In this document: in pieces, positions 1 through 64,000 of the stretch
Numbering within the stretch: the stretch's first letter is position 1
How the letters are laid out: every line of letters starts with the position of its first letter
Assembly: GCA_963839265.1 (NCBI GenBank)
Contig: CAWIUI010000008.1
Span: 97,235-161,234 of the forward strand
Length of the DNA: 64,000 nt
Source of the DNA: an uncultured beta proteobacterium
GTDB lineage: Bacteria > Pseudomonadota > Gammaproteobacteria > Burkholderiales > Usitatibacteraceae
Reading direction: 5' to 3'
The notes under the pieces: generated by a model
The model's database searches: none
What the model saw: the letters and a program-made list of their open reading frames with translations, nothing else
Told to the model about the DNA's origin: nothing
Program-made: the position numbers and the translations under genes

Positions 1-555
1 CTGTCCAACGATCCCGGGCTGACCCTGTGGGCCAACTCCTCGGTCGGCGCGCAGTTCGGCGAGTTCGGCGACCGGGTGCACGAGGTGCGACACGGCGACG
101 CGCTGGATGTCGCCGGGTTCTCCGTGCATGTCTACGGCATCGATCATGCCCTGATCCACCCGGACATCCCGCTGGTCGTGAACACCGGGTTCCTGGTCGA
201 GGACGAGCTGTTCCACCCGGGCGACTCGTTCACCATCCCCGAAGATCCCGTCTCCACGCTGCTGCTCCCGATCAGCGCCCCATGGCTGAAGGCCGGGGAG
301 ATGATCGACTACTTCCGCGCGGTCGCGCCTGCCCGCGGCTACGCCATCCACGACGCGATCCTGAACGAAGCCGGGCTGGGCCTGATGACCCGGATGATGT
401 CCGTCGCCGCCGCCCCCACCGGCACCCCCGTCGCCCGGCTCGAACCCGGCACCACCCTGGAGCTGTTACCTGCCGCGATCACTGATACGAGATCATGGAG
501 GGCTCCGGGGTTCTTGCCATCGTCAGCCCCGGGCCCATCATCGGATGGTCCTTGA
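1..555 (+). CDS. MBL-fold metallo-hydrolase, 5' truncated by the window edge
   Basis: Frame open from position 1; motifs HALIH, LFHPGDSF, P-SAPW and AIHDAILN are typical of actinobacterial beta-lactamase-fold hydrolases. Confidence 0.75.
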   Translation: MSNDPGLTLWANSSVGAQFGEFGDRVHEVRHGDALDVAGFSVHVYGIDHALIHPDIPLVVNTGFLVEDELFHPGDSFTIPEDPVSTLLLPISAPWLKAGEMIDYFRAVAPARGYAIHDAILNEAGLGLMTRMMSVAAAPTGTPVARLEPGTTLELLPAAITDTRSWRAPGFLPSSAPGPSSDGP

Positions 556-2032
556 CGTAGAAGTTCTTCCACCCGAAGTACACTCCCGCGGGAGCGGCCC
601 TGGTGACCGTCTCCCAGGTCTGCTGCTTGACGGCCGGGGTGCCTTGCCCGTCCATATGAATGAGGATCGCCAGATCGTCGTGCTGGGTGTCGAGCTTCTG
701 CTCGCCGCTGATCATCGACAGGCTGAACTGGTGCAGCACGAGGAGCTTCTGGGGTAGCCGGTATTGCGCGGTCAGCCGGGCCAGCCACCCGATGACCGTG
801 TTGACCTCGCCGATGTTCACGCTGCCTATCTGCTGCAGCGGCCGCTGCCCCGGCTGCAGCTTCCATTCGGGGTCCAGAGCCAGCCCGACATCGGGCATTT
901 CGAGCAGCGTCTGGTATCTCCTGGCCTGGGCGAGCAGGCTGGCCCGGCCCGGCTGCAGGTCCAAGATGACGTACATGCCGGCCGCCGTCGCCTGGCGGAC
1001 CCACGGACGCAGGGAGGCGACGGGGGACTGGTAGGAGTAGTCGCCGTCCCAGCCCGGGCGTGCCTGGGCGACGGTGGCGATGATCTCGAAGGCAGGTATG
1101 ACCGGGGTCCTGCTCAGCGACCAGTAGGCCGCGGCCACCTTCCTGGCCCGCACGATGCTCGCTGGCAGGTCCTGTTGCCCAAGGGCGCCAAGCCCAGGAA
1201 CACCGGGGTGACCGTACAGGGCGACCAGCCGGCGCATCGGGAACAGGATCTGGCCACCGCCCGGCAGCTGTACTCCGGTCTCTGCGACGGCGACCCGGGA
1301 GGCCAGCCGGGCTGCTGGCCCGAAACCGGCCCCGATAGCGAGTACCTGGCGGGGCCGGGCGGCTGAGAGCGCGGCGATAGCGGCTGGGTCGGCGCGTGGG
1401 TCGGCGCCGCGGACGGTGATCACCCGCACCCCCGCGACCCGCGCGGTGGTGACCGCGGCCAGCGTCGCTGCATCGTCGTGGCCGGCCGGCACCAGCAGCG
1501 CCAGGTGGTCCAGGGGCGTCGGTGTCTTCGTCGCGGGCAGCACCGCCGGGTTGGTTACCACGCGGATGCCCGGCAGCTGAGCCGCGAGCGCACTCCTGGG
1601 TACCCCGACCGGGAGCACGGCCTGCGGGTCCAGCGTTCTGATCTCGGCCCGCACCGCGGCGCTGACCACGGCCGCCGGGCAGGCCGTCGGCGCTGCGGCC
1701 AGCAGCAGGGGCGCGTGCGCCCGCATGGCCAATCTGGCGGCAGACGGCAGATCGGCCGGCTGGCTGGGGCTGGCCACCACCACCACCGGCGCGGACGCGA
1801 ACAATCTGTGTGCCGTGTCCTCGGCGATCACATCCGGGCCACCGGTCAGCACCGACGTCGCCGGTGCCAGCAGGCGGGCACGCGCTGCCAGCGGTACCGG
1901 AGCTGGCGGATCATGCGAGACAGCGCCAGTACAGGCCGTCGTGCCGGCCGCAACGGCGGCAAGCACCATGAGCTCTGCTCCGGCACGGCCTCTATCGATC
2001 CGCAGACGCAGCCTGCGGCATCTACGCAGCAT
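479..2032 (-). CDS. Putative secreted lipoprotein with cell-wall-binding-like N-terminus and conserved C-terminal domain
   Basis: Arg-rich N-terminus, hydrophobic stretch and TTAC lipobox-like Cys; C-terminal YGHPG, ILDLQPGR and LALDPEW motifs. Confidence 0.6.
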   Translation of the reverse strand: MLRRCRRLRLRIDRGRAGAELMVLAAVAAGTTACTGAVSHDPPAPVPLAARARLLAPATSVLTGGPDVIAEDTAHRLFASAPVVVVASPSQPADLPSAARLAMRAHAPLLLAAAPTACPAAVVSAAVRAEIRTLDPQAVLPVGVPRSALAAQLPGIRVVTNPAVLPATKTPTPLDHLALLVPAGHDDAATLAAVTTARVAGVRVITVRGADPRADPAAIAALSAARPRQVLAIGAGFGPAARLASRVAVAETGVQLPGGGQILFPMRRLVALYGHPGVPGLGALGQQDLPASIVRARKVAAAYWSLSRTPVIPAFEIIATVAQARPGWDGDYSYQSPVASLRPWVRQATAAGMYVILDLQPGRASLLAQARRYQTLLEMPDVGLALDPEWKLQPGQRPLQQIGSVNIGEVNTVIGWLARLTAQYRLPQKLLVLHQFSLSMISGEQKLDTQHDDLAILIHMDGQGTPAVKQQTWETVTRAAPAGVYFGWKNFYVKDHPMMGPGLTMARTPEPSMISYQ

Positions 2033-2172
2033 GAGCGCAGCCCATCCGTCACAAACGGAACACGGTCAGCTGACCATGGTAGCCATCTCGCCCTGAAACG
2101 CTGGGTAGGCTCGCCCGGAAACACTGGATAGATCAGCGCGGCAAGCCAGCCGTCCGGCGCCCCAGTCTAGGC

Positions 2173-2541
2173 TCAGTCGCGATCCCAGGGGGCCTCTTCG
2201 CCCATCTTGGCGTAGTACTTGGCGAGGTGGCTCTTCACCCGGTCGATGTCCTTGCGCGGGAGGTCGGCTCCGCCGCGGGCGCCTCGCATGATGTTGCCAG
2301 CGGCCATGATGCCGCGCGGCACGGCAGCTATCTTCCCGCCGATGACGTCGGCGATGAGCAGCTTGTAGGCGGTGAAGTTGTCCTTGTTCTCGCTGTCGTA
2401 CCAGAGGTGGGCGTCGCGGTACTTCTCGTTGGGCTCATCCTCGGCGCCGGCCCACCTGCGGACCCGCTTCTCCGCAGCAGCGCCATTCCACTCACGATCC
2501 CGGTCGGCGAGCGGGTAGTCCTGAAACGCTGAGACAGCCAT
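2173..2541 (-). CDS. Conserved actinobacterial hypothetical protein
   Basis: 122 aa ORF with GGGAGG RBS and normal amino-acid composition (YKLLIADV, GARGG, YYAKMG--APW). Confidence 0.7.
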   Translation of the reverse strand: MAVSAFQDYPLADRDREWNGAAAEKRVRRWAGAEDEPNEKYRDAHLWYDSENKDNFTAYKLLIADVIGGKIAAVPRGIMAAGNIMRGARGGADLPRKDIDRVKSHLAKYYAKMGEEAPWDRD

Positions 2542-2650
2542 ATCGAGGGCCTCCCTTCCTGTCGGTCCGCGGCCTCTACCCGCCGCCGCGGTGCCTACAC
2601 GAAGAAATCGCCGCGCCGCGCCGCCCGGGCAGGAGCCGAAACCACCAGCT

Positions 2651-3077
2651 TCAGCGCAGCTCGTTCGGCTTCACGGTTGTGATGAGTTCGTCGGCGGCCT
2701 GCGATCCGGCGAGGTCGGGGCCGGGGTCAGCGAGCGCGCCGGGGCCGGGGTCAGCGAGGGCGCCAGGGGCGGGGTCGGCTAGGGCGGCGGGAGTGCGGGC
2801 CGGGACCGGCCGGGCGGTCAGCAGCACGGCGGAAAACGGCCCCCGCGGCGGCGAAGAACGCGATGACCAGGATCAGGCCGTGCCGGTACGCCGCCACCGG
2901 ATCAGCCCGCGACACGCGGGACAAGATGGCCACCAGCCCGGCCACGCCGAGCACGGTGCCGACCTGCCGTGCCGTGTTCAGGATGCTGCTGCCGGTGCCG
3001 AACCTTCCCGGTGTCAGCGACGCGCTCCCCGCGCCGAGCAGTGACGGAATCGTCAGTCCCACCCCGGCGCCGCCTAG
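2651..3077 (-). pseudogene. MFS transporter fragment 4 (C-terminus)
   Basis: LGGAGVGLTIPSLLGAG...LNTARQVGTVLGVA; extra T near 2830 shifts frame; three 24-bp repeats encoding ALADP(A/G)P(G/D) near 2712-2783. Confidence 0.85.
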
Positions 3078-3203
3078 CCCGAGCTTGCCGTAACTGTCTG
3101 TACATCTAGCAGGCTTGACCTGCGGGAACCGGGCCCGATGCATGACTGATTGTAGCCACTAAATATAGTGGACATCGGTACGCTGACCTGCGATGATCAG
3201 CGT

Positions 3204-4991
3204 ATGGCGAGTACACGGCATTCGGGGATGTACGTCGAGAGCCCGTCGCGGACCTACCGGGCCAAGGACGGCAGCACGCGGACCTACCGCACCCATTTGC
3301 TGCGCCGCTCGTTCCGCGAGGGCGGGAAAGTGAAGAAAGAAACGCTGGCGAATCTGTCCGCGCTTCCCGACAGCGCGATCGCGGCGCTGAAGGCGTCGCT
3401 GTCCGGCTCGATACTGGCGGACGCGGGCGATATGTTCGAAATCGAGCGGTCATTGCCGCACGGGCATGTCGCTGCGGCGCACGTGATGGCGTCACGGCTG
3501 GGGCTGAAAAACCTGCTCGGCCCCGATTGTTTTGAGCGGGACCTGGCGTACGGGCTGATAATCGCCCGGGCGGTCGCGCCGGCCTCCAAGCTGGCCACCA
3601 CCCGCTGGTGGGCGGACACTACGCTGGGCGTGGACCTGGGTGTGGAGAATGCCGGCACCGACGAGGTGCATGCGGCTATGGACTGGCTGCTATCCCGCCA
3701 GGACGCGATCGAAAAGAAACTGGCGGCCCGGCACCTGGAGCCCGGCGGGCTGGCATTGTTCGATTTGCCGTCGGCGTGGCTGGAAGGGCATAGCTGCCCG
3801 CTGGGGGCTTTCGGGCATTCCCGCGACGGCAAGAAGAACCGGGAGCAGATCGAGTTCGGCATGGTGACCAGCCGGGCCGGGATCCCGGTCGCGGTCCGGG
3901 TATTCGCCGGGAACACCTCCGATTCGGTGGCGTTCGGGGAAATCATCCCGGTCGCGCGCGACAAATTCGGGCTCGGTGAGGTCATCTTGGTCGGCGACCG
4001 CGGCTCGGTCACCCAGGTGCGGATCCGCCAGCTGAAGGCGCTGCCCGGCGCGGGCTGGATCACGGCCCTGCGCGCCCCCTCCATCGCGGCCCTGGCCCGC
4101 GACGACGGGCCGCTGCAGATGTCGCTGTTCGATGACCAGAACTTCGCCGAGATCACCGACTCCAGATATCCCGGGGAGCGGCTGATCTGCTGCCGCAACC
4201 CAGCGCTGGCCGCCCAGCGCGCCGCCAAGCGCGAATCCCTGCTGGCCGCCACCGAAAAAGAACTGGACATAATCAGGGCATCGGTGCAGGCGGGCCGGCT
4301 GAAAGGCGCCGATAAGATCGGGGTGAAGGTCGGCAAGGTCATCAACAAGCGCAAGGTCGGCAAGCACTTCATCACCGATATCGCGGACGGGCGCCTTTCC
4401 TGGCGGCGGGATGACGAGAAAATCGTCGCGGAGGCGGAGCTGGACGGGATCTACGTCATCCGCACCTCCGCCGCGGAGGAAAAGCTCGGCGCCGCCGAGA
4501 CCGTTGAAGCATACAAAGATCTCGGGAACCTGGAACGCGATTTCTGGTCGATGAAAGCCGAGGACATCGACCTGCGGCCGATTTACCACTACCTGGAAAA
4601 CCGGGTCCGGGCGCACGTGTTGTTGTGCATGCTCGCCACCTACCTCACCTGGCACCTGCGCCAGGCGCTCGCCCCGCTCACTTTCACCGACAACAGAAAG
4701 CCCCGCCGCGAAGACCCTGTTTCCCCGGCCCGCAGGTCCGCCACGGCAACGGCGAAAGACACCGCGAAAATCACCCCGGATAAGCTGCCCGTCCGCGGCT
4801 ACCACGAACTAATCAGCCATCTGGCCACCCTGACCAGGAACACCGTCAGCTTCAACGGGCGGCGCCTGGAAAAACTCTCCACACCGACCCCGGAACAGCG
4901 CCGCGTATTCGAGCTGCTCGGCAAGCCGATCCCGGAGGGTTATCAAAAACTCTCCAGCGCGGGCTTTCGCGGATCTCCATCTAATTGTTAG
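3204..4991 (+). CDS. IS1634-family transposase (native C-terminus displaced to 5882-5902)
   Basis: LFDLPSAWLEG, GHSRDGK, VGDRG and ERDFWSMK motifs; removing the nested IS gives the end KPIPLRLDAA*. Confidence 0.9.
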   Translation: MASTRHSGMYVESPSRTYRAKDGSTRTYRTHLLRRSFREGGKVKKETLANLSALPDSAIAALKASLSGSILADAGDMFEIERSLPHGHVAAAHVMASRLGLKNLLGPDCFERDLAYGLIIARAVAPASKLATTRWWADTTLGVDLGVENAGTDEVHAAMDWLLSRQDAIEKKLAARHLEPGGLALFDLPSAWLEGHSCPLGAFGHSRDGKKNREQIEFGMVTSRAGIPVAVRVFAGNTSDSVAFGEIIPVARDKFGLGEVILVGDRGSVTQVRIRQLKALPGAGWITALRAPSIAALARDDGPLQMSLFDDQNFAEITDSRYPGERLICCRNPALAAQRAAKRESLLAATEKELDIIRASVQAGRLKGADKIGVKVGKVINKRKVGKHFITDIADGRLSWRRDDEKIVAEAELDGIYVIRTSAAEEKLGAAETVEAYKDLGNLERDFWSMKAEDIDLRPIYHYLENRVRAHVLLCMLATYLTWHLRQALAPLTFTDNRKPRREDPVSPARRSATATAKDTAKITPDKLPVRGYHELISHLATLTRNTVSFNGRRLEKLSTPTPEQRRVFELLGKPIPEGYQKLSSAGFRGSPSNC

Positions 4992-5878
4992 TAAAGTTCT
5001 AATTTCGGCACGGCGCGCCTAAAAGGCAACGGCTCCCCGCGTCGGTAGAAAGAAGGTGCGAACCGAATCATTTTACTGATGGAGGAGCCGTTGCGTTACC
5101 ATCGTACCTTCGGACTCGATGCCGGACAACTCGATGAACTCGAGGCGCGTATCGAAGATATCCTGTCCGAGCCCTGGGATAAGGGAATCGGGCGGCCGAA
5201 GAGCCTCTCGCTGCGGGAAGCGATCATGGTAACGCTGCTCTACAAGCGGCAGCATATGATCGAAGAAGTCATTGCCGATCTTTTCGGCGTCTCCCAGGGC
5301 ACCGTCTCGGACATCATCACAGAATTCACCCCGCTGATCGCTCAGGCTACCGAAGAGTTCCGGCCGGACCTGGAGGAGGCGAAGCAGATGACCCGCGGTC
5401 GGCTGGCGCTGGTAGACGGCACGTTGTGGCCATGCTGGTCATGGGAGCGCGCCCCCGAGATGTGGGCCGGGAAATATAAGACTACCGGCCATGGCAGCCT
5501 GATTATCAGCGACGAATTCGGGAACATAATCTTCGTCTCGGTCCCGGCACCCGGATGTGACCATGACATGAAGAAGCTGGAAGGCGAGGTGAAGGAGATT
5601 CTCGACCTTGCCGGAGCGGTTATCGCAGACAAGGGATTTCAAGGATCCGGCTACGTCACGCCGGCGAAGAAGCCACAGGACCGTGAACTCTACATGCGTG
5701 AACATGAATACAATAACCAGGTCAGTTCTATCCGCGCTCCCATCGAGCGCGCGGTTGCGCACCTCAAGACCTGGAAAGTCCTTTTCACCGATTATCGGCG
5801 GCCACTTAACACGTTTCTTGATTCCTTCCGCGCAGCCATTGGCCTATATTTCTTCGAATTGAGTTTTCAATAATCCTC
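4935..5878 (+). mobile_element. IS5-family (ISL2-like) insertion sequence
   Basis: IRs GAGGGTTATCAAAAACTC / GAGGATTATTGAAAACTC; 3-bp TSD CCG (4932-4934, 5879-5881). Confidence 0.9.
5079..5873 (+). CDS. DDE transposase (HTH_Tnp_4 + DDE_Tnp_4-like)
   Basis: LVDGTL, ADKGFQG and RAPIERAVAHLKTWK motifs. Confidence 0.9.
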   Translation: MEEPLRYHRTFGLDAGQLDELEARIEDILSEPWDKGIGRPKSLSLREAIMVTLLYKRQHMIEEVIADLFGVSQGTVSDIITEFTPLIAQATEEFRPDLEEAKQMTRGRLALVDGTLWPCWSWERAPEMWAGKYKTTGHGSLIISDEFGNIIFVSVPAPGCDHDMKKLEGEVKEILDLAGAVIADKGFQGSGYVTPAKKPQDRELYMREHEYNNQVSSIRAPIERAVAHLKTWKVLFTDYRRPLNTFLDSFRAAIGLYFFELSFQ

Positions 5879-6003
5879 CCGCTCCGCCTCGACGCAGCGT
5901 AACCAGCGTAGCCACGAACGGAGGTCCCCGCCAGGCCCAACCAGACGGCAAAACCCCAGGTCAGCACCCACAATTCCCTAGTAGAAGATCACGTAAGGAC
6001 GGC

Positions 6004-6339
6004 CTAGCAGCTGAGCCGGCAGCAGGTGGGTGAGGTAGGCCGGCTGGGCCTGGATCTGGGCCAGCCACAGCAGCTGAGCGGCGGCGTTGACGGCGCAGCC
6101 GATCACCGCGACCCGGCCGGGGCCGCCGAGCCGGGCGGCCAGGCGCGGCGCGACGATGCGGGCGAACGGCAGCACCATCAGCGGCCCGGGCGCGATGGCC
6201 AGGCCGGCCAGCACGGCGGAGTAGTGCCACACGCCGGTGAGGAACTCGACCGCGCTGAGCACGAAGGCGCCGAACCCGGCGTAGTACAAGATCGAGGCGC
6301 CGAACGCGCCGCTAAAAGAACGGGACCGGAGCAGCTCAA
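6004..6339 (-). pseudogene. MFS transporter fragment 3
   Basis: LLRSRSFSGAFGASILYYAGFGAFVL...LLPAQLLG; joins fragments 2 and 4 in frame once the ISs are removed. Confidence 0.9.
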
Positions 6340-6377
6340 CTGACGTTCCGCACTTCTCGGTTGGGTTTTCCCGGTAA

Positions 6378-6743
6378 TTAGCGGGCTGGCTTCTGGTGTT
6401 CTGGCAAGGTGGCCAGGATTAGGTCGCGGGCCTTGTCGCTGACTTGCTGCATCTGGGCGAGCAGGTCGCCGAGCGCGCGGCCGTTGCCGATCCATTCGGC
6501 GTAGAGGGCGGCCTGGGCTGCGCTGAGGCGGCGGGTGACGGTCTTCCCGCTGACCTTCCGGGTGTACTGCCAGTAGGGGCCGTGGCGCCTGGCGGGGTCG
6601 GCGTGGCATGAGCAGCCGGCCGTGCCGCATACGTTCCGGGTGCTCAGCACGGTGCCGGAGGCGGTGAACCCGATCTGTGCGATCTGGGCGGCGAGGTCGC
6701 GGTAGCGGGCACGCAGTTCGGCGAGGCCTGCTTCTTCGGTCAA
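6378..6743 (-). CDS. DUF6788-like IS-associated small protein
   Basis: CGTAGCSCH...HGPYWQYTRKV-GKTVTRRL motif; lies inside the IS, divergent from the transposase. Confidence 0.75.
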   Translation of the reverse strand: MTEEAGLAELRARYRDLAAQIAQIGFTASGTVLSTRNVCGTAGCSCHADPARRHGPYWQYTRKVSGKTVTRRLSAAQAALYAEWIGNGRALGDLLAQMQQVSDKARDLILATLPEHQKPAR

Positions 6744-6841
6744 GGATGTTCTCCCGTGTCGTGCGGCGTGCCGGCTGGCGCGCGCCTGCCGTAAGTATAG
6801 ATACTTACGGTAGATACCGGGCTACCGTCAAGGAGGTGGCG

Positions 6842-8558
6842 ATGGACACGCCGGCGTTCACGCTGACCACCCAGCGTCTCGGCGCCCTGCCGCTGATCGG
6901 CTGCTTCGCGGCCCGGATGGGCCTGCCCCGGCTGCTGGATACCTGGGTCCCGGCTGATGATGCCCGGCTGGCGCTGGACCCCGCGGTGGTGATCGCGGTG
7001 ATGATCGCGAACCTGGCAGTAGAGCACCGGCCGCTGTACGCCCTGCGCGAGTGGGCCGCCGCCTACGAGCCGGCCCTGCTGGGGCTGGCCGCGGGGGAGG
7101 CGGAACTGCTCAACGACGACCGGGCCGGCCGGATGCTGGACCGGTTGTTCCATGCTGACCGGGGCAGCCTGCTCACCGAGCTGATGACGGGCGTGATCAG
7201 CGAGTTCGCCATCGACTGCTCGCGGCTGCACAACGACTCCACCTCCGTCAGCGTGCACGGCGCCTACCAGAACGCCGGCGGCCAGGACGTGGCCGGCACC
7301 CCGGCGCCGGCGATCACGTGGGGGCACTCCAAGGATTACCGGCCGGACCTGAAGCAGCTGGTGTTCATCCTGACTGTGACCGGGGACCACGCCGTGCCGG
7401 TCATCTACCGGCTGGCGGACGGCAACACCAATGACGACCCGACCCACATCCCCACCTGGGACGCGCTGGTCAAGCTGACCGGCGGCCCCGGCTTCCTGTA
7501 CGTCGCGGACTGCAAGCTCGCCTCGGCGGAGGCGATGGGCCACATCGACCGGGGCGGCGGCCGGTTCATCACCGTGCTGCCGCGCAGCCGCAAGGAAGAC
7601 GCCGCGTTCCGCGCCTGGATGCAGGACCACCAGCCGGACTGGGCCGAAGCTCACCGCGCGCCCGGCCGGATCGGCGAGCCGGACCAGGTCTGGTCCGCCT
7701 GCCAGGCGCCGTGGCCCTCCGCGGAGGGATACCGCGTGGTGTGGATCCACGACAGCGGCAAGCAGCTCCGCGACGCCGCCGCCCGCGCCCGCAAGATCGA
7801 GAAGGGCGTGCAGGCGATCGAGGATGACCTGGCCGGGCGGCTGTCCTCCCCGCGCACCCGGCTGCGCACCGCCGCCGCGGTCCACGTCGCCGCCGAGGCC
7901 GCCCTCGCCGACGCCGGCGCGGCCCGCTGGGTCCGCTTCACCGTCACCAGCAAGACCCGGGAGTCGTTCCGGCAGGACGGGCCCGGCCGGGCCCGCCACC
8001 ACTTACCGGCGCATCGAGAAGCAGTCCTTCGCGGTCACCTGCGACATCGACCACGACCAGGTCAGCTACGACGCGGCCAGCGACGGCTGCTGGCCGCTGA
8101 TCACCAACGACCGCGACATGACCACGGCCGGCGTGCTCGCCGCCTACCGGTACCAGCCGAACCTCGAGCGGCGCCACCACCTGCTCAAAGGCATCCAGGA
8201 CGCCGCGCCGGTCTGGATCAAGACCATCCCGCGCATCGAGGCCATCTTCTTGTGCCACTTCATCGCGCTGCTGATCAGCGCCCTGATCGAACGGCAGATC
8301 CGGATGGCGATGAAGGCGGCCGAGATCGCGAGGATCCCCATCTATCCCGAGCTGCGCGGCTGCGCCGCGCCCACCGCCGACCGGATCTTCGAGATCTTCG
8401 CCCACGTCTCCCGGCACGAGCTCCGCGACACCGCCGGCAACCTCATCCAGGTCTTCGAACCCGAGCTCACCGAGCTGCAGCTGAAGATCCTGGACCTCCT
8501 CGGCATCCCCGCCACCATCTACAGCAGAGCCGCCGAACCCCGGCCCGCCGTCGGCTAA
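6842..8558 (+). pseudogene. IS1634-family transposase (DUF4277 N-terminus), frameshifted near 7990
   Basis: AGGAGG RBS; LGALPLI, HNDSTS, GHSKDYRPDLKQ, YVADCKL; C-terminal half (YRYQPNLERRHHLLK) continues in another frame. Confidence 0.85.
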
Positions 8559-8596
8559 TCCCGGAGATAACCCAACCGAGAAGTGCGGAAGGTCAG

Positions 8597-9307
8597 GCTC
8601 AAGCTCGATCACGGGGGAGATTTTGGGATGATGCCGCTTCGAGCGGATCACCATGATCGTGCCGCAGGCCAGGGAAGCAAGAAGCAGGCCGATGAAGCCG
8701 ACCGAGCCCCACCCCAGGCCGGCGCCTTGACCAGCGCCAGCGCGACCAGGCCAACGGCCGCGGCGAGCAGCCCCGCGCCGATCAGGTCAGGCCGGCCGCT
8801 GGCCCGCTCGTCCTTGCTCTCGGGCACCACCTTGACGGCCAGCACCATCGCGGCCACCCCGACCGGCAGGTTCACCCAGAACACCCAGCGCCAGTCGATC
8901 TGCACCAGGGTGCCGCCGATCACCGGGCCGAGCGCCGCGCCGAGCGCGCCCAGCGCCGACCAGGTGCCCAGGGCCTTCGGCCGGGCGTCCGGCGGGACCG
9001 CGGCGAGCAGCAGCGACAGCGACGCGGGCACCATCGCCCCAGCGCCGGCCGCCTGGACGACCCGGGCCGCGATCAGCGCGGCCACGCCCGGCGCCAGCCC
9101 GCACAGCAGCGACCCGACGCTGAACACGGCCAGCCCGGCCACGAAGAACCGGCGCCGCCCGATCCGGTCGGCCCACCGCCCGGCCGGCACAAGCACGGCG
9201 GCGAACACGATCGTGTAGGCGTTGAGCACCCAGGACAGCGAGCTCAGGCTGGTGCCCGGGTACTGCTTGCCGATGGCCGGGAAGGCCAGGTTGACGATGA
9301 AAAGGTC
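8597..9307 (-). pseudogene. MFS transporter fragment 2 (DHA2/EmrB-QacA N-terminal half)
   Basis: DLFIVNLAFP, WVLNAY, GRWADRIGRRR motif A, WRWVFWVNLPVG; 1-bp deletion near 8718. Confidence 0.9.
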
Positions 9308-9864
9308 TCTGTTATCACCGTCTGCTCACCGCAAGGAGAGCGCCGTGACCAGTAACGACGATGCGAACCGCGAGCCCTACGACGTGCACGCGAAGTTGGA
9401 GGACCAGACGGGCGTGCTGGCCGTGGCCCTGGCGCAGGGGGAATTGCGGGACGACACCATGCCGCAGCCCGAGGTCCGCCGGGCGGCATCCATCGGGGTG
9501 GATGCGATCGACACCATGCTCGCCGCACTGCACGCGATGCGGGCCCGGCTGGTATCGGAGATCCGCGCCACCGACGACGCCGCGCCGCGCGAGCGGATGC
9601 GATGACCAAGGCTAACGGCCTGGCGTCCCGCCGGACATAGTTCCCGTGCCCGCGCAGCGTGACCACCAGGCCGCGCTCGCGCAGCAGGCCGATCGCCTGC
9701 CGCAGCGTGTTGTACGCAATGTCATACTCCGCTGCCAGCTCGCGCTCCGGGGGCAGCCGGGAACCCGGCGCCAGCTCCCCGGCCCGCACCCGCGCGGTGA
9801 GGTGATCCGCGACCTGGACATAGGCGAGCTGCAGCGGGTCGCGCGTGAACGGCGGCACAGCCAT
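9244..9864 (-). CDS. GntR-family winged-helix regulator (domain in first ~80 aa; true 3' end uncertain)
   Basis: AYVQVADHL...GSRLPPERELAAEYDIAYNTLRQAIGLLRERGLVVTLRGHGNYV. Confidence 0.8.
   Translation of the reverse strand: MAVPPFTRDPLQLAYVQVADHLTARVRAGELAPGSRLPPERELAAEYDIAYNTLRQAIGLLRERGLVVTLRGHGNYVRRDARPLALVIASARAARRRRWRGSPIPAGPASRAVRRAWCRSHPPRWMPPGGPRAAAWCRPAIPPAPGPRPARPSGPPTSRARRRARGSHRRYWSRRSPCGEQTVITETFSSSTWPSRPSASSTRAPA
9293..9320 (-). other. Hybrid att site at left end of the integrated element (P arm + GA core + B' arm)
   Basis: Minus strand reads CGGTGATAACAGA-GA-CCTTTTCATCGTC; the right arm is MFS coding sequence. Confidence 0.85.
9345..9605 (+). CDS. Hypothetical protein
   Basis: AAGGAG RBS before GTG; 86 aa, helical character. 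Confidence 0.55.
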   Translation: MTSNDDANREPYDVHAKLEDQTGVLAVALAQGELRDDTMPQPEVRRAASIGVDAIDTMLAALHAMRARLVSEIRATDDAAPRERMR

Positions 9865-9959
9865 AACAAGCACGCTATCGGTCCACTGACCAGCAGGGAT
9901 ACCGCACAGGCTCCCGTGTGCCTTAGCAAGCTCGCTATAGCAGTCGTAGCATTAGGCAC

Positions 9960-10214
9960 ATGAACGGTGACTATGCAGCCGACCTGGCCAGCCTGCGCTA
10001 CCACTGGGGCAGCGCCTACCTCATCGAGCACCCCGAGCCCGACGTCTGGATCGCGGTCCGGCGGGATGACCACGCCACGCTGCGCGCGGACAGCCCGGAG
10101 GCCCTGCGCGAGAAGATCGTCGCCGACTACACCGCTCACCCGGTGAGCAGGTCGGTGGCCCCCGGTACGGACCGGCCGGAGACGCCGAGCTGCCGGTTCC
10201 TGCCCGAGGCCTGA
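9960..10214 (+). CDS. Small hypothetical protein divergent from gntR
   Basis: 84 aa, LRYHWGSAY...WIAVRRDD; plausible composition. Confidence 0.6.
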   Translation: MNGDYAADLASLRYHWGSAYLIEHPEPDVWIAVRRDDHATLRADSPEALREKIVADYTAHPVSRSVAPGTDRPETPSCRFLPEA

Positions 10215-10795
10215 CGGCGAGGGCCAGGCCGAAGTGAGGACGGCCCTAGCGTGGTTGTGTAGAAATTCCTGGTAGGGCGGCGTGTCGGGTACTCGTGCTA
10301 TCGCACGATCGTGCTAACCTTGTCAATGTAAATAATCATCACTGGCCAGAGCGGGACGGCCGGAACCGGCAGTCCGAACCGCCCCGCCCTAGCTGTCACA
10401 CGTGCCGCGCGACGAGGTCCACCTTCAGTAAGACTCGTAGCTGGACACATGCGGTCGGCGGTCGCGGGTTCGTCACGTCACTGTGACTAGCCCCGGCCGT
10501 CACCACTCCAGCAATGGCCAGGCTCACGATCACCTGGACCCAGCCGGACACGCTCGGGTTCTGTTTCTTTCTGCCCATATTCACCTCCTTCCGCTATGCA
10601 CGGCACCCGGCTTGGTGCGCGATCGCAGCACCCAGACGGGCAGGAGGTAACCGAAGCGGGACCGGCGTAGGTCCTAGCAGTAAAAGTAACGGAGCCCGGT
10701 CGGATAGCCACGGAGGCACGCCGGGCGAGTCGGATGCATCTCTTTCACCGTCTGCGGAGGCGCGTGTTCTATCCAGGTCGTTTGGATGGTGACCT

Positions 10796-11161
10796 ATGAG
10801 CGATCGGCCCGGTGCCGATCGTGATCGGCTCCTCATTGCGGAGCTGCACGGCACGGCGGGCCACCACGCTAAGTGGCGCGAGCTGACCGAGGCCGAGGAG
10901 GCCGCTGCGGTGGCCGGGCTGCGGGAGCTTGCGGCCGGGCGCGTCGACCTGCTGGCCGAGGTCGCCGGGATCCTGGAAGGCGCGTCGGAAGGCGAACTGA
11001 ACGAGCCGATCAAGCGGCAAGCCGCGCAGCTGTGCCGCAAGGCAGGCGCCGACCCGAACGCGATACCCGCATGGGTAGAAGAAGGGCGCCGCCGCCGGGC
11101 GAATGCCGGCAAGCCGCCGTTCATCGAGGCGCGTTACCGGCGCCCTGGAGCCCGTGCGTAG
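10796..11161 (+). CDS. Hypothetical protein
   Basis: 121 aa helical ORF with GC3-rich codons. Confidence 0.55.
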   Translation: MSDRPGADRDRLLIAELHGTAGHHAKWRELTEAEEAAAVAGLRELAAGRVDLLAEVAGILEGASEGELNEPIKRQAAQLCRKAGADPNAIPAWVEEGRRRRANAGKPPFIEARYRRPGARA

Positions 11162-11330
11162 AGGGTCGCCGGGCGGGTCACAGGTACCGGGCCCGAGCGC
11201 CGCGCATTTTCCGGGTCGGCCCCTCCAGCGGGCCTGACGGCGAGGGCCAGGCCAGAGGCCAGGCCCTATCGGCGCGCGGCGAACTAACGGTAGCGACGCC
11301 ACGGAACGCCTGCAAGGTGCTGAAGTCCAG

Positions 11331-11566
11331 TCACGGGGACGTAATGCTTCCTGTAGGCGTCCATTTACCCAATGTGAAGGTAGGGTGCCAGAAGCTGAGG
11401 GGCCAGGTCAAGATCGAGATGAAGTACTGGATCCAGCTATGAAGCGTCGCCAGAGTGGCAGTAGTCGGCGGAATATGGGGGGTGCTGTGTTGTAGAAGAT
11501 ACCGATCAGAATGTAGATGGCAATGAGCAACCCAGTTGTGCTGAAAAGGGTTTTCAGGAATTTCAC
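11331..11566 (-). pseudogene. Small membrane protein, copy 2 (frameshift in G6 tract)
   Basis: GGAGGTG RBS; MKFLKTLFSTTGLLIAIYILIGIFYNTAPP then frame lost; paralog has G7; span is 236 nt. Confidence 0.75.
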
Positions 11567-11772
11567 CTCAGCTCACCTCCTGCGTGGACGCTGGAACTGG
11601 TGCAGATGAGTGACCGCCTTGCGGGCAGTAGACGCGGAACGTGCGGACGTAGGATGTCGTGTTCGTCACCAAGATTAAACACCATTCCAACATAGTCGTC
11701 TCGCAGGTCCTGCATGAGGGAGGAGACATGATCAGCAGGGTCGACCTCCAGGCTGCCTGCAAGATGCGGAAG

Positions 11773-12054
11773 TCACGGGAAGATAATGCTTCCTGTAGGT
11801 ATCCACTTACCCACTGAGAAGGTAGGGTGCCAGAAGCTGAGGGGCCAGGTCAAGATCGAGATGAAGTACTGGATCCAGCTATGAAGCGATGTGAAACTGG
11901 CAGCAGTCGACGGAAAATGGGGGGGCGCTGTGTTGTAGAAGATACCGATCAGAAAGTAGATCAGGATGATAAACCCAATTGGGCTGAAAATAAGGGCTAT
12001 ATAAGCACCGATTCCCCGAGATGTGGTCCCGCCCCTGATGAAGCTGAAAGCCAC
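11773..12054 (-). CDS. Small membrane protein, copy 1
   Basis: GGAGGTG RBS; 93 aa with hydrophobic segments; near-identical 3' half to copy 2. Confidence 0.75.
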   Translation of the reverse strand: MAFSFIRGGTTSRGIGAYIALIFSPIGFIILIYFLIGIFYNTAPPHFPSTAASFTSLHSWIQYFISILTWPLSFWHPTFSVGKWIPTGSIIFP

Positions 12055-12456
12055 CTCTGCTCACCTCCTGTGTGGACGCTGAAAGTGGTAAGGATGAGTG
12101 ACCGCTTTTGCGGTCAGTACCCCGGATACGGCGATCGTGGTGCGTAACACCACGAAGCCGTCAAGCTGGCCGCTTACGCGCGTCGGGCAGGCGGCAACCT
12201 GAGGGCGCAGGATGTCGTGCTCGTCCCAAGATTTGAACACCATTCCAACATAGCGGTTCTTCGCCATGAACCGCGGATCGTGTCCCGTGACACGCCGGTG
12301 AGGTAACAGGTGCATAGCCCGGCTGGCTTTTTTGACCACCTTAGGTGTCACCGCCCGCTTGACCGCACGGCCGGGATGGACCGCACGACGCACACTGCGC
12401 GGGATAAACAGCCTTGATGGGAAGCCCACGGACGAAAGGATAGCCCTCGGCCGGGC

Positions 12457-12609
12457 CTAGACCGGTTCCCACCGCCAGCCGTCGTTGTTTTCACAGATGA
12501 TCTTTTTGCCGTCTCCCGCCACCCCGAACGCCCAGCGCGCGCTGACCAGCGGCAGCCTGATCCGGCAGCGGACACAGGTCACCTCGTCGCGCAGCGGTAG
12601 TAGTTTCAC
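12457..12609 (-). CDS. Small Cys-containing protein
   Basis: GTG start overlapping the upstream stop (GTGA); CVRC and ICEN motifs. Confidence 0.45.
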   Translation of the reverse strand: MKLLPLRDEVTCVRCRIRLPLVSARWAFGVAGDGKKIICENNDGWRWEPV

Positions 12610-13004
12610 GGCCCTACCACCGGCATTCGGGGTGCCGATGCTGACGGGCGACCGCCGCTGGGCCGTGACATCGTGGGCGGTGCTGGCTGCTGGGAACGGA
12701 GGCGGCTCAGGCGGTGGCTCAGGCGGCGAAGCCGCTTGACTCGCTGTTCCGCAGCTGGCAGCGGCGGCAGGCCTGGCGACACTGGCGTCCCGATGATGCC
12801 GGCGAGGATGGACTTGCAGGGGCCGCAGGCGAACAGGTAGCCCAGGTAGGAGCCGCTGCTGTCGGCGGTCGGCGCCGCGTGCTGGTACGCGGTGCCGCAT
12901 CTGACGCAAGAGAGGTTCCAGGTGGGGGTATTCCCGCCGCCGGACGCGGCGGGTGCCGATGACGGACCCAGGCAGTAGTCCAGGATCGCGCGGGCGGCGG
13001 TCAC
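12606..13004 (-). CDS. Zn-ribbon-like hypothetical protein
   Basis: CVRC...CGPC; GTGA coupling with the upstream HTH gene. Confidence 0.55.
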   Translation of the reverse strand: MTAARAILDYCLGPSSAPAASGGGNTPTWNLSCVRCGTAYQHAAPTADSSGSYLGYLFACGPCKSILAGIIGTPVSPGLPPLPAAEQRVKRLRRLSHRLSRLRSQQPAPPTMSRPSGGRPSASAPRMPVVGP

Positions 13005-13291
13005 TGCGGGGCACCGGCCTGCTGCGTGGCCAGCGCGAGCACGCCGGCCTTGAACTGCCGCAGCTGCTCCAGCTCGATCTTCATCGCGGCGACATCGGCC
13101 TTGATGCCGGTGTAGACGCCGTGGTTCTCCCGCTCGAAGGAGCGGTAGACGGTGGTGCGGGCGACGCCGAAGTACCGCGCCACCTGGGACAGCGACGCGC
13201 CCGACTCGATCAGCTCGTGCGCCTGCGCCACCTTCTCGGGCGGCAGCGCCAGCTCCCGCCCGCGCCGCCGTGCTGCATCTGACAGCTCCAT
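13001..13291 (-). CDS. Stand-alone resolvase-type (Hin/HTH_7-like) HTH protein with coiled-coil tail
   Basis: GRELALPPEKVAQAHELIESGASLSQVARYFGVARTTVYRSF. Confidence 0.8.
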   Translation of the reverse strand: MELSDAARRRGRELALPPEKVAQAHELIESGASLSQVARYFGVARTTVYRSFERENHGVYTGIKADVAAMKIELEQLRQFKAGVLALATQQAGAPQ

Positions 13292-13536
13292 GGTGCCCCC
13301 TTGGTCCTAGCCATGCTGCCTACCTCAAGTATAACGAACACCTGTATGATGTAGATAGGCAGCATGCCCGTGGACCCGAACAAGGCTACGTAAATGTGTC
13401 AGACAACTGAATAAGGCGAGACGGAAGAACCCCCACCGAGGTAGGGGTTCAACCGATAAAGCTCAGGGCGGCGGCCAGCACTCCGCGCGCCTGACAACAG
13501 CACCATCCAACCGAGCTACCGAGAGAGGACGCTCTA

Positions 13537-14658
13537 ATGACATCTTATCAAGCGCAGCAGGTCGAACGCGAGTCTGATTTAAGCGGTCGAACCGGGGCGA
13601 ACGGCACCAGTGCCGGGTCCAACGGCGACGGCGGGCGCACCGGGGCATCGTCCAACGGCACCAGTGCCGGGTCCAACGGCGACGGGACGGACGCCGCCAA
13701 CGAGAACCCCTACAACGGCGACGGCCGGCGCCAGGAAGAACGCTGGATCGAGCCGTTCGTGAGGCTGGACCAGCTCAGCGACGAGCCCGTCGAGATGCGC
13801 ATTCCGGGCCTGCTGACCACGCGCGGCACCGTGCTGTTCAGCGGGTACCGGAAATGCGGGAAGACCACGCTTGACTTCCACCTGGTCAACGCGCTGTCCC
13901 AGGGCGGCAACTTCCTCGGGCGGCCCTGCACGCGGCTGACCGGCCCCCTGGTCTACGTGAACCTGGATATGACGGAGAACATGGTCCGCCAGTACGCCAC
14001 GGAGCAGGGTTGCCCGCTGGACAGCCCGGACATCCTCATCCAGAACTACCAGGGCATCGCCAGCAGGTTCCAGCTGGGCGACCCGTCGTGGCGCTACGAC
14101 TACGCCCAGATGCTCTATGACCAGCGTGCCGCCGCGCTGACGGTCGACCCGATCCACCCGCTGTTAATCGGCGTGTACGCCGACTCCAACAACAACGACG
14201 AGTCACGAGCCACCCTGGAGTACCTCGGCGAGGTCGCGCACCAGGCCAAGCTCAAGCACCTGATCATCATCGACCACACGGGGCACGCGGACAAGGGGCG
14301 GACACGCGGGGCCAGCGGCAAGGAGGACTGGGCCGATATGCTCTGGAACCTGCAGGGCGCCGAGGGCCAGCCCACCCGCACGCTCAACGTCATCGGGCGC
14401 GGCGTCATCGGGTCGGCGAGCTACCTGATGGGCGACGACCACCAGCTGGTGCCGTGCGATACGCCAGCGTCCCGCCAGTCGCCGCAGGAGGCGCAGCTGA
14501 CCGAGCGGGTGGCGATGATCAAGAAGATGCGCGAGCAGAACCCGGACATCACCCAGGCCGAGGTCGTCGAGATCACCAAGATCCCCAAGAGCGCCGTCAG
14601 CCGCCTCTGGGCACGGACCTTGGCGGACCGATCCGATACCGAACCCACCAGATTCTAG
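13537..14658 (+). CDS. RecA/RepA-type AAA helicase (AAA_25-like) with C-terminal HTH; putative Rep
   Basis: Walker A GYRKCGKTT, Walker B LTVDP, IIDHTGH and RGASG-EDWAD motifs; C-terminal ITQAEVVEITKIPKSAVSR. Confidence 0.8.
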   Translation: MTSYQAQQVERESDLSGRTGANGTSAGSNGDGGRTGASSNGTSAGSNGDGTDAANENPYNGDGRRQEERWIEPFVRLDQLSDEPVEMRIPGLLTTRGTVLFSGYRKCGKTTLDFHLVNALSQGGNFLGRPCTRLTGPLVYVNLDMTENMVRQYATEQGCPLDSPDILIQNYQGIASRFQLGDPSWRYDYAQMLYDQRAAALTVDPIHPLLIGVYADSNNNDESRATLEYLGEVAHQAKLKHLIIIDHTGHADKGRTRGASGKEDWADMLWNLQGAEGQPTRTLNVIGRGVIGSASYLMGDDHQLVPCDTPASRQSPQEAQLTERVAMIKKMREQNPDITQAEVVEITKIPKSAVSRLWARTLADRSDTEPTRF

Positions 14659-14664
14659 TGGGAG

Positions 14665-14778
14665 GTCCCCCAGTTGTCCCGGCGTCCCACCCGCCGTCCC
14701 GGCCGGGACGGGAATTGGGTGCAAGCTGTCCCGCCGTCCCGTCCCACCCACCACCCTTGGTGGTGGGACGGGCGGGAC
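14665..14778. repeat. GTCCC/GGGAC iteron-like cluster (putative origin)
   Basis: Seven GTCCC and three GGGAC copies in 114 bp plus an imperfect hairpin, starting 7 bp after the helicase stop. Confidence 0.7.
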
Positions 14779-14877
14779 AAGCACCTGGGAGAGCAACTGG
14801 GAGAAGTAAGGGCCAGTGGCGATGAACTCCACAGGGCTGGCAGAGAGCTGGCCAAGACCGAGCCGAAGGAGAACCCG

Positions 14878-15123
14878 ATGAGGAACAAGACCACGACCAA
14901 GAACCGCCCTACCCTGACCGCGTACCAGCACAGGCTGGCTGGCGTGGCGCTGGGCCACGGGTACGCCTGGCGTCCCGCGCTCGGCCCGGAAGAGACACGC
15001 TGGGCCACCGTCTACGCGGCGATCCTCCGCTACGCGGTGGAGCCGCTGTCCCACCCGCCCGGCTTACGCCGTGGCTGCCCGATCTGCGCGCACGAGCTGG
15101 CCGCGCTCGACGAGCAGACATAG
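14878..15123 (+). CDS. Small hypothetical protein
   Basis: AAGGAG RBS before ATG (MRNKTTT); C-terminal CPIC-H. Confidence 0.5.
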   Translation: MRNKTTTKNRPTLTAYQHRLAGVALGHGYAWRPALGPEETRWATVYAAILRYAVEPLSHPPGLRRGCPICAHELAALDEQT

Positions 15124-15267
15124 GGAGGTTCGATAGTGAACGTCCCCCCTGTCCGGAGCCAGCGCAGCGGCACCGACGTCTGGGATGATGGAGGACAAGA
15201 CGTATTGGAGGTGCAGCTCATGAGCGCTGTCTGGCGGCAGGGTGCTGACATCGGACCCGGCCGCGAC

Positions 15268-15771
15268 TTACGGCGGCACCAGCAGCAGCGGGGGCTCTAT
15301 CCCGGCGCGCACCCCGGCTCCGCCGAGCTTGACGCGCAGCTCGCTGGTGATCAGCCAGCTGTACGGCGTGATGTACAGCCCGCCGAGCTTGTCGTCCCGC
15401 AGCAGGTCTACGACCGTCCGCGAGCCGGTGACGTGCAGCATCATCGAGGTGGTGCCCAGCTCGTGGGCAAGACCCGTGCCGACCGGCGGCAGCAGCCAGT
15501 GCCGCAGCCAGATCTGGTCGTTCACCGCGATCATCAGGGGGGTGGGGCGCAGATTCGCCCAGTTCATACCGATCGTGGTGCCGCTGACTATCTCGGCCGC
15601 GCATACTTCCTCGACGGCCAGCCGAGCCCTCCAGTCGGCCGCGCTTGTGCCTGCGGTTGCGGGCAACCGCTCATCGGCGGCCGTGATGATCGTCGTTACC
15701 TCAACGCCGCGCACCGCGCCGGAGCCTCCTGGCGGCGCCGGCAGCACGCAGCTTCGCTCAGCTAAGGTCAA
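15268..15771 (-). CDS. Hypothetical protein
   Basis: 167 aa ORF with globular composition in its C-terminal two-thirds. Confidence 0.4.
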   Translation of the reverse strand: MTLAERSCVLPAPPGGSGAVRGVEVTTIITAADERLPATAGTSAADWRARLAVEEVCAAEIVSGTTIGMNWANLRPTPLMIAVNDQIWLRHWLLPPVGTGLAHELGTTSMMLHVTGSRTVVDLLRDDKLGGLYITPYSWLITSELRVKLGGAGVRAGIEPPLLLVPP

Positions 15772-15980
15772 CTACTACAGCGTGTAGTCCTACGCGTAAG
15801 CCCTGGAAGGTCCGCGCCGCCGCCGTCCTCGATCACGCCCAGGGCGTCGAACGCAGTTGCCAGGGCGACGTGGTGAGCACTGGTAGCAGTTCACCACCGG
15901 GTACCCGTCGACCACGACGACGGGCACCGAGAACACCTACGGCTCGCCGCCCGCTGAGCAACCTAGCGCCTTACCCGTAC

Positions 15981-16934
15981 CTAGCCCGCCTCGGCTGGCC
16001 CGGAGCCGGTGCCCGCCCGCTGCAGCCGGCCAGAATGGGCGTCTAGTTTCCAGCCCTCCGGAACCGGCGCGTCGGCGGGCCACTTGACGCCCGTGAGATT
16101 CGCGCCCACGAGGTACGCGCCCTTGACGTCTGCGCCGGTGAGGTCGACGCCGGCGAGGTTCGCACTCATGAGGCCCGCACCAGTGAGATCCGCGCTCACG
16201 AGATGCGCGCCCGCGAGATCTGCGCCCACTAGGTTCGCACCGGTGAGGTTCGCGCGGAGGAGATTCGCGCTTGCCAGGTTCGCGCGGAGGAGAATCGCAC
16301 AAATGAGCTTCGCGCCCCGGAGATCGAGTGGCCGGATGTCGCGCTTTGCATCGCGGCGTCCAACTACGGTCACGGCGGCCTGAACGTCGGGCCGGATCGA
16401 TGGGTCCCGCTTTTGGTCTCCGGTGCCTGGCGGCGTCCGCTGCTCGTCTGAGTGCTCGCGAATGAACGCGGTAAGTACTTCCATCACGGTCGGATGGTCT
16501 CTTGCGGAGTCGCGGGCGACGCGCTCCAGCGCGTAGATGCCGCCTATCCGCACGTCGAGCTTGTCCGAGCCGAGCTGCTCAATGGCCTTGGCGTAACGAT
16601 CGGTCACCTGCCCCTGCTCGGTCAGCTCATGGGTGCGCCGCTGCCACTGGTCGGCCTGTTCCGAGTTACGCCGCAACAGGCTGAAATTCAGGGCAGTGAA
16701 GACCAGCGCGGCTGCGGCAGCCAGGCCCGCGCCCAGCGTCAGCAGCCGGCCCCTGGCGTTATCCACGGCTGTCTCGTGCAGCGCACCCGTGGCTGAGCCG
16801 ACGTCCTGGCGCGCCAGCCAGTCCGCCAGCGGCATGAACGCCGCCCACACGACTGCCAGCCCGAACACGACAGCGGTGATCCCGCCTATCGTCCATCGGA
16901 TCCCCTGCGGCCATGCCGCCCAGCGCTTTAGCAC
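15981..16934 (-). CDS. Membrane-anchored pentapeptide-repeat protein
   Basis: Two TM segments, [29 protein letters not shown], then A(N/D)LxG repeats. Confidence 0.9.
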
Positions 16935-17308
16935 GTGAAGACGTTAGGGGGAATGAGCCTGTGCCCGCTCGCTGGTGCGGACATGAGGTAGCGAAATCGA
17001 TACCCAGGCGGATGCCCGGTGAAGGCCAAGCCGTCCGCGCCGTATGCCCTGCAGTATGTCGGGGCCGCCCGACCCGGTGACATAGCCGGGCCGGGAGCCT
17101 AGTCCGCTGGTACGTCCGGACCGTTCTTTAACGGTTGCTCTGCCGGGTAGCGCCGCGCCGAGGCTGCCAACTAGGGTTCCCGCCCAATCTGCCCGTCATC
17201 ACGATCTGTCACCGGCATCTGCGCTGGTCACTGACATGTCTGTCGCGCCTCGTCCTCCTTGCCGAGCACTGAATTAGGGCATAGGCTAGTTGGTAGGAGG
17301 AGAACATA

Positions 17309-17884
17309 ATGACCAGCATCGACGTCGCGGTCTGGTACCGCGTCAGTGGCAGCGACCAGACGACAGACAACCAGATCCCGGACGTGCAGCGGTTCTGCCA
17401 GCACCACGGGTACACGGTCACCAGGACCTACGAGATCAGCGACTCGGCCTGGAAGCAGGGGCCTGAGTACCGCAAGGCGGTCCAGCGGGCGCTGGACGAC
17501 GCGCAGGAGGGTCACTTCGCTGTGCTGGTGGTCTGGGCGCTTGACCGCATCGTCAGGTCGGGCAGCGAGGCAGGCAAGTCCGCGTCCGAGGAGGCGCTGT
17601 CGCTGTTCCGCCAGTTCGGCCAGCGGCACGTGTCCATCCTGTCCGTGAAAGAGCCGTGGCTCACGGCCTCGCCCGAGATCCAGGCCGTGATGATCAGCTT
17701 CGCGGCCTGGGTCGCCGAGCAGGAGAGCCGCCGCCGGTCCGAGCGCGTGCGTGCAGGGATGGCCAGGGCGAAGGCCGAGGGCAAGACGGTGGGCGGCAGG
17801 CAGCGCGGAGCCAAGGACCGCAAGCCGAGGTCACGGGCGGGGTACGCCGCCGAGCAGGCCCGGCGGAAGGCGGTCTCGTCATGA
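17309..17884 (+). CDS. Small serine recombinase (resolvase catalytic domain)
   Basis: AGGAGG RBS; YRVS (catalytic Ser), VWALDRIVR and E--RRSERVRAGM motifs. Confidence 0.9.
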   Translation: MTSIDVAVWYRVSGSDQTTDNQIPDVQRFCQHHGYTVTRTYEISDSAWKQGPEYRKAVQRALDDAQEGHFAVLVVWALDRIVRSGSEAGKSASEEALSLFRQFGQRHVSILSVKEPWLTASPEIQAVMISFAAWVAEQESRRRSERVRAGMARAKAEGKTVGGRQRGAKDRKPRSRAGYAAEQARRKAVSS

Positions 17885-18054
17885 TGCGCCAGCGGACCTA
17901 CCGCCTGATCGTGGTCGAGGTGGATGGCGAGGTCACCGATGAGGGTTGCACGCCGATCGAGCTGGAGGTGGCCACCTACCTCACCGAGTCGTGCTGCGCC
18001 CACGATGCGGTGCTGGCCGTAGCCGACCGCCTGGCTGATGAGCACGCCTCCTAG
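17881..18054 (+). CDS. Small hypothetical protein coupled to the recombinase
   Basis: ATGA overlap; MMRQRTYRLIVVEVDGEV. Confidence 0.45.
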   Translation: MMRQRTYRLIVVEVDGEVTDEGCTPIELEVATYLTESCCAHDAVLAVADRLADEHAS

Positions 18055-18803
18055 AACATGCTCCTGGTAGGGGTAGAGCGGAAGCCGTGGTTCCGGCTGA
18101 CCGTCTCGGCCACCGGGCTTCCCAGCTCAGGCACCCTGATCGTCTCCACGTTCGACGCCCTGAGCGCGATTCTGCGGCTCCCGGAAGCGCCAGGGTCCGG
18201 GGGGACTATGCCCACCTGCGCTCCTGGCGCTCCTACGCCCCTCTACAGCGCCGTACAGCACCGTTCCAGCCGCGCCGTCCCGTAGCTGAGTTCGACTTTA
18301 TCCGCCCAGCAGCGGAAGGCCCCATCCCTTTAATTGCCTGGCATAAAAGCGGCTGCCCAGGGTGGTTGGGCGGCCCGCTGAAAATGCGACCGCACGAGGT
18401 GCAGAAAACAGGTACCGGAGAAGTTGAGCCAGCCCAGCCGCGCGCAGTGCCGCCTGACAGCCTCGGGTGTGCCCGTCTCAGCGGTTCCTCCGGGTGCGGT
18501 ACGTCCATGCACCTGCACCTGCATGTAGGCCGCGCGCTCGCACCAGTCCTTCTTGGCCAGCTCGGAGACGTAGCAGGGCCTCCAGATGAACGTCTCGCAG
18601 CAGATGCATCTCCGGGTGACCAGCGGGTTGATCAGTAGATCATCGGCACCGCTGCGCTCTTGGGCACACGCACATCCGATGCTCTCCTACAGCGCGCCGG
18701 TGATCCGGTTACCCAACTGGCTGGTTAACTGGCCAAGACGCGGGTTGGTGACGTAGTTGAGCCTGGCACTTCATGAACCAGATGTCGCTGGCGCACGAGG
18801 GAT

Positions 18804-19250
18804 TCAGCGGACGAGCGCCTGTCGCCGGCTGGCCGTCGCCGACCAGCGCACGATGCCGGCCTCGGCGAGCTGCTGCAGCGCCGCCGGCACATGCTGCTTG
18901 GCGATCCCGGTCCGTGCCGTGACCATCGCCTGCGTCACCGCCGCGCCGGGCTGCAGGTCGCCGCGCTTCACCAGCTCCGCGACCGTGCGCACGGCGTCGT
19001 CCACCATTATCTGCCGGGCGTCACGCTTCCTGGTATCGTGGCCGCGCCGGATATGGTCAGCCAGGTGCTCGGCTGCGGTCTTGCCGCCGACCGTGATGTG
19101 CTCGGCCCCGCAGTGTGGGCAACGGGCACGTTCGGCGACGTCAGGCGAAGATAACCGCTCGGTACGCCACGGCGAGCTGCCCTTTAATGCGGTGATGCGA
19201 CCGTCGACCAGGCTGTGTTGCGGGGTGTAGCCGCTGGTCCTCAACGCCAC
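18804..19250 (-). CDS. C2H2 Zn-finger + winged-helix protein
   Basis: CPHC...HLADH; C-terminal GntR-like VTQAMVTARTGIAKQHVPAALQQLAEAGIV. Confidence 0.6.
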   Translation of the reverse strand: MALRTSGYTPQHSLVDGRITALKGSSPWRTERLSSPDVAERARCPHCGAEHITVGGKTAAEHLADHIRRGHDTRKRDARQIMVDDAVRTVAELVKRGDLQPGAAVTQAMVTARTGIAKQHVPAALQQLAEAGIVRWSATASRRQALVR

Positions 19251-19593
19251 TCGTCTTCGGTGGCCGGGTCGCGCCGGTAGCCGGGCGGCACCTGACGGGA
19301 TGAGTCGCGCAGCTGCCCGCTGAACACCTGCTTGTTGGCCACACGCGGGTCGGCGTAACCAGGCAGCCCATCGAACATCCCCTGGCTGCTCGCCGTGGTA
19401 TGTCCCGGCCTGCGCGGTGGCCCGGCTGGCGGCGCGTCGTGTACGCCAAGCTCGTCGCGATGCGCCACGAAGTCAGCCATGCTCATCGTCGCGAGCTGGT
19501 CCGCGTCGAGCTGGCTGGCGTCGGCCTGCTGCGGGACCGCCGGACCGGCAGCGGAAGCGATCTTCTCCTGCCACCAGGTGGACCTCGACGCGT

Positions 19594-20685
19594 TTAGCGC
19601 CGACTGGGGTATCCACTTAACCGGACTGGAAACTGCAGCTGGATTTCGGCGGTCCGCCACGGGCGGTCCGCCGCTGGGCGCTCGAGGCTCGGAGGGTGTC
19701 CCGTGCCGCCCTCGGCTCGCTTCGCACGGCGCGGCTTTTTGCTGGCGAGCAGATCCACGTACCGGACTGGCTCGTGGCCGGCGGCTAGCTGCAGGACCCG
19801 GTAGAACACCATGCCCCGGCTGGCCGATCGGCGGCGGTTGAACCGGAAGACGAACTCGTTGAGATAGGCGGGCAGGTGCGCGGCGTCAACCGAGCCCTGG
19901 TGGGTGCCCAGCAGCCACCGCTTGCACAGCGAGGCGACCCGATGGACTCCGGGCAGCAGGCTGTCCGGGTCATCCCCAGCGGCGCGGGCCGCTTTCTGGT
20001 TGATGGGCCGGTGCTGATATCCCTTGCCGCTGATGGCCCGGTAAGCGGCCCAGCCGTCAGTGATGACCGTCGCCCCTGGCTGGACGTTCTCGGTGACGAA
20101 CGTGCCCAGCGTGTCACCGCTGGCGTCATCGAGCGGCGCCATCCGGCAGCGGCCGATGCCCTTCGGCTCGCGAACCTCCACGGCGATCCCGGTGAGGACC
20201 TTCTTGCCGCGCTGCCGCCCGCCCCGCAAACCGGGCTCCTCGCCGCCGATGTAGGTCTCATCGACCTCGACCGTGCCGGACAGCCGGTCACGGCCCGGCC
20301 GCACCAGCGCTGACCGGAGCCGGTGCAGCATTGCCCACGCCGTCTGATAGGAGCCGATCTCCAGCACCCGCTGCAGGTGCTGGGCGGAGATGCCGTCCTT
20401 GGCGGTCGCGAACAGCCAGCAGGCGTGGAACCACACCGTCAGCGGTGTGCGCGTCTTGTCGAAGATAGTCCCAGCCGTCACCGAGGTCCGTGATCCGCAG
20501 CCGCCGCACTTGACCCGGCCGTCACCCAGCCGCCAGCCTCCCGCATGACCGCAGTCCGGGCAAACGAATCCGCCCGGCCAGCGCAGCCACTCAAGGTAGT
20601 CCAGGCAGTCGTCGTCAGTGCCGTACCAGGAAAGGAACTCGCCGGTCGATCTCGGGTAGTGCGCGCCCGCGACCGGTGTCGTCAT
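19594..20685 (-). CDS. IS1595-family transposase
   Basis: N-terminal Zn ribbon CPDC/CGGC; VEVDETYIGG, ITDGWAAY and YLNEFVFRFNRR motifs. Confidence 0.95.
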   Translation of the reverse strand: MTTPVAGAHYPRSTGEFLSWYGTDDDCLDYLEWLRWPGGFVCPDCGHAGGWRLGDGRVKCGGCGSRTSVTAGTIFDKTRTPLTVWFHACWLFATAKDGISAQHLQRVLEIGSYQTAWAMLHRLRSALVRPGRDRLSGTVEVDETYIGGEEPGLRGGRQRGKKVLTGIAVEVREPKGIGRCRMAPLDDASGDTLGTFVTENVQPGATVITDGWAAYRAISGKGYQHRPINQKAARAAGDDPDSLLPGVHRVASLCKRWLLGTHQGSVDAAHLPAYLNEFVFRFNRRRSASRGMVFYRVLQLAAGHEPVRYVDLLASKKPRRAKRAEGGTGHPPSLERPAADRPWRTAEIQLQFPVRLSGYPSRR

Positions 20686-20720
20686 GCGACGAGTCTAGTC
20701 CGGTTAAGTGGATACCCCAG
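19604..20720 (-). mobile_element. IS1595-family insertion sequence
   Basis: 24-bp perfect IRs CTGGGGTATCCACTTAACCGGACT; 8-bp TSD AGCGCCGA (19596-19603, 20721-20728). Confidence 0.95.
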
Positions 20721-20963
20721 AGCGCCGATACCCGCTCGGCTTGTCTGGCGCGGGATTCGAGCTGGTCGAGTGCGCGGGCCTGGTCTTGCTCGGTCATTGT
20801 CGTCTCTTCCTTGTCATAACCTGGAGGAGGAATTCGAGACCCTTGCGATTCCCGAATTCCTCCCGCTTCCCTTACGGCCGGAACTGGCGGCCTTGTATCC
20901 ATTATCCCATGAAATTCCTGATATACTTAAGTGTGTATAGAAGAGCATTATCAGGAGAGGGCA

Positions 20964-21116
20964 ATGGCGAGGTCAATCGCTAATTTCAGCCTCGATCCGG
21001 AGCTATTGGCGTGGTTCCAGGGCCAGGCGCAGCTGGAAGGCCGCCCGATGAGCCGCATCGTGGCCAGGCTGCTCACCGAGTACCGGGCTAAGCAGGCGGA
21101 GAAGTCCAGCGCATGA
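20964..21116 (+). CDS. Ribbon-helix-helix (CopG-like) protein
   Basis: 50 aa: NFSLDPELLAWFQGQAQLEGRPMSRIVARLLTEY; CAGGAG RBS. Confidence 0.7.
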   Translation: MARSIANFSLDPELLAWFQGQAQLEGRPMSRIVARLLTEYRAKQAEKSSA

Positions 21117-21739
21117 GCCTCAGCGAGCCGATCGCGTTAGACCTTGAGCTGCGTGCCTTCGTCTACCGGCTGTGGAACGCGGACGGCGCTTGCATGTATG
21201 TCGGGCAGCACCGTGGTATCCATCCAGCTGTCCGCATCAACCAGCATCGGAGCCAGCCCTGGTTCGGCGAGGTTGATCATGCTGACTTCGTAGAGATCCT
21301 GGACGGTGACCTGGATATCGCCGAGAAGCAGATGATCGCCGACTTGGAGCCGCGCTACAACAATGGCGGCTATTACGGGCTCCATCCCCGTGCCCCGCTG
21401 CCGCCGGAGGATGTGCGTGCACCGCATGATGACGAGGATCTGCTATTTCGCGATTTCCTGCTGCGTCTCCTGGAGGAGAACCTGGGCGCTGACCTCTGGG
21501 CGCTCGTCAAGGCCCGCAGTGAAGCAGCTGGCCGACGAGCGGAGCGCGTGATGACTGACTCCGTACTCGACCCCCGCACCCACCCGGTGAGCTTCGACAT
21601 CACCCAGCCGCCGCAGCAGGTCATCGCGCGGGCGCTGGCTGAGCCCGCCGCTGACCGCCTGCGACAGCGCCTTGATGATCTTGAGCACCGCCTGGATATC
21701 CTGCAGGGCATCCTGGCCGATCTCCTGGAGGACAGTTAG
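21113..21739 (+). CDS. GIY-YIG-domain protein with C-terminal coiled coil
   Basis: FVYRLW...MYVGQ...RINQH...AEKQMI...PRYN; ATGA overlap with the RHH gene. Confidence 0.75.
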   Translation: MSLSEPIALDLELRAFVYRLWNADGACMYVGQHRGIHPAVRINQHRSQPWFGEVDHADFVEILDGDLDIAEKQMIADLEPRYNNGGYYGLHPRAPLPPEDVRAPHDDEDLLFRDFLLRLLEENLGADLWALVKARSEAAGRRAERVMTDSVLDPRTHPVSFDITQPPQQVIARALAEPAADRLRQRLDDLEHRLDILQGILADLLEDS

Positions 21740-21914
21740 ATATGGCAGTCACCCCGTTCGACCCGACCGTCTCGACGCTGCTCATCCCGAACCAGCTCCA
21801 GCCCGTTAACGGTGTCTCGGACGCGACTTTCCTCAACCAGTTGCTGCCCTACGCCTCACGCATCAGCCCGATTACCCGAGCGCAGCAGCAGGTGCAGCAG
21901 GAAGGACAGCCGGA

Positions 21915-22286
21915 ATGACGAAGACCGGGAACAAGAACTTCGCGCAGGGCCAGGCCGTGTCGGAGCGCGAGACGGGAGCCGGGTGGGGATCTCCCGCTGA
22001 TAGCGCCAGCCCGCTGCCGCTCGATCAGCATCACACCCGCCGCAGTTACGTCGGTTTCGGCGAGATGCCGCGCGATGCCCGGCGTGAGCTGGCCAAGGCG
22101 GGTGATGAGCTGGAGCGCACCGTGATCAACCTGTCTGCGGCTCAGCTGGTCCACGGCGCGACCAGGGGCCTGCCCGGCCAACATGATGAGGTGGACAGCC
22201 CCGGCCGCACGTCCGGCAAGATTCCGCGCCGTGCATACGTTCCTGGGAGCCGCATACGCGCGGCCAGCAGCCGAGGGCCGGGATGA
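21915..22286 (+). CDS. Hypothetical protein
   Basis: GGAAGGA RBS; first gene of a coupled run of ORFs. Confidence 0.5.
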   Translation: MTKTGNKNFAQGQAVSERETGAGWGSPADSASPLPLDQHHTRRSYVGFGEMPRDARRELAKAGDELERTVINLSAAQLVHGATRGLPGQHDEVDSPGRTSGKIPRRAYVPGSRIRAASSRGPG

Positions 22287-22424
22287 TCCATTGGACCGCT
22301 ATGTAGGTGTTCGCGCGCTGCTGCTGCCGTCGTCGTCAGCGCCCCGCAGCGGCTTCGACCGCACGCATGAGCTGAGCCATCACGACGTGGCCGGCACCAC
22401 CATCATCAACGCGCTGGAGCAGTC

Positions 22425-22697
22425 ATGAACGACGACGACCGCTGGCAGACGCAGCGGGTGGCTGATCACCGCGTGCGGGAAGATGACAGGTTAGCCAGCG
22501 CCCGTGACCAGGCTCGGTTCCACGGCCCGCCGCCGCACACGGTCGCGCTGTTCTCCGAGCGCATGTTCACGCCCAATGCCCGCGAATCCCAGCAGCTCGG
22601 CACGGTAAGCGGCGAAACCGCGCTCGGCCTGCCGCCCGCGCCGATCACCGTGGGACGGGCACGACCGAGTGACTACGACGAGGAGGACTACCGGTGA
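22425..22697 (+). CDS. Hypothetical protein
   Basis: GGAG RBS; ATGA and GTGA overlaps at its two ends. Confidence 0.55.
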   Translation: MNDDDRWQTQRVADHRVREDDRLASARDQARFHGPPPHTVALFSERMFTPNARESQQLGTVSGETALGLPPAPITVGRARPSDYDEEDYR

Positions 22698-23161
22698 CAG
22701 TTTCACTCTTGGACGCCGAGGGCCGCCCGATATCCGCATTCGGCTCCCATGCGTCCTGGAATCAGGGCGCGGTGACCAATGCCGCGTCGTTCAGCGAGAC
22801 GGGCGCAGGCAGTACCAGCGGCAGCACCGGCACGGGCGCGGCCAAGATCTCGCCGACCAAGGCGGGCTCGACCAAGGCCCTGGGGTACCAGGATCTGGCC
22901 GCTCAGAGCCCTGGCGCGCCCCACCAGCCGCCCCTGGAGGTGGCCCCGGCACAGATCACGCCGCCGCGCACCAACCCCGATGAGCAGCCCGGCAGCAACC
23001 CGGTGGGCGATGCGCTCAAGGCGGTCGCGCAGCACTACGGGCCGACGGAGCAGCCCGGCCGTAACGACGAATTCCAGGTCGGGCGGACCAGCAGCCTCCC
23101 AGGTGCGGGCGAAGCAGCCGGCATAGCCGAAGACCTGGCCGACGTCGCGGAGGTGGCGTAG
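22694..23161 (+). CDS. Hypothetical low-complexity protein
   Basis: GAGGAGG RBS; GTGA overlap; rich in G/S/T/A/P. Confidence 0.55.
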   Translation: MTVSLLDAEGRPISAFGSHASWNQGAVTNAASFSETGAGSTSGSTGTGAAKISPTKAGSTKALGYQDLAAQSPGAPHQPPLEVAPAQITPPRTNPDEQPGSNPVGDALKAVAQHYGPTEQPGRNDEFQVGRTSSLPGAGEAAGIAEDLADVAEVA

Positions 23162-23430
23162 CCGTGCAGCTGAACGCGACTGAGCCGTTCGACATTAACG
23201 GCGCGGTCGGGCAGCTGGCTCATTTCGCCAAGGGCATCGTGTCCGGCCGTCCGGGTCATACTCTTCCAGCTGCCGCAGGCGGTGCTGGCGAGGTGGCCGA
23301 GGAGGCTGCCCCGTTACTGCTGGCCTGAGCGTCGCTGTAGCCTGTTCTGCGCGCCGGGTACCCAATGCACGCTGATCGCCGTAGAACCGCCTTCAGGTGC
23401 CACTACAGCGCGTCCAGCGTGATCTAGGCG

Positions 23431-24809
23431 TCAGGCCGGGTACGGGAACACCCCGTGGTCCGCGCCGTCGATGATCACCCGGACGCCCTTGGTCGCGCCG
23501 GGATCAGCCGGCGTGGCCTTCTCCACCCGGATGTCACGGGTCTTGAGGTACTCCCGCTTGCCGTCGTCGTCTAGGCCGTAGAAGTGCTCGCCGACCGTCA
23601 TCCCGGTATCGCGGTCCACTCCCAGTGGCCCGCCGTGGCCTCCTCCTCGTTCTTGCGCCGGTACTCCGCCAGCGTGGCCTGCAGCGCGGGCAGGTTCTCG
23701 AACCGCTCGGCCTCCACGGCTTCGCGCAGGTCCTGCTTCACGTCGGCTATCTCGGCATCCCAGTTGATGCCCGTGGCCCATTCGCGGGTCCGGTAAGGCT
23801 CCTCGCTGGTCAGGAACACCCGCGTGATCACGATGGTCTCGGCCTGCGCCAGCGGGACCATGTTGCCGCATCCCTTCCGCTGCGGTCCCGAGCCGAAGCA
23901 CCGGTAGTAGTACCGCCCGCCGCCCGTGCTGCCGCTCTTGATCCGGTACATCGGCGAGCCGCAGCGGGCGCACCGGAGGCCGGCGAGCATCGGCGGGTCA
24001 AGCGTCGCGGGTCCGCGATGCGGCCGGGTCTTCAGCGCCTGGTTGGCGCGGTCGAACACGTCGGCCGGCACTACCGCCTCGCACCGTTGGATGGTCACGC
24101 CCTGGCGGTTCTGCAGCCGGCCGGCGTACGCCCTGGTGCGGATCGTCCAGCGGACGCTGCTCTCATTCCAGTGCGCCTTGCCCCGTGGCGACGGGATGCC
24201 CTCGGAATCCAGCCAGGCGGCGATCGTCCGCAGCGAGTCGCCGGCGATACACCGGGCGAATATGTGCGGGACCACCCGGCGGCACAGGGCGGTCGGCACG
24301 ATCCGCTTGTGGTGCTTGGCGCCCTCGATCGTGAACCCCCACGGGACGTTGCTGTACACCGCGCCGTTCCGGTGCATGGTGTCGAGCGCGATCTTGACCT
24401 GCTCAGACAGGTGGACCGAGTGCTGGTGGGCGATGACCGCGCCGAGGGCCGTGACGGCCTCGCCTGACAGGTCCTCGGTGCCGAGCAGCGGCTCCTTCAC
24501 CGACTCGATCCGCCCGCCGGCGTCCTTGACCTGCCGGAGCAGCCGGAACAGCGCCTCGGGACCACGCCGCTCGGCGCGGTCGCTGTGCCAGCACACCAGC
24601 ACCCTGATCGTGCCCTCGCGCATGTCGTTCAGCATCTCGTCCAGCGTGGCCTGCTGCTCGCCCTTGCTGGCGCTCTTGTCGTTCAGCTCGTACCGCCGCG
24701 TCACCAGGTAGCCACGCTCCTGGCAGTGCCGCTCGACGTCGGGAACCTGGCTGGCCTCGTTCTGGTCGGCCGTGGAAACCCGGACCCAGGTGCCTGCTGG
24801 CTCGTTCAT
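23431..24809 (-). CDS. Large serine recombinase (integrase), apparent frameshift near 23612
   Basis: WVRVS, WHSDRAER, recombinase domain, Zn ribbon CARC...YRC...GC and coiled coil; tail (DTGMTVGEHF...) is in another frame; start is 48 bp from the att core. Confidence 0.9.
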
Positions 24810-24843
24810 CGTCCTCGCCCTGCCCTTCACCTGTTAGCATACT

Positions 24844-24871
24844 CGGTGAGAACAGGTCCAGGCTGGACATG
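24844..24871 (-). other. Hybrid att site at right end of the integrated element (B arm + GA core + P' arm)
   Basis: Minus strand reads ATGTCCAGCCTG-GA-CCTGTTCTCACCG. Confidence 0.85.
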
Positions 24872-24945
24872 AAGATGGCCAGCGAAAGCACGCCGATCAC
24901 GGCAGTGACCCGGCGAGCGTCCGGCAGCGGGGAAGGGGAGCTCAC
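24857..24945 (-). pseudogene. MFS transporter fragment 1 (N-terminal 29 codons)
   Basis: AGGAGG RBS, GTG start, MSSPSPLPDARRVTAVIGVLSLAIFMSSLD; continues at 9305 as LFIVNLAFP. Confidence 0.85.
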
Positions 24946-25047
24946 GGGCCGTCCTCCTAAGGTAAGTCCGAAATCTGGACCCACCCACCATAACCTGCCG
25001 CCCACTAGTGAGTCCAGAAATCCAACTGACGAGGTAAACTCATATCC

Positions 25048-25494
25048 GTGGTAAGTGTCTCTGCCGGGCCGCGGCCCTGTTCCATAGCCCGCACCCTGGA
25101 CATCGTGGGCGAGAAGTGGGCGCTGCTTGCCGTGCGCGAGGTCTTCCTCGGCAACCGCACGTTCGACGAGATGGTGCGGCGCACCGGGGCGCCGCGGGAC
25201 ACGCTCGCGGCCCGGCTGCGCACCCTGGTCGGCGCCGGGATCCTCGAGCGGCGGCAGTACCGCGAGCATCCGGCCCGCTTCGACTACCACCTGACCGCCG
25301 CGGGCCGCGACCTGTATCCCGTCATCGTCACGCTGATGCGCTGGGGCGATGAGTACCTGGCCGGCGACGACGGGCCGCCGCTGGTCCTGGAGCACCACTG
25401 CGGGCACCGGATGACAGCCCAGGTGGTGTGCGAGGCGTGCGGCGAGCCGCTGGCGGCCCGCGACACCAGGCCGGTGACCGACCGCCTAGGGTAG
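25048..25494 (+). CDS. HxlR-family winged-helix regulator
   Basis: CSIARTLDIVGEKWALL-VRE...YHLT-AGRDLYPV--LMRWGD; C-terminal HHCGH/CEAC. Confidence 0.9.
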   Translation: MVSVSAGPRPCSIARTLDIVGEKWALLAVREVFLGNRTFDEMVRRTGAPRDTLAARLRTLVGAGILERRQYREHPARFDYHLTAAGRDLYPVIVTLMRWGDEYLAGDDGPPLVLEHHCGHRMTAQVVCEACGEPLAARDTRPVTDRLG

Positions 25495-27273
25495 TCAGCC
25501 CGCCGGGGCTTTCCTGGCGGTGCGGTACAGGTCGACGAGCTCCTGCGTGCTGGTCGCGTCTTCCGGCGCCTTGTCGTCGCGCCAGCGGCCGGTGAACCGG
25601 GGGAAGCGCATGGCCAGGCCGGCGTTGGGCTTGATCTGTCCCCAGGCGGCGGTGTAGTTCGGGGACAGGGTGAGCTCGGCGGACAGGATCTCCAGGACGA
25701 GCCCGGGCTCGAACCACACGTCGGGCGCGGCGCGGGCGTCGACCCGGGCGGGCCGGTGCTCGGCGGCCAGCGGCGCGAGCCTGCCGGGCAGCGCGGCCAG
25801 ATCTGCGTCGGAGAACCCGGTGCCGCACTTGGTCACGGTGCGGAACTCCTCGGCAGCCGGGTCGTACGCAGCCAGCAGCAGCGCGCCGTAGACCCCGGCG
25901 CGGCGCCCCCGCCCGGCGAACGCGCCGACCACGACCAGGTCGACGGTATCGGAGAGTTCGGTCCGGTAGTCCCGCTTGAGCTTGATCCACAGCCAGCCGC
26001 GGGCGCCGGCCTGGTAGATCGAGTCCGGCTTGACCGACTTGCACACCAGCCCCTCGCAGCCGTCGGTGACCGCCTGCTCGAACGCGGCATCCAGCGCCTC
26101 GGGGGTGCCGACCTCGGTCGCGGTGGTGAGCCGCAGCCGGTCCGAGACGGTGATGGCCTCGGCCAGCGCCGCGCGCCGCTGCGGGTACGGCAGCATGGTC
26201 AGGTCCTGGCCGTCGGCGTACAGCAGCTCGAAGCAGAACAGCCCCACCGGCACGTCAAGCACCGCCTGGTCGATGCCGTGCTTGCGCCGCCGGAACATGA
26301 CCTCCTGGAACGGGTGCAGCTCTCCGGTGGCCGCGTCGTAGGCGACCACCTCGCCCTCCAGGATCGCCTCGCGCGGCCCCAGCCCGGCGGCCAGGCTCGC
26401 CACCACGTCGGGGAACTGCTCGGACAGGCTCTCCAGCCGCCGGGTGAACAGCTCGATGTGCCCGTCGGCGGTGCGGTGCGCCTGGACCCGGACGCCGTCG
26501 TACTTGTACTCCGCCGCGCACTCCCCGCCCAGCTTGGCCAGGATCTCGCTCGCGTCGGACAGCCGCTGGGCCAGCATGGCCCGCACCGGGTTGCCCGGGC
26601 GCACGTGGATCTGCTCGGCCGCGGCCAGCCCGCCTTCGGCCAGAGCTGCTGCGACCCGGCCCAGGTCGCAGCAGATGTTGTAGGCGCGTTCCAGCACCGG
26701 CCGGGCGGCCCGGCTGCCGGTGTACACCTGGGCCAGCGCGTCCAGGATGGTGGGCGTGCCGATGCCAAGCCGCAGTCCCTTGGTGACCAGCCGCAGCAGG
26801 TAGCGGGCCTCCAGCGGGGTGGCCCGGGCGAGCAGCGAGGCCAGCAGGTCCAGCTTGCGGCCCTGCGACCCCTGGCCCTCCGCCGCGGCGATCTGGCGCA
26901 GGGTGTCCACCACGGCCGGCACCGACAGGCTGGCCGGCCGGTCGGCCAGGCCGGCTGGCCGGCCGGGCGGGGTCGCGGCCAGCAGCCGCTCGGCGGCCAG
27001 GCCCAGATCCCCGGTCTGGTGGACCAGGGCGGTGACCTCGGCGGGGCTGGTGCCGGTGGCGGTGGCGACCGCGTGGACGGCGAGCTTCTCGGCCAGGCCC
27101 AGGTCCACCCCGGCGAACTCCGGCGCGATCAGGCCCTGGCACAGGTAGCAGACCACCGGCCGGAGTTCGGCCGGGGTGGCGGCGAGCAGCGCGGCCAGGC
27201 GCTCCACCAGTGCCAGCCGACCGCTGGCCTGCTCCAGGTCACGGTAGGCCTCGGCGACCGTCTCGTACTGCAT
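25495..27273 (-). CDS. lig: ATP-dependent DNA ligase
   Basis: N-terminal DNA-binding domain; EYKYDG, EGE, FELLY, EGLVCK and WIKLK motifs; OB fold. Confidence 0.95.
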   Translation of the reverse strand: MQYETVAEAYRDLEQASGRLALVERLAALLAATPAELRPVVCYLCQGLIAPEFAGVDLGLAEKLAVHAVATATGTSPAEVTALVHQTGDLGLAAERLLAATPPGRPAGLADRPASLSVPAVVDTLRQIAAAEGQGSQGRKLDLLASLLARATPLEARYLLRLVTKGLRLGIGTPTILDALAQVYTGSRAARPVLERAYNICCDLGRVAAALAEGGLAAAEQIHVRPGNPVRAMLAQRLSDASEILAKLGGECAAEYKYDGVRVQAHRTADGHIELFTRRLESLSEQFPDVVASLAAGLGPREAILEGEVVAYDAATGELHPFQEVMFRRRKHGIDQAVLDVPVGLFCFELLYADGQDLTMLPYPQRRAALAEAITVSDRLRLTTATEVGTPEALDAAFEQAVTDGCEGLVCKSVKPDSIYQAGARGWLWIKLKRDYRTELSDTVDLVVVGAFAGRGRRAGVYGALLLAAYDPAAEEFRTVTKCGTGFSDADLAALPGRLAPLAAEHRPARVDARAAPDVWFEPGLVLEILSAELTLSPNYTAAWGQIKPNAGLAMRFPRFTGRWRDDKAPEDATSTQELVDLYRTARKAPAG

Positions 27274-27314
27274 GCAGGATAATTATCCCGAACGAGCGCG
27301 CGGCAAGCATCGGC

Positions 27315-27419
27315 CGCCCCCTCGTGCCTCACCTGGCGCCCCGCGCCGCCGCCCCCTCGTGCCTCACCTGGCGCCCCGCGCCGCCGCCCCCTCGTGCCTC
27401 ACCTGGCGCCCCGCGCCGC
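27315..27419. repeat. 3 x 35-bp exact tandem repeat (VNTR)
   Basis: Unit CGCCCCCTCGTGCCTCACCTGGCGCCCCGCGCCGC, no spacers. Confidence 0.95.
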
Positions 27420-27423
27420 CGAG

Positions 27424-28809
27424 TCATCCCTGAGCCTCGCGGGCCAGCTCGCCGATCAGGATCGCCTCGTTGAGGCAGCAGTTCTTGAGTTCCGCCAGGT
27501 GGACGCTTTCGTTTTCGCTGTGCGCCCGGCTTTCCGGGTCCGCGACCCCGGTGAGCAGCAACTCTGCCTCTGGGAAGGTGTCGGCCAGCGCGGCCACCAG
27601 CGGAAGTCCGCCGCCGCTTCCCGCCTTGACCGGGGCGCATCCCCAGGTATGGGAACAGGCTTGGTGAAAGGCGTTGAAAGCTGCGCCAGAAGCGTCGATC
27701 AGGTGCGGGGCGCCCGCAGTCACGAAGCGGACCGTCACCTCTGCTCCCCACGGTGCCGGGGCCAGGCTGAGGAGATGCTCTTCGACGGCGGCCCTGGCCT
27801 TGGCCGTGTCGTCGCCCGGTGCCAGCCGGACGCTGATCTTCGCGCGCGCCACGGGAACCAGTTTGTTCGCGGCCCCGGCGGCGGGCGGTGCGTCGATGCC
27901 GAGGACAGCCACCGCCGGGCGGCCCCAGAGTCGGTGGGCCAGGGTGCCGGTGCCCATGAGGGAGACGCCGGGCCGGACGCTGGCGAACCGGCGGATATCC
28001 GCCTCGTTGAGGTCGATGTCGTACGGCGGTCCGCAATGCAATCCCTCGATAGCGACATTGCCCCGGTCGTCATGCAAGGTCGCGATCAGCCGGGATAGTG
28101 CGGTCAGGGCATCGGGAACGGGGCCGCCGTAAACGCCGCTATGAACGGCATGATCCAGCGTGCGGACTTCGACGATGAAGTCGAGGATCCCCCGCAGCGA
28201 AGTCGTCAGCGCCGGCGTGCCAAGCGTCCAGTTAGAGCAGTCGGCCAGCACGATGATGTCAGCCTGAAGCAGATCGGAATATTTCTCCAGGAAGGTGACG
28301 AAGTTAGGCGAGGCAATTTCTTCTTCGCCTTCGATGAACACCGAAATGGTGACGGGCGGCGCGCCTGCCCAGGCCAGCAGGGCGGCGGCATGCGCGGCAA
28401 TTCCCGCTTTATCGTCCGCGGTACCGCGGCCGAACAGCCGGCCGTCGCGCTCGGTCGCGGAGAATGGCTTCGAGGCCCACAGATCCGCGGACCCGGGTGG
28501 CTGGACATCGTGATGCGCGTAAAGCAGCACAGTGGGAGATCCGGCGGGTCCTGGCGTTTGGCCGAATACCGCCGGATGCGTGCCGTCCACTTCGAGCAGG
28601 CGGACCCCCTGCAGTCCCGACCGTTCGAGCCAGGCCCCGGTCTGCTCGGCGGACCGGCGCACCTCATCCGGGTTGTAGTCTTCGTAGCCCGCCACGCTTA
28701 CCGACGGTATGGATACGAGGTGCTCCAGGCCTGCCCGGACGTTCCCGAATACCGACTCCACCGCCCGGCGGATATCCTCCGGGCTGGACCTACCGCGAGC
28801 CGTCGGCAC
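27424..28809 (-). CDS. M20-family dipeptidase
   Basis: YAHHDVQP, GRGTADDK, EGEEE, HSG and HSENE motifs. Confidence 0.92.
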   Translation of the reverse strand: MPTARGRSSPEDIRRAVESVFGNVRAGLEHLVSIPSVSVAGYEDYNPDEVRRSAEQTGAWLERSGLQGVRLLEVDGTHPAVFGQTPGPAGSPTVLLYAHHDVQPPGSADLWASKPFSATERDGRLFGRGTADDKAGIAAHAAALLAWAGAPPVTISVFIEGEEEIASPNFVTFLEKYSDLLQADIIVLADCSNWTLGTPALTTSLRGILDFIVEVRTLDHAVHSGVYGGPVPDALTALSRLIATLHDDRGNVAIEGLHCGPPYDIDLNEADIRRFASVRPGVSLMGTGTLAHRLWGRPAVAVLGIDAPPAAGAANKLVPVARAKISVRLAPGDDTAKARAAVEEHLLSLAPAPWGAEVTVRFVTAGAPHLIDASGAAFNAFHQACSHTWGCAPVKAGSGGGLPLVAALADTFPEAELLLTGVADPESRAHSENESVHLAELKNCCLNEAILIGELAREAQG

Positions 28810-29083
28810 AAGCAGCGCTCCCGTAGCCTGGCGTTAGCCCCCGACACCGATCCCGCCCATATTCAGTTACATTTCCCTCCATGCTTGCACCATACGGACA
28901 CGAGTCCCGCCAATCAATGGGCGAGCGGTGTTAACCTGCTCGCCCACCCAGCGCCCTCCGTGATCGCCTGAATCGCAGGCATCGGGAAATACCGATAAAA
29001 TCACCCGCAACAGCTGCTTCGCGAGTTCTGCTGTCCCTCAGGAAACTCAAAAGTTTGCATGGCGAAAGATCGTTTGCCGGACA

Positions 29084-29824
29084 CTAGGAAGCCGGCTGGC
29101 GCTCCAGGTAGGTCGCCGGAAAATCGACGGTGCAGACGAGAACGTCACGCTTGGCCCGGCCGCCGGGCGGGGGGATGAGCGGGGTAGCGCCGTGCTTAAA
29201 TCTGCGGTCCTCGAAGATCATCAGGTCGCCCGGGTTTAGTTGCTGCCAGAGAACTTGCTCCCCGACTTCCTCGGCGCCCATACTTTCCTTATCATATTTA
29301 TACAGATAAGACTCAGCGCCGTCGCCTTCCCGGTCCAGGACATAGAGGATAATAAACTCCTCGTCGTCCTGATGCGACTTGGACACCACGTCGGTGTGGG
29401 TCCGGAACAAATTGACCCCGAATGTGCCACGCGGCCGCCGCCGTCCTTCGGGAACAAGGCTGAGAAATGTCTCGACGAGCTCCCTGGCCTGCGGGTCATC
29501 GAGCAGTTCGATGCGCGTGTGGATACGCTCTCCCTCAATCTCGGAGCGATCCCAGATGGCGATGGTCTCGTATTCTCGGAGGCTCAGCTTGCCGTCGTTC
29601 CACTCGTAGTAGATGACATCCCTCGCCCGCTCGCGATCAGGTGGCCGGTCACCCTCGTCATGCTTGAGCTGGCCGCCGTCGAAGTAGGTCCCCCGAAGGT
29701 TCTTCCCGCACTTCGGGGGGAGGCCGACAGCCCACTCGGCAGTCAGGGCAAAGCCGTTCTTTATTACATCTTCGTGAACTCTGCGTAGCTCCGAAACTGG
29801 GTTCGGAGCTGATGTATCGGCCAT
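29084..29824 (-). CDS. 2OG-Fe(II) dioxygenase family protein
   Basis: HQD...H...RDVL facial-triad and Arg pattern. Confidence 0.75.
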   Translation of the reverse strand: MADTSAPNPVSELRRVHEDVIKNGFALTAEWAVGLPPKCGKNLRGTYFDGGQLKHDEGDRPPDRERARDVIYYEWNDGKLSLREYETIAIWDRSEIEGERIHTRIELLDDPQARELVETFLSLVPEGRRRPRGTFGVNLFRTHTDVVSKSHQDDEEFIILYVLDREGDGAESYLYKYDKESMGAEEVGEQVLWQQLNPGDLMIFEDRRFKHGATPLIPPPGGRAKRDVLVCTVDFPATYLERQPAS

Positions 29825-29929
29825 TTATGCGCTCACTCGGCTAGGCGGAGATCCAGGCTACGGCGCTGTAGCTGGCGAAATCCTAGCGCTTTCCCTCTCT
29901 AGGCCACGCCGAAACGCTGATCTACGTTA

Positions 29930-30278
29930 TAGTTTTGTGTCTTCGGCGGAACTTGCCACCTGGCCGAATGTCACAAAGGCGGACGGATCGGGTGGCCAGG
30001 GCGTGGCGTTTCTTCTGCAGCTTGGTGCGGCGGGCCGCGTTGAGCGCGATGCCGGCCTTGGCGGCGTCGGTGAAGTACGTGCCGTGGGTGACGCGGTCCT
30101 TACGGCTGACCGCGGCTTGGCCTGCCTCGCGGGCGGCGCCGGCAGCGTTCTTGAGGGCCAGGAGGGCGTCGATGGCCTGCTGTGCCAGATGACGTCCAGG
30201 TCCGTTCCGTTCTGGTGACCGCGGCAGTTCCGGGACGTGCGCCCGCCAGGCCGTGGCCGGCGGCCGTCGAGGTGTCAT
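29930..30278 (-). pseudogene. IS66-family transposase remnant
   Basis: AQQAIDALLALK...AAKAGIALNAARRTKLQKKRHALATR resembles the actinobacterial IS66 TnpC mid-region (recalled similarity). Confidence 0.55.
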
Positions 30279-31014
30279 AGGGCGCCCAGGCGTCGTGGAC
30301 AGCGATCCGGTAAGGACGGCAGTACCCCGGCGGCGTTCATGCCTTCGGTGCCGCGCTTGGCGTGCCGGTGACCAGCCGTGCTTGCCGGTGGGCGGAGTGC
30401 ACCCAGGCGAGCTTGCCGGCGACCGGAACCGGTCTCATCGAGTGCGCCACCTCGGAGGCGATCAGCGCCTGCCGATCTCCTTGATCGCGGGGCTGCGAGC
30501 GGCACTCGCCATCGCGGCGACCGCGCGGGCGCGGCCGCGTGCGCCAGGGCCTGGCAGGCCGGTCCGCGAGAGGACTGCCGTGCCGAGGACGGCAGCGCTG
30601 AGGCCGCGGCCGCTGCGCGGCGCGTCCCCGTCCGGGGTGCGCGGGGCCTGCGCGCCGCGCCGTCCCGACACTGGTGCTCGGTACGTGGCTTCACTGGGGG
30701 ACTCGGTGACCTGCCGGGCCCGGTCTGCTCAGCTGCAGGCCGCGCCGCCCGAGCCGCGCCGGACGTGCCGGACACCGGTCGGGGTGACGGTCAGCTCCAC
30801 GCGCCCCGGGCCGGGCGGCCGGCGCGGCGGTCGCGCGACGGCCGGGCCAGCCGTCGAGGACGGCGGTGGGAGTCTGAGTTCGCCCTGGGCGGCCAGGTCA
30901 GCCACCTGCGCTGCAGCTCGCCGACCGCGCTCGCGCCGCGACTGTGCCTGCAGCTCACGATCCGCGCGTCCGGCGGCGAGGTCCGCAGGGGCGCGCGCGC
31001 GCAGCCGGCTGCGG

Positions 31015-32022
31015 TCAGTCACGGAAGGGCGGCACACGGGCACAGGGGGCGTATCGGGCAATGGCAGTGAGAGCCGGGAGAAAAAGTGAGCGGCGAAAAA
31101 TATAGAAGGAAGCGAAGAGGGGAGAGGCGGACAGCTTGGCTAAGGGCGGTGATATCCCATCCCTGATGCTCCGGATGAGCGCACGGGAATCGTCCTCGAC
31201 CAAGGAGGAACCGATCAGGCTATCATGCGCCTTTCGATATCCGGCGACCTGGCCCGGGTCTTCGATCGTCCAGAAGCCGGCCGGTGTTTCGAACTCGACT
31301 AGGTCCTTCTCGAGATCCTCCGGATCCTGATACTCGAAATAAGCCCACATGCACGTCATGGTGAACGCCGGCTTGGCCAAGAACGGGAAAACGTGCAGGC
31401 TGACATTTTCGTCGTATGAACGGACCAAAAGTTCGTCCAGCTGATCGCGCAGGATCTCCGGCGAGCCAACGGTCTGCCTGAGCGTACATTCGTGCGTCAC
31501 CGCGACGTACTTCAGCGGTTCGAGTCCCGCGCGCTGTTTCAGCGCTTGCTTGCGCGCTCGCCGGATGTCCAGGAGCTCACCGATCTGCTCCTCGGACCGG
31601 TGCTCCATGTCCCGGTACACGGCCTCCGTGTATGCGTCGATCTGGAGCAAGGCCGGCACGAACGGCAAGGTGTAGACTCGCGCGACGGCGGCCTCGGCCT
31701 CGTGAGCCAGGAGGGCGTCCAGCCGGTTCTTCAGCACGTCATCACTGAAGTCCGTCCACCAGCCCGGTACCTGCGCCGCTTTCACCCATCGCTCGAGCCG
31801 GTCGGCCTGCGGCGTTCCCTCTTTCCCGAAGTGCCGGATCAAGTCCCTGACGTCGCGCAGCCGGGGCTTGCCTTCGGCGTTCTCCAGCCGGGAAAGCTTG
31901 GACGTGGAGATGAGCGTAACTTCATGGACCTCAGCGAGGCTCTGCCCGGACTCGCGGCGCCAGTTGCTCAAGGTCGTGGCTATCTTCCGCCGGGGACCGA
32001 GTGGGCCGCTGACCGGTGGCAT
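31015..32022 (-). CDS. XRE-family HTH + DUF5753 regulator
   Basis: SKLSRLEN HTH; GWW, EAEA, PALLQ and HE--LR motifs. Confidence 0.85.
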   Translation of the reverse strand: MPPVSGPLGPRRKIATTLSNWRRESGQSLAEVHEVTLISTSKLSRLENAEGKPRLRDVRDLIRHFGKEGTPQADRLERWVKAAQVPGWWTDFSDDVLKNRLDALLAHEAEAAVARVYTLPFVPALLQIDAYTEAVYRDMEHRSEEQIGELLDIRRARKQALKQRAGLEPLKYVAVTHECTLRQTVGSPEILRDQLDELLVRSYDENVSLHVFPFLAKPAFTMTCMWAYFEYQDPEDLEKDLVEFETPAGFWTIEDPGQVAGYRKAHDSLIGSSLVEDDSRALIRSIRDGISPPLAKLSASPLFASFYIFRRSLFLPALTAIARYAPCARVPPFRD

Positions 32023-32190
32023 TGATCAGCACCGCGTCCAGGTGTCCGGCTCGGGAGCCGCGTCCAGGTAAAAGCACACATATGGAAGCCTATTTGCGGG
32101 CGGCCCATTTTGCAAGCCTATTAAAGGATACCTCAATTGGGAATCCCAAAACTGAGTATATGTGTTAGTCAGTTGCAAAATGGGCTTCTT

Positions 32191-33429
32191 TTACGGCGTC
32201 ACCACGCGGCCCTTGCCGACCACGGTGACGCCGCCGCTAGAAACCGTGAATCCGCGGGCCCGGTCGTGCTCCTTGTCCACGCCGAGCGTGGCGCCCTCCA
32301 TCACCACCACGTTCTTGTCCAGGATCGCGTTCTCCACGATCGCGTACCGGCTGACGCGCGAATTATGCAGGAGCACGGCCCGCTCGACCCGGGCCCAGCT
32401 GTTCACCCGAACCCCCGGCGACAGCACCGAGTTCCGCACCAGCCCGCCGGAGATGATGACCCCGTTGCTTACCACGCTGTTAATTGCCCGTCCCACCCGG
32501 TCGCCCTCGTCATGGACGAACTTGGCCGGCGGCTGCGACGGCACGTACGTCAGGATCGGCCACTTGTCGTTGTAGAGGTTGAACACCGGGTGCACCGCGC
32601 ACAGGTCCATGTGCGCGTCGAAGTAGGAGTCGAGCGTCCCGACTTCCCGCCAGTAGCCGTGGTCGCGCCCGTCGCTGCCGGGCACCTTGTTCTGGCCGAA
32701 GTCGTAGACGTGCGCGACGCCGTCCCGCGCCAGCATCGGGATGATGTCGCCGCCGATGCTGTGCCGGCTGGTGTCGTCAACGGCGTCCCGCTGCAGCGCC
32801 TCGACCAGCACCTCGCGGTCGAACACGTAGTTGCCCATGGACGCGAACGCCTCGTCCGGTGAGCCACGAAGCGAAGGCGGCTCGGTCGGCTTCTCCAGGA
32901 ACGCCTGGATGTGGTGGCCGTCCGGCGCGGTCTGCACGACGCCGAAGTCCGTCGCCGCCGTCCTGGGGACTCCGATCGCGGCGACGGTGACCCCCGCCTT
33001 CCAGGCCAGGTGCGCCTCGATCATCTGCGCCGGGTCCATCCGGTACACGTGATCGGCCCCGAAGACCACCACGAGGTCGGGCCGCTCGCTGTGGATGAGG
33101 TTCAGCGACTGGTAGATCGCGTCCGCCGAGCCGGTCTGCCAGCGCGGGCCGAGCCGCTGCTGGGCCGGCACCGGCGCCACGTAGTTACCCAGCAGGCTGT
33201 TCAGCCGCCAGGTGGTGCTGATGTGCCGGTCCAGGCTGTGGCTCTTGTACTGGGTGAGCACGCAGATCCGGAAGATACCTCCGTTGGCCAGGTTGGACAG
33301 CGCGAAGTCCACCAGCCGGTAGAGGCCGCCGAACGGCACGGCTGACTTGGCCCGGTCCTCGGTCAGAGGCGCCAGCCGCTTGCCCGCCGCACCCGCGAGG
33401 ACCAGGCCCAGGACCCGCAGACTGTTCAT
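32191..33429 (-). CDS. glgC: Glucose-1-phosphate adenylyltransferase
   Basis: [37 protein letters not shown] and ASMGNY motifs. Confidence 0.95.
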
Positions 33430-33466
33430 CAGCGCTCACCCTAGCCCGGCGCACCCGGAGGGTGCC

Positions 33467-35302
33467 TCACCCGAGGCGGGCGATTAGCTCCTGGTGCTGT
33501 TCCCAGAGCCGGGCGGGCAGGTGCCGGTGGAAGGTCTGGAAGTGCTCCGGGATGTGCTCGGCCTCCAGCTTCCAGGCCTCGGTGTCCACGGTGAGCAGCA
33601 GAGCCAGGTCAGCCCAGGTGATGTCCAGGCCCTCGACATCGAAGGAACCCGGCGCGGGCAGGTTCCCGATGGGGGTCGAGACCGCTGCGGCCTCACCGGA
33701 CAGCCGCTGGATGATCCACTTCAGCACCCGGATGTTCTCGCCGAAGCCGGGCCAGACGAACTTGCCCTGAGCGTTCTTGCGGAACCAGTTGACGTAGAAC
33801 AGCCGCGGCAGCTTGGCCGGGTCCGCGTTCGCGCCGACCTTCAGCCAGTAGCCGAAGTAGTCGCCCATGTTGTAGCCGCAGAACGGCAGCATGGCGAACG
33901 GGTCGTGCCGCAGTTCGCCGACCGTGCCCTCGGCCGCGGCGGTCTTCTCCGAGGCGATGTTGGCCCCGAGGAACACCCCGTGATCCCAGTCGAAGGACTC
34001 GATCACCAGCGGGACGGTGCTCGCCCGCCTGCCGCCGAACAAGATCGCCGAGATCGGCACGCCGGCCGGGTCGTCCCACTCAGGCGCGATGATGGGGCAC
34101 TGGCTGGCGGGGGTGGTGAACCGGGAGTTCGGGTGAGCGGCGGGCTCGGGCGAGTCCGGCGTCCAGTCCCGGCCCTTCCAGTCGGTCAGGTGCGCGGGCG
34201 GGGTATCGGTCAGGCCCTCCCACCACACGTCGCCGTCGTCGGTCAGCGCGACGTTGGTGAAGATGCTGTTGGCCGTGAAGGTCGCGACCGCGTTGGCGTT
34301 GGTCTTGGCGCCCGTGCCAGGCGCGACGCCGAAGAAGCCGGCTTCGGGGTTGATCGCGTACAGCCTGCCGTCCTTGCCGAACCGCATCCAGGCGATGTCA
34401 TCGCCGATCGTCTCGACCTTCCAGTCCGGGATGGTGGGCTGCAGCATCGCCAGGTTGGTCTTGCCGCACGCGGACGGGAAGGCCGCCGCGATGTACTTCG
34501 GCTCGGCGTCCGGCGGGGTGATCTTGAGGATGAGCATGTGCTCGGCCAGCCAGCCTTCGTCACGGGCCATCACCGAGGCGATCCGCAGCGCGTAGCATTT
34601 CTTGCCGAGCAGCGCGTTCCCGCCGTAGCCCGAGCCGTAGGACCAGATCTCCCTGGTCTCGGGGAAGTGGGAGATGTACTTGTTCGTGTTGCACGGCCAC
34701 GGCACGTCCGCCTGGCCGGGCTCCAGCGGAGCGCCGACCGAGTGGACGGCCCGGACGAACGACCCGGTCTCCTCGATCGAGCGGAGCGCGGGCGTGCCCA
34801 TCCTGGTCATGATCCGCATCGAGACTGCCACGTACGGCGAGTCGGTGATCTCGACTCCGAGCTGGGAGATGGTGCTGCCGAGCGGTCCCATGCAGAACGG
34901 GATCACGTACATGGTGCGGCCGCGCATGCACCCGTCGAAGATCTCCGCGAAGGTGTTGCGCATTTCGTCGGGCGCGATCCAGTTATTGGTCGGCCCCGCG
35001 TCCTGCTCGCGCTCGGAGCAGATGAACGTGCGGTCCTCGACACGAGCCACGTCGCTCGGGTCCGATGCGCAGTAGAAGCTATTCGGCCGCAGCTCCGGAT
35101 TCAGCCGCGTGAACGTCCCGCCCTCGACGAGCAGTGTGGTCAGCCGGTCCCATTCGGCTTGCGAGCCGTCGCACCAGACGATGTCGTCTGGCTTGGTCAG
35201 CTCGGCGATCTCCCGGACCCACTTGGCCAGTTCGGGAAGGTTTGTCTCGGCCTCGATACGGTCTTCGTCATACATTTCTCTCACTCCTGCCCCAGGACTC
35301 AC
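33467..35302 (-). CDS. pckG: Phosphoenolpyruvate carboxykinase (GTP)
   Basis: [38 protein letters not shown] and HPNSRF motifs. Confidence 0.97.
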
Positions 35303-35538
35303 GTGCGCGGCGCATCCACGGTCAAGATTGGACCGAACGACTCCGGCTCATGATCTATAGTCCACTCTTGCTTCATCTCCCGTCGCCCGCGGCAGGGTCA
35401 AAAGTCCTCTATGACGGTGTGATCTGGATCGCGTGATCTGCGTCTCATTGATTTCCGTGGGCGTGCCCGATGCGGATTATGGCTTGTGTCCAACACCGTC
35501 AGCCCTGGATTCATTGCGCCGGGCGGCCGGGTCGCGCA

Positions 35539-36426
35539 CTACTTGTCCCGGATTATCTCGGCGAGGAATCGCGCGCTGGCGACGGGAGTCAGGGCTTCGG
35601 TGCTGAGGTGGTTCATGACCTCCATGTAATGGTCGACGTCCTCGCGTTTGTCTAGGTAGAGGGCGCTGGTGAGCTGCTCGATATACACCACGTCCGGCAG
35701 TTCGGGCTCGCCGAAGCGCAGCACGGTGAACGACCCGCCCGCCGCGGCGTGCCCGCCCCGGCTGAACGGCACGACCTGGACCGTGACTTGGCGCAGCCTG
35801 GCGACCTCGATGAGCCGTTCCAGCTGGGCCTTCATCACCGCGGCACCGCCCACCGGGCGCCGCAGCGCGCCCTCGTCGATGACCGACCAGACCTGCGGCG
35901 GGTCGGGGCTGGTGAGCAGTTCCTGTCGCTTGAGCCGCATGTTCACCCGCCGGTCGATTTCCTCCGCGGTGGCGGTGGTGTGGCCGAGCAGGGTGACGGC
36001 GCGGGCGTAGTCCTCGGTCTGGAACAGGCCGTGCACGAACTGCAGCTCGAACGTGCGGATGACCGAGGCTGCCATCTCCAGGCCCAGGTACGCCTCGAAC
36101 CAGTCGGCCATGATGTCGCCGTACTTCGACCACCAGCCCGGGGCGTTGGCCTGCCGGACGAGCGCCACCATGCCGGTCCGCGTCTTGGAGTCGGTGATGC
36201 CGTACAGGGTGAGCAGATCGGTCACGTCCCGCTCTTTGAACCGCACCCGGCCGTTTTCCATCCGGCTGATCTTGGACCGGGACGCCCTGATCTCGTACCC
36301 GGCCTGCTCAGGCGAGACGCCGGCCGCTTCGCGAAAGCGGTGCAACTGGATTCCGAGCAGCATGCGCGGCACGGTCGGGCCCAGGGTGTCGGCAGCAGGC
36401 CTGCCGTCCCGCTCGACCGTGCTCAT
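35539..36426 (-). CDS. XRE-family HTH + DUF5753 regulator (WhiJ-like)
   Basis: SRSKISRMENG, GWW, GLFQTEDYA and DEGALRRPVGG motifs. Confidence 0.92.
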   Translation of the reverse strand: MSTVERDGRPAADTLGPTVPRMLLGIQLHRFREAAGVSPEQAGYEIRASRSKISRMENGRVRFKERDVTDLLTLYGITDSKTRTGMVALVRQANAPGWWSKYGDIMADWFEAYLGLEMAASVIRTFELQFVHGLFQTEDYARAVTLLGHTTATAEEIDRRVNMRLKRQELLTSPDPPQVWSVIDEGALRRPVGGAAVMKAQLERLIEVARLRQVTVQVVPFSRGGHAAAGGSFTVLRFGEPELPDVVYIEQLTSALYLDKREDVDHYMEVMNHLSTEALTPVASARFLAEIIRDK

Positions 36427-36637
36427 CCTCGCCCCGTGAGCTGATGGATGGACGCCGCCGTGCCGACGCCAGATTGGTAACGGCGGTGCACATACGGAAC
36501 CTTATCACCGTGCTATGGCACCGCCGTAACGTCATTTAATGTGACTGCTCGGTAAACTGCTATGTTCCGGCTGGCCTGCCGGTATTGCGGTCAAACCTGC
36601 GGGCACAGGTCGTCGAACTCGCCATTCTTCACACCGG

Positions 36638-38239
36638 TACTACAGTCCGGGTTTGTGAGCTAGCGCCGGGATGATCATGGTGCGCCCGGCGTGTCGCGCC
36701 GGATGCAGAGCGGCCACCCCAGGATCTTGGATTTGTGAAGAAACAAGATCAAATAGAGGTGACCGCAAGGGCCATCGTAGGGGACCGGGCGTGGCTGCGG
36801 GAACTGCTGGCCGAGCTATCCGGGCTGATCTGCCCGGTGTTCTCGCAGGCCAGGTCGGCTGCGGTGGCCGTGGCATACGTAGCGGCTCTGCTGGCGGTAA
36901 CCGGTGACCGCAAGTCGTGCTGGCAGCTGGGCGAGCAGGCCGGGCACGCGACACCGGGGCGGATGCAGGCGCTGCTGGCCGAGTACGCCTGGGACTGGCG
37001 GGTGGTGCTGGAGCGGCTGCAGCGGTTCATCCTCGCCCGCCTCGCCGACCCCGGCGCGATCCTGGTGCTGGACGAGACCGCGGAACTTAAAAAGGGCAAG
37101 ATGACCGTCGGCGTCGGCCGCCAGCATGCCGGGATCACCGGACAGATCGAGAACTGCCAGACCGTCGTGTTCCTCGCCTACGTGACCGCCCGCGCGCACA
37201 CGTTATTCGATTTCCGCCTCTACCTGCCGAAACAGTGGTCCGGCGACACCGGACGGCGACGGCAGGCGCAGGTCCCCGAAGACGTCGCGTTCACGACGAA
37301 GACCGAGCAGGGCACCGAGATGGTCACCGGGGCGATCGACGCGAGCGTCCCGTTCGCGTGGCTCGCCGGCGACGAGGTCTACGGCCGCAGCTCAAAGCTT
37401 CGGGCGGCATGCGAGAAAGCAGGGAAAGGCTACGTCCTCGCGGTCCCGGTCAACTTCAAGATCACCACCGCCGCCGGCCGCAAGGACGCGGCGGTCCTGG
37501 CCAGGCTCGTCCCGGCCCGCTGCTGGGAGACCCGCACCTGCGGGCGGGGCTGCAAGGGCCACCGTGATTACCAGTGGGCGATGGTCGCGACCAGCTCGCC
37601 GCGGCACTGGCTGCTGATCCGCCGCAAGATCACCGACCCCGATGACCTGGCGTTCTTCTACTGCTACGCCCCCGGGCCGGTGTCCTTGTCTGTCCTGGTC
37701 AAAGTCGCGGGGAAACGCTGGCCCGTGGAGGAGTGCTTCCAGCAGGGCAAGGGACAGGCCGGCCTTGACCAGCACCAGCTCCGCCGGTGGCACTCCTTCC
37801 ACCGCCACACCGTGCTGTCCATGTGCGCCCTCGCGCTGCTCGCCGTCGCGACCGCCAGGCCGCCCGGCACACCGGTGCCCTGGGCCGCCAGCCCGCGCAC
37901 CGCTACCGGGCCGCAGGCCCGCCACGGCACCACTGACCAGCCCGAACACTGGCGCGACACCGGCAAGCTCCCGGACCGCGCATGGGAAGCACCACCGCGG
38001 GACACCGGCCTGACCCGCGTGACCGTGCCCGAAGCCCGCAAGCTCCTCGCCCTCCTGGCGCTGCCCGCCATCCAGGCGAGCGAGACCTTCCGGTACGCCT
38101 GGAGCACCTGGCGAAGACGCCACCAGGCACGCGCCCGATGGCACCACTACCAGGCGCAACTCCGCGCCGCCGCGACCTGACCAGCAAGAACACCACGGGC
38201 AGCAATACGAGGGTCGGAATGAAAACCCGGACTGTAGTA
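36638..38239 (+). mobile_element. IS701-family insertion sequence
   Basis: IRs TACTACAGTCCGGGTTT; TSD CCGG (36634-36637, 38240-38243) inside the palindrome ACCGGT. Confidence 0.9.
36735..38180 (+). CDS. IS701-family transposase
   Basis: VLDET--KKG--VGV-RQHAG, AGDEVYG and RWPVEECFQQGKG motifs. Confidence 0.95.
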   Translation: MKKQDQIEVTARAIVGDRAWLRELLAELSGLICPVFSQARSAAVAVAYVAALLAVTGDRKSCWQLGEQAGHATPGRMQALLAEYAWDWRVVLERLQRFILARLADPGAILVLDETAELKKGKMTVGVGRQHAGITGQIENCQTVVFLAYVTARAHTLFDFRLYLPKQWSGDTGRRRQAQVPEDVAFTTKTEQGTEMVTGAIDASVPFAWLAGDEVYGRSSKLRAACEKAGKGYVLAVPVNFKITTAAGRKDAAVLARLVPARCWETRTCGRGCKGHRDYQWAMVATSSPRHWLLIRRKITDPDDLAFFYCYAPGPVSLSVLVKVAGKRWPVEECFQQGKGQAGLDQHQLRRWHSFHRHTVLSMCALALLAVATARPPGTPVPWAASPRTATGPQARHGTTDQPEHWRDTGKLPDRAWEAPPRDTGLTRVTVPEARKLLALLALPAIQASETFRYAWSTWRRRHQARARWHHYQAQLRAAAT

Positions 38240-38655
38240 CCGGTCAGGAACGCCTCGACCTCGGCGCGCGTGTAGATCAGCGCTGGCCCGGACGGATGCC
38301 GGGAGTTACGGACGGCGATCCCGCCATCAGCAAGCTGAGCGACCTCGACGCAGCTCCCGCTGGGGTTGCTGGCGCGGCTCTTGCGCCAGCGCGCTGAAAC
38401 CAGCTCGTCGGCCGGGATGCCGTTGGTGACCTGCATCTTTCTCCTTTTTCTCATTAGCAGGGAAAAGGGATCCCATGCGGGCGGATGTCTCATGCGGTGA
38501 CCACCGCCTGCACAGTGCAGCCTACAGAGCAAATGCAAGTGCATAGGTGCGTGCAGCTAATTTTGCATAAGCGGCGGGATAATGGTCAGAACATGAACCA
38601 TTTAGATCGCGAAGCATATGAAACGGTGCCGCTGACAGCACCGAATCCGTCGGGC

Positions 38656-39328
38656 TGTGGTTGTTGAACGCGACGCAGGGCGAGATCACGTCGAGGAACG
38701 CCGCCCCGCCGTGCGTGAGCGCCCCCTTGATGAGCGGAACGAGCTGCGCCTTGTCGCCGGAGAAGCTCCTTCCGACGTAGGTCGCCCCGAGCTGCAGCGC
38801 GAGCGAGACGAGGTCGATCCCCTCGTCGGTGTTCACCGCGCCGCGCTTCGATTTCGAGCCGCGGTCGGCGGTGGCGGAGAACTGGCCCTTGGTGAGGCCG
38901 TACACGCCGTTGTTCTCGACGATGTAGCACATGTTCACGCCGCGCCGCATGCTGTGCGCGAACTGGCCGAGGCCGATCGAGGCCGAGTCGCCGTCGCCCG
39001 AGACGCCGAGGTAGATGAGGTCGCGGTTGGCGAGGTTCGCGCCGGTGAGCACCGAGGGCATGCGCCCGTGCACGCTGTTGAAGCCGTGCGACTGCCCGAG
39101 GAAATAGGTGGGCGTCTTCGACGAGCAGCCGATCCCCGAGAGCTTCGCGACGCGGTGCGGCTGGATCGCGAGCTCCCAGCAGGCCTGGATGATCGCGGCG
39201 CTGATGGAATCGTGGCCGCAGCCGGCGCAAAGCGTCGAGATCGCGCCCTCGTAGTCGCGCCTCGTGAGCCCCAGCTCGTTCTTCGGCAGCTCCGGGTGGT
39301 GCAGCTTCGGTTTCGCCAGGTAGGTCAT
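38656..39328 (-). CDS. korB: 2-oxoacid:ferredoxin oxidoreductase beta subunit, 3' truncated at the junction
   Basis: CAGCGH, SGIGCS, GDGD and ENNGVYGLTKGQ motifs; homology ends after SPCVAFNNH. Confidence 0.9.
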
Positions 39329-39349
39329 CGATCACCCCGAAAAGCGAGA

Positions 39350-39460
39350 GAACCACAGATGAACACGGATGAACACAGATGTCTCGAGAAGAGGAATTGC
39401 GCTGCGACAATGGCCACGGCCCGATTTCTTTCGTCACTCATCTGTGTTCATCTGTGGTTC
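39350..39460. repeat. REP/MITE-like inverted repeat built from 10-bp units
   Basis: GAACCACAGATGAACAC(G/A)GATG ... CATCTGTGTTCATCTGTGGTTC, 22 bp with 1 mismatch. Confidence 0.8.
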
Positions 39461-39474
39461 CAATGCATTTGGGG

Positions 39475-41322
39475 TCAATCCGCCGCGGCGGTCTTTTTCA
39501 GCGGGGAGACGTTGAAAGCCGAAAGGCGTGAAGCGATCGCGGAGTGGATGAAGCGCGCGGTGATCGGCGTTCCGTCGTAGTGCAGCACCGGCGTGAGCTT
39601 CTCCGACGGAAGCATCGCCTCGGCGAGGAGGAGCGTGCGCAGCTGGCCGTCGCGGTTCTGCTCGACCACGAACACGTGGTCGTGCGATCCCACGAAGTCC
39701 GACACCTCGTCGTGGAACGGGAAGGCGCGCACGCGCAGCGCATCGACCGGCATCCCCTCGCCGTCGAGGAGCCCCAGCGCCTCGTCCATCGCGGCCGCGG
39801 TCGAGCCGTAGTAGATCACGCCGAAGCGCGACCCCGGCGCCGAGGCGCGCAGCACCGGCTTCGGGATGTAGTCCTTGGCCCTCTCGAATTTCTTGAGCAG
39901 GCGCTGCATGTTGTCGACGTAGGCGCTGCCTTCCTCGGTGTAGCGCGCATAGCGGTCGCGGCTGGTGCCGCGCGTGAAGAAGGATCCGCGCTTCGGATGC
40001 GCGCCCGGATAGGTGCGGTAGGTGACCCCGTCGGCGTCCAGGTCGAGGTAGCGCCCGAACCGCTTGCCGGCCTCGAGGTCCTCGTACGAGAGCACCTTGC
40101 CGCGGTCGTAGCGAGTCGCGTCGTTCCAGGCGAGCGGCTCGCACAGCCGCTCGTTCATGCCGATGTCGAGGTCGAGCATCACGAAGACCGGCGTCTGCAG
40201 CCGCTCGGCGAGATCGAAGGCCTGCGCCGACATCTCGAAGCCTTCCTTCGGGTCCTCGGGGAAGAGCAGCACGTGCTTGGTGTCGCCGTGCGAGGCGTAG
40301 GCGCACGAAAGGACGTCCGCCTGCTGCGTGCGCGTCGGCATCCCGGTCGAGGGACCCGCCCGCTGCACGTTGATGATCACGGCCGGGATCTCGGCGAAAT
40401 ACGCGAGGCCGATGAACTCCTGCATGAGCGACACGCCCGGGCCGGAGGTGCAGGTGAAGGCGCGCGCGCCGTTCCAGCCGGCGCCGATCACCATGCCGAT
40501 CGAGGCGAGCTCGTCCTCGGCCTGGACGATCGCGTACCTGGCCTTGCCCGTGTCCGGATCGGTGCGGTACTTGCGGCAATGGCGCGAGAAGGCTTCCGCG
40601 AGCGAGGAGGACGGCGTGATCGGGTACCACGCGCAGACCGTGGCGCCGCCGTACACGCAGCCGAGCGCCGCGGCGCTGTTGCCTTCCAGGAAGACGCGCT
40701 TGCCGACGCCGTCGCCGCGCTTCACCTTCAGGCCGATCGGCGGCAGGTTCGCCACCGCGTAGTCGTGCCCCATGCGCAGCGCGTTCACGTTGGGCTCGAG
40801 GAGCTTCTCCTTGCCCTTGTACTGCTCGCCGATGAGCTCCTCCACGCGCTCGAGCTCGATGCCGAGGAGTGCGGCGAGGGCGCCCACGTACACGATGTTC
40901 TTGAAGAGCTGGCGCTCGCGCGGCACCGAATAGGCGGCGTTGCAGATCTCGGTGAGCGGCATGCCGATCACCTGCACGTCCTCGCGGAACTTCGAGGGGG
41001 AGAGGGGTTTGGTGGAATCGTAGAAGAGGTAGCCGCCCGCCTCGATCTCGGCGACATCCTTCTCCCACGTCTGCGGGTTCATCGCGACCATGAGGTCGAC
41101 GCCGCCGCGGCGGCCGAGCCAGCCCGCCTCCGAGACGCGCACCTCGTACCAGGTGGGCAGGCCCTGGATGTTCGACGGGAAGATGTTGCGTGGGCTGACC
41201 GGCACGCCCATGCGCAGGATCGACTTGGCGAAGAGCGTGTTCGCCGAGGCCGATCCGGAGCCGTTGACGTTGGCGAACTTGACGACGAAATCGTTGACCG
41301 CCTCGAGCGGCTTCATCGGCAT
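39475..41322 (-). CDS. korA: 2-oxoacid:acceptor oxidoreductase alpha subunit
   Basis: NGSGSASAN, YPITP, QAEDE, TSGPG and QRAGPSTGMPTR motifs. Confidence 0.95.
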   Translation of the reverse strand: MPMKPLEAVNDFVVKFANVNGSGSASANTLFAKSILRMGVPVSPRNIFPSNIQGLPTWYEVRVSEAGWLGRRGGVDLMVAMNPQTWEKDVAEIEAGGYLFYDSTKPLSPSKFREDVQVIGMPLTEICNAAYSVPRERQLFKNIVYVGALAALLGIELERVEELIGEQYKGKEKLLEPNVNALRMGHDYAVANLPPIGLKVKRGDGVGKRVFLEGNSAAALGCVYGGATVCAWYPITPSSSLAEAFSRHCRKYRTDPDTGKARYAIVQAEDELASIGMVIGAGWNGARAFTCTSGPGVSLMQEFIGLAYFAEIPAVIINVQRAGPSTGMPTRTQQADVLSCAYASHGDTKHVLLFPEDPKEGFEMSAQAFDLAERLQTPVFVMLDLDIGMNERLCEPLAWNDATRYDRGKVLSYEDLEAGKRFGRYLDLDADGVTYRTYPGAHPKRGSFFTRGTSRDRYARYTEEGSAYVDNMQRLLKKFERAKDYIPKPVLRASAPGSRFGVIYYGSTAAAMDEALGLLDGEGMPVDALRVRAFPFHDEVSDFVGSHDHVFVVEQNRDGQLRTLLLAEAMLPSEKLTPVLHYDGTPITARFIHSAIASRLSAFNVSPLKKTAAAD

Positions 41323-41411
41323 GGCCCGGGGGCGGGCCCGTTGTGGAAGTGACCCAGTTTACCCCCGCCGGTGCGCGGCGTGGCGGCCGCGGCTTTGCCG
41401 GCGGACAAACC

Positions 41412-42722
41412 CTAGAAGATTTCCACCTTCGTGCCTGCCTCCTGCCCGTCCTCGGCCGCGATGGCGGGGTGGCGCGGCAGCGACTCCTCGACCGCGTCGA
41501 GCTTGCGCCCTTCGACCTCCACGTCGCGCGCGCCGGGCATGCGCGGCCTGAGCGCGCTCTCCGAGTAGGCGCGCACGGCGCGGTAGAGGTCGCGCTGCAG
41601 CAGCGCCTGCGTCTCGTGCGAGAGCAGCGACAGCGACGCGGCCGCCGCACCCAGCGCCGGCTTGTGCAGGCGCTCGAGCTTCTGCCGCGTGATGTCCTGG
41701 AACTGCATCGCCACGATGATCTGGTTGATGTCCTTCTGGATCTCGACCGAGAGGTCGTTCACGTGCTTGAGCGTCGCCTCGATCTGGCGCGTCTGCTCGA
41801 TCGTCGCCTCGTTGAGGGTCCCGATCTCGGTGCGCGCGATCTCCACGGCGCGGCGCGCGGCCTCCGCCACCTGCGTCGTGCGCTTGTTCCCCTGCCGCAC
41901 CTCGTCGCCGATCGCGTCGAGGCCCGCGCGGGTCTTGCGCGTGAGCTCGTGCGCCTCGGCGCTGATCGCGCGGATGCGATCGGTCATCTCGACGAAGTCG
42001 CGCGGCGTGAGCGTCTGCGACGTCATGGCGACCGAGCTGTCGAGCGCGATGCGCGAGATCTGCGAGGCCATGTTGCGCAGGCCGTCGATCGTCCCCTCCA
42101 TGACCCGGGCATGCTCGGACACGCGCTTCTGGTGGTTGGCCATCTCGTCGGCCGCCTGCGAGAAGCCGGTCATGTGGCTGGTCACGTTCACGAGCTGCGT
42201 GTCGTAGGCCTTGATGAAGTCCGGGAGCGACAGGATGCCGCGGCGCTCGCCCTCCTCCCCGGCCTTGAGGAGCGACATGGCGGCCTCGGTCTGCTCGTTC
42301 GCCTTGCCGACCAGCACCCGGAAGCGCTTGCTGATCTCGGTGACCGCGCTCTCGGTGAGCTTGATCACCTCCTCCACCGATTGGTTCACCATGTCGAGCT
42401 TCTGGCGGTTCACCTGCGAGGCGGCGTCCCAGCGCTCGAGCATCGTGTCGAGGCCGACGACCACCTGCTGGAACAGGCGCGTGCGCTTGCGCCACTTGAA
42501 GAGCGGCTCCTCGGGATTGCCGGCGCCGAGGTCCTCGTCGTTGAGGTCCTTCATCACGAGCGCGAGCGCGACCAGCGCCGCGAGCGGCACGATCGCGAGC
42601 GAGGTGAGCAGCGCCCATTGCGGGATCAGCACGCCCAGCCACAGCCACGGCAGGAAGAGGACCACCATCAGCGCCGCCAGCAGGTACGGGTGGCGCCAGG
42701 CGAATCGGAGGTAACGGCTCAC
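41412..42722 (-). CDS. Atypical MCP-like protein
   Basis: GTGA overlap with cheW; two N-terminal TM segments, long coiled coil, MQFQDITRQ; hairpin-tip motif degenerate. Confidence 0.7.
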   Translation of the reverse strand: MSRYLRFAWRHPYLLAALMVVLFLPWLWLGVLIPQWALLTSLAIVPLAALVALALVMKDLNDEDLGAGNPEEPLFKWRKRTRLFQQVVVGLDTMLERWDAASQVNRQKLDMVNQSVEEVIKLTESAVTEISKRFRVLVGKANEQTEAAMSLLKAGEEGERRGILSLPDFIKAYDTQLVNVTSHMTGFSQAADEMANHQKRVSEHARVMEGTIDGLRNMASQISRIALDSSVAMTSQTLTPRDFVEMTDRIRAISAEAHELTRKTRAGLDAIGDEVRQGNKRTTQVAEAARRAVEIARTEIGTLNEATIEQTRQIEATLKHVNDLSVEIQKDINQIIVAMQFQDITRQKLERLHKPALGAAAASLSLLSHETQALLQRDLYRAVRAYSESALRPRMPGARDVEVEGRKLDAVEESLPRHPAIAAEDGQEAGTKVEIF

Positions 42723-43207
42723 GACGCCGACTCCGCCACCTGGCGCAGGAGGTTCAGCTCGCCGCTGGAGAGCAGGCGCTCGATGTCGACGAGGAGCACC
42801 ATGCGGTCGTCCTGCGTGGCGACCCCGTCGAGGAAGGAGCTGTCGACCAGCGCGCCCAGCTGCGGAGCCGCCTTCACCTCGCTCGCGGTGAAGCGCACCA
42901 CGTCGGAGACGCCGTCGACCACCAGGCCCACCACGCGGCCGCCGATGCGCAGGATCACCACCACGGTGAACGAGTCGTAGCGCACCTCCGGCAGCCGGAA
43001 CTTCACGCGCATGTCGATCACCGGCGCGATCACGCCGCGCAGGTTCACCACGCCCTTGAGGTAGTCGGGGGCGGAGGGAATCGGCGTCACCTTCTCGTAG
43101 CCGCGGATCTCCTGCACCTTCAGGATGTCGACGCCGTACTCTTCCTTGCCGAGGACGAAGACGAGGACTTCGCGCGTCGCTTCCCGTTCCGCCGTTGCGG
43201 TCTTCAT
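42719..43207 (-). CDS. cheW: CheW
   Basis: GGAGG RBS; YGVDILKVQEIRG and GVVNLRG motifs. Confidence 0.95.
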   Translation of the reverse strand: MKTATAEREATREVLVFVLGKEEYGVDILKVQEIRGYEKVTPIPSAPDYLKGVVNLRGVIAPVIDMRVKFRLPEVRYDSFTVVVILRIGGRVVGLVVDGVSDVVRFTASEVKAAPQLGALVDSSFLDGVATQDDRMVLLVDIERLLSSGELNLLRQVAESAS

Positions 43208-43215
43208 AGTGCCTC

Positions 43216-44910
43216 CTAGAACTCTTTCCATTCGTCGGACACGCTGCCCGCCATCGCCGCCATCGGCGCGGACGCCACGCGGCCCGCCGGTGCGATCGCG
43301 GCGGGGGCGCCCTGCCTTTCCTGCGCCGCGCGCGCATCGTGCTCGCCGCGCACGCGGAAGGCGCCCACGGCGCGCAGGAGCGCGTCGGCCTGGCGCCGCA
43401 TGCCGTCGGCCGCAGAGGCCGAGCGCTGCACGGCCTCGGCGTTCTGCTGCACGACCTTGTCCATCTCGGTCACCGTCTTGTTCACCTGCTGCACGCCGCG
43501 GCTCTGCTCGGCGGAGGCCTCGGCGATGGAGCGCATGAGGCCGCTCACCCGCTTCACGTCTCCCACGAGAGCGGCGATGGTACCGCCCGCCTGGTCCACG
43601 AGACGCGTGCCCTCGTCCACCTGCGCCACGGAGCTGCCGATGAGGTCCTTGATCTCCTTGGCCGCCTGCGCGCTCCTTTGCGCGAGCGAGCGCACCTCGG
43701 AGGCGACGACCGCGAAGCCGCGGCCCTGCTCGCCGGCGCGCGCCGCCTCCACCGCTGCGTTGAGCGCGAGGATGTTGGTCTGGAAGGCGATGCCGTCGAT
43801 CACCGAAATGATGTCGGAAATGCGCCGCGCGCTCTCGCTGATCTCGCTCATGGTGACCACCACGCGCGCGACCTCGCGTCCGCCCTGCTCCGCGCGCTTC
43901 GAGGCGCTGGACGCGAGCCCGTCGGCCTCCTGGGCGTTCTCCGCGTTCTGGCGCACGGTGCCCGAGAGCTGCTCCATGCTCGCGGCGGTCTCCTCGAGGC
44001 TCGAGGCCTGCTCCTCGGTTCGCTGCGAAAGGTCGGTCATGCCGGCGGCCACCTCCCCGGAGGCGCCCACCACGGCTTCCGCCGCCGATCGCACCTGCGT
44101 CACCACCCGCGCGAGCCCCTCGTTCATGCGCGCGAAGGAATCGAGCAGCTGGCCGGCCTCGTCGCGCGACGTGCCCTCGATCTTCGCGGTGAGGTCGCCG
44201 CGGGCGATGCGCTCGGCGTGCGACGCGGCCGCCATGATCGGTACGAGCAGCGCGCGGCGCGAGTAGAACCAGACGCCGACGATGGCCGCGACCAGCGCCG
44301 CGAGGATCGCGGCGATGGCGATGCCGTACGCGCGGCGTCCGGAGCCCACCGCCTCGCCGATGAGCTGCGCGCCGCGCTGCTGCGCGATCGCCTCCGCCTC
44401 CTCGAGCCGATCGGAGGGACCGCGGTCGAGTCCCGCGGCCGCCTTGTCGGCCGCTTCGATGTTCCACCCGCCTTGCCGCGCCGCCAGGTAAGCGCGCCGA
44501 TATCCTTCACCGGCCTGCGCATGCGCGGCCAGGAACTGGTCGAGCGCCTGCGCGACATCCGGATGCTTCGTGGCGCCGCGGGCATCGGCGACGAAGTCGT
44601 GCACCGACTTCTCCGCATCGAGGAAGGCGTTCCAGTAGTTGTCGCGCATCGACGCGTCCGCGCCGCGCATCACCACGTTCTGCCACTCCTTCACCTCGGT
44701 CTTGAACGCGACCTCGCCGCGCACGATCCCCAGCTGCGTCTCGTAATCCTCGCGGCTGATCCTCTCCACGTCCTTGGCGGCCCCGTACACGCGCGTGAGG
44801 GCGCCCAGCGCCACCGCGACCGCGACCGCCATGGCGACGCCCACGATCGCGATGAGCTTCGCCTGCAGCCGGGAGACGCGCAGGTGGCGCAGGGCGCGCA
44901 GGGGATTCAT
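43216..44910 (-). CDS. Methyl-accepting chemotaxis protein
   Basis: Two [36 protein letters not shown]; C-terminal EWKEF pentapeptide tether. Confidence 0.95.
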
Positions 44911-44917
44911 GGCGGGC

Positions 44918-46252
44918 TCAGAAGAGCGTGACGTTGCGGCCGGCGAGCATCTCGGCGAGCGCGCCTTCCGCGTTCACCAGCCGCTCGGCCATCGTGCGCA
45001 GGAAGGCCTCGTCGAGCTGCCGGGTGCATTCGGGCGAGGCGAGCCACAGCACGTCGGGATCGAACTCGATCACCGTGCAGTCGGTCACCGCGGTCACGCT
45101 CGCGAAGCGGCGCGCGGCGTTGCGGCGCAGGAATGCCGTCTCCTCCAGGCACTGCCCCGCGCCGTGGATGCGCAGCAGCGTTCCGCGGCGCGTGACGCGC
45201 ATCTGTCCGCGCACGAGGATGAAGAACGAGTAGCCGGGATCGTCCTCGCCCACCAGCGTGGAGCCGGCGCGCACGTCGAACCAGCGGCCCATGGGGGCGA
45301 TCTCGGCGAGCGCCGCCTCGCCGAAGCCGCGGAAGAACGGCAGCGCGCGCAGCTGCGGCACGCGCTCGTCGGCGGCCACCTTGGTACCGTCGGGCTCGGA
45401 GATGCGGCGCAGGTCCGCGGCGAACGCCTCCCAGTCGGGGTAGCGGTCCGCGGGGTTGCGCGCCGTCGCGCGGGCGAAGATCTCGTCGAAGAGCGGATCG
45501 AGGCCGCTGCGATCGGCACCCGGCTTCGGCAGGTTCCCGAGCAGGATGCGCGTCATCAGCGCCGCGGGCGTGTCGGGCGGGAAAGGCAGCTCCCCGCGCA
45601 GCATCTTGTAGAGCACGATGCCGAGCGAGTACATGTCGGACTGCATCGACGCGGGCTTGCGCTCGAGCTGCTCGGGCGCCATGTAGGCGGGCGAGCCGAC
45701 CATCAGGCCGCGCGTGGGGTCGAAGGTGAAGGCGGTGTGCGCGACGCCGAAATCGGCCACCTTCGCCTCGCCGTCGGCGCCCATGAGGATGTTCGCGGGC
45801 TTGAGGTCGCGGTGCACGATGCCGAGCGCGTTCGCATAGCTCAGCGCGTCGCAGACGCGCTCGAGCACCTGCGCCACGCGGCGCGGCTCGAGGAGCCCTT
45901 CGGCCACGCAGTAGCGGTCGAGGCTTCCCGACTGCACGTATTCCATCACGATGTAGGCGCGCTGGTCGTCGGCGGCCGCGTCGTGCACCTGCGTGATGTT
46001 GGGGTGCGTGAGCTTCTTCGCGAGGAGCGCCTCCTTCAGGAAGAGCGAGCGGAAGAGCGCGCGGTCCTCGGAGGCGAGGAGGCGCGCGTCGTAGACCTTG
46101 ATCGCCACGTCGCGGGCGGGAAAGAGCTCGCGGCCGAGGTAGATCGTCGCCGACTCGCCGCGCCCGAGGACGCCGCGGATCTCGTACTGGCCGATCCTCG
46201 CCGGCATCATGGCCGTCGCGTCGTTGGGCGGGAACCCGGCGTGCACGCTCAT
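44918..46252 (-). CDS. Hanks-type Ser/Thr kinase with C-terminal cNMP-binding-like domain
   Basis: [18 protein letters not shown] and SDMYSLG motifs; ATGA overlap with cheW2. Confidence 0.9.
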
Positions 46253-46773
46253 TCGCGTTCCTCTCGCACGCGGCGCAGGAGGTGCTGCACGTCGAGCAGG
46301 AGCAGGCTCGCCGCGCCCTCCTCGCCGCCCGCGGCCCCGCGCGTGCCGATGCCCATGATGGCGCGGCCGATCGCGCGTTCGCCGAGATCCGGGGGCGGAA
46401 GGATCTCGTGCTCGGCGAGCGCCACCACGTCGGAGACGCCGGCGACCACGAGTCCCACCATGCGCCGCTCGACGTTCAGCACGATCGCGCTCGCCTTCTC
46501 GAGCGGCAGCGGCTCGGGGAAGCCGAAGATGAGGCCCAGGTCCACGATCGGCACGATCGCCCCGCGCAGGTTGATCACGCCGCGCACGTAGGGGGCGACG
46601 TGCGGCACGCGCGTCACGCGATCGATCTCGCGGATCTCCTGGACCTGCAGGATGTCGATGCCGTAGTGCTCGTCGCCCAGCCGGCAGGTGAGGAACTCGC
46701 GGCGCGGGGCCTCGGCGGCCTGCGCGCGCTCCTCGACCGACAGGGCTTCCACCATCGCGGAATCGGCGCTCAT
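46249..46773 (-). CDS. cheW: CheW (second copy)
   Basis: YGIDILQVQEIRE and GVINLRG motifs; ATGA overlap with cheB. Confidence 0.92.
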   Translation of the reverse strand: MSADSAMVEALSVEERAQAAEAPRREFLTCRLGDEHYGIDILQVQEIREIDRVTRVPHVAPYVRGVINLRGAIVPIVDLGLIFGFPEPLPLEKASAIVLNVERRMVGLVVAGVSDVVALAEHEILPPPDLGERAIGRAIMGIGTRGAAGGEEGAASLLLLDVQHLLRRVREERE

Positions 46774-47852
46774 CGCGACATCTCCTTCTTCGCCACGCGC
46801 GCGAGGGCTTTCTCGCGCAACCGGTTGAGGGGTGCAACCTCGTGAACAGCGCCCAGCTCGATCGCTTCCCGCGGCATGCCGAAAATGACCGAGGTCGCCT
46901 CGTCCTGCGCGATGTTCCACGCGCCCGCCTTCTTCATCTCGAGCATGCCCTGGGCGCCGTCGCGCCCCATGCCGGTCATGATGACGCCGATCGCATCCGC
47001 GCCCAGGTACTTCGCGGCGGACAGGAACAGGAAGTCCACCGACGGGCGGTGCAGGTTCATCGGCGCCTCGGTGGAGAGCTTGGCGAGGAGCTGCCCCTGG
47101 TCGCGCTTCACCCACAGGTGCTTGCCGCCGGGCGCGATGTAGGCGTGGCCCGGCAGGATCGGATCGTTGTGCTCGGCTTCCTTCACCGTGATCTGGCAGA
47201 GGCCGTTCAGGCGCTCGGCGAACATGCGCGTGAAGTTCTCGGGCATGTGCTGCACGACCACGATGCCCGGGCATTCGGGCGGCATCCCGACGAGGAACTC
47301 GCGGATCGCTTCCGTGCCGCCGGTGGAGGCGCCCACGGCGATCAGCTTGTCCGAGGTCTTGACGCCGCGCGGGACCGGCCGCTTCTGCACCGGGACCACC
47401 GGCACCTGGCCCAGGCCGCCTTCCTCCGGCGAGCGCCGCGGAAGCTTCAGGCGCGCGCTCTTGGCGGCGCGGATCTTCTCGGCGATGAGCGCGCCGTAGT
47501 CGTCGGGCGTCTGCTCGTTCAGCTTGGGCTTGGTGACGAAGTCGACCGCGCCCAGCTCGAGCGCGCGGAACGTCACCTCGGAGCCGCGCTCGGTGAACGA
47601 GGAGATCATGAGCACCGGCATCGGCCGCGCCCGCATCAGCCGGTCGAGGAACTCGAGGCCGCTCATCTTCGGCATCTCGACGTCGAGCGTGAGCACGTCG
47701 GGCGCGAGGTCGCGCAGCATGTCGCGCGCCTCGAACGCGTCGGCCGCGGCGCCCACCACCTCGATGTCCTCCTGCTCCCCGAGGATGTCGCTCAGGATGT
47801 CGCGGATCATCCGCGAGTCGTCGACGATCAGCACCTTGATCTTGTCGCTCAT
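46770..47852 (-). CDS. cheB: Chemotaxis methylesterase CheB
   Basis: REC domain (VDDS, LDVEMP); GASTGG, QHMP and RPSVD motifs. Confidence 0.97.
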   Translation of the reverse strand: MSDKIKVLIVDDSRMIRDILSDILGEQEDIEVVGAAADAFEARDMLRDLAPDVLTLDVEMPKMSGLEFLDRLMRARPMPVLMISSFTERGSEVTFRALELGAVDFVTKPKLNEQTPDDYGALIAEKIRAAKSARLKLPRRSPEEGGLGQVPVVPVQKRPVPRGVKTSDKLIAVGASTGGTEAIREFLVGMPPECPGIVVVQHMPENFTRMFAERLNGLCQITVKEAEHNDPILPGHAYIAPGGKHLWVKRDQGQLLAKLSTEAPMNLHRPSVDFLFLSAAKYLGADAIGVIMTGMGRDGAQGMLEMKKAGAWNIAQDEATSVIFGMPREAIELGAVHEVAPLNRLREKALARVAKKEMSR

Positions 47853-48472
47853 TTGAACAGTTCCGCCCCGCCTTCGATGGTGCCGTGGAAGAGCCGCGCG
47901 CCGTAGTCGCGCTCGCGCAGCACGATGGTGTCGTTGTTGACCTTGCGCAGCCGCTTCACCATGACCTTGCCGCTGTGCGGGAAGAAGTAGATCTTGCGCG
48001 GCCACACGTCGAGCAGGTCGCGCGCGACGATCGGGATGCGCTCGAGGTTCAGGTACTCGACGATGAAGTTCGCGTTCTGCTCGCCCACGTTGGAGAGCAT
48101 GAAGCCCTGCAGCACGTTGCCGCCCCCGAAGACCTTCGCCTCGAGCCGCTCGCGCCTGCCGCCCAGCTTGAGGATCTGGTTGATGAGCAGCTCCATCGCG
48201 TGCACCCCGTAGCGCCCGCCCGCGCTCACGTTGCCGTGGGCGCCGAGGATCTTGCCCTCGTCGGGGAGCATGAAGTGGTTCATCCCGCCGATTCCCGATT
48301 CGCCGTCGCGCAGGCATGCCGACACGCAGGAGCCGAGCACGGTGACGAGCGCCATGTCGCGGTTGGTCGCGTAGTACTCCCCCGGCAGGATCTTCGCCGT
48401 CTCGACCTTGAAGTGCGGGTCGAAATAGCGGTTGGGGACGTCGTCGCGCAGCGGATCGTCATCGCGCATCAT
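47849..48472 (-). CDS. cheD: Chemoreceptor glutamine deamidase CheD
   Basis: TVLGSCV, GGMNHFML and AKVFGG motifs. Confidence 0.97.
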   Translation of the reverse strand: MMRDDDPLRDDVPNRYFDPHFKVETAKILPGEYYATNRDMALVTVLGSCVSACLRDGESGIGGMNHFMLPDEGKILGAHGNVSAGGRYGVHAMELLINQILKLGGRRERLEAKVFGGGNVLQGFMLSNVGEQNANFIVEYLNLERIPIVARDLLDVWPRKIYFFPHSGKVMVKRLRKVNNDTIVLRERDYGARLFHGTIEGGAELFK

Positions 48473-49364
48473 CGTGGGTCCCCTCTCTGTGGGGAGGGGT
48501 TGGGTCGGGGATTCGGGACGCGAGCTCGTACACCGTCTGGCCCTTGAGGCGGAAGTGGCGCCCGTTGTCGAGGAGGCTCTCCGCGTGGCCCGCGAAGAAG
48601 AACCCGTGCGGCTTGACGAGCGCCGCGAAGCGCTCGATGAGGCGCGCCTGGGTCGGCTTGTCGAAGTAGATCATCACGTTGCGGCAGAAGATCGCGTCGA
48701 ACGGGCCTTCCACCGGCCACTCGCGGTCCATCAGGTTCACGCGCGCGAACTCCACGCGCGAGGCGAGCTCGCGGCGCACCCGCGCGCGGCCCTCGTAGCG
48801 CCCGGTGCCGCGCAGGAAGAAGCGCCTCTGGCGCTCCTCGCTCACCTTGAGGACCGACTGCAGCCCGTACACGCCTTCGCGCGCCGTGGCGAGCACCTGC
48901 GTGTCGAGGTCCGTCGCGTGCACCTGGAAAGGGGCGTTGCCGAGCGTCTCCGCGAGGCACATCGCGATCGTGTAGGGCTCCTCGCCGGTCGAGCACCCGG
49001 CGCTCCACACCCGGTAGGGCTCGCCGCTCGCCGCACGGGTGCTCGCGTGCAGCGCGAGCGTGCGGAAGTGGTGCTCCTCGCGGAAGAACGAGGTGACGTT
49101 GGTCGTGAGCGCGTTGGTGCAGTGCTCCCACTCGGCGGGCTCGAGCTCGAGGTAGCGGATGTAGGCGTCGAACGAGGCGATGCCCAGGGTGCGCAGGCGC
49201 CGCGCGAGGCGCGCGTACACCATCTCGCGCTTCGTCGCGGGGAGCCGGATCCCGGAAAACGCGTACACGCGCTCGCTGATGAGGCGGAAATGCTCGCGAT
49301 CGAACGGGAACTCCCGCTGCGCGGGCGCGGGGGCGTGCGCCCGCTCTTCCGTGGCCGCGTTCAT
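48459..49364 (-). CDS. cheR: Chemotaxis methyltransferase CheR
   Basis: LTTNVTSFFRE, WSAGCSTGEEPY and IFCRNVMIYFD motifs. Confidence 0.95.
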   Translation of the reverse strand: MNAATEERAHAPAPAQREFPFDREHFRLISERVYAFSGIRLPATKREMVYARLARRLRTLGIASFDAYIRYLELEPAEWEHCTNALTTNVTSFFREEHHFRTLALHASTRAASGEPYRVWSAGCSTGEEPYTIAMCLAETLGNAPFQVHATDLDTQVLATAREGVYGLQSVLKVSEERQRRFFLRGTGRYEGRARVRRELASRVEFARVNLMDREWPVEGPFDAIFCRNVMIYFDKPTQARLIERFAALVKPHGFFFAGHAESLLDNGRHFRLKGQTVYELASRIPDPTPPHREGTHDDAR

Positions 49365-51160
49365 GCCGCCGCCTTCACGTGCGCGCGCGCGGCGTGCGTT
49401 CGCGTGACGGCGCTCACGTCGAGGATGAGCGCGACGCGGCCGTCGCCGAGGATCGTGGCGCCCGCCACCCCGGGCACCGCGTGCAGGTTCGAGTCGAGCG
49501 ACTTCACCACCAGCTGCTGCTGGCCGATGAGGCTGTCCACGAGGAGGGCGGCGCGGCGGTTGTCCACCTCGACCACGAGGCACAGCGGCTGCGCCCGCTC
49601 GCGGCCGGCTTCGGGAAGCCGCACCACGTCCTCGAGGCGCACGATCGGCAACTGCTCGCCGCGCACCGCGATCAGCGAAGGCTGGTTCACGATGGTGCGG
49701 ATGTCGTTCGGGCCCGGCTTGAAGGCCTCGGCGACGAACTCGATCGGCACGATGTACTGCTCGTCGGCGACGCTCACGATCATGCCGTCGAGCACCGCGA
49801 GCGTGAGCGGGAGCTGGATCGTGATCGTGGTGCCCTCGCCCTTCACCGAGGAGATGAAGACGTTGCCGCCGAGCGAGGTGATGTTGCGCCGGACCACGTC
49901 CATGCCGACGCCGCGCCCGGAGACGTCGGTCACCTCCTTCGCGGTCGAGAAGCCGGCCTCGAAGATGAGGCCCCACACCTGCTCCTCGGTCATCGATTCG
50001 TCGGCCGGCATGCCGAGCTCGCGCGCCTTGGCGATGATGCGGTCGCGGTCGAGCCCGCGGCCGTCGTCGGTCACCTCGATGATGACGCTGCCGCCGCGGT
50101 GGGTCGCGCGCATGCCCACCGTGCCCTGCTCGGGCTTGCCCGCGCGGCGGCGCTCCTCGGGCGACTCGATGCCGTGGTCGATGGCGTTCCTCACCACGTG
50201 GGTGAGCGGATCCACGAGCAGCTCGATCAGCTCCTTGTCGAGCTCGGTCTCGTGCCCCTGGGTGCGCAGCTGCACCTTCTTGCCGAGCCGGGTCGAGACG
50301 TCGTAGACCAGGCGCGGGAAGCGGCTGAACACGAACTCCATCGGCATCATGCGGATCGACATCACGGCCTGCTGCAGGTCGCGCGCGTTGCGATCGAGGG
50401 TCGCGAGGTTGTGCGTGAGGTGCTCGTCGTGCTCGTCGCTCAGGCCCGCGACCGACTGCTGCATCATCGCCTGCGCGATCACGAGCTCGCCCACCAGGTT
50501 CACGATGCGGTCGATCTTCTCGACGCTCACGCGGATCGAGGATTGCTCGGCGCGCGCGCGCGCCGCCTCCGCGGCGCCGGTCGAGCCGGGCAGCGGCTCG
50601 AAGAAGCCGAACTTGTCGGCGGCGGCCGCGGGAGCCGTCGGACCCGGCGCCGGCTCGAAAAGGCCGTAGGCGGCGGAGCGCTTCGCCCCGGCCGGCGCGC
50701 TCGCCTGCGGCTCGGCGAAGAACGATTCCTCCTTCGGCTCCTCCCGCGCCGCGACGGCCGGAGCGGCGGCCTCGCCCGCGCGATAGCCCGCCAGGCGCAC
50801 GCGCGCGGCCTCGATCGCGGCGTCCTCGCCGCGGTCTCCCGCCTTGAGGCGCTCGAGGTGCGCCTTGAACGCGTCGCACGAGTCGAGGAGCAGGCGCACC
50901 GTGGTGGCGTCGGCCTTGCCGCGGCCCTTGCGCAGCGCGTCGAAGAGCGTCTCCATCTCGTGGGTCGCCTCGGCGAGCTGCGTGAAGCCGAAGGTGCCGC
51001 CGCCGCCCTTGATCGAGTGCGCGGCGCGGAAGATGGAATTCAGCAGCTCCGGATCCTCGCGCCCCGATTCGAGCGCCATCGCCATCTCCTCGATGGACTC
51101 GATGTGCTCGCGCGCCTCGTCGAAGAAGGTTGCGATGAACCGGTTGAGATCGATCGGCAT
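49361..51160 (-). CDS. cheA: Chemotaxis histidine kinase CheA
   Basis: Hpt AHSIKG, RNAIDHG, DDGRG, GRGVGMDVV and P5 domain. Confidence 0.97.
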   Translation of the reverse strand: MPIDLNRFIATFFDEAREHIESIEEMAMALESGREDPELLNSIFRAAHSIKGGGGTFGFTQLAEATHEMETLFDALRKGRGKADATTVRLLLDSCDAFKAHLERLKAGDRGEDAAIEAARVRLAGYRAGEAAAPAVAAREEPKEESFFAEPQASAPAGAKRSAAYGLFEPAPGPTAPAAAADKFGFFEPLPGSTGAAEAARARAEQSSIRVSVEKIDRIVNLVGELVIAQAMMQQSVAGLSDEHDEHLTHNLATLDRNARDLQQAVMSIRMMPMEFVFSRFPRLVYDVSTRLGKKVQLRTQGHETELDKELIELLVDPLTHVVRNAIDHGIESPEERRRAGKPEQGTVGMRATHRGGSVIIEVTDDGRGLDRDRIIAKARELGMPADESMTEEQVWGLIFEAGFSTAKEVTDVSGRGVGMDVVRRNITSLGGNVFISSVKGEGTTITIQLPLTLAVLDGMIVSVADEQYIVPIEFVAEAFKPGPNDIRTIVNQPSLIAVRGEQLPIVRLEDVVRLPEAGRERAQPLCLVVEVDNRRAALLVDSLIGQQQLVVKSLDSNLHAVPGVAGATILGDGRVALILDVSAVTRTHAARAHVKAAA

Positions 51161-51169
51161 TTGGGGTCC

Positions 51170-51532
51170 CTAGCGGAGCACCTTCTGCACGACTTCGAGG
51201 AGGGTGGCGGGATCGAACGGCTTCACCAGCCAACCGGTGGCGCCCGCGGCGCGGCCCTGCGACTTCATGCTGTCCGAGGACTCGGTCGTGAGGAGCAGGA
51301 TCGGCACGCTCTTGTAGTCGCGCAGCTCGCGCAGGCTCCTCACGAGCGTGAGGCCGTCCATGTTCGGCATGTTCTGGTCGGTGATCACCAGGTCCACGTT
51401 GGTGGCCGTCGCGCGGTCGAGGCCCTGCGCGCCGTCCTCGGCCTCGATCACGCGGTAGCCCGCGGACTCGAGGACGAAGGTCACCATCTCGCGCATCGTG
51501 GCGGAATCGTCAACGGCAAGGATCGTCTTCAT
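51170..51532 (-). CDS. cheY: Response regulator CheY
   Basis: VDDS, TDQNMP, LTTE and KPF motifs. Confidence 0.92.
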   Translation of the reverse strand: MKTILAVDDSATMREMVTFVLESAGYRVIEAEDGAQGLDRATATNVDLVITDQNMPNMDGLTLVRSLRELRDYKSVPILLLTTESSDSMKSQGRAAGATGWLVKPFDPATLLEVVQKVLR

Positions 51533-51545
51533 GGAGATCATTCCT

Positions 51546-52079
51546 TCAGAAAAGGTCCACGCTGCCGGCGCGATGCTTGTCGCCCAGGGGCGCGCGGGCG
51601 TCCTGGTCGATCTGCTGGATCCCCGCGACGATGCAGTCGAGCATGGCGCGCGAGCGCTCGATCCAGGGCTCCGCCTGGTCGGGACGCGACACCGGGGGTA
51701 CGGCGAGCGAAATCGCCTGCGCGAGCTTCTCGCGCATCTTGTCGACCCGCAGCTTCTGCGCGTCGATGAGCTGGTTCACGAGGTCGTGCGACTGCAGGTG
51801 CTGGCACGCGCGGTAGAGGTGGTCGAGGACCAGCCCGTACTCGGCACTCTTCTCGGTCGCTTCGCCCGCGTCGCGCTGCGCGGCGACGATGCGGTCGGCG
51901 GCGCCGCGGAAGGCGGTCATCAGCTCGTCGGAGGCCTCGCGCAGCAGCGCCTGGCTGCGCGCGAGCTCGTCGGCCGTGACCGCGAGGCGCTCGTTGAGGG
52001 TCGAGGCGACGGTCACGAGAAGGTCCGCCGCCTTCGCGGCGTCGCTCGCGTCCGTCGATCCGTTGGCTCTCCTTTTCAT
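51546..52079 (-). CDS. CheZ-like helical protein
   Basis: LQSHDLVNQ (DxxxQ) and C-terminal GSVDLF; immediately upstream of cheY. Confidence 0.6.
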   Translation of the reverse strand: MKRRANGSTDASDAAKAADLLVTVASTLNERLAVTADELARSQALLREASDELMTAFRGAADRIVAAQRDAGEATEKSAEYGLVLDHLYRACQHLQSHDLVNQLIDAQKLRVDKMREKLAQAISLAVPPVSRPDQAEPWIERSRAMLDCIVAGIQQIDQDARAPLGDKHRAGSVDLF

Positions 52080-52097
52080 CGTCTTCTCTCTCGGCCG

Positions 52098-52880
52098 CTA
52101 GTGCGACAGCTGGATCACTTCGAAACGGGTCGTGCCCACCTCGATCCGGTCGCCGACGCCGATGGCGTGGCTTCCCGGCTCGAGCTCGCTCGCATTCAGG
52201 CGCGGCGCATGGGTGCCGCCGAAGCGCGCGAGGAAGTAGCCCGCGCCCCTGCGCACCACCAGCGCCGAATCGCCGCCGGCCATGCCGATCATCGTGTTCG
52301 CCCGGTCGAGGGCGATCAGCTGCCCGGCGCGCTCGCCGCCCGTCACGCGCAGCGCGAGGGCCGCGCCGTTGGTCCCGGCCGCGGCCGCCTCGCCCTCGAT
52401 CCGCAGCGCCGGATTGCGCGCGATCGCCTGGGTCCGCGAGAGGTCGCGCTCGTCGCGCTGCGCAGGCTGCGTCGCCGCTTCGTCCGCGGCCCGCGGCGCG
52501 CCCGGCCCCTGGTCGTTCGCCGCGAGCATCGTGCGCTCGTAGTCGGTGAGCACGGTGCTCTCCAGGTCGCCCACGCGTCCCATCATCATCGAATCGTCGA
52601 AGAAGTGCACCCGGTGACAACCGACCTCGATCAGGTCCAGGTGGTGCACCACCTGGTGCGAGGTCGCGATGCCGTTCACGCGCGTGCCGTTGGTGCTCGC
52701 GAGGTCCTCGACGTAGACCGTGCGGCTCACCACGCGCAGCAGCATGTGCCGGCCCGAGATGGCGGGATGGTCGATCACGACGTCGCAGTCGGGATGGCGG
52801 CCGACGACCGTCACCGGGCGGGTGAGCTCCACCTCGCCCACGATTTCGTCTCCGTAGCTCACCACGATGCGCGCTGCCAT
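52098..52880 (-). CDS. FHA-domain protein (one canonical and one degenerate FHA)
   Basis: VGRHPDCD, ISGRH and DLASTNGTRVNG motifs; C-terminal FHA-like beta sandwich. Confidence 0.88.
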   Translation of the reverse strand: MAARIVVSYGDEIVGEVELTRPVTVVGRHPDCDVVIDHPAISGRHMLLRVVSRTVYVEDLASTNGTRVNGIATSHQVVHHLDLIEVGCHRVHFFDDSMMMGRVGDLESTVLTDYERTMLAANDQGPGAPRAADEAATQPAQRDERDLSRTQAIARNPALRIEGEAAAAGTNGAALALRVTGGERAGQLIALDRANTMIGMAGGDSALVVRRGAGYFLARFGGTHAPRLNASELEPGSHAIGVGDRIEVGTTRFEVIQLSH

Positions 52881-52951
52881 TTCGGTCCACCGGCTCTTTT
52901 CATTCCGTCGCACTCGGCCGTTGCCGGCAAGGCCTCCGGGTCTTTCGCCGT

Positions 52952-53788
52952 TCATGCCTCGCGCCGGTAGCGCGAAGCGAAGGAATCGGCGGGTTTCAGT
53001 TCGTTCTCCACGTCCCTCACGCCCTCGACCGCCGCGGCGACCTCCGCCGCGGCGCTCGCCTCGCGTTGCGTGTCCACCACGCCCGCGAGCCGGACGCATC
53101 CGCCGTTGCACGCGATCGTCACGTGCATCGCGGCGGTACGCCCGTCGCGGCGCAGCGCCGAGCGCACCGCCCACTCGAGCGCCATGTTCTCCATCATGCG
53201 AACCGATTCCGCCGTCTCCTGGAAGCGCCCTTTCTTCATCATACATTCCACCTCGTCCACGCACTCCTCCACCGACAGGCGCTCGGTGGACAGGACCAGG
53301 TCGTAGTGCTCGGGCTCGCGCCAGTTCACGCCGAAATGGCGCCGCGTGATCGCGGTATGCGCTTCCTCGCTCATCTCGATCTCGTTCTCGACCGCCTCGC
53401 GGTTGTCCGTGCCGAGGCGCTCCATCATGCGCTCGATGCGCAGGTCGAGCGGCGCGCAGATCCGCAGCCGGATCACGTGCGGGACTTCCTTGAGCAGGTG
53501 AACCGCGCCCCAGCCCCGGATCACGCCGGTGGCGGCGTCGCTCAGGAACCGGAAGGTCTCGTCGGCGGTGAAGATGGACAGGCTCGTCCGGTCGGTCGTG
53601 AGCCTCTCCCAGAGGCCCGACTTGCCGTCGAGGAAGCGCTGCACGTGGCTCTTGCGCAGCCGCATCTTGTTGGCGATCGGCTCGATGATCTCCTGGTAGA
53701 CCACCTTGCGCTGCGTGCGCTCGGCGATGCCCGCGGCGACGTCCTTGCCGAGGGATCCCATCTCGCGCGTCATGGCGATTAGAGGCAT
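52952..53788 (-). CDS. Cytidylate-kinase-like family protein with C-terminal BON domain
   Basis: IAMTREMGSLG, VI-GWGA and YDLVLST motifs; BON-like V-L-G-V...V-GV-DV-NEL. Confidence 0.85.
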   Translation of the reverse strand: MPLIAMTREMGSLGKDVAAGIAERTQRKVVYQEIIEPIANKMRLRKSHVQRFLDGKSGLWERLTTDRTSLSIFTADETFRFLSDAATGVIRGWGAVHLLKEVPHVIRLRICAPLDLRIERMMERLGTDNREAVENEIEMSEEAHTAITRRHFGVNWREPEHYDLVLSTERLSVEECVDEVECMMKKGRFQETAESVRMMENMALEWAVRSALRRDGRTAAMHVTIACNGGCVRLAGVVDTQREASAAAEVAAAVEGVRDVENELKPADSFASRYRREA

Positions 53789-53826
53789 GGCTCACGTTCC
53801 TTTGTCGTTGGGTGGACGGCTACCGG

Positions 53827-55551
53827 TCAGAATTCCTTCCAGTCGTCGTCCTCGGTCGAGGCGAGGGCCGTCTCGCGGCGCCGCGTCCCTGCCGCGGCCG
53901 CGGCGGAGCGCGACTCGGCGGCCGCATGCGCCGCGTGCGGCCTCGGCATCGCCGCGAGCTGCGAAGGCGCGGCCGGCTGCGACGGGGCGAAGACCGGCAT
54001 CTGGCCCTCCTCGAGGCGGAACTGCGCCACCGCGCGCGCGAGGCCCGTCGCCTGGTTCGCCATGCTGGTGGCGGCGGCCGTGGCCTCCTCCACCAGCGAG
54101 GCGTTCATCTGCACGACGTTGTCCATCTGCGTGATCGCGCGATTGATCTGCTCGATGCCCGAGCTCTGCTCGTGGCTCGCCGCGGCGATCTCGGTCATGA
54201 TCTCGGCCACGCGCTTCACCGAGCCGACCAGCTCGTCCATGGTCTTCCCGGCCTGCTCGACCAGGCGCGCGCCGTTCTCCACGCGACCGACCGAGTCCTC
54301 GATCAGCCCGCGGATCTCCTTGGCGGAGGCCGCCGAGCGCTGCGCGAGGTTCCTCACCTCGGAGGCGACCACCGCGAAGCCGCGGCCCTGCTCGCCCGCG
54401 CGCGCCGCTTCCACCGCGGCGTTGAGCGCGAGGATATTGGTCTGGAAGGAGATGCCGTCGATCACGCCGATGATGTCGGAGATGCGTTTCGACGAGGTCG
54501 TCACTTCCTGCATCGTGGTGACGACCTTGCTCACCACCTCGCCGCCCTTCTCGGCGGTGGCCGACGCCGTGCCGGCGAGCGAGCTCGCCTGCTTGGCGTG
54601 CTCCGCGTTCTGGCGCACGGTGGTCGTGAATTCCTCGAGCGTGGAGGCGGTCTCCTCCAGGGAGCTCGCGTGCTCCTCCGTCCGGCTGGACAGCTGCTGG
54701 TTGCCCGCCGCCACCTGGTTCGCGCCGACCGCGATCGATTCGGATCCGGTGCGGATCTGCATCACCATGCGCGCGAGCCCGTCGTTCATCTCCCGCAGCG
54801 CCGCGAAGAGCTCCGCGGCCTCGTCGCGGCCCTTCGGCTCGATCTGCGAGGTGAGGTCGCCGGAAGCCACGCGACGCGCGATCGACACGGCCTCGCGCAG
54901 CGGCATCGTGATGCTGCGCGTGAGCGCCCAGGCGATGAGCACCGCGACCACCAGGCAGATCGCCTCGACGATGTAGGTCGTCAAGGCGAGCCGGTCGCCC
55001 ATCGCGAGGGCGGCGCTGGTCGCCTCCTCGTTGGACTTCTTCTGGATCTCGGAGAGGTGGTCGAGCGACTCGAGCATCTTGTTGACCGCCGGGTCGACCG
55101 AGTTCATGAGCAGCCCCACCGCTTCCTCGTTGCGGAACGCGCTCTGCAGCTGCATCGACTTGGCGAACGGCTCCTCGATCGCCTTGTCGGCCTTGTCCAG
55201 GCCCTCGACGAGGGTGCGTTCGGCGGGCGTGAGCTCGAGCTTCAGCATCGCCTGGCGCACGTCCGCGAACTTGTGGGTGAGGCCGTTGGCGATCTTCTGC
55301 TGCTCCTGCATGGCGGCGAAGTCGGTGAGCAGGCCCACGTTGCGCATCACGCTGGATCGGCGCAGCACGAGCTCCTGCATGTCGGATGCGAGGCGCTCCT
55401 TGGCCACGGCCGCGGCAGTCACCGTCGCAAGATCCTTGCGACTCTTCGTGCCCAGCGCGGTGCCGCCGGCGGAAACCACCAGCAGGACCGCCAGGATCGC
55501 CCCGAAGCCGAACGCGAGACGCGTTCCAATCGACAGATTCCGTAGGACCAT
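53827..55551 (-). CDS. Methyl-accepting chemotaxis protein
   Basis: 4HB sensor, HAMP, canonical signalling tip and C-terminal DWKEF. Confidence 0.95.
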
Positions 55552-55799
55552 TTCCGATCTCCCAAATGGGGCCCAGGCCCCGCTATCGTTGTCGTGGCGG
55601 CACTTTGTTGTTTCGCACCCTCGCGGTCAACGGCTCACGGCTTTCAACGGTAATCGCCGTGTAACGCGCCGCTCGCGCGCCGCAAATGCGCGGGGTCACG
55701 CGCTTCATTCGGGGGGAGCGCAGACGGCGCGAAGCCGCGCCGCCGCGTTTGTGCGGCGCATCACTTTCCCGCATTGCGGGGGGATTACCGGTGTAACCC

Positions 55800-57644
55800 C
55801 TAAGCCGCCCTGGCGGGACGTCGCTGCGGCCGGCAGGAGGGACCGGCATGCGTCGGCGTGAGGAGGAACTTCTGCATGTCCCAGGCGCCCGTCGGGCAGC
55901 GCTCGGCGCACAGGCCGCAATGCAGGCAGACGTCCTCGTCCTTCGCCATGATGCGGCCGGTCTTGAGGGGAGCTCCCACGTAGAGGTCCTGCTCGAGGTT
56001 GTCCGCCGGCGCGTTGAGGCGCTTGCGAAGCTCGGCCTCCTCGCCGTCGGCCGTGAAGGTGATGCAGTCCATCGGGCACACGTCCACGCACGCGTCGCAC
56101 TCGATGCAGAGCTTCGGCGCGAAGACGGTCTGCACGTCGCAGTTGAGGCAGCGCTGGGCCTCCTTCCACGCAAGCGCGGGATCGAAGCCCAGCTCCACTT
56201 CCTGGCGGATGTCCTTCAGCGCGACCACCAGCTCCTGGAGCGGCACCTTGTAGCGCGCGTCCGGCGCCACCTGGTTGTCGTAGCTCCATTCGTGGATGCC
56301 CATCTTCTGCGAGCTGAGGCTCGCACGCGGCGCGGGACGATCGTGCACGTCCTCGCCCTGGCACAGGAGGTCGATCGAGACCGCGGCCTCGTGTCCGTGC
56401 GCCACCGCCCAGATGATGTTCTTGGGGCCGAGCGCGGCATCGCCACCGAAGAAGACGTTCGCCCGGGTGGAGCGCATCGTCGCCGGGTCCACCACCGGCA
56501 TGCCGTGATCGTCGAACGCGATGCCGAGGTCGCGCTCGATCCACGGGAATGCATTCTCCTGCCCCACCGCGACCAGCACGTCGTCGCACTCGAAGTCCGA
56601 ATCGGGCTCCCCGGTGGGAACCAGCGAGCGGCGGCCGCGCGCGTCGTAGACCGCCTTCACCTTCTCGAAGCGCACGCCGGTGAGCCGTCCGTCGCGATGC
56701 AGGAACGCCTTGGGCACGAGGTAGTTGAGGATCGGGATGCCTTCGTGCATCGCGTCCTCCTTCTCCCAGGGGCTCGCCTTCATCTCCTCGAACCCCGAGC
56801 GCACGATGACTTTCACGTCCTCGCCGCCCAGGCGCCGCGACGAGCGGCAGCAATCCATCGCCGTGTTGCCGCCGCCCAGCACGATCACGCGCTTGCCGAT
56901 GCGCTCGATGTGCCCGAAGGAGACCGACGCGAGCCAGTCGATGCCGATGTGGATGTTCGCAGCCGCTTCCTTGCGGCCCGGAATGTCGAGCTCGCGCCCG
57001 CGCGGGGCGCCCGAGCCCACGAACACCGCGTCGAAGCCCTCGGCGAGGAGGGCCTTCATCGAATCGATGCGATGCCCGGCGCGGAAATCGGCGCCGAGCG
57101 CGAGGACGTATCCCACCTCCTCGTCGATCACGCCCTCGGGAAGCCGGAAGCGCGGGATCTGCGTGCGGATCATGCCGCCCGCGAGGCGGTCGGATTCGAA
57201 CACCGTGACGTCGTAGCCGAGCGGGGCGAGGTCGCACGCGACGGTGAGCGACGCGGGGCCGGCGCCGATGCAGGCGACGCGCTTGCCGTTCGATTTCGCT
57301 GCCGGCTTCGGCAATCTCGAGCGGATGTCGCCCTTGTAGTCCGCGGCGACTCGCTTCAGGCGGCAGATGGCGACCGGCTGCGGCTTCGCGTCCTTCGCTT
57401 CCTCGCCCGGCGCGCCTTCCTCGACGCGCCCGCGCCGGCAGGCGGGCTCGCACGGGCGGTCGCACGTGCGCCCGAGGATGCCCGGGAACACGTTCGATTC
57501 CCAGTTCACCATGTACGCGTCGGCGTAGCGGCCCTGGGCGATGAGGCGGATGTATTCGGGCACCGGCGTGTGCGCCGGGCAGGCCCACTGGCAATCGACC
57601 ACCTTGTGGAAGTAGTCGGGATTCGCGATGTCGGTCGGCTTCAC
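55800..57644 (-). CDS. GltD-like FAD/NAD(P)H oxidoreductase with 2x[4Fe-4S] C-terminus
   Basis: CQWACP, GAGPA, GGGNTAMDC, RCLNC, CIECDACVDVCP and CLHCGLCAERCP motifs. Confidence 0.92.
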   Translation of the reverse strand: MKPTDIANPDYFHKVVDCQWACPAHTPVPEYIRLIAQGRYADAYMVNWESNVFPGILGRTCDRPCEPACRRGRVEEGAPGEEAKDAKPQPVAICRLKRVAADYKGDIRSRLPKPAAKSNGKRVACIGAGPASLTVACDLAPLGYDVTVFESDRLAGGMIRTQIPRFRLPEGVIDEEVGYVLALGADFRAGHRIDSMKALLAEGFDAVFVGSGAPRGRELDIPGRKEAAANIHIGIDWLASVSFGHIERIGKRVIVLGGGNTAMDCCRSSRRLGGEDVKVIVRSGFEEMKASPWEKEDAMHEGIPILNYLVPKAFLHRDGRLTGVRFEKVKAVYDARGRRSLVPTGEPDSDFECDDVLVAVGQENAFPWIERDLGIAFDDHGMPVVDPATMRSTRANVFFGGDAALGPKNIIWAVAHGHEAAVSIDLLCQGEDVHDRPAPRASLSSQKMGIHEWSYDNQVAPDARYKVPLQELVVALKDIRQEVELGFDPALAWKEAQRCLNCDVQTVFAPKLCIECDACVDVCPMDCITFTADGEEAELRKRLNAPADNLEQDLYVGAPLKTGRIMAKDEDVCLHCGLCAERCPTGAWDMQKFLLTPTHAGPSCRPQRRPARAA

Positions 57645-57757
57645 GCCGCCTCCTCCTCGCTCGTGGCGAGCCGGAAATGAGCGTCCAGTCTACCGGGGAC
57701 GCGGTGCCCTCGGTAGTGACCTGCCGCAAGGCCACGCTCGAAGAGCGCGCCGCCGAA

Positions 57758-58477
57758 TCAGCCGCGCAGGTTGGCGCCGAGGGGAAGCGAAGCGGCGAGC
57801 GCCGCGAAATATTCCCAGGCGCGCTTCGCGACGTTGCCCGTCACCTGGTCGCGCAGGCCCTCGGCCTCCTCGCGCGTGTAGGCGCGGATGCGTGCCGCAT
57901 CGCCGCCCGCGGCCGCGAGCATGCGCAGCTGCATCGCGGCGCTCTCCTCGAGGTAGCACGCGGCGACCGTGGCCGAGCGCACGTCGCCGTAAGCGGTGCC
58001 GATCCCGTGCCCGCGCATCATCACGGCGCTTCCCGCGCCCAGCGCCATCGCGAGGAGCTCGCCCAGCTCGCGCGTGCGGATGAGGCCGATGCGCGAGTAC
58101 TCGGGGACGCCGCCGGCGAAGATGCCGCCCTGGTTGTGGACCACGCGATGCGGCTCGCCGATCTGCGTGAGGCACACGCAGGCGGGAGGATGCGCGTGCA
58201 CGATGCCGCCGACGTCGGGTCGCGCCGCATAAATGCGCGCGTGGATCCAGAACTCGCTGTTCGGCTCGCCGTCCCCCTCGAGCACGCGGCCGTCCGTATC
58301 GATGCGCAGCAGCTTCGAGGCCTCGGCGAGCCCGGGGCTGCGCCGCGTCGGAAGGAAGAAGGTGTCGGTGCCGGGGATGCGCGCGCTCGCGTGGCCGAAC
58401 GCGTTGGAGAGCCCCACGCGCTCGAGGATGCGGTTGGCGGTCGCGACGTCGTTGCGAAGCTGGGCCTCGTCGGCCAT
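57758..58477 (-). CDS. Class II aldolase/adducin family protein
   Basis: GHASAR, SEFWIH, HAHP and RGHG motifs. Confidence 0.88.
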   Translation of the reverse strand: MADEAQLRNDVATANRILERVGLSNAFGHASARIPGTDTFFLPTRRSPGLAEASKLLRIDTDGRVLEGDGEPNSEFWIHARIYAARPDVGGIVHAHPPACVCLTQIGEPHRVVHNQGGIFAGGVPEYSRIGLIRTRELGELLAMALGAGSAVMMRGHGIGTAYGDVRSATVAACYLEESAAMQLRMLAAAGGDAARIRAYTREEAEGLRDQVTGNVAKRAWEYFAALAASLPLGANLRG

Positions 58478-58491
58478 GGTTCGGGACTCCT

Positions 58492-59715
58492 CTAGACGAC
58501 GCGCTCGTCGCGCAGCCGTTCGATGGCGCCCGCGTCCAGGCCCAGCACCGAGCGCAGCACCTCCTCGGTGTGCTGGCCGAGCGTGGGCGGCGCGGTCTCG
58601 TAGGTGATGGGGGAGGCGGAAAGCTTCATCGGGTTGGCGACCATGCGCACCTCGCCCGCGGCCGGGTGCGCGGCGCGCACCTCCATGCCCCGGTGGCGCA
58701 CCTGCGGGTCCGCGAAGACCTGCGCGAGGTCGTTGATCGGGCCGCACGGAACGCCCGCGGGTTCGAGGAGAGCCAGCCACTCGCGCGCCGTGCGCTGCGC
58801 GAGCCGCCCGGAGACGAGGCCCACGAGGAGGTCGCGATGGCGCACGCGCGCCGGGTTCGTGGCGAAGCGCGGGTCCTTGGGCCATCCCGGCTCGCCGATC
58901 ACCGAGCAGAAGCTCGCGAACTGCGTGTCGTTGCCCACCGCGACGATCAGGAACTCGTCGGCGGCGCGGAACACGTGGTACGGAACGATGTTCTGGTGCG
59001 CGTTGCCCATCCGCTTGGGCGCGATGCCGGAGACGAAGTAGCTCGAGCTCAGGTTCGCGAGCATCGCCACCTGCACGTCGAGGAGCGCCATGTCGATGCG
59101 CTCGCCGCGCCCGGTCTTCGCGCGCTCCAGGAGCGAAGCGAGGATCGCGGTCGTCGCGTACATGCCGGTCATGAGGTCCGAGACCGCGACGCCCACCTTC
59201 TGCGGGCCGCCGCCGGCGAGCTCGTCGCGTTCGCCCGTGACGCTCATGAGGCCGCCCAGCCCCTGGATCATGAAGTCGTAGCCCGGCCGGTCGCGATACG
59301 GACCGTCCTGGCCGAACCCGGTGATCGAGCAGTACACCAGCCGCGGGTTCTCGCGCGCGAGGCTCTCGTAGTCGAGGCCGTGGCGCGCGAGGTCGCCCAC
59401 CTTGAAGTTCTCGACCAGGACGTCGCTCGCGATCGCGAGGCGGCGCGCGATCGCCCGGCCCTCGGGCTTCGCGACGTCGAGCGTCACCGATTTCTTGCCG
59501 CGGTTGCAGGCCAGGTAGTAGGCCGCGTCGCCGGTCTCGCGCCCGGCGCGATCTGCGAGGAACGGCGGCCCCCAGCTGCGCGTGTCGTCGCCCTGGCCGG
59601 GCCGCTCGATCTTGATCACCTCGGCGCCGAGGTCGGCGAGGTTCTGCGTGGCCCACGGACCTGCGAGGACGCGGGTGAGGTCGAGGACGCGGATGCCTTG
59701 CAGGATGCGGGACAC
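58492..59715 (-). CDS. CaiB/BaiF family III CoA-transferase
   Basis: LDLTRVLAGP, GDDTR, NRGKKS, GYDFMIQG and D--TG motifs. Confidence 0.95.
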   Translation of the reverse strand: MSRILQGIRVLDLTRVLAGPWATQNLADLGAEVIKIERPGQGDDTRSWGPPFLADRAGRETGDAAYYLACNRGKKSVTLDVAKPEGRAIARRLAIASDVLVENFKVGDLARHGLDYESLARENPRLVYCSITGFGQDGPYRDRPGYDFMIQGLGGLMSVTGERDELAGGGPQKVGVAVSDLMTGMYATTAILASLLERAKTGRGERIDMALLDVQVAMLANLSSSYFVSGIAPKRMGNAHQNIVPYHVFRAADEFLIVAVGNDTQFASFCSVIGEPGWPKDPRFATNPARVRHRDLLVGLVSGRLAQRTAREWLALLEPAGVPCGPINDLAQVFADPQVRHRGMEVRAAHPAAGEVRMVANPMKLSASPITYETAPPTLGQHTEEVLRSVLGLDAGAIERLRDERVV

Positions 59716-59805
59716 GGGAAGCAGGGGGCGCGCGGGCGACGGTAAGTCGCCGATTATAGAGGTCGCGAAGCGAGATCGCCCCGCGATCCCTTAGAATGCG
59801 GGGCA

Positions 59806-61363
59806 ATGGCGACGAAAGTCTTCACGCACGAGCTCAAGGTCGGCATGTTCGTCGCGGACCTCGACCGGCCGTGGGTCGATACCCCGTTCCTGCTTCAGGG
59901 CTTCCTGATCGAAGACGGGGAGCAGATCGCCGCGCTGCGCGCGCATTGCGAGTACGTGATGATCGATCGCGCGCGATCGACGGGCGACGAGTACGAGGCG
60001 GCCTCGAGCGGTCCCATCGCGAGCACCGTCGGCGGCGCCGCTCCCGCGCGAGCCCAGGCCGCCGCCGCATCGCGCGCAGGCGAAGCCGCCGTCGTGCCGG
60101 AAGAGGAAACGAGCGCGGCCGGGGCGCGGCGCGCGGCGGCCGAAGCGGACGCGCCGCGCGTGATCCGCCTCGGCACGCCCGGCGGCCCCGCCATCGAGGA
60201 CGACCGGCCCGGCCATGCCGGCGGCGAGGAAGGCGGCGGAATCCTCGGCCGCGTGCTCTCGCTCTTCCGCGGCAAGTCGCGGCGCGAGGCGAAGCGGACC
60301 GCGCCCTCGCCGGCGCCGCCGCAGGCGCCCGTGCCCGAGACGCCCCAGGAGTTCGAGGCGCGCGCGGCGCTCGCGCCGCCGGGCGTGGCGATCACCACGT
60401 ACCTCGATGCCGTGAGCGTCGAGGCGGAGGTGCCTGCGCGCGCGCGAGGTCGTCGTGCGCTCGTCCGACCTGCTCCAGAAGCTCGTCTCCGACGTGCGCC
60501 TCGGCCAGAGCTTCGAGGTCGAGCGCGTGGAGGAGATCGTCGAGGACATGGTCGAGAGCATCGTGCGCAATCCCGACGCGCTGATGTGGATCGCGCGCCT
60601 GCGCGAGCAGGACATCAGCGCCTACGGGCACGGCCTGCAGGTCTCGGTCTACCTCACCGCCTTCGGGCGCCATCTCGGCTTCCCGAAATCGCACCTCGAG
60701 ATCCTCGCGCAGGTGGGACTGCTGCTCGACATCGGCAAGATCCGGCTGCCGAAGGAGCTGCTCGAGAAGCAGGGACGCCTCGAGCCCGAGGAGTTCGAGC
60801 AGGTGAAGGCGCACGTGCAGCACGGCCTCGACATCCTCACGCAGACGCCGAACTTCCATGCCGACGTGATCCAGGGGATCGCGCAGCATCACGAGCGCAT
60901 GAACGGCAGCGGCTATCCCAAGGGCCTCATGGGCGACGAGATCAGCGTCGTCGGCCGCATGGCGGGCATCGTCGACTGCTTCGCGGCGCTCACCAACCAC
61001 CGCCCCTACGCAGCGGCGGTCTCCTCCTACGAGGCGCTGCGCAACATCGCGAGCTGGGGCGGCGACTTCTTCCACGAGCCGCTCGTGCAGCAGTTCGTGT
61101 CCTCCGTGGGCGTCTTCCCCGTGGGCTCGCTGATCGAGCTGTCCACCGGCGAGGTCGCGGTCGTGGTCTCGCACAACAAGCTGCGCCGGCTCAAGCCGCG
61201 CGTGCTGGTGGTGACCGGCCCCGACAAGACCCCCGTCGCGCACCCGGCGATGGTGGACCTCCTCTACGATCCGAAGGTGGGCGGCGAAGAAGGCGTGTTC
61301 ATCAAGCGCGGGCTGCCCGCCGGGGCCTACGGCCTGGACCTGCGCGATTTCTACCTGAGCTGA
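59806..61363 (+). CDS. DUF3391 + HD-GYP protein, apparent frameshift near 60435
   Basis: ELKVGMFV--LDRPW--TPF--QGF; second frame carries HHERMNGSGYP; HD position reads LD. Confidence 0.85.
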
Positions 61364-61369
61364 CGCGCC

Positions 61370-62677
61370 TTGTCCGAGACGACTCCCCCGGTGCAGGTTC
61401 CCGACGACGCGGTCCCGCAGACGCGCGAGGGGCTGCTGAAGCTCCTCGACCGCGAGACCGCCGTCGCGCGCGCGACCGACGGGCGGCTCGCGGTGCTGAT
61501 CCTCGACCTGCGCCGCGTCGACCGCCTGCACGCGCTCCTGCGCGGACCGAGCCCGTCGATGACGATGGCGCTCGTCCTCGAGCGGCTGCGCAAGGCGCTG
61601 CGCCCCGAGGATCGGGTCGCGCCGATCAGCGACGAGCAGGCCTGCGTGGTGCTGCCGCGCCTCGCGCACCAGAGCCAGGCGGTGCTCGCGGCGGTGAAGC
61701 TCCTGCGCGCGCTCGACCGGCCCATCGCGCACGAAGGCGGAAGCGCGGTGCTGCGGCCCTGCGTGGGCATCGCGACGCTTCCCGAGCACGGCTACGATCC
61801 GGCCGAGCTGCTGATGGCCGCGGACATCTCGCGCCAGATCGCCGCGACGCGCGAGGAGGGCTACCACGTCTTCCAGGGCGACGAGGCGGTGGAGGCGGAG
61901 GTCTACCGCGGCCTCGACCTCGACCTCGAGCGCGCGATCCGCGCGAACGAGCTGGAGCTGCATTACCTGCCGCAGGTCGACCTCGCCTCCGGTCGCCCGA
62001 CCGGCGCCGAGGCCCTGCTGCGCTGGAAGCACGTGAAGGCGGGCGACGTCCCGCCGCAGACGATCGTGGGCATCGCGGAACGCACCGGCCTCATCGGCTC
62101 GCTCACGTTCTGGGTGCTCAACGCGGCGCTGCGCCAGGCGGCCGAATGGAAGGCGGCCGGGCGCACCATGCGGGTGGCGATCAACCTGTCCACCAGCACG
62201 CTCACCGACCGCGAGCTTCCGGCGGTCGTCGACCAGAGCCTCAAGACCTGGGGCATCGCGCCCGCGGATCTCGGGCTCGAGATCGCCGAGAGCTCGATGA
62301 TCTCGGATGCGGAGCGATCCGTCGCGATCCTCACGCGGCTCAAGGCGGTGGGAGTCGGCCTCGCCATCGACGATTTCGGCAGCGGCTTCTCCTCGCTTTC
62401 GCACCTGCGCCGCTTCCCGCTGGACGAGCTGAAGATCGACCGTCCCTTCGTCGCGGGCATGCTCACCGACGCCGGCGACCGCGCGCTGGTGCGCAGCGTG
62501 GTGGACCTCGGCCATCACTTCGGGCTGCGCGTCTGCGCCGAGGGAGTGGAACGCCGCGAGATCCGCGAGGCGCTCGCCGCCCTGGGCTGCGACCTCGCGC
62601 AGGGCAACGCGGTGTGCCCCGCCCTCCCCGCGGCCGCGTTCCGCGAGTGGTGGACCCTTCACGCCTCCGGGGCGTGA
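61370..62677 (+). CDS. Degenerate GGDEF + EAL protein (putative c-di-GMP phosphodiesterase)
   Basis: ISDEQ in place of GGDEF; EAL, DDFGSG, LKID and AEGVE motifs. Confidence 0.88.
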   Translation: MSETTPPVQVPDDAVPQTREGLLKLLDRETAVARATDGRLAVLILDLRRVDRLHALLRGPSPSMTMALVLERLRKALRPEDRVAPISDEQACVVLPRLAHQSQAVLAAVKLLRALDRPIAHEGGSAVLRPCVGIATLPEHGYDPAELLMAADISRQIAATREEGYHVFQGDEAVEAEVYRGLDLDLERAIRANELELHYLPQVDLASGRPTGAEALLRWKHVKAGDVPPQTIVGIAERTGLIGSLTFWVLNAALRQAAEWKAAGRTMRVAINLSTSTLTDRELPAVVDQSLKTWGIAPADLGLEIAESSMISDAERSVAILTRLKAVGVGLAIDDFGSGFSSLSHLRRFPLDELKIDRPFVAGMLTDAGDRALVRSVVDLGHHFGLRVCAEGVERREIREALAALGCDLAQGNAVCPALPAAAFREWWTLHASGA

Positions 62678-62702
62678 GGGAGTCGCGATTTCCCGCCTCG
62701 CC

Positions 62703-64000
62703 ATGAAGAACGGCTTCTACATCATCATGGCGGCGCAGTTCTTCTCGTCGCTCGCCGACAACGCGCTGCTCATCGCGGCGATCGCCATGTTGGGGCAGCT
62801 CCAGGGGCCCGCGTGGGCGACGCCGCTGCTCAAGTTCTTCTTCACCATCTCGTACGTCGTGCTCGCGTTCCTGGTGGGCGCGTTCGCCGATTCCATGCCC
62901 AAGGGTCGCGTGATGTTCCTCACCAACGCGATCAAGGTCGTGGGCTGCCTCCTCATCCTGTTCAACCAGTTCATGAGCGTCGGGCACCTGCCGGCGTACT
63001 GGCTCGTGCTCCTCGCCTATGCGGTGGTGGGACTCGGCGCGGCCGCCTATTCGCCCGCCAAGTACGGCATCCTCACCGAGCTCCTGCCCGCCGAGAAGCT
63101 GGTGATGGCCAACGGCTGGATCGAGGGCCTCACCGTCACCTCGATCCTGCTCGGCAACGTGCTGGGCGGCATGCTCATCGGCCCGCGCATCTCGCACATC
63201 CTGCTGTCGTTCGAAATGCCCCTGCTCGAGACCAGCATCGACACGCCACCCGAGGCGGCGGTCGTGGCGATCGCGTTCGTCTACGGCATCGCCGCGGCCC
63301 TCACGCTCGCGATCCCCGACACCGGCGCGCGCTACCCGCACCAGGAGCGCAATCCCGTCCGCCTGCTGGTGGATTTCTCGCGCTGCTTCGTGATGCTGTG
63401 GCGCGACAAGCTGGGCCAGATCTCGCTCGCCGTGACCACCCTCTTCTGGGGCGCGGGCGCGTGCCTGCAGTTCATCGTGATCCGCTGGGCCGAGCGCCAG
63501 CTCAAGCTCCCGCTCGAGGGCGGCGCGATGCTCTCCGGCGTCTCGGCGCTGGGCATCGCGATCGGGGCGGTGCTCGCCGCGCGGCTGGTGCCGCTCAAGA
63601 GGGCCGTCTCGGTGCTGCCGATGGGCATCGCGATGGGCATCGCCGTGATCAGCATGGTCTCGCTCAAGTGGATGCCGGCGGTGTATTTCGTCCTCGTGCT
63701 GATCGGGGCGTTCGCCGGCTATTTCCTGGTGCCGATGAACGCGCTCCTGCAGCATCGCGGCCACGTCCTCATGTCCGCGGGCCACTCGATCGCGGTGCAG
63801 AACTTCAACGAGAACGTGAGCATCCTCGTGATGCTCGCGATCTACTCGATGATGATCCGCTTCGACCTGCGCATCCACACGGTGGTCGTGATCTTCGGAC
63901 TCTTCATGGCCGGATCCATGTACCTCGTGATGCGCTGGAACGCCGCCAACCACCGCGCCGACCCGCACCTCGACCGCCTCATCGGCGAGGCCAAGCACTA
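62703..64000 (+). CDS. lplT: Lysophospholipid transporter LplT (stop codon runs off the window edge)
   Basis: FYIIMAAQFFSSLADNALLIAA, YSPAKYGILTE and IAVQNFNEN motifs. Confidence 0.9.
   Translation, partial: MKNGFYIIMAAQFFSSLADNALLIAAIAMLGQLQGPAWATPLLKFFFTISYVVLAFLVGAFADSMPKGRVMFLTNAIKVVGCLLILFNQFMSVGHLPAYWLVLLAYAVVGLGAAAYSPAKYGILTELLPAEKLVMANGWIEGLTVTSILLGNVLGGMLIGPRISHILLSFEMPLLETSIDTPPEAAVVAIAFVYGIAAALTLAIPDTGARYPHQERNPVRLLVDFSRCFVMLWRDKLGQISLAVTTLFWGAGACLQFIVIRWAERQLKLPLEGGAMLSGVSALGIAIGAVLAARLVPLKRAVSVLPMGIAMGIAVISMVSLKWMPAVYFVLVLIGAFAGYFLVPMNALLQHRGHVLMSAGHSIAVQNFNENVSILVMLAIYSMMIRFDLRIHTVVVIFGLFMAGSMYLVMRWNAANHRADPHLDRLIGEAKH

Follow-up and report, generated by a model that had tools for sequence, protein, structure and literature searches.

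Large serine recombinases (LSRs) that integrate their elements into genes are well known, as in the interruption of SCO4848 by phiBT1, groEL1 by Bxb1, comK by A118 and spsM by SPbeta. Insertion sequences (ISs) also gather in preferred places, for instance at the IS6110 preferential locus (ipl) within IS1547 of Mycobacterium tuberculosis and in the IS nests of pseudogene-rich genomes. Clusters of LSRs and their target genes were reportedly cataloged by Durrant et al. in 2022. Distantly related LSRs with one target gene family in common are a general pattern (PMC10083194). However, the literature searched made no mention of serine integrases with attB sites in MFS or DHA2 genes. The present study describes a 64,000-nt stretch of DNA (the window), in which sequence comparison very probably reveals a dead efflux gene of the DHA2 (EmrB/QacA-type) MFS and a divergent HxlR regulator.

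The MFS gene is broken into four fragments, all on the minus strand. Fragment 1 (24859-24945) contains a GTG start and codons 1-29, covering the first half of TM1, and its translation ends in ...FMSSL(D). Fragment 2 (8603-9307) carries codons 30 to ~266 and matches PF07690 at 3.7e-37 on its own, fragment 3 (6008-6339) carries codons ~267-376, and fragment 4 (2651-3077) extends from codon ~377 to the TGA stop (2653-2651). In silico removal of 9308-24858, 6340-8602, and 3078-6007 rejoined the pieces in a single frame at MSSL|DLFIVNL, VIELE|LLRSR, and PAQLL|GGAGV. Thus, the initial annotation was right in treating the four pieces as one gene; each of them was confirmed, to within a few bases of the position it had given. 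Its fragment ends were nearly right as well, but positions 8597-8602 and 6004-6007, which it had assigned to the gene, are second copies of target-site duplications (TSDs). The two 1-bp indels that it had described were both recovered by comparison with orthologs and with the metagenome contig L001: a C is missing at ~8712 in fragment 2 (GGGG-TGGGG against GGGGCTGGGG in orthologs), and an extra T is present at ~2836 in fragment 4. The C-terminal tail of fragment 4 additionally contains an expanded 24-bp repeat (repeat family D6).

The spliced product shows 14 separate hydrophobic segments in a crude Kyte-Doolittle scan, which is not a dedicated TM predictor, and it is collinear with an intact ortholog once the three inserts are removed. 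Both observations agree with the earlier proposal of a 14-TM DHA2 gene. Intact orthologs contain the MFS_1 domain (PF07690) and PF00083; one of them, P0002, scored best with the curated DHA2 model TIGR00711, at 218.3 bits, short of the model's cut-off of 230.2. The spliced product aligned end to end with intact 494-aa orthologs at 92% identity and 100% coverage. At the nucleotide level, the gene is collinear with the uninterrupted ortholog on L001 at 95.2% identity overall (per-fragment values of 96.3%, 97.9% for fragment 3, and 92.7%), and window positions 24850-27386, which include fragment 1, are collinear with L001 at 93%. This collinear 93-98% identity to one ortholog ruled out an origin of the fragments from different paralogs. 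The MFS paralogs within the same assembly are at most 34% identical, which likewise argues against such an origin. The gene is uninterrupted in L001 and in 80 of 80 related species-level genomes.

An HxlR-family regulator (25048-25494, plus strand; PF01638 at 74 bits against a cut-off of 20.8) is divergent from the MFS gene and lies 102 bp from its start. Of the 81 related loci screened (80 genomes and L001), 78 have HxlR next to the MFS gene, and in ~75 of those the HxlR gene is divergent and located ~100-450 bp upstream of the MFS gene. This conserved pairing upholds the earlier view that the cognate regulator has been stranded from its partner; in the window, it now adjoins merely the first 29 codons of the MFS gene.

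The largest insert is an integrative element of 15,551 bp (9308-24858) with a shared core, AGGTC, at 9303-9307 and 24854-24858. The "integrase element" of the initial annotation is therefore a real inserted element with a shared core, although its enzyme is a large serine recombinase and not a tyrosine one. The LSR gene (23598-24830, minus strand) encodes 410 aa with the Pfam domains Resolvase (PF00239), Recombinase (PF07508), and Zn_ribbon_recom (PF13408), all above their cut-offs, and a catalytic motif, VRVSTADQ, at residues 16-23. It starts 28 bp inside the element, beside the 5′ fragment of the MFS gene and in the same direction. The reconstructed attP, CGGTGAGAACAGG-TC-TCTGTTATCACCG, is a near-perfect palindrome whose center is the junction; aligned by eye, 11 of 13 positions agree between its arms CGGTGAGAACAGG and CGGTGATAACAGA, with TC/GA at the center. 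The corresponding empty site is visible in L001 and L015. On these features, the LSR is predicted to catalyze attP x attB integration; no directionality factor for excision came to light. The element's cargo includes an AAA_25 RepA-like protein, a small resolvase, a pentapeptide protein, and a GIY-YIG protein. A profile search of its gene content gave no match to conjugation or capsid families, and viral contigs contained neither an exact match to the reconstructed attP nor relatives of the LSR.

At no fewer than eight other loci (L109, L112/L114, L116, L138, L139, L140, L141, and L143), a homologous LSR lies directly beside a DHA2 gene that is interrupted at the same position, the codon for Asp in the TM1 "LD" motif, and the DHA2 homology at these loci starts at that motif. 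Both junctions were resolved for two of these loci, in the genomes G422 (8.7-kb element) and G329 (11.3-kb element), where the recombination point is again this GA and each attP is a palindrome with the same layout as in the window; for G169, the far junction was not found within 40 kb. Both major clades of the LSR family tree include MFS-targeting LSRs, and the window enzyme is nested among these. Its closest homologs (60 to 66% identity) abut other genes, such as a SARP regulator and a GMC oxidoreductase, and no recognizable MFS stub was found upstream of L136, L095, L096, L098, or L101. Judging from these junctions, the insertion into the DHA2 gene is a targeted event, not a random one. Taken together, we consider it reasonably probable that the window element is a member of a family of small serine-integrase elements that is widespread among actinobacteria and whose ancestral attachment site would be the DNA encoding the TM1 "LD(x)(x)IVNVALP" segment of DHA2/EmrB-QacA pumps. 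Dozens of paralogs per genome would then offer many alternative landing sites, and each integration would disable a drug or toxin exporter. Polarity would have flipped at least once by reversal of the central GA/TC relative to the integrase gene, and in the orientation seen in the window, the HxlR-controlled host promoter would lie immediately upstream of the integrase gene.

The other two breaks in the gene are due to the two IS1634-type elements with TSDs GCTCAA and CTAG that had been proposed earlier; both are present, and independent copies in related genomes have the same ends and TSDs of their own. Element B (IS-B; 6340-8596, plus strand; 2,257 bp) has 62-nt imperfect terminal inverted repeats (TIRs) and a 6-bp TSD, GCTCAA, at 6334-6339 and 8597-8602. 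A frameshift at ~7985 disrupts its transposase, and an independent copy (L128; 80% identity, same ends, TSD CCGGGT) retains an intact 631-codon frame. Element A (IS-A; 3078-6003, plus strand; ~1.98 kb without a nested insert) is flanked by the 4-bp TSD CTAG (3074-3077 and 6004-6007) and has a transposase ORF (3168-4991; 607 aa) that looks intact. An independent copy (L120; 86% identity) has the same ends, TTAG on both flanks, and no nested IS. Both transposases exceed the cut-off of 100 for NF033559 (IS1634), with 288.1 bits for IS-A and 141.8 bits for IS-B. However, they have only a 49-aa stretch in common, at 35% identity, and hence the two elements are unrelated.

The earlier count of three insertions holds for the coding sequence, which was cut by three separate hits, but the locus contains five mobile units: the LSR element, a nested IS1595, IS-B, IS-A, and a nested IS5-like element. 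The IS5-like element (4934-5880, plus strand) is nested at the 3′ end of the IS-A transposase gene; it has TIRs GGAGGGTTATC... and ...GATAATCCTCC, a low G+C content (57-60%), and an ambiguous target duplication of 0-3 bp. Its transposase (5079-5873) matches Pfam DDE_Tnp_4 (57.8 bits against 24.8) and also passes HTH_Tnp_4; among curated IS5 models, the best, NF033581, scored 43.6 bits, below its cut-off of 140. The element may be loosely assigned to the IS5/Harbinger-type DDE elements. The IS1595-family element (19604-20720, minus strand) lies in the LSR element, with 27-nt TIRs (96%), an 8-bp TSD, AGCGCCGA (19596-19603 and 20721-20728), and a transposase that scores 193.4 bits with NF033547 (cut-off 75).

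The explanation that we hold with high confidence is that the LSR element and two ISs cut one DHA2 gene, which then decayed. According to this explanation, the 15.55-kb element would have been inserted by its own LSR, with the crossover at the GA of the TM1 Asp codon (..SSLD|LFIVN..); this step would be site-specific recombination of the conservative type, joining a quasi-palindromic attP to an attB that the LSR family uses in many DHA2 genes. IS-B would have transposed in with a 6-bp duplication, and the second, unrelated IS-A would have entered a YTAG site with a 4-bp duplication. Two more transpositions would have struck mobile DNA, bringing the IS5-like element into IS-A and IS1595 into the LSR element, and the two 1-bp frameshifts would then have built up in the MFS gene. 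All these events may be recent and close together in time within a single lineage, and at least the later hits were presumably retained since the gene no longer functioned by then. The lineage-specific changes (synonymous to non-synonymous, 23:6 in the window and 14:5 in L001) indicate that the MFS gene was under purifying selection until recently.

The provenance of the DNA bears on how this explanation can be judged. The locus lies in a ~135-kb actinobacterial block that is fused to the genome of another lineage, and the composition switches abruptly from the one to the other at ~38.65 kb, inside a truncated korB-like gene. The contig (C8) is probably chimeric, and the MFS gene is that of an uncultured Streptosporangiaceae-like soil actinobacterium. 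The block is foreign to the host genome, which is why the MFS ortholog and the adjacent ligase are absent from 41 relatives and 143 same-family genomes of the host assembly. The relatives of the host assembly are thus uninformative on intermediate states; inference from relatives for window positions 1-38,650 needs Streptosporangiaceae-like genomes, not the taxonomic neighbors of the host assembly. The ISs and the LSR have no further copies in the same assembly, and we did not retain this as a striking coincidence, since the block is no more than a piece of another organism's genome. The composite nature of the contig at ~38.65 kb makes assembly quality a concern, as the same contig with its suspicious join could also merge strains or mis-join pieces within the locus, and no single cell would then have the four-piece gene. 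However, every junction carries an exact biological hallmark, be it a 4-, 6-, or 8-bp duplication or the attP palindrome with the shared core. Moreover, only 336 bp separate IS-A from IS-B and 711 bp separate IS-B from the LSR junction, distances that ordinary long reads would span. We therefore regard such an artifact as very improbable. The ~1.55-kb MFS gene has two frameshifts, while the neighboring genes inspected, including the ligase, M20 peptidase, PEPCK, and LSR genes, have none (~12 kb, in a very rough tally), which argues for real decay and not for random sequencing error.

Why the hits cluster is a further matter. If the LSR element or one of the ISs killed the gene first and the rest survived only since the gene was dead, the clustering would be survivorship and not targeting; we give this strict form of a neutral landing pad slightly less than an even chance. 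The IS5-like element and the IS1595 likewise occupy DNA in which an insertion is harmless (IS-A and the LSR element, respectively), the MFS gene bears two frameshifts as well, and the substitution pattern points to an inactivation that was recent and was followed by a fast accumulation of lesions. Nor was IS-A drawn to the gene by its CTAG density, a candidate that was ruled out because CTAG is not enriched there (2 sites over 1.55 kb; block, 0.86 per kb). On the other hand, integration by the LSR is a programmed event that does not depend on whether the gene works; it needed no "neutral" gene and could have been the first, the last, or an intermediate hit. Even an intact accessory efflux pump may also be dispensable, in which case every hit could be near-neutral. 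In G422, the LSR-disrupted DHA2 gene keeps an otherwise intact 466-codon remainder, suggesting that disruption does not quickly attract further insertions. Intermediate states with a subset of the insertions were looked for and not found in the 80 related genomes and L001. The order of events, which the initial annotation had expected to recover from related strains, was accordingly not recovered, as these genomes are all uninterrupted and the host-assembly relatives lack the locus. A regional effect, in which the ISs came with or were attracted by the integrated element and the three insertions were not independent, would suit the presence of four transposases and the LSR, all single-copy in the assembly, within 22 kb, and the distance of at most 1.5 kb between the three insertions. 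But the single-copy status is explained by the absence of the rest of the donor genome from the assembly, the two IS1634 transposases are unrelated, relatives of IS-A and IS-B are multi-copy and dispersed in related genomes (e.g., 12 matches in G165), and an IS701 element lies elsewhere in the block (~36.6-38.3 kb). These points render a regional effect improbable.

Overall, the locus is a case of ordinary gene decay, with a modestly interesting target specificity of the integrase. The decay itself matters little, because a dispensable efflux gene broken by mobile DNA and nested ISs is textbook genome erosion. In contrast, a fixed target of an LSR family within a very large family of paralogous transporters provides a natural set of related attB/attP pairs. 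Three such pairs were fully reconstructed, and they are candidates for orthogonal integration tools in actinomycetes. Furthermore, MFS-targeting LSR elements imply a systematic silencing of efflux pumps.

The divergent HxlR-MFS pair, with its short common intergenic region and its conservation in 78 of 81 loci, resembles HxlR/YodB-type regulator-efflux pairs, except that the window regulator, whose regulatory role is putative, has been left with a 29-codon stub. As expected for the IS1634 family (IS4-related DDE), both transposases pass the curated NCBIfam cut-off and both elements have TIRs and short duplications; IS-A departs from it in duplicating a 4-bp YTAG site (CTAG in the window, TTAG in L120) and in its weak TIRs, and within the family IS-A and IS-B are barely related. 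Like ipl and other IS nests, the locus combines several independent transpositions in ~1.5 kb of non-functional sequence with an IS inside an IS, and the intact target duplications indicate simple insertion. It differs from them in being a single metagenomic snapshot, and in that one of its three hits is a site-specific recombination and not a transposition. With phiBT1-, Bxb1-, A118-, and SPbeta-type elements, the window element shares a three-domain LSR, a short common core, a quasi-palindromic attP, and integration within a coding sequence that inactivates the gene. It also resembles the clusters in which distantly related LSRs act on one target gene family (PMC10083194). In contrast to known LSR systems, its target is the codon for Asp within the "LD" motif of TM1 in DHA2/EmrB-QacA transporters, a motif common to many paralogs per genome, and in contrast to all other MFS-targeting relatives, it is inserted in the opposite orientation.

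Four minus-strand stretches of this high-G+C DNA translate into parts of a single MFS transporter. After 9308-24858, 6340-8602 and 3078-6007 were taken out in silico, the gene read continuously through MSSL/DLFIVNL, VIELE/LLRSR and PAQLL/GGAGV (slashes mark the joints), and its sole breaks were two frame changes. Global alignment places these at ~8712, where a C has been lost (GGGG-TGGGG in the window versus GGGGCTGGGG in orthologs), and at ~2836, where a T has been gained. The frame-corrected product has thousands of full-length relatives, the best match being P0002, an intact 494-aa ortholog annotated at source as an EmrB/QacA-subfamily transporter (92% identity, 100% coverage). A simple hydropathy scan gave 14 hydrophobic segments, and among curated families the DHA2 model TIGR00711 fits best, with a score just below the cut-off. 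MFS paralogs elsewhere in the assembly are at most 34% identical, which argues against an origin of the fragments from different paralogs. The C-terminal tail of the pseudogene has three copies (window 2707-2791) of a 24-bp unit that encodes ADPGPGAL-like repeats, an expansion relative to orthologs; this is in-frame variation within a poorly conserved tail.

The source of P0002 is L001, a 12.9-kb metagenome contig with the same gene order as the window (ATP-dependent DNA ligase, divergent HxlR regulator, MFS gene). Its DNA is collinear with all four window fragments, at identities of 93.2% (24850 and upward), 96.3% (9307-8598), 97.9% (6337-6002) and 92.7% (3078-2792), and adjacent alignments have a few bases in common at every joint, as expected of an empty site. 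The initial annotation had described one 14-TM DHA2 gene in four pieces; the single reading restored by the splice, the 14 hydrophobic segments and this collinearity all bear it out. Elsewhere in the syntenic region, about 1.3 kb of the window (29,853-31,154), between a 2OG-Fe dioxygenase-like gene and an HTH_31/DUF5753 gene, is missing from L001; no convincing gene or family was found in this extra segment.

Two of the insertions had been assigned to IS1634-type elements with target duplications GCTCAA and CTAG, and model matches, both duplications and independent copies in related genomes uphold this. IS-B (6340-8596) has 62-nt imperfect terminal inverted repeats and GCTCAA at either flank; its transposase scores above the IS1634 model cut-off, with the gene frameshifted at ~7985. 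L128, a copy at 80% identity from a related genome, has an intact transposase frame, exactly matching ends and a 6-bp duplication of its own, CCGGGT. IS-A (3078-6003) encodes a 607-aa IS1634 transposase (288 bits) barely related to that of IS-B. Since IS-A is flanked by CTAG in the window and its 86%-identical copy in another related genome (L120), which has the same ends, by TTAG, the element generates 4-bp YTAG duplications. Within IS-A lies an IS5-like element (4934-5880) of low G+C, with a DDE_Tnp_4 transposase and its own inverted repeats. In L120 the counterparts of window 4934 and 5877 are directly joined, and the window segment is thus a separate IS nested in IS-A. The genome that carries L120, G165 (loci noted: L120 on G165:C2, and G165:C12), contains about a dozen IS1634-A matches.

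The third insertion, previously described as an integrase element, is indeed a 15.5-kb insertion (9308-24858), with its integrase now specified as a large serine recombinase (LSR) from its Resolvase, Recombinase and zinc-ribbon domains and the catalytic motif VRVSTADQ. The core AGGTC is common to both junctions. The joined ends, CGGTGAGAACAGG-TC-TCTGTTATCACCG, form a palindrome (11 of 13 positions matching) with the junction as its exact centre, which, judged from sequence, would be as expected of a serine-integrase attP. Other genes of the element encode an AAA_25 RepA-like protein, a small resolvase, a pentapeptide protein and a GIY-YIG protein, and an IS1595 element (19604-20720) with 27-nt inverted repeats and an 8-bp duplication, AGCGCCGA, is nested within it. 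Two ~220-bp direct repeats, 87% identical, lie at window 11,329-12,253, in a stretch of the element with lower G+C (57-59%). The LSR gene starts 28 bp past the junction (window 24830-24945), reads in the direction of the MFS start and has behind it the promoter region common to MFS and HxlR. The integrase may thus come under host HxlR-controlled transcription upon integration.

Tetranucleotide composition changes sharply at about window 38,650 (window ~38,560-38,750; ~135,900 on contig CAWIUI010000008.1), inside a truncated korB-like TPP-enzyme gene. For the DNA to the left, contig position 1 to ~135,900, the correlation is ~0.85 with the remaining assembly and 0.98-0.99 within the block; for the DNA to the right it is 0.99 with the remaining assembly. 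No orthologs of the MFS and ligase genes, which lie left of the switch, were found in 143 same-family genomes, and the 80 MFS orthologs are all from MAGs that are Streptosporangiaceae-like or otherwise actinobacterial. For korA, on the right-hand side, same-genus relatives carry orthologs at 81-90% identity. Composition and gene content together indicate that the block is joined chimerically or is a very large island of foreign DNA. The island would have to span at least 135 kb and is the less likely of the two; the block is probably a chimeric contig. This accounts for every transposase at the locus being single-copy in the assembly. An IS701-family element (window 36,63x-38,25x; NF033540, 355 bits; perfect 19-bp terminal inverted repeats, GGTACTACAGTCCGGGTTT) lies ~400 bp from the switch, and the junction was not formed by IS701 itself.

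When MFS substitutions were polarised with L015 as outgroup, the window lineage showed 23 synonymous and 6 non-synonymous changes and the L001 lineage 14 and 5. These ratios indicate that purifying selection acted on the gene for nearly all the time since the lineages parted, which makes the three insertions and the two frameshifts recent. The neighbouring genes inspected (very roughly 12 kb, by our own tally) have no frameshifts as against two in the MFS gene, which suggests that the latter are real decay. As to why so many events met in one gene, the initial annotation proposed a landing pad, in which the gene was killed first and later insertions persist because it is already dead. This survivorship model is plausible, and both nested ISs are examples, at this locus, of transposition into harmless DNA that has persisted. 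CTAG sites are not enriched in the MFS gene. The order of events had been expected to be recoverable from related strains, but neither the 80 related species-level genomes nor L001 show an intermediate insertion state. The earlier observation is confirmed and its interpretation supported in part; the locus is an ordinary case of an accessory efflux gene eroded by mobile DNA.

For LSR homologs gathered from metagenomes and actinobacterial genomes, the neighbour at 20-180 bp is repeatedly a DHA2 gene with homology starting at the TM1 motif LD(x)(x)IVNVALP (L109, L112/L114, L116, L138, L139, L140, L141 and L143). In two genomes the far junction was also located, and DHA2 genes other than the window's are split at the same Asp codon. 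The G422 element (L151, G422:C318:22,904-31,656) is 8.7 kb long and follows the N-terminal stub MTDRSRWVALVVLCAGMMMIVLD; that of G329 (L145-L147, G329:C1:120,083-131,354) is 11.3 kb long and follows a stub ending in ILILTAAFMVVLD. In both, the GA of the Asp codon falls within the shared core and forms the centre of the reconstructed attP palindrome, which has perfect 11-bp arms in G422 (CATTGACTGTT and AACAGTCAATG). The window element crosses over at the same GA. The disrupted DHA2 remainder is otherwise intact in G422 (a 466-codon frame) and heavily decayed in G329, with an internal deletion of ~215 codons and a degraded integrase.

The two major clades of the LSR tree each contain MFS-targeting enzymes, among which that of the window is nested. 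Its polarity is opposite to theirs: the window LSR adjoins the 5′ stub, whereas the integrases of the other MFS-targeting relatives are oriented divergently to the 3′ part of the gene. The closest homologs of the window LSR (60-66% identity) neighbour genes other than MFS, and the closest genomic one, G165 L136 (60% identity), adjoins a SARP-type regulator gene. From these sequence comparisons, the DHA2 TM1 motif appears to be a conserved landing site for the family to which the window's serine integrase belongs. Our literature search found no paper naming MFS or DHA2 as an LSR target gene cluster. This landing site is the one modestly interesting feature, and target gene clusters common to distant LSRs are an established pattern (PMC10083194).

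Follow-up and report, generated by a model that had tools for sequence, protein, structure and literature searches.

A 15.55-kb actinobacterial island very likely inserted by a Bxb1-like large serine integrase into the first helix of an MFS transporter gene

Positions 9306-24858 of the window, by which we mean the whole 64,000-nucleotide stretch of DNA analysed, very likely represent a 15.55-kb island of an uncultured actinobacterium that was inserted into a transporter gene by the Bxb1-like large serine integrase encoded at its end. On the minus strand, the attL junction reads CAGCCTG-GA-CCTGTTCTCACCG (core at 24858-24857) and the attR junction reads CGGTGATAACAGA-GA-CCTTTTCATC (core at 9307-9306); both strings are present in the sequence as the original prediction had quoted them. 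Excision of the island in silico (15,551 bp) brings a putatively DHA2-type MFS gene back in frame, and the joined flanks translate in one single frame as VSSPSPLPDARRVTAVIGVLSLAIFMSSL-D-LFIVNLAFPAIGKQYPG.... The earlier proposal that the rebuilt attB restores the MFS codons is thereby borne out, and also by the existence in nature of an identical empty site of 44 bp, found in the soil metagenome contigs L050 and L094. There is no target-site duplication, and the gene is split exactly to the base.

At the attL side, the 5' fragment of the MFS gene (24859..24945, minus strand) starts with a GTG at 24945 and comprises 29 codons up to a Leu; its final 16 nt, CTTCATGTCCAGCCTG, form the B arm. The core GA (24857..24858, minus strand) provides the first two bases of the following Asp codon, and is in turn followed by the P' arm of attP on the integrase side (24830..24856, minus strand, CCTGTTCTCACCGAGTATGCTAACAGG). 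This arm holds a distal GCTAAC, a motif located 16-18 nt off the core in relatives. At the opposite end of the island lie the P arm (9308..9332, minus strand, ..GCGGTGAGCAGACGGTGATAACAGA), the core GA of the attR junction sequence (9306..9307, minus strand), and the B' arm (CCTTTTCATCGTCAAC), with which the minus-strand MFS part at 8601..9305 starts. The rebuilt attP thus has imperfect inverted arms flanking a non-palindromic 2-bp core. Its arms CGGTGATAACAGA and CCTGTTCTCACCG match as an inverted repeat at 11 of 13 positions around GA; our recount gave the same value as had been claimed, and a symmetry of at least 11/13 is reached by 0.011% of all window positions.

In terms of the target protein, GA opens the Asp codon of the helix-1 signature FMSSL-D-LFIVN, here in a putatively DHA2-type MFS efflux gene, and hence the island interrupts this gene behind codon 29. 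The rebuilt gene contains the helix-1 motif FMSSLDLFIVNLAFP. The orthologous MFS gene at the related element L013 has 82% amino acid identity; over residues 3-226 of this ortholog, the identity is 78%. The best family for this ortholog, whose N-terminus is truncated, is TIGR00711, the DHA2/EmrB model, with 201 bits (E 3e-59) against a curated cut-off of 230. In addition to the island, IS-bearing insertions interrupt the MFS gene at two other points. The second fragment, located after the element (8601..9305, minus strand), covers approximately residues 31-241 and has a frameshift near 8700. It is separated by a 2.3-kb insertion (6335-8600), containing a 659-aa ORF that by eye is putatively IS4/IS1634-like, from the third fragment (6002..6334, minus strand; ~residues 243-353 of the ortholog). 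Two transposase-like genes (3168-4991 and 5079-5873), whose family assignment by eye is putative, lie between the latter and the fourth fragment (2862..3053, minus strand; ~residues 360-423 of the ortholog).

The integrase gene (23598..24809, minus strand) encodes residues 1-403, where a frameshift leads to premature termination. Its ATG at 24809 lies 47 nt from the core, one base off the 48 bp given in the original prediction. The protein contains the Pfam domains PF00239 (Resolvase; 2e-18), PF07508 (Recombinase; 2.6e-13) and PF13408 (Zn_ribbon_recom; 8e-9). Across 22 homologs, R78, E80, R81 and R82 and four cysteines (C280, C283, C304 and C314) are invariant, and R10 and S12 in WVRVST are nearly so; homologs are 445-500 aa long. 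The best PDB sequence match has an E value of 3e-9, and no phage integrase of the searched collection exceeds 26% identity. These results support the assignment of the enzyme to the large serine recombinases, among which it is remote from all characterised members, in agreement with its initial description as an uncharacterised serine integrase. In a search for an unintegrated form of the element, plasmids yielded relatives only at 23-30% identity, and no relatives were found among the viral contigs searched. An AlphaFold model of the 77% homolog P0002 (pLDDT 83) matches full-length Bxb1 (9iu2_A; E 1.9e-25 over 485 aligned columns), and also the PhiC31 and LI integrase complexes. In this model, which is of P0002 and not of the window protein, helices 353-368 and 372-390 between paired strands form a coiled-coil arm in the zinc domain.

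Judging from what is known of the enzyme family, an integrase dimer bound to attP (..CGGTGATAACAGA-GA-CCTGTTCTCACCG..GCTAAC) would pair with a dimer bound to attB (CTTCATGTCCAGCCTG-GA-CCTTTTCATCGTCAAC). All four strands would then be cut at the central GA, and half of the complex would rotate before religation, which would yield attL and attR as products without duplicating the target. The recombination chemistry, and the activity of the integrase itself, are thus presumed by analogy.

The frameshift implied by the original prediction is present. It follows residue 403, with the shift lying in ACC-GC-GAT at ~23612-23608, and the remaining ~58 residues lie in another frame; this out-of-frame C-terminal remnant (23431..23613, minus strand, ..DTGMTVGEHFYGLDDDGKREYLKTRDIRVEK..VRVIIDGADHGVFPYPA) aligns with the C-termini of the homologs P0003 and P0012. 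Projected on the P0002 model, the truncation sets in at strand 396-405 and removes this zinc-domain strand together with a C-terminal subdomain of ~60 aa. An independent homolog, P0019 (locus L152), has a frameshift within ~10 nt of the same place. Programmed frameshifting was considered and ruled out, there being no slippery sequence at either site. The frameshifted integrase, the IS1595-family transposase gene inside the element (19594..20685, minus strand, by family match) and the renewed cutting of the target by IS-bearing insertions together indicate that the window copy is probably an immobile fossil, and because the integrase is frameshifted, its att pair may now be out of use.

It should be noted that the contig is a chimera, joined at window position ~38.6 kb, with the island on the foreign side, and that the first ~136 kb of the contig are foreign to the genome of the bin, so that single-base details such as the frameshift are to be trusted less. 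Could the frameshift be an assembly error, and the island still be a working, excisable element? The demonstrable chimerism of this metagenome-assembled contig, the undamaged state of both att sites and the good conservation of the out-of-frame C-terminus all speak for this possibility. We nevertheless consider it rather unlikely, since the shift site ACCGCGATACC is not a homopolymer, decay in the neighbourhood is real (four separate pieces of the MFS gene, and a transposase gene within the island), and the frameshift of P0019 near the same place may indicate a recurrent real event.

The original prediction had named unrelated boundaries among homologs as evidence that would count against it. 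Instead, 10 of the 17 homologous integrases examined, ranging from ~25% to 77% identity, adjoin the same Asp codon, that of the FMxxL-D motif in MFS genes. They do so in either orientation, with GA (in the MFS sense) at every junction, and the orientation of insertion agrees with which strand, relative to the integrase gene, carries the GA of the attP core. The closest of them, L013 (77%), lies in the orthologous MFS gene in the opposite orientation, with the junction ..GAACAGG-TC-TCTGCTCGCACCG; its second junction was not found within 20 kb on the contig of L013 and L150, a region full of transposases. L147 (65%), L017, L018, L020 and L022 (39-45%), and L021, L024 and L025, which belong to a second subfamily, are at the same site. 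The attP of three relatives is likewise symmetric about GA: TGATAG-14-GA-14-CTGTCA in L022, TTGAC-16-GA-16-GTCAA in L017 and TTAAC-15-GA-15-GTTAA in L025. L016 was considered as a free attP and rejected, as its arms are asymmetric by eye. In the tree, MFS targeting occurs in an outgroup clade, a basal branch and two inner clades. The other seven of the 17 integrases show no MFS junction: their neighbours are a SARP regulator, a fragment of an amino-acid permease or other sequence, L023 being ambiguous; target specificity therefore drifts within the family. In our opinion, the chances are about even that a deep actinobacterial integrase lineage has remained faithful to a single site even at a divergence down to ~25% identity; this would be the GA in the helix-1 Asp codon of DHA2-type MFS genes, occupied by small GntR-bearing islands whose orientation follows the strand of the attP GA.

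The two junctions of the window are identical over the five bases GACCT (24858-24854 at attL), and hence the window sequence by itself does not fix the cut site. The att sites could thus be right and the staggered cut be made at AC, CC or CT instead of GA, all the more so as related enzymes need not share a cut position. Against this, it is only with GA as the centre, and not with AC, CC or CT, that the 13-nt arms are symmetric; the two junctions of L022 have GACA in common, which narrows the choice to GA, AC or CA, and those of L025 have GA alone in common, which narrows it to GA. Moreover, the distal attP motifs of L022, L017 and L025 are equidistant from GA. We consider a cut elsewhere in GACCT improbable; the symmetry of attP and the junctions of the relatives make GA the preferred core, and the window enzyme would accordingly cross over exactly there. 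A different kind of doubt concerns the inserter. Within the element lie genes for a transposase of the IS1595 family and for another, small serine recombinase, and either enzyme might have placed it, and on a contig that is chimeric elsewhere the junctions might even be assembly artefacts. However, L017 (5.3 kb), L022 and L025 do not contain these genes and have the same junction and the same kind of integrase, a target-site duplication is absent, and the base-exact split restores a frame that is found uninterrupted in nature. Such an origin of the junctions is very hard to reconcile with these observations, and insertion by the large serine integrase at GA remains the reading that we follow.

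The uninterrupted target recurs in nature: TTCATGNNNNNNCTGGACCTNTTCATCGTCAACCTGGC was found in more than 120 metagenome contigs, and near-identical empty sites are present in the genomes G061 and G062. However, the specific 38-nt attB pattern was found in none of 301 evenly drawn genomes of the class to which G065, a Streptosporangiaceae MAG, belongs. The expectation that related attB sites may be widespread thus holds for some soil lineages and fails for the class as a whole, and we have dropped the wording "widespread across the class". No empty site was found in 60 relatives of the bin, but this result carries no information, given that the contig is foreign to that genome over its first ~136 kb.

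As to the other genes of the island, family matches identify a GntR-type winged-helix regulator (9620..9873, minus strand), an AAA_25 (RepA-like) ATPase (13537..14658, plus strand), the likely replication protein of the island, and a small serine recombinase consisting of the catalytic domain only (17309..17884, plus strand), which is cargo and not the integrase. The GntR regulator and the integrase are the only modules common to the related elements L013, L016, L017 and L022. Small conserved ORFs lie beside the GntR gene at 9345-9605 and 9960-10214. No capsid, tail, terminase or lysis genes were detected in the element, whose Pfam and PHROGs matches comprise only DNA-binding, primase/helicase-like and endonuclease families. 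The same searches detected no FtsK/SpoIIIE-type transfer protein, a divergent version of which is possible among the several ORFs without a family match, and no recombination directionality factor, which large serine integrases require for excision, was identified in the element.

The present analysis adds a well-supported att pair, including a definite core dinucleotide, for a clade of integrases without a characterised member, as well as the repeated use by this clade of one conserved transporter motif. It leaves the general understanding of serine integrases unchanged, and provides raw material for integration vectors of soil actinomycetes and for studies of target retention and switching among serine integrases. 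A tool would be better founded on an intact relative, for example P0002, than on the window copy. If the lineage has indeed kept one site over such distances, it would offer a set of probably orthogonal enzymes, natural landing pads in some poorly tractable soil actinomycetes, and a natural record of the co-divergence of integrases and their targets.

Among known systems, Bxb1 of a mycobacteriophage has its attB inside groEL1 and a non-palindromic central dinucleotide. Its integrase, the best full-length structural match of the P0002 model, shares with the window enzyme the succession of catalytic domain, recombinase domain, zinc ribbon with coiled coil and C-terminal part, and both systems have a target inside conserved coding sequence, a 2-bp non-palindromic core and imperfect inverted attP arms. 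Unlike Bxb1, with which it has ~21-23% identity, the enzyme described here is a frameshifted copy that belongs to a small non-phage island, with MFS helix 1 as target and GA as core. The actinomycete integrative and conjugative elements (AICEs) of the pSAM2/SLP1 type possess a GntR-type regulator such as KorSA. The island resembles them in its small size, its actinobacterial origin, the terminal position of its integrase gene, its GntR-type regulator and its replication ATPase, and differs from them in having no detected FtsK/SpoIIIE-type transfer gene and in being inserted in a protein-coding gene instead of a tRNA gene. Some AICEs, a minority, rely on serine recombinases (PMC3429521). Deriving att pairs from junctions is an established routine: Durrant et al. 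2022 read those of mined large serine recombinases from element boundaries (PMC10083194), and the same logic was used here for rebuilding attB and attP. The text of that paper does not mention an MFS target ("transporter" occurs 0 times). It does describe how distant enzymes converge on one conserved gene site, as in a Mg-chelatase-like gene and a prolyl isomerase, and in the integrases studied here the gene on which they converge is an MFS transporter.

Read along the minus strand, the 15.55-kb island has ...CTGGCCATCTTCATGTCCAGCCTG-GA-CCTGTTCTCACCGAGTATGCTAACAGG... at its left junction and ...GCGGTGAGCAGACGGTGATAACAGA-GA-CCTTTTCATCGTCAACCTGGCC... at its right, with the GA core at positions 24858-24857 and 9307-9306, respectively, and GACCT common to both. 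Joining 24857 to 9305 gives a single open frame, VSSPSPLPDARRVTAVIGVLSLAIFMSSLDLFIVNLAFPAIGKQYPGTSLSSLSWVLNAY..., across the empty MFS site (attB), and the rebuilt element ends (attP) read CGGTGATAACAGA-GA-CCTGTTCTCACCG, in which 11 of 13 positions are symmetric, a score reached by only 0.011% of all window positions. Since such symmetry is rare in the window and the junctions and frame are as described, the original prediction that an attB/attP pair can be read from the junctions is confirmed, and we consider the pair real and well supported.

The integrase gene (24809-23598, minus strand) has its ATG at 24809, 47 nt past the left junction, and encodes Resolvase, Recombinase and Zn_ribbon_recom domains. 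The enzyme was rightly called uncharacterised: in sequence searches, no solved structure scored better than E 3e-9, and identity to the closest phage integrase is 26%. The AlphaFold model (pLDDT 83) of P0002, the closest homolog with an intact frame (77% identity), matches full-length Bxb1 integrase (9iu2_A; E 1.9e-25, 485 aligned columns) and has a coiled coil at 353-390. Homologs are 445-500 aa long; the window copy is cut to 403 aa by a frameshift of two additional bases (ACC-GC-GAT), and the final ~58 residues can still be recognised in a different frame. The truncation starts at strand 396-405 of the P0002 model, which closes the zinc domain. Only 2 of 120 homologs are truncated at this place, the other being P0019 (locus L152, another metagenome; 64% identity), whose own frameshift (L152:9300-9330) lies within ~10 nt of that in the window (23600-23620). 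P0019, an independent homolog, ends in GHWTIRTPG and the window copy in GHWEWTAIPG, and a slippery sequence was looked for at both frameshifts and was absent.

In tetranucleotide profile, C8:1-136 kb, where the island lies, shows a correlation of just 0.83-0.88 to the remainder of the bin, the sequence downstream of an abrupt break at window ~38,600 (C8 ~135,900) reaching 0.99. Contig C8 is therefore probably chimeric, an actinobacterial fragment joined to another genome, and the host of the island an actinobacterium; single-base features such as the integrase frameshift accordingly deserve less trust.

Integrase homologs were also found in MFS genes, as the original prediction proposed to check: 10 of the 17 loci examined use the same site, in either orientation. 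At L013, P0002 lies in the orthologous MFS gene (82% aa) in opposite orientation, the integrase strand reading GAACAGG-TC-TCTGCTCGCACCG, with the same GA in the MFS sense; here an in-frame ATG and 8 codons (MLALGASR) from the element arm (L013:9960-9975) are joined to what is left of the MFS gene, and the gene caller predicts a 554-aa protein from the fusion. P0015 (L147, 65% identity) adjoins LD-GSIVIIALP of another MFS (junction GGGACTA-GA-CGGATCC), and the integrases of L018 and L020 (39-40%) adjoin FMxxLD, with a single junction only. Both junctions are available for L022 (41%; 7.4 kb), which share GACA and give attP TGATAG-14-GA-14-CTGTCA, and for L017 (45%; 5.3 kb; attP TTGAC-16-GA-16-GTCAA). 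A second subfamily (L021, L024 and L025; about 25-44% identity over part of the protein) uses the same codon; the junctions of the 8.3-kb L025 element, CCCTG-GA-TACTT and TTGTA-GA-CGGCT, have only GA in common (attP TTAAC-15-GA-15-GTTAA). The core at MFS-site loci is always GA in the MFS sense, apart from the integrase-side junction of L017 (L017:9925-9945), which is 2 nt short (CTC-T-TTCTTC versus the expected CTC-GAC-TTCTTC), with the GA absent and the MFS frame broken; this site is either locked or misassembled. For serine integrases, the core dinucleotide alone sets polarity, and a constant GA used in either orientation fits this rule.

Integrases away from MFS genes adjoin a SARP regulator (L015, P0012), an amino-acid-permease fragment (L153) or other sequences. 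The SARP/AfsR-adjoining sister subclade (60-65% identity), located just upstream of the regulator gene start (L015:9880-9990 and the P0012 contig), is a recent target switch. In a small tree, MFS-targeting enzymes occupy an outgroup clade, a basal branch and two inner clades, which fits, for this small sample, an old MFS specificity with several later switches.

Scanning metagenome contigs with TTCATGNNNNNNCTGGACCTNTTCATCGTCAACCTGGC returned at least 120 uninterrupted matches, and all 79 sites extracted encode VLSLA(V/I)FMSSLDLFIVNLAFP-type sequences. L050 and L094 carry 44 bp identical to the rebuilt attB, and near-identical empty sites occur in two actinobacterial MAGs, both with related integrases elsewhere in the genome. 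Of 301 genomes drawn evenly from the class to which the Streptosporangiaceae MAG G065 belongs, 0 carry the specific attB pattern. The expectation that attB sites may be widespread held for some soil lineages but not for this class as a whole; the site is lineage-restricted.

Gene-family searches of the island found no phage structural or transfer genes, and a search for relatives in viral contigs found none. It encodes an AAA_25 Rep-like ATPase, a free HTH_7 protein, a small serine recombinase, a pentapeptide protein, a GIY-YIG-like protein, an IS1595-family transposase and, near its far end, a GntR-type regulator, which together with the integrase forms the only module common to related elements. 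The most fitting description of the element is a small integrative island that may be mobilisable. The GntR reading frame (9244-9873, minus strand) stays open through attR and on into the MFS gene; codon-position GC instead favours a small plus-strand gene (9345-9605), conserved in L016. Among family models, TIGR00711 (DHA2/EmrB efflux) fits the target's ortholog best, with E 3e-59 and a score below the curated cut-off; the N-terminus of this ortholog is truncated. The MFS gene itself remains as four fragments (24945-24857, 9307-8601, 6334-6002 and 3053-2862), split beyond the island by two more insertions (6335-8600 and 3054-6001) with transposase-like genes, one of them frameshifted; the locus (2862-9307) is an IS graveyard.

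No published description of MFS helix 1 as an integration target was found in a literature whose coverage was incomplete. Inferring att sites from the ends of an island is an established approach, and the convergence of diverse large serine recombinases on one conserved intragenic site has been reported (Durrant et al. 2022, PMC10083194). The family-level pattern of MFS targeting is modestly interesting.

Follow-up and report, generated by a model that had tools for sequence, protein, structure and literature searches.

In the 64,000-nucleotide window, the whole stretch of DNA that was analysed, an MFS gene of EmrB/QacA type from a soil actinomycete is interrupted by a discrete element of 15,551 bp (14.4 kb without its IS1595 insertion sequence). 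The insertion data presented below show, at the level of sequence, that a large serine recombinase (LSR) placed the element in this gene. We consider it probable that the element is a mosaic actinomycete integrative element that combines an integrase, its own replicon, and cargo, that carries no transfer genes, and that resembles SCC or the SaPI replication core.

Element borders and the serine integrase

On the minus strand, the interrupted MFS gene runs from its start at 24945 (VSSPSPLPDARRVTAVIGVLSLAIFMSSLDLF...) to the break at 24858/24850 and continues from 9307 (DLFIVNLAFPAIGKQY...). Both ends of the element carry a 9-bp common core, GACCT[G/T]TTC. The left core (9299-9307; GAAAAGGTC on the plus strand, GACCTTTTC on the MFS strand) adjoins the C-terminal portion of the gene (MFS body at 8648-9298, minus strand), and the right core (24850-24858; GAACAGGTC on the plus strand, GACCTGTTC on the MFS strand) adjoins a 31-codon N-terminal stub (24859-24945, minus strand). 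DNA alignment gave an attB of ...TCCAGCCTG GACCTGTTC ATCGTCAAC..., with the 9-bp common core in its centre, and the insertion point falls at codons 30-32 (D-L-F). Unsplit orthologues are present in four related actinomycete genomes (G419, G818, G822, and G824), with 80-91% identity across the junction. Thus, the borders proposed in the sequence-only reading (9308-24856) are essentially exact. An IS1634-like transposase gene (DUF4277; 6677-8656) in turn cuts off the MFS body at about 8629-8648. The contig belongs to a chimeric assembly and switches composition at about 38.6 kb of the window; the composition of the element is that of its flanks.

The LSR gene (23598-24830, minus strand; probable start 24809) encodes Resolvase, Recombinase, and Zn_ribbon_recom domains, in agreement with the serine integrase previously placed at one end of the element. 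In a correction to that reading, the recombinase proved not to be intact. A frameshift truncates it at about residue 403 (homologues are 445-500 aa long), and the displaced C-terminal tail is found in another frame (23431-23619, minus strand), where it aligns to residues 401-445 of P0027 (E 1e-11). Frameshifts such as this one could be errors of the chimeric assembly. A second element (L017), with different cargo (type I R-M and IS66), occupies the same site of the orthologous gene in the opposite orientation. Its flank is 85% identical to the present one in nucleotides, its LSR is 76% identical in amino acids, and an integrase-proximal arm, GTTAGCA..CTCGGTG, is kept between the two elements. 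Together, the split MFS gene, the empty sites in four genomes, the integrase domains, and the same attB in L017 imply a discrete insertion.

Relatives of the LSR lie in non-viral islands with unrelated, variable cargo, which include L017, L019, L033 and L034 (arginine deiminase, ATPases), and the context of P0037. They are nearly absent from IMG/VR, where the sole relative is 36% identical. This clade appears to be a marker of cargo islands, not of phages. The element also contains a serine recombinase gene (17309-17884, plus strand) that encodes a catalytic domain without a DNA-binding domain; its product is paralogous to the N-terminal domain of the LSR, at 37% identity. An 86-aa orphan beside the att site (9345-9605, plus strand), which in a circularised element is oriented away from the integrase gene, is a candidate directionality factor.

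Replication module

The gene at 13537-14658 (plus strand) encodes an initiator helicase of the AAA_25 family that carries a wHTH domain (a weak, MarR-type match) at its C-terminus. Divergent from it is the gene for a candidate regulator, an HTH_7 (resolvase-type HTH) and coiled-coil protein (13001-13291, minus strand), to which a possible zinc-ribbon ORF, assigned tentatively, is coupled (12606-13004, minus strand). Directly 3' of the helicase gene is a candidate origin (14665-14779), an array of 10 GTCCC/GGGAC iterons that includes a long hairpin, and an 81-aa orphan (14878-15123, plus strand) lies 3' of the iterons. These 10 copies in 115 bp are the densest GTCCC/GGGAC cluster in the 4.09-Mb (chimeric) assembly, which on average has 0.25 per 150 nt. 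The predicted order of an HTH gene divergent from an AAA helicase, with iterons next, was therefore recovered. The PICI-style layout also held up as a SaPI/PICI-type replication module, with an initiator helicase that has a C-terminal DNA-binding domain and iterons directly 3'. The same layout, with iterons immediately 3' of the initiator helicase, is found for SaPI Rep and SCC Cch2 (PMC7581432). By contrast, the 32-bp repeats at 13600-13685 that had been proposed as operators were rejected, because they are coding sequence; the N-terminal extension of the helicase is G/S/N-rich and repeat-encoded.

A search of 5.8 billion proteins found only 24 helicase homologues, and all contexts examined were large phage contigs (21-119 kb in the look-ups made). 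Close relatives (43-58% identity) occur only in large actinophage contigs, beside Prim-Pol, and none was present in 251 genomes of the likely host family. The helicase-bearing contigs encode baseplate genes, Prim-Pol, SNF2, PolA, RecA, and WhiB, no integrase was found in the 10-kb flanks examined around the helicase homologues, and these phages look like large lytic phages. Sequence relationships thus support a phage-type assignment for the helicase of the element. Short repeats and a hairpin directly 3' of the helicase gene are present in the phage homologues, too, and their repeat sequences differ from those of the element. Alignment of the helicases is poorest in the C-terminal wHTH (coverage 62-80%), which fits a private origin specificity.

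We propose that replication of the excised circle would start at the GTCCC iterons, which the AAA_25 helicase would recognise through its C-terminal winged helix, and that a mini-GntR repressor (see below) and the divergently encoded HTH_7 protein may control it. Six-frame searches detected no Prim-Pol in the element or in the assembly. In the phages, the related helicases are accompanied by a Prim-Pol and a polymerase that are missing here, so the host or a co-resident helper would have to provide priming and synthesis. Likewise, since the element has no packaging or conjugation gene, transfer would be borrowed from a helper. Such putative helper dependence is an argument from absence.

Regulators, cargo, and orphan genes

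The proposed second module, an RHH/GIY-YIG pair opposed to a Zn-finger-wHTH gene, was upheld for the Arc-like ribbon-helix-helix (RHH) protein (20964-21116, plus strand; phrog_3180, E 7.5e-7) and more weakly for its other members. The GIY-YIG-like nuclease (21113-21739, plus strand), whose C-terminal half is helical, gave a Pfam match below the cut-off (E 3.5e-4) and a PHROG endonuclease match (E 4.7e-5), and the Zn-finger and wHTH protein (18804-19250, minus strand) matched its families at E about 1e-3. The run of RHH, GIY-YIG, and small-ORF genes is divergent from the operon of the latter protein. It ends in five to six overlapping small orphan ORFs of low-complexity look, as judged by eye (21742-23328, plus strand), with a possible frame change near 22200-22300. 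An IS1595-family insertion sequence (19604-20720, minus strand; transposase 19594-20685), which has inverted repeats of 27 nt and an intact target duplication of 8 bp (AGCGCCGA) and is the single copy in the assembly, splits a 143-aa ORF into a C-terminal part (19241-19603, minus strand) and 23 N-terminal codons (20729-20797).

The product of a stand-alone GntR-type wHTH gene (mini-GntR; 9640-9873, minus strand) shares 51% identity with gp11 of MulchRoom, a Streptomyces satellite. In a further correction to the sequence-only reading, this ORF extends from 9873 to about 9640 and then runs on to 9244, which suggests a lost stop. The integrase frameshift, the IS1595 inside an ORF, and the run-on GntR ORF are consistent with a copy that is probably decaying.

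Cargo includes a pentapeptide-repeat protein (15981-16934, minus strand) with apparent hydrophobic N-terminal segments, as seen by eye. A low-GC segment (11329-12253, minus strand) contains a tandem duplication of small membrane proteins (81-89% identity), and a 121-aa orphan (10796-11161, plus strand) is flanked by a 23-bp direct repeat whose two copies (10208-10230 and 11231-11253) are identical. The sole orphan folded, of 84 aa (9960-10214, plus strand), gave a low-confidence AF2 model (pLDDT 61) with no fold match, and the sole orphan searched exhaustively, a 167-aa ORFan (15268-15771, minus strand), matched only itself among 1.84 billion representatives.

None of the orphans had a Pfam or PHROG match. 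Pfam, PHROG, and six-frame searches of the element (the last with FtsK_SpoIIIE, Phage_capsid, TerL_ATPase, and Prim-Pol) gave no signal for capsid, terminase, FtsK/TraB, or Prim-Pol, and no TerS, adaptor, scaffold, or other PHROG structural match was found. The stated absence of structural and conjugation genes was thereby corroborated. Because most ORFs have no assignable function, a packaging or interference module may be hidden among them.

Known systems and alternative readings

Like SCC/SCCmec, the element combines a large serine recombinase and variable cargo with an initiator helicase that has iterons 3' of its operon (PMC7581432), sits at a specific site of a conserved gene, and has no transfer genes, the transfer route of SCC having yet to be settled (PMC7581432). 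It differs in its AAA_25-wHTH helicase (Cch with DUF927 or Cch2 with Primase_Cterm in SCC), in lacking CCPol-MP or another primase, in having one integrase and a catalytic-domain-only paralogue instead of ccrAB or ccrC, in its MFS target instead of rlmH, and in its actinomycete host. With SaPI/PICI it shares a terminal integrase, a divergent regulator beside the replication operon, similar size, and a Rep-like helicase that has its origin-binding domain at the C-terminus and iterons directly 3' of its gene. However, SaPI/PICI integrases are tyrosine enzymes, and the element lacks primase, terS, cpm, ppi, and capsid genes, has its regulator pair away from the integrase, and has no family of relatives. 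AICEs are also integrative and replicative, with a GntR-type regulator and runs of small overlapping ORFs (spd genes) that those of the element recall, but the element has no FtsK/SpoIIIE-type TraB, RepSA, RepAM, or Prim-Pol replication protein.

Alternatively, the element could be a genuine phage satellite, either PLE-like or "minimalist", that exploits large WhiB-encoding actinophages with a homologous helicase. The helper would trigger LSR excision, the element helicase, loaded onto the iterons of the element, would rely on helper Prim-Pol and PolA, the Arc-repressed GIY-YIG nuclease would attack the helper, and the element would exit in helper capsids. We regard this reading as unlikely. 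Its size without the IS, the confinement of close helicase relatives to phage-like contigs, and the absence of Prim-Pol from element and assembly would fit. So would the Vibrio cholerae PLE, which has an LSR, an initiator and iteron origin (PMC7145576), mostly orphan genes, and a nuclease effector used against its helper (PMC9410903). PLE needs replication proteins of a large lytic helper; its initiator, however, is a RepA_N protein without helicase activity, and it has no sequence homology to the element. The actinobacterial MulchRoom/MiniFlayer, EPIPs, and phiRv1-like LSR and capsid elements (e.g., L039) match in host and size (10-15 kb), EPIPs and L039 in serine integrases, and MulchRoom in its mini-GntR and a GIY-YIG nuclease, the two nucleases not being specifically related (pairwise E 0.049). 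Yet MulchRoom has a tyrosine integrase, and described actinobacterial satellites carry TerS, capsid, or adaptor genes (PMC12822802); TerS/TerL, portal, capsid, scaffold, or adaptors are encoded by all of these groups and not by the element. The non-viral LSR clade, the integrase frameshift, and helicase identities of 50-58%, which speak against recent exchange with those phages, also weigh against a satellite, and we found no positive evidence for one. Nor did the proposed satellite family materialise: no sister element emerged from the helicase relatives, the 251 likely-host-family genomes, or the search of one ORF against 1.84 billion representatives. The satellite interpretation is supported only in part: it keeps insertion by a serine integrase, its phage-type helicase, its replication module, and its lack of virion and conjugation genes, and loses its sister elements, a viral integrase clade, and an undamaged copy. 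Two features nevertheless weigh against the preferred reading of a mosaic integrative element and lean towards a phage-linked lifestyle: a helicase of phage origin and the likeness of the mini-GntR to MulchRoom gp11.

A degraded prophage that kept its integrase, regulators, and part of a replication module and lost its structural genes is rather improbable. The phage-type helicase, an Arc-like repressor and GIY-YIG nuclease (common phage genes), and the decay in the LSR and the IS-split ORF are compatible with it. However, both att junctions are precise and intact, so any deletion would have been purely internal, no six-frame trace of capsid, TerL, or Prim-Pol remains, integrase relatives reside in non-phage islands, and the helicase-bearing phages, with no integrase in the flanks examined, look large and lytic. 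Very improbable, in our view, is an integrative mobilisable element that would depend on the FtsK-like TraB of a co-resident AICE or plasmid, acting in trans, with the GTCCC array as a clt-like site instead of, or besides, an origin. Dense short direct and inverted repeats may resemble TraB recognition arrays, as known from Streptomyces clt loci, and conjugative elements of actinomycetes typically have KorSA-like mini-GntR regulators (plasmid matches). But GntR is the only element gene with similarity to plasmid genes, no TraB/FtsK was found in the element or the 136-kb actinomycete segment, and the repeats sit exactly at the usual origin position of initiator helicases. Most improbable is an inert genomic island or assembly artefact without current mobility. 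The composition switch in the contig and the frameshifted integrase would favour it, but the flanks are two halves of one actinomycete gene whose empty site exists elsewhere, the composition of the element matches them, and the intact IS1595 target duplication implies recent, real biology.

Insertion site and host of the element

The 15.5-kb mobile island (window 9299-24858) splits a minus-strand MFS gene of the EmrB/QacA type, leaving 31 codons to the right of the element and the body of the gene to its left, with GACCT(G/T)TTC present at both junctions. MFS orthologues are uncut in four related actinomycete genomes (G419, G818, G822, and G824), where 80-91% identity is continuous over the junction. 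DNA alignment gave the attB site as ...CAGCCTG-GACCTGTTC-ATCGTCAAC...., and each window junction agreed with attB on one side only. At core position 6, the integrase side has G, as in attB, and the opposite side has T, which implies that strand exchange occurs within TTC. The element spans 15,551 bp, or 14,426 bp minus the insertion sequence (IS) and its duplication. This is a discrete insertion of the large serine recombinase (LSR) type with an intact attL/attR pair, and the limits of 9308-24856 proposed in the sequence-only reading were essentially exact, as judged by the split MFS gene, the att cores, and the alignment to attB. It provides a clean attB/attP pair for a serine-integrase clade not characterised before, whose target is a widely conserved efflux gene. 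Two mobile elements have struck this locus: an IS1634-like transposase gene with a DUF4277 N-terminal domain (6677-8656, plus strand) removes the C-terminal ~300-320 codons of the MFS gene at ~8629-8648. A DUF6788 gene is located at 6378-6743.

The tetranucleotide composition of the window's contig from position 1 to ~136 kb was sharply unlike that of the rest of the source assembly (PCA PC2 of -4 to -5 versus about 0), and the switch falls at window ~36,800-40,800 (~134-138 kb of the contig). This contig probably joins actinomycete DNA to that of a second organism; the alternative is a very large foreign island. MFS orthologues with 87-95% identity were abundant in metagenome-assembled genomes labelled Streptosporangiaceae and missing from the listed relatives of the source assembly; the true host is an actinomycete. 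The actinomycete-type segment contains the element together with its two flanks, so the insertion is real. No match came from the "relatives", "order", and "class" of the source assembly or from its own genome, and these searches tell little about the true host because this segment differs from the rest of the assembly. In the family of G419 (251 genomes), there were no close helicase relatives and five distant ones (28-31% identity), inside ORFs of 800-1460 aa.

The integrase and its clade

The right end of the element carries the serine integrase that the sequence-only reading had placed at one end, with Resolvase, Recombinase, and Zn_ribbon_recom domains. The best of 310 LSR homologues (P0027, an intact relative) was 76% identical, and nearly all were 445-500 aa in length versus 403-410 aa in the element. 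The missing tail is encoded in another frame at 23431-23619 (E 1e-11 to P0027 residues 401-445), which implies that the gene is frameshifted, either genuinely or by assembly error. The break, near 23620, comes after the coiled-coil motif, outside any long homopolymer.

At locus L017, on ENA ERZ25039509 contig_13944, this relative with 76% identity occupies the identical position of an orthologous MFS gene, and the flanking DNA is 85% identical. The integrase-proximal arm GTTAGCA..CTCGGTG is kept between the two loci. In L017 (9933-10001), the integrase adjoins the other half of the MFS gene, and the 9-bp core has the opposite orientation with respect to the int gene and the conserved arm. Use of the same site with an inverted core points to separate insertion events and to a site-specific system that works in this clade, two of whose members thus occupy one site in opposite orientations. 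In the att arm of L017, an in-frame ATG supplies a new start for the truncated MFS gene.

The cargo of L017 comprises a mini-GntR gene, a type I restriction-modification system, and IS66; an IS66 look-up aimed at extending this locus returned only other IS copies. The remaining clade members carry regulators, transporters, the arginine-deiminase pathway, or small ORFs of no assigned function, and no phage genes were found in the examined loci of the clade. The mini-GntR gene is common to the element, L017, and the context of P0037, another locus of the clade. The sole LSR relative in IMG/VR, 36% identical, lies beside an HK97-type capsid gene; its 10.4-kb contig (IMGVR_UViG_3300036829_000379), which also encodes a WhiJ-like XRE/DUF5753 regulator, represents a phiRv1/EPIP-style small element, unlike the element in the window.

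A second recombinase gene (17309-17884) encodes a 191-aa serine-recombinase catalytic domain without a DNA-binding domain. It is 37% identical to the integrase, has clade-specific motifs in common with it, and might modulate integrase action by forming mixed oligomers with it. No relative of known structure was found at E 1e-5. A reading of this gene as a second LSR, cut short by decay of its C-terminal part, was rejected, as the downstream DNA shows no trace of such a part.

Gene content and a phage-type helicase with an adjoining iteron array

The map of 9299-24858 was built from GC3 frame analysis and family scans. At the left end is an 86-aa orphan, that is, an ORF without family assignment (9345-9605, plus strand), which is a candidate directionality factor. 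A stand-alone GntR-type winged helix on the minus strand runs from 9873 down to ~9640, where the ORF continues without a stop, and is followed by orphans at 9960-10214 and 10796-11161 and a low-GC tandem duplication of small membrane proteins (11329-12253). An HTH_7 gene (13001-13291, minus strand), to which a possible zinc-ribbon ORF is coupled, is divergent from the gene for a helicase of the AAA_25 family that carries a wHTH at its C-terminus (13537-14658, plus strand). Directly after the helicase gene, a 115-bp stretch (14665-14779) contains ten GTCCC/GGGAC pentamers; an 81-aa ORF follows. The minus strand encodes a pentapeptide-repeat protein, in which hydrophobic N-terminal segments were apparent by eye, and a 167-aa ORFan. 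Ahead of the ZnF-wHTH gene, a 143-aa ORF is cut in two by IS1595 (27-nt inverted repeats, 8-bp duplication AGCGCCGA); with the frameshifted integrase, at least two element genes are disrupted. An Arc-like RHH gene (phrog_3180, E 7.5e-7), divergent from the ZnF-wHTH operon, precedes a GIY-YIG-like gene, after which come five or six small ORFs that overlap one another.

Several smaller features were noted. An exact 23-bp direct repeat, GGCCTGACGGCGAGGGCCAGGCC, at 10208-10230 and 11231-11253 encloses a 1-kb segment with the ORF at 10796-11161 and may represent either a shared terminator or the scar of a recombination event. Between the divergent HTH_7 and helicase genes (13302-13366), a perfect 11-bp inverted repeat, CATGCTGCCTA ... 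TAGGCAGCATG, which reaches 13 bp counting flanking G-C pairs, surrounds an AT-rich stretch and is a candidate operator. Repeats of 32 bp at 13600-13685 were rejected as operators: they lie inside the helicase reading frame and match its GC3 phase, and homology begins downstream. Within 21915-22428, the GC3 phase follows the frame of 21915 up to about 22200-22300 and that of 22183 from there on, which suggests either a single frameshifted gene of ~170 aa or two genes that overlap.

The iteron cluster reported just after the helicase gene was confirmed, and nowhere else in the 4.09-Mb assembly are GTCCC repeats packed as densely as in this array. Helicase-like proteins numbered 24 among 5.8 billion. 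All seven homologue look-ups, and both loci from the helicase-alignment scan, led to phage-like contigs (records of 14-119 kb), with tail or baseplate genes, where annotated, within 10-kb flanks of the homologues. In these relatives, the helicase gene is followed by genes for Prim-Pol, SNF2 helicase, PolA, RecA, and WhiB. Helicase-alignment scans of metagenome and viral contig collections yielded further loci of this phage type only, and the other element ORFs had no matches in the helicase-bearing phage loci. The phage contigs L007, L009, L010, L012, L013, L016, and L036/L037 form a coherent uncultured actinophage group of high GC (52-66%), which keeps the order baseplate/tail, AAA_25-wHTH helicase, Prim-Pol, SNF2, PolA, RecA, WhiB. 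In this group, short repeats and a hairpin lie directly downstream of the helicase gene, ahead of the Prim-Pol gene, with repeat sequences unlike those of the element. The element contains a phage-type initiator helicase with an adjoining iteron array. In six-frame searches, Prim-Pol was absent from the element and the whole assembly, and a Prim-Pol remnant sought downstream of the helicase gene was not found. The element illustrates how a phage replication gene can be taken up without its primase partner.

Comparison with known elements and the satellite question

The earlier claim that the element has no structural or conjugation genes was borne out at HMM-level sensitivity, with one ORF folded. 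The orphans had no match in Pfam, PHROG, NCBIfam, or PADLOC (ten ORFs for each of the last two). All orphans were compared by tblastn with 50,697 phage and 72,556 plasmid records, which gave matches to the GntR domain only; the best in the phage collection was to gp11 of MulchRoom, a Streptomyces satellite (51% over 69 aa). Six-frame searches found no Phage_capsid or TerL_ATPase in the element and no FtsK_SpoIIIE (PF01580) in the element or the 136-kb segment; elsewhere in the assembly, PF01580 gave one full match (contig C4) and two sub-threshold fragments (C7 and C2). Among 1.84 billion representatives, no other sequence matched the 167-aa ORF, and the AF2 model of the ORF at 9960-10214 was of low confidence and had no fold match. 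Transfer genes are thus not detectable in the element. A decayed prophage would have left head, tail, or terminase remnants, and at this sensitivity there were none. An AICE would encode an FtsK/SpoIIIE-type TraB and RepSA, RepAM, or Prim-Pol; the six-frame searches, which covered FtsK_SpoIIIE and Prim-Pol, found neither in the element, and the family scans recognised only the AAA_25 helicase.

The integrase of PICI/SaPI elements is normally a tyrosine recombinase. The PICI-like layout proposed previously gave a mixed picture: the element has an integrase at one end, but it is a frameshifted LSR, and it has a helicase-wHTH with ten iterons where these islands have pri-rep and a downstream iteron origin, but no primase was found. 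There was no Pfam, PHROG, or six-frame match to a packaging or interference module (terS, cpm, and ppi; capsid genes in cf-PICIs). Satellites of the MulchRoom/MiniFlayer or EPIP type have their own TerS, capsid, scaffold, or head-tail adaptor genes, none of which the element has. MulchRoom is annotated with TerS, TerL, portal, scaffold, capsid, adaptors, and a tyrosine integrase, and its GIY-YIG protein has no specific kinship to that of the element. PLEs have an LSR and an initiator with iterons, depend on a lytic helper of large size, and encode a nuclease effector (PMC7145576, PMC9410903). Like them, the element has an LSR, but its initiator is AAA_25 rather than RepA_N, and PHROG and phage collections gave no link to PLE genes. 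That the element is a satellite at all is possible but unlikely; this reading rests on gene absences and the phage ancestry of one gene. We consider it quite improbable that it is a minimalist PLE-like satellite of large (~100 kb) WhiB-encoding actinophages. Such a satellite would retain only the integrase, an initiator helicase of phage descent with an iteron origin private to it, and small effectors (a GIY-YIG nuclease controlled by an Arc-like repressor), and would borrow the Prim-Pol, polymerase, and virions of its helper. If so, the element would be the first actinobacterial satellite without a morphogenesis gene of its own. Because no sister elements were found, the proposal of a satellite family is unsupported; so far, the element is represented by one copy, partly broken, on a contig that is chimeric, and is a lead rather than a demonstrated new satellite family.

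The element fits the LSR-borne islands of its clade, with a clade integrase at one end, an att arm directly upstream of int, and a conserved host gene as target. We infer that the element would be excised by the LSR, that the circle would replicate from the iterons under control of the HTH_7 and mini-GntR proteins, and that the host or a helper would provide priming and transfer. The position of the array right after the helicase gene matches the layout established for SaPI Rep and SCC Cch2, where the DNA-binding domain of the initiator helicase reads iterons just downstream (PMC7581432). SCC elements and the SaPI replication core are the nearest functional counterparts, and PLE the nearest among satellites. 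The likeness to SCC is functional only: the AAA_25 helicase has no DUF927 or Primase_Cterm match, and the element lacks Ccr LSR(s) and a Cch/Cch2 operon and targets the MFS gene, not rlmH (orfX). By defining features, the element does not qualify as an SCC, a SaPI, or a PLE. If its replicon works, the element would be an actinomycete counterpart of SCC/SaPI-type islands built from integrase, initiator helicase, and iterons. The transfer routes of such islands are still debated, and the helicase of this one is otherwise known only from large actinophages.
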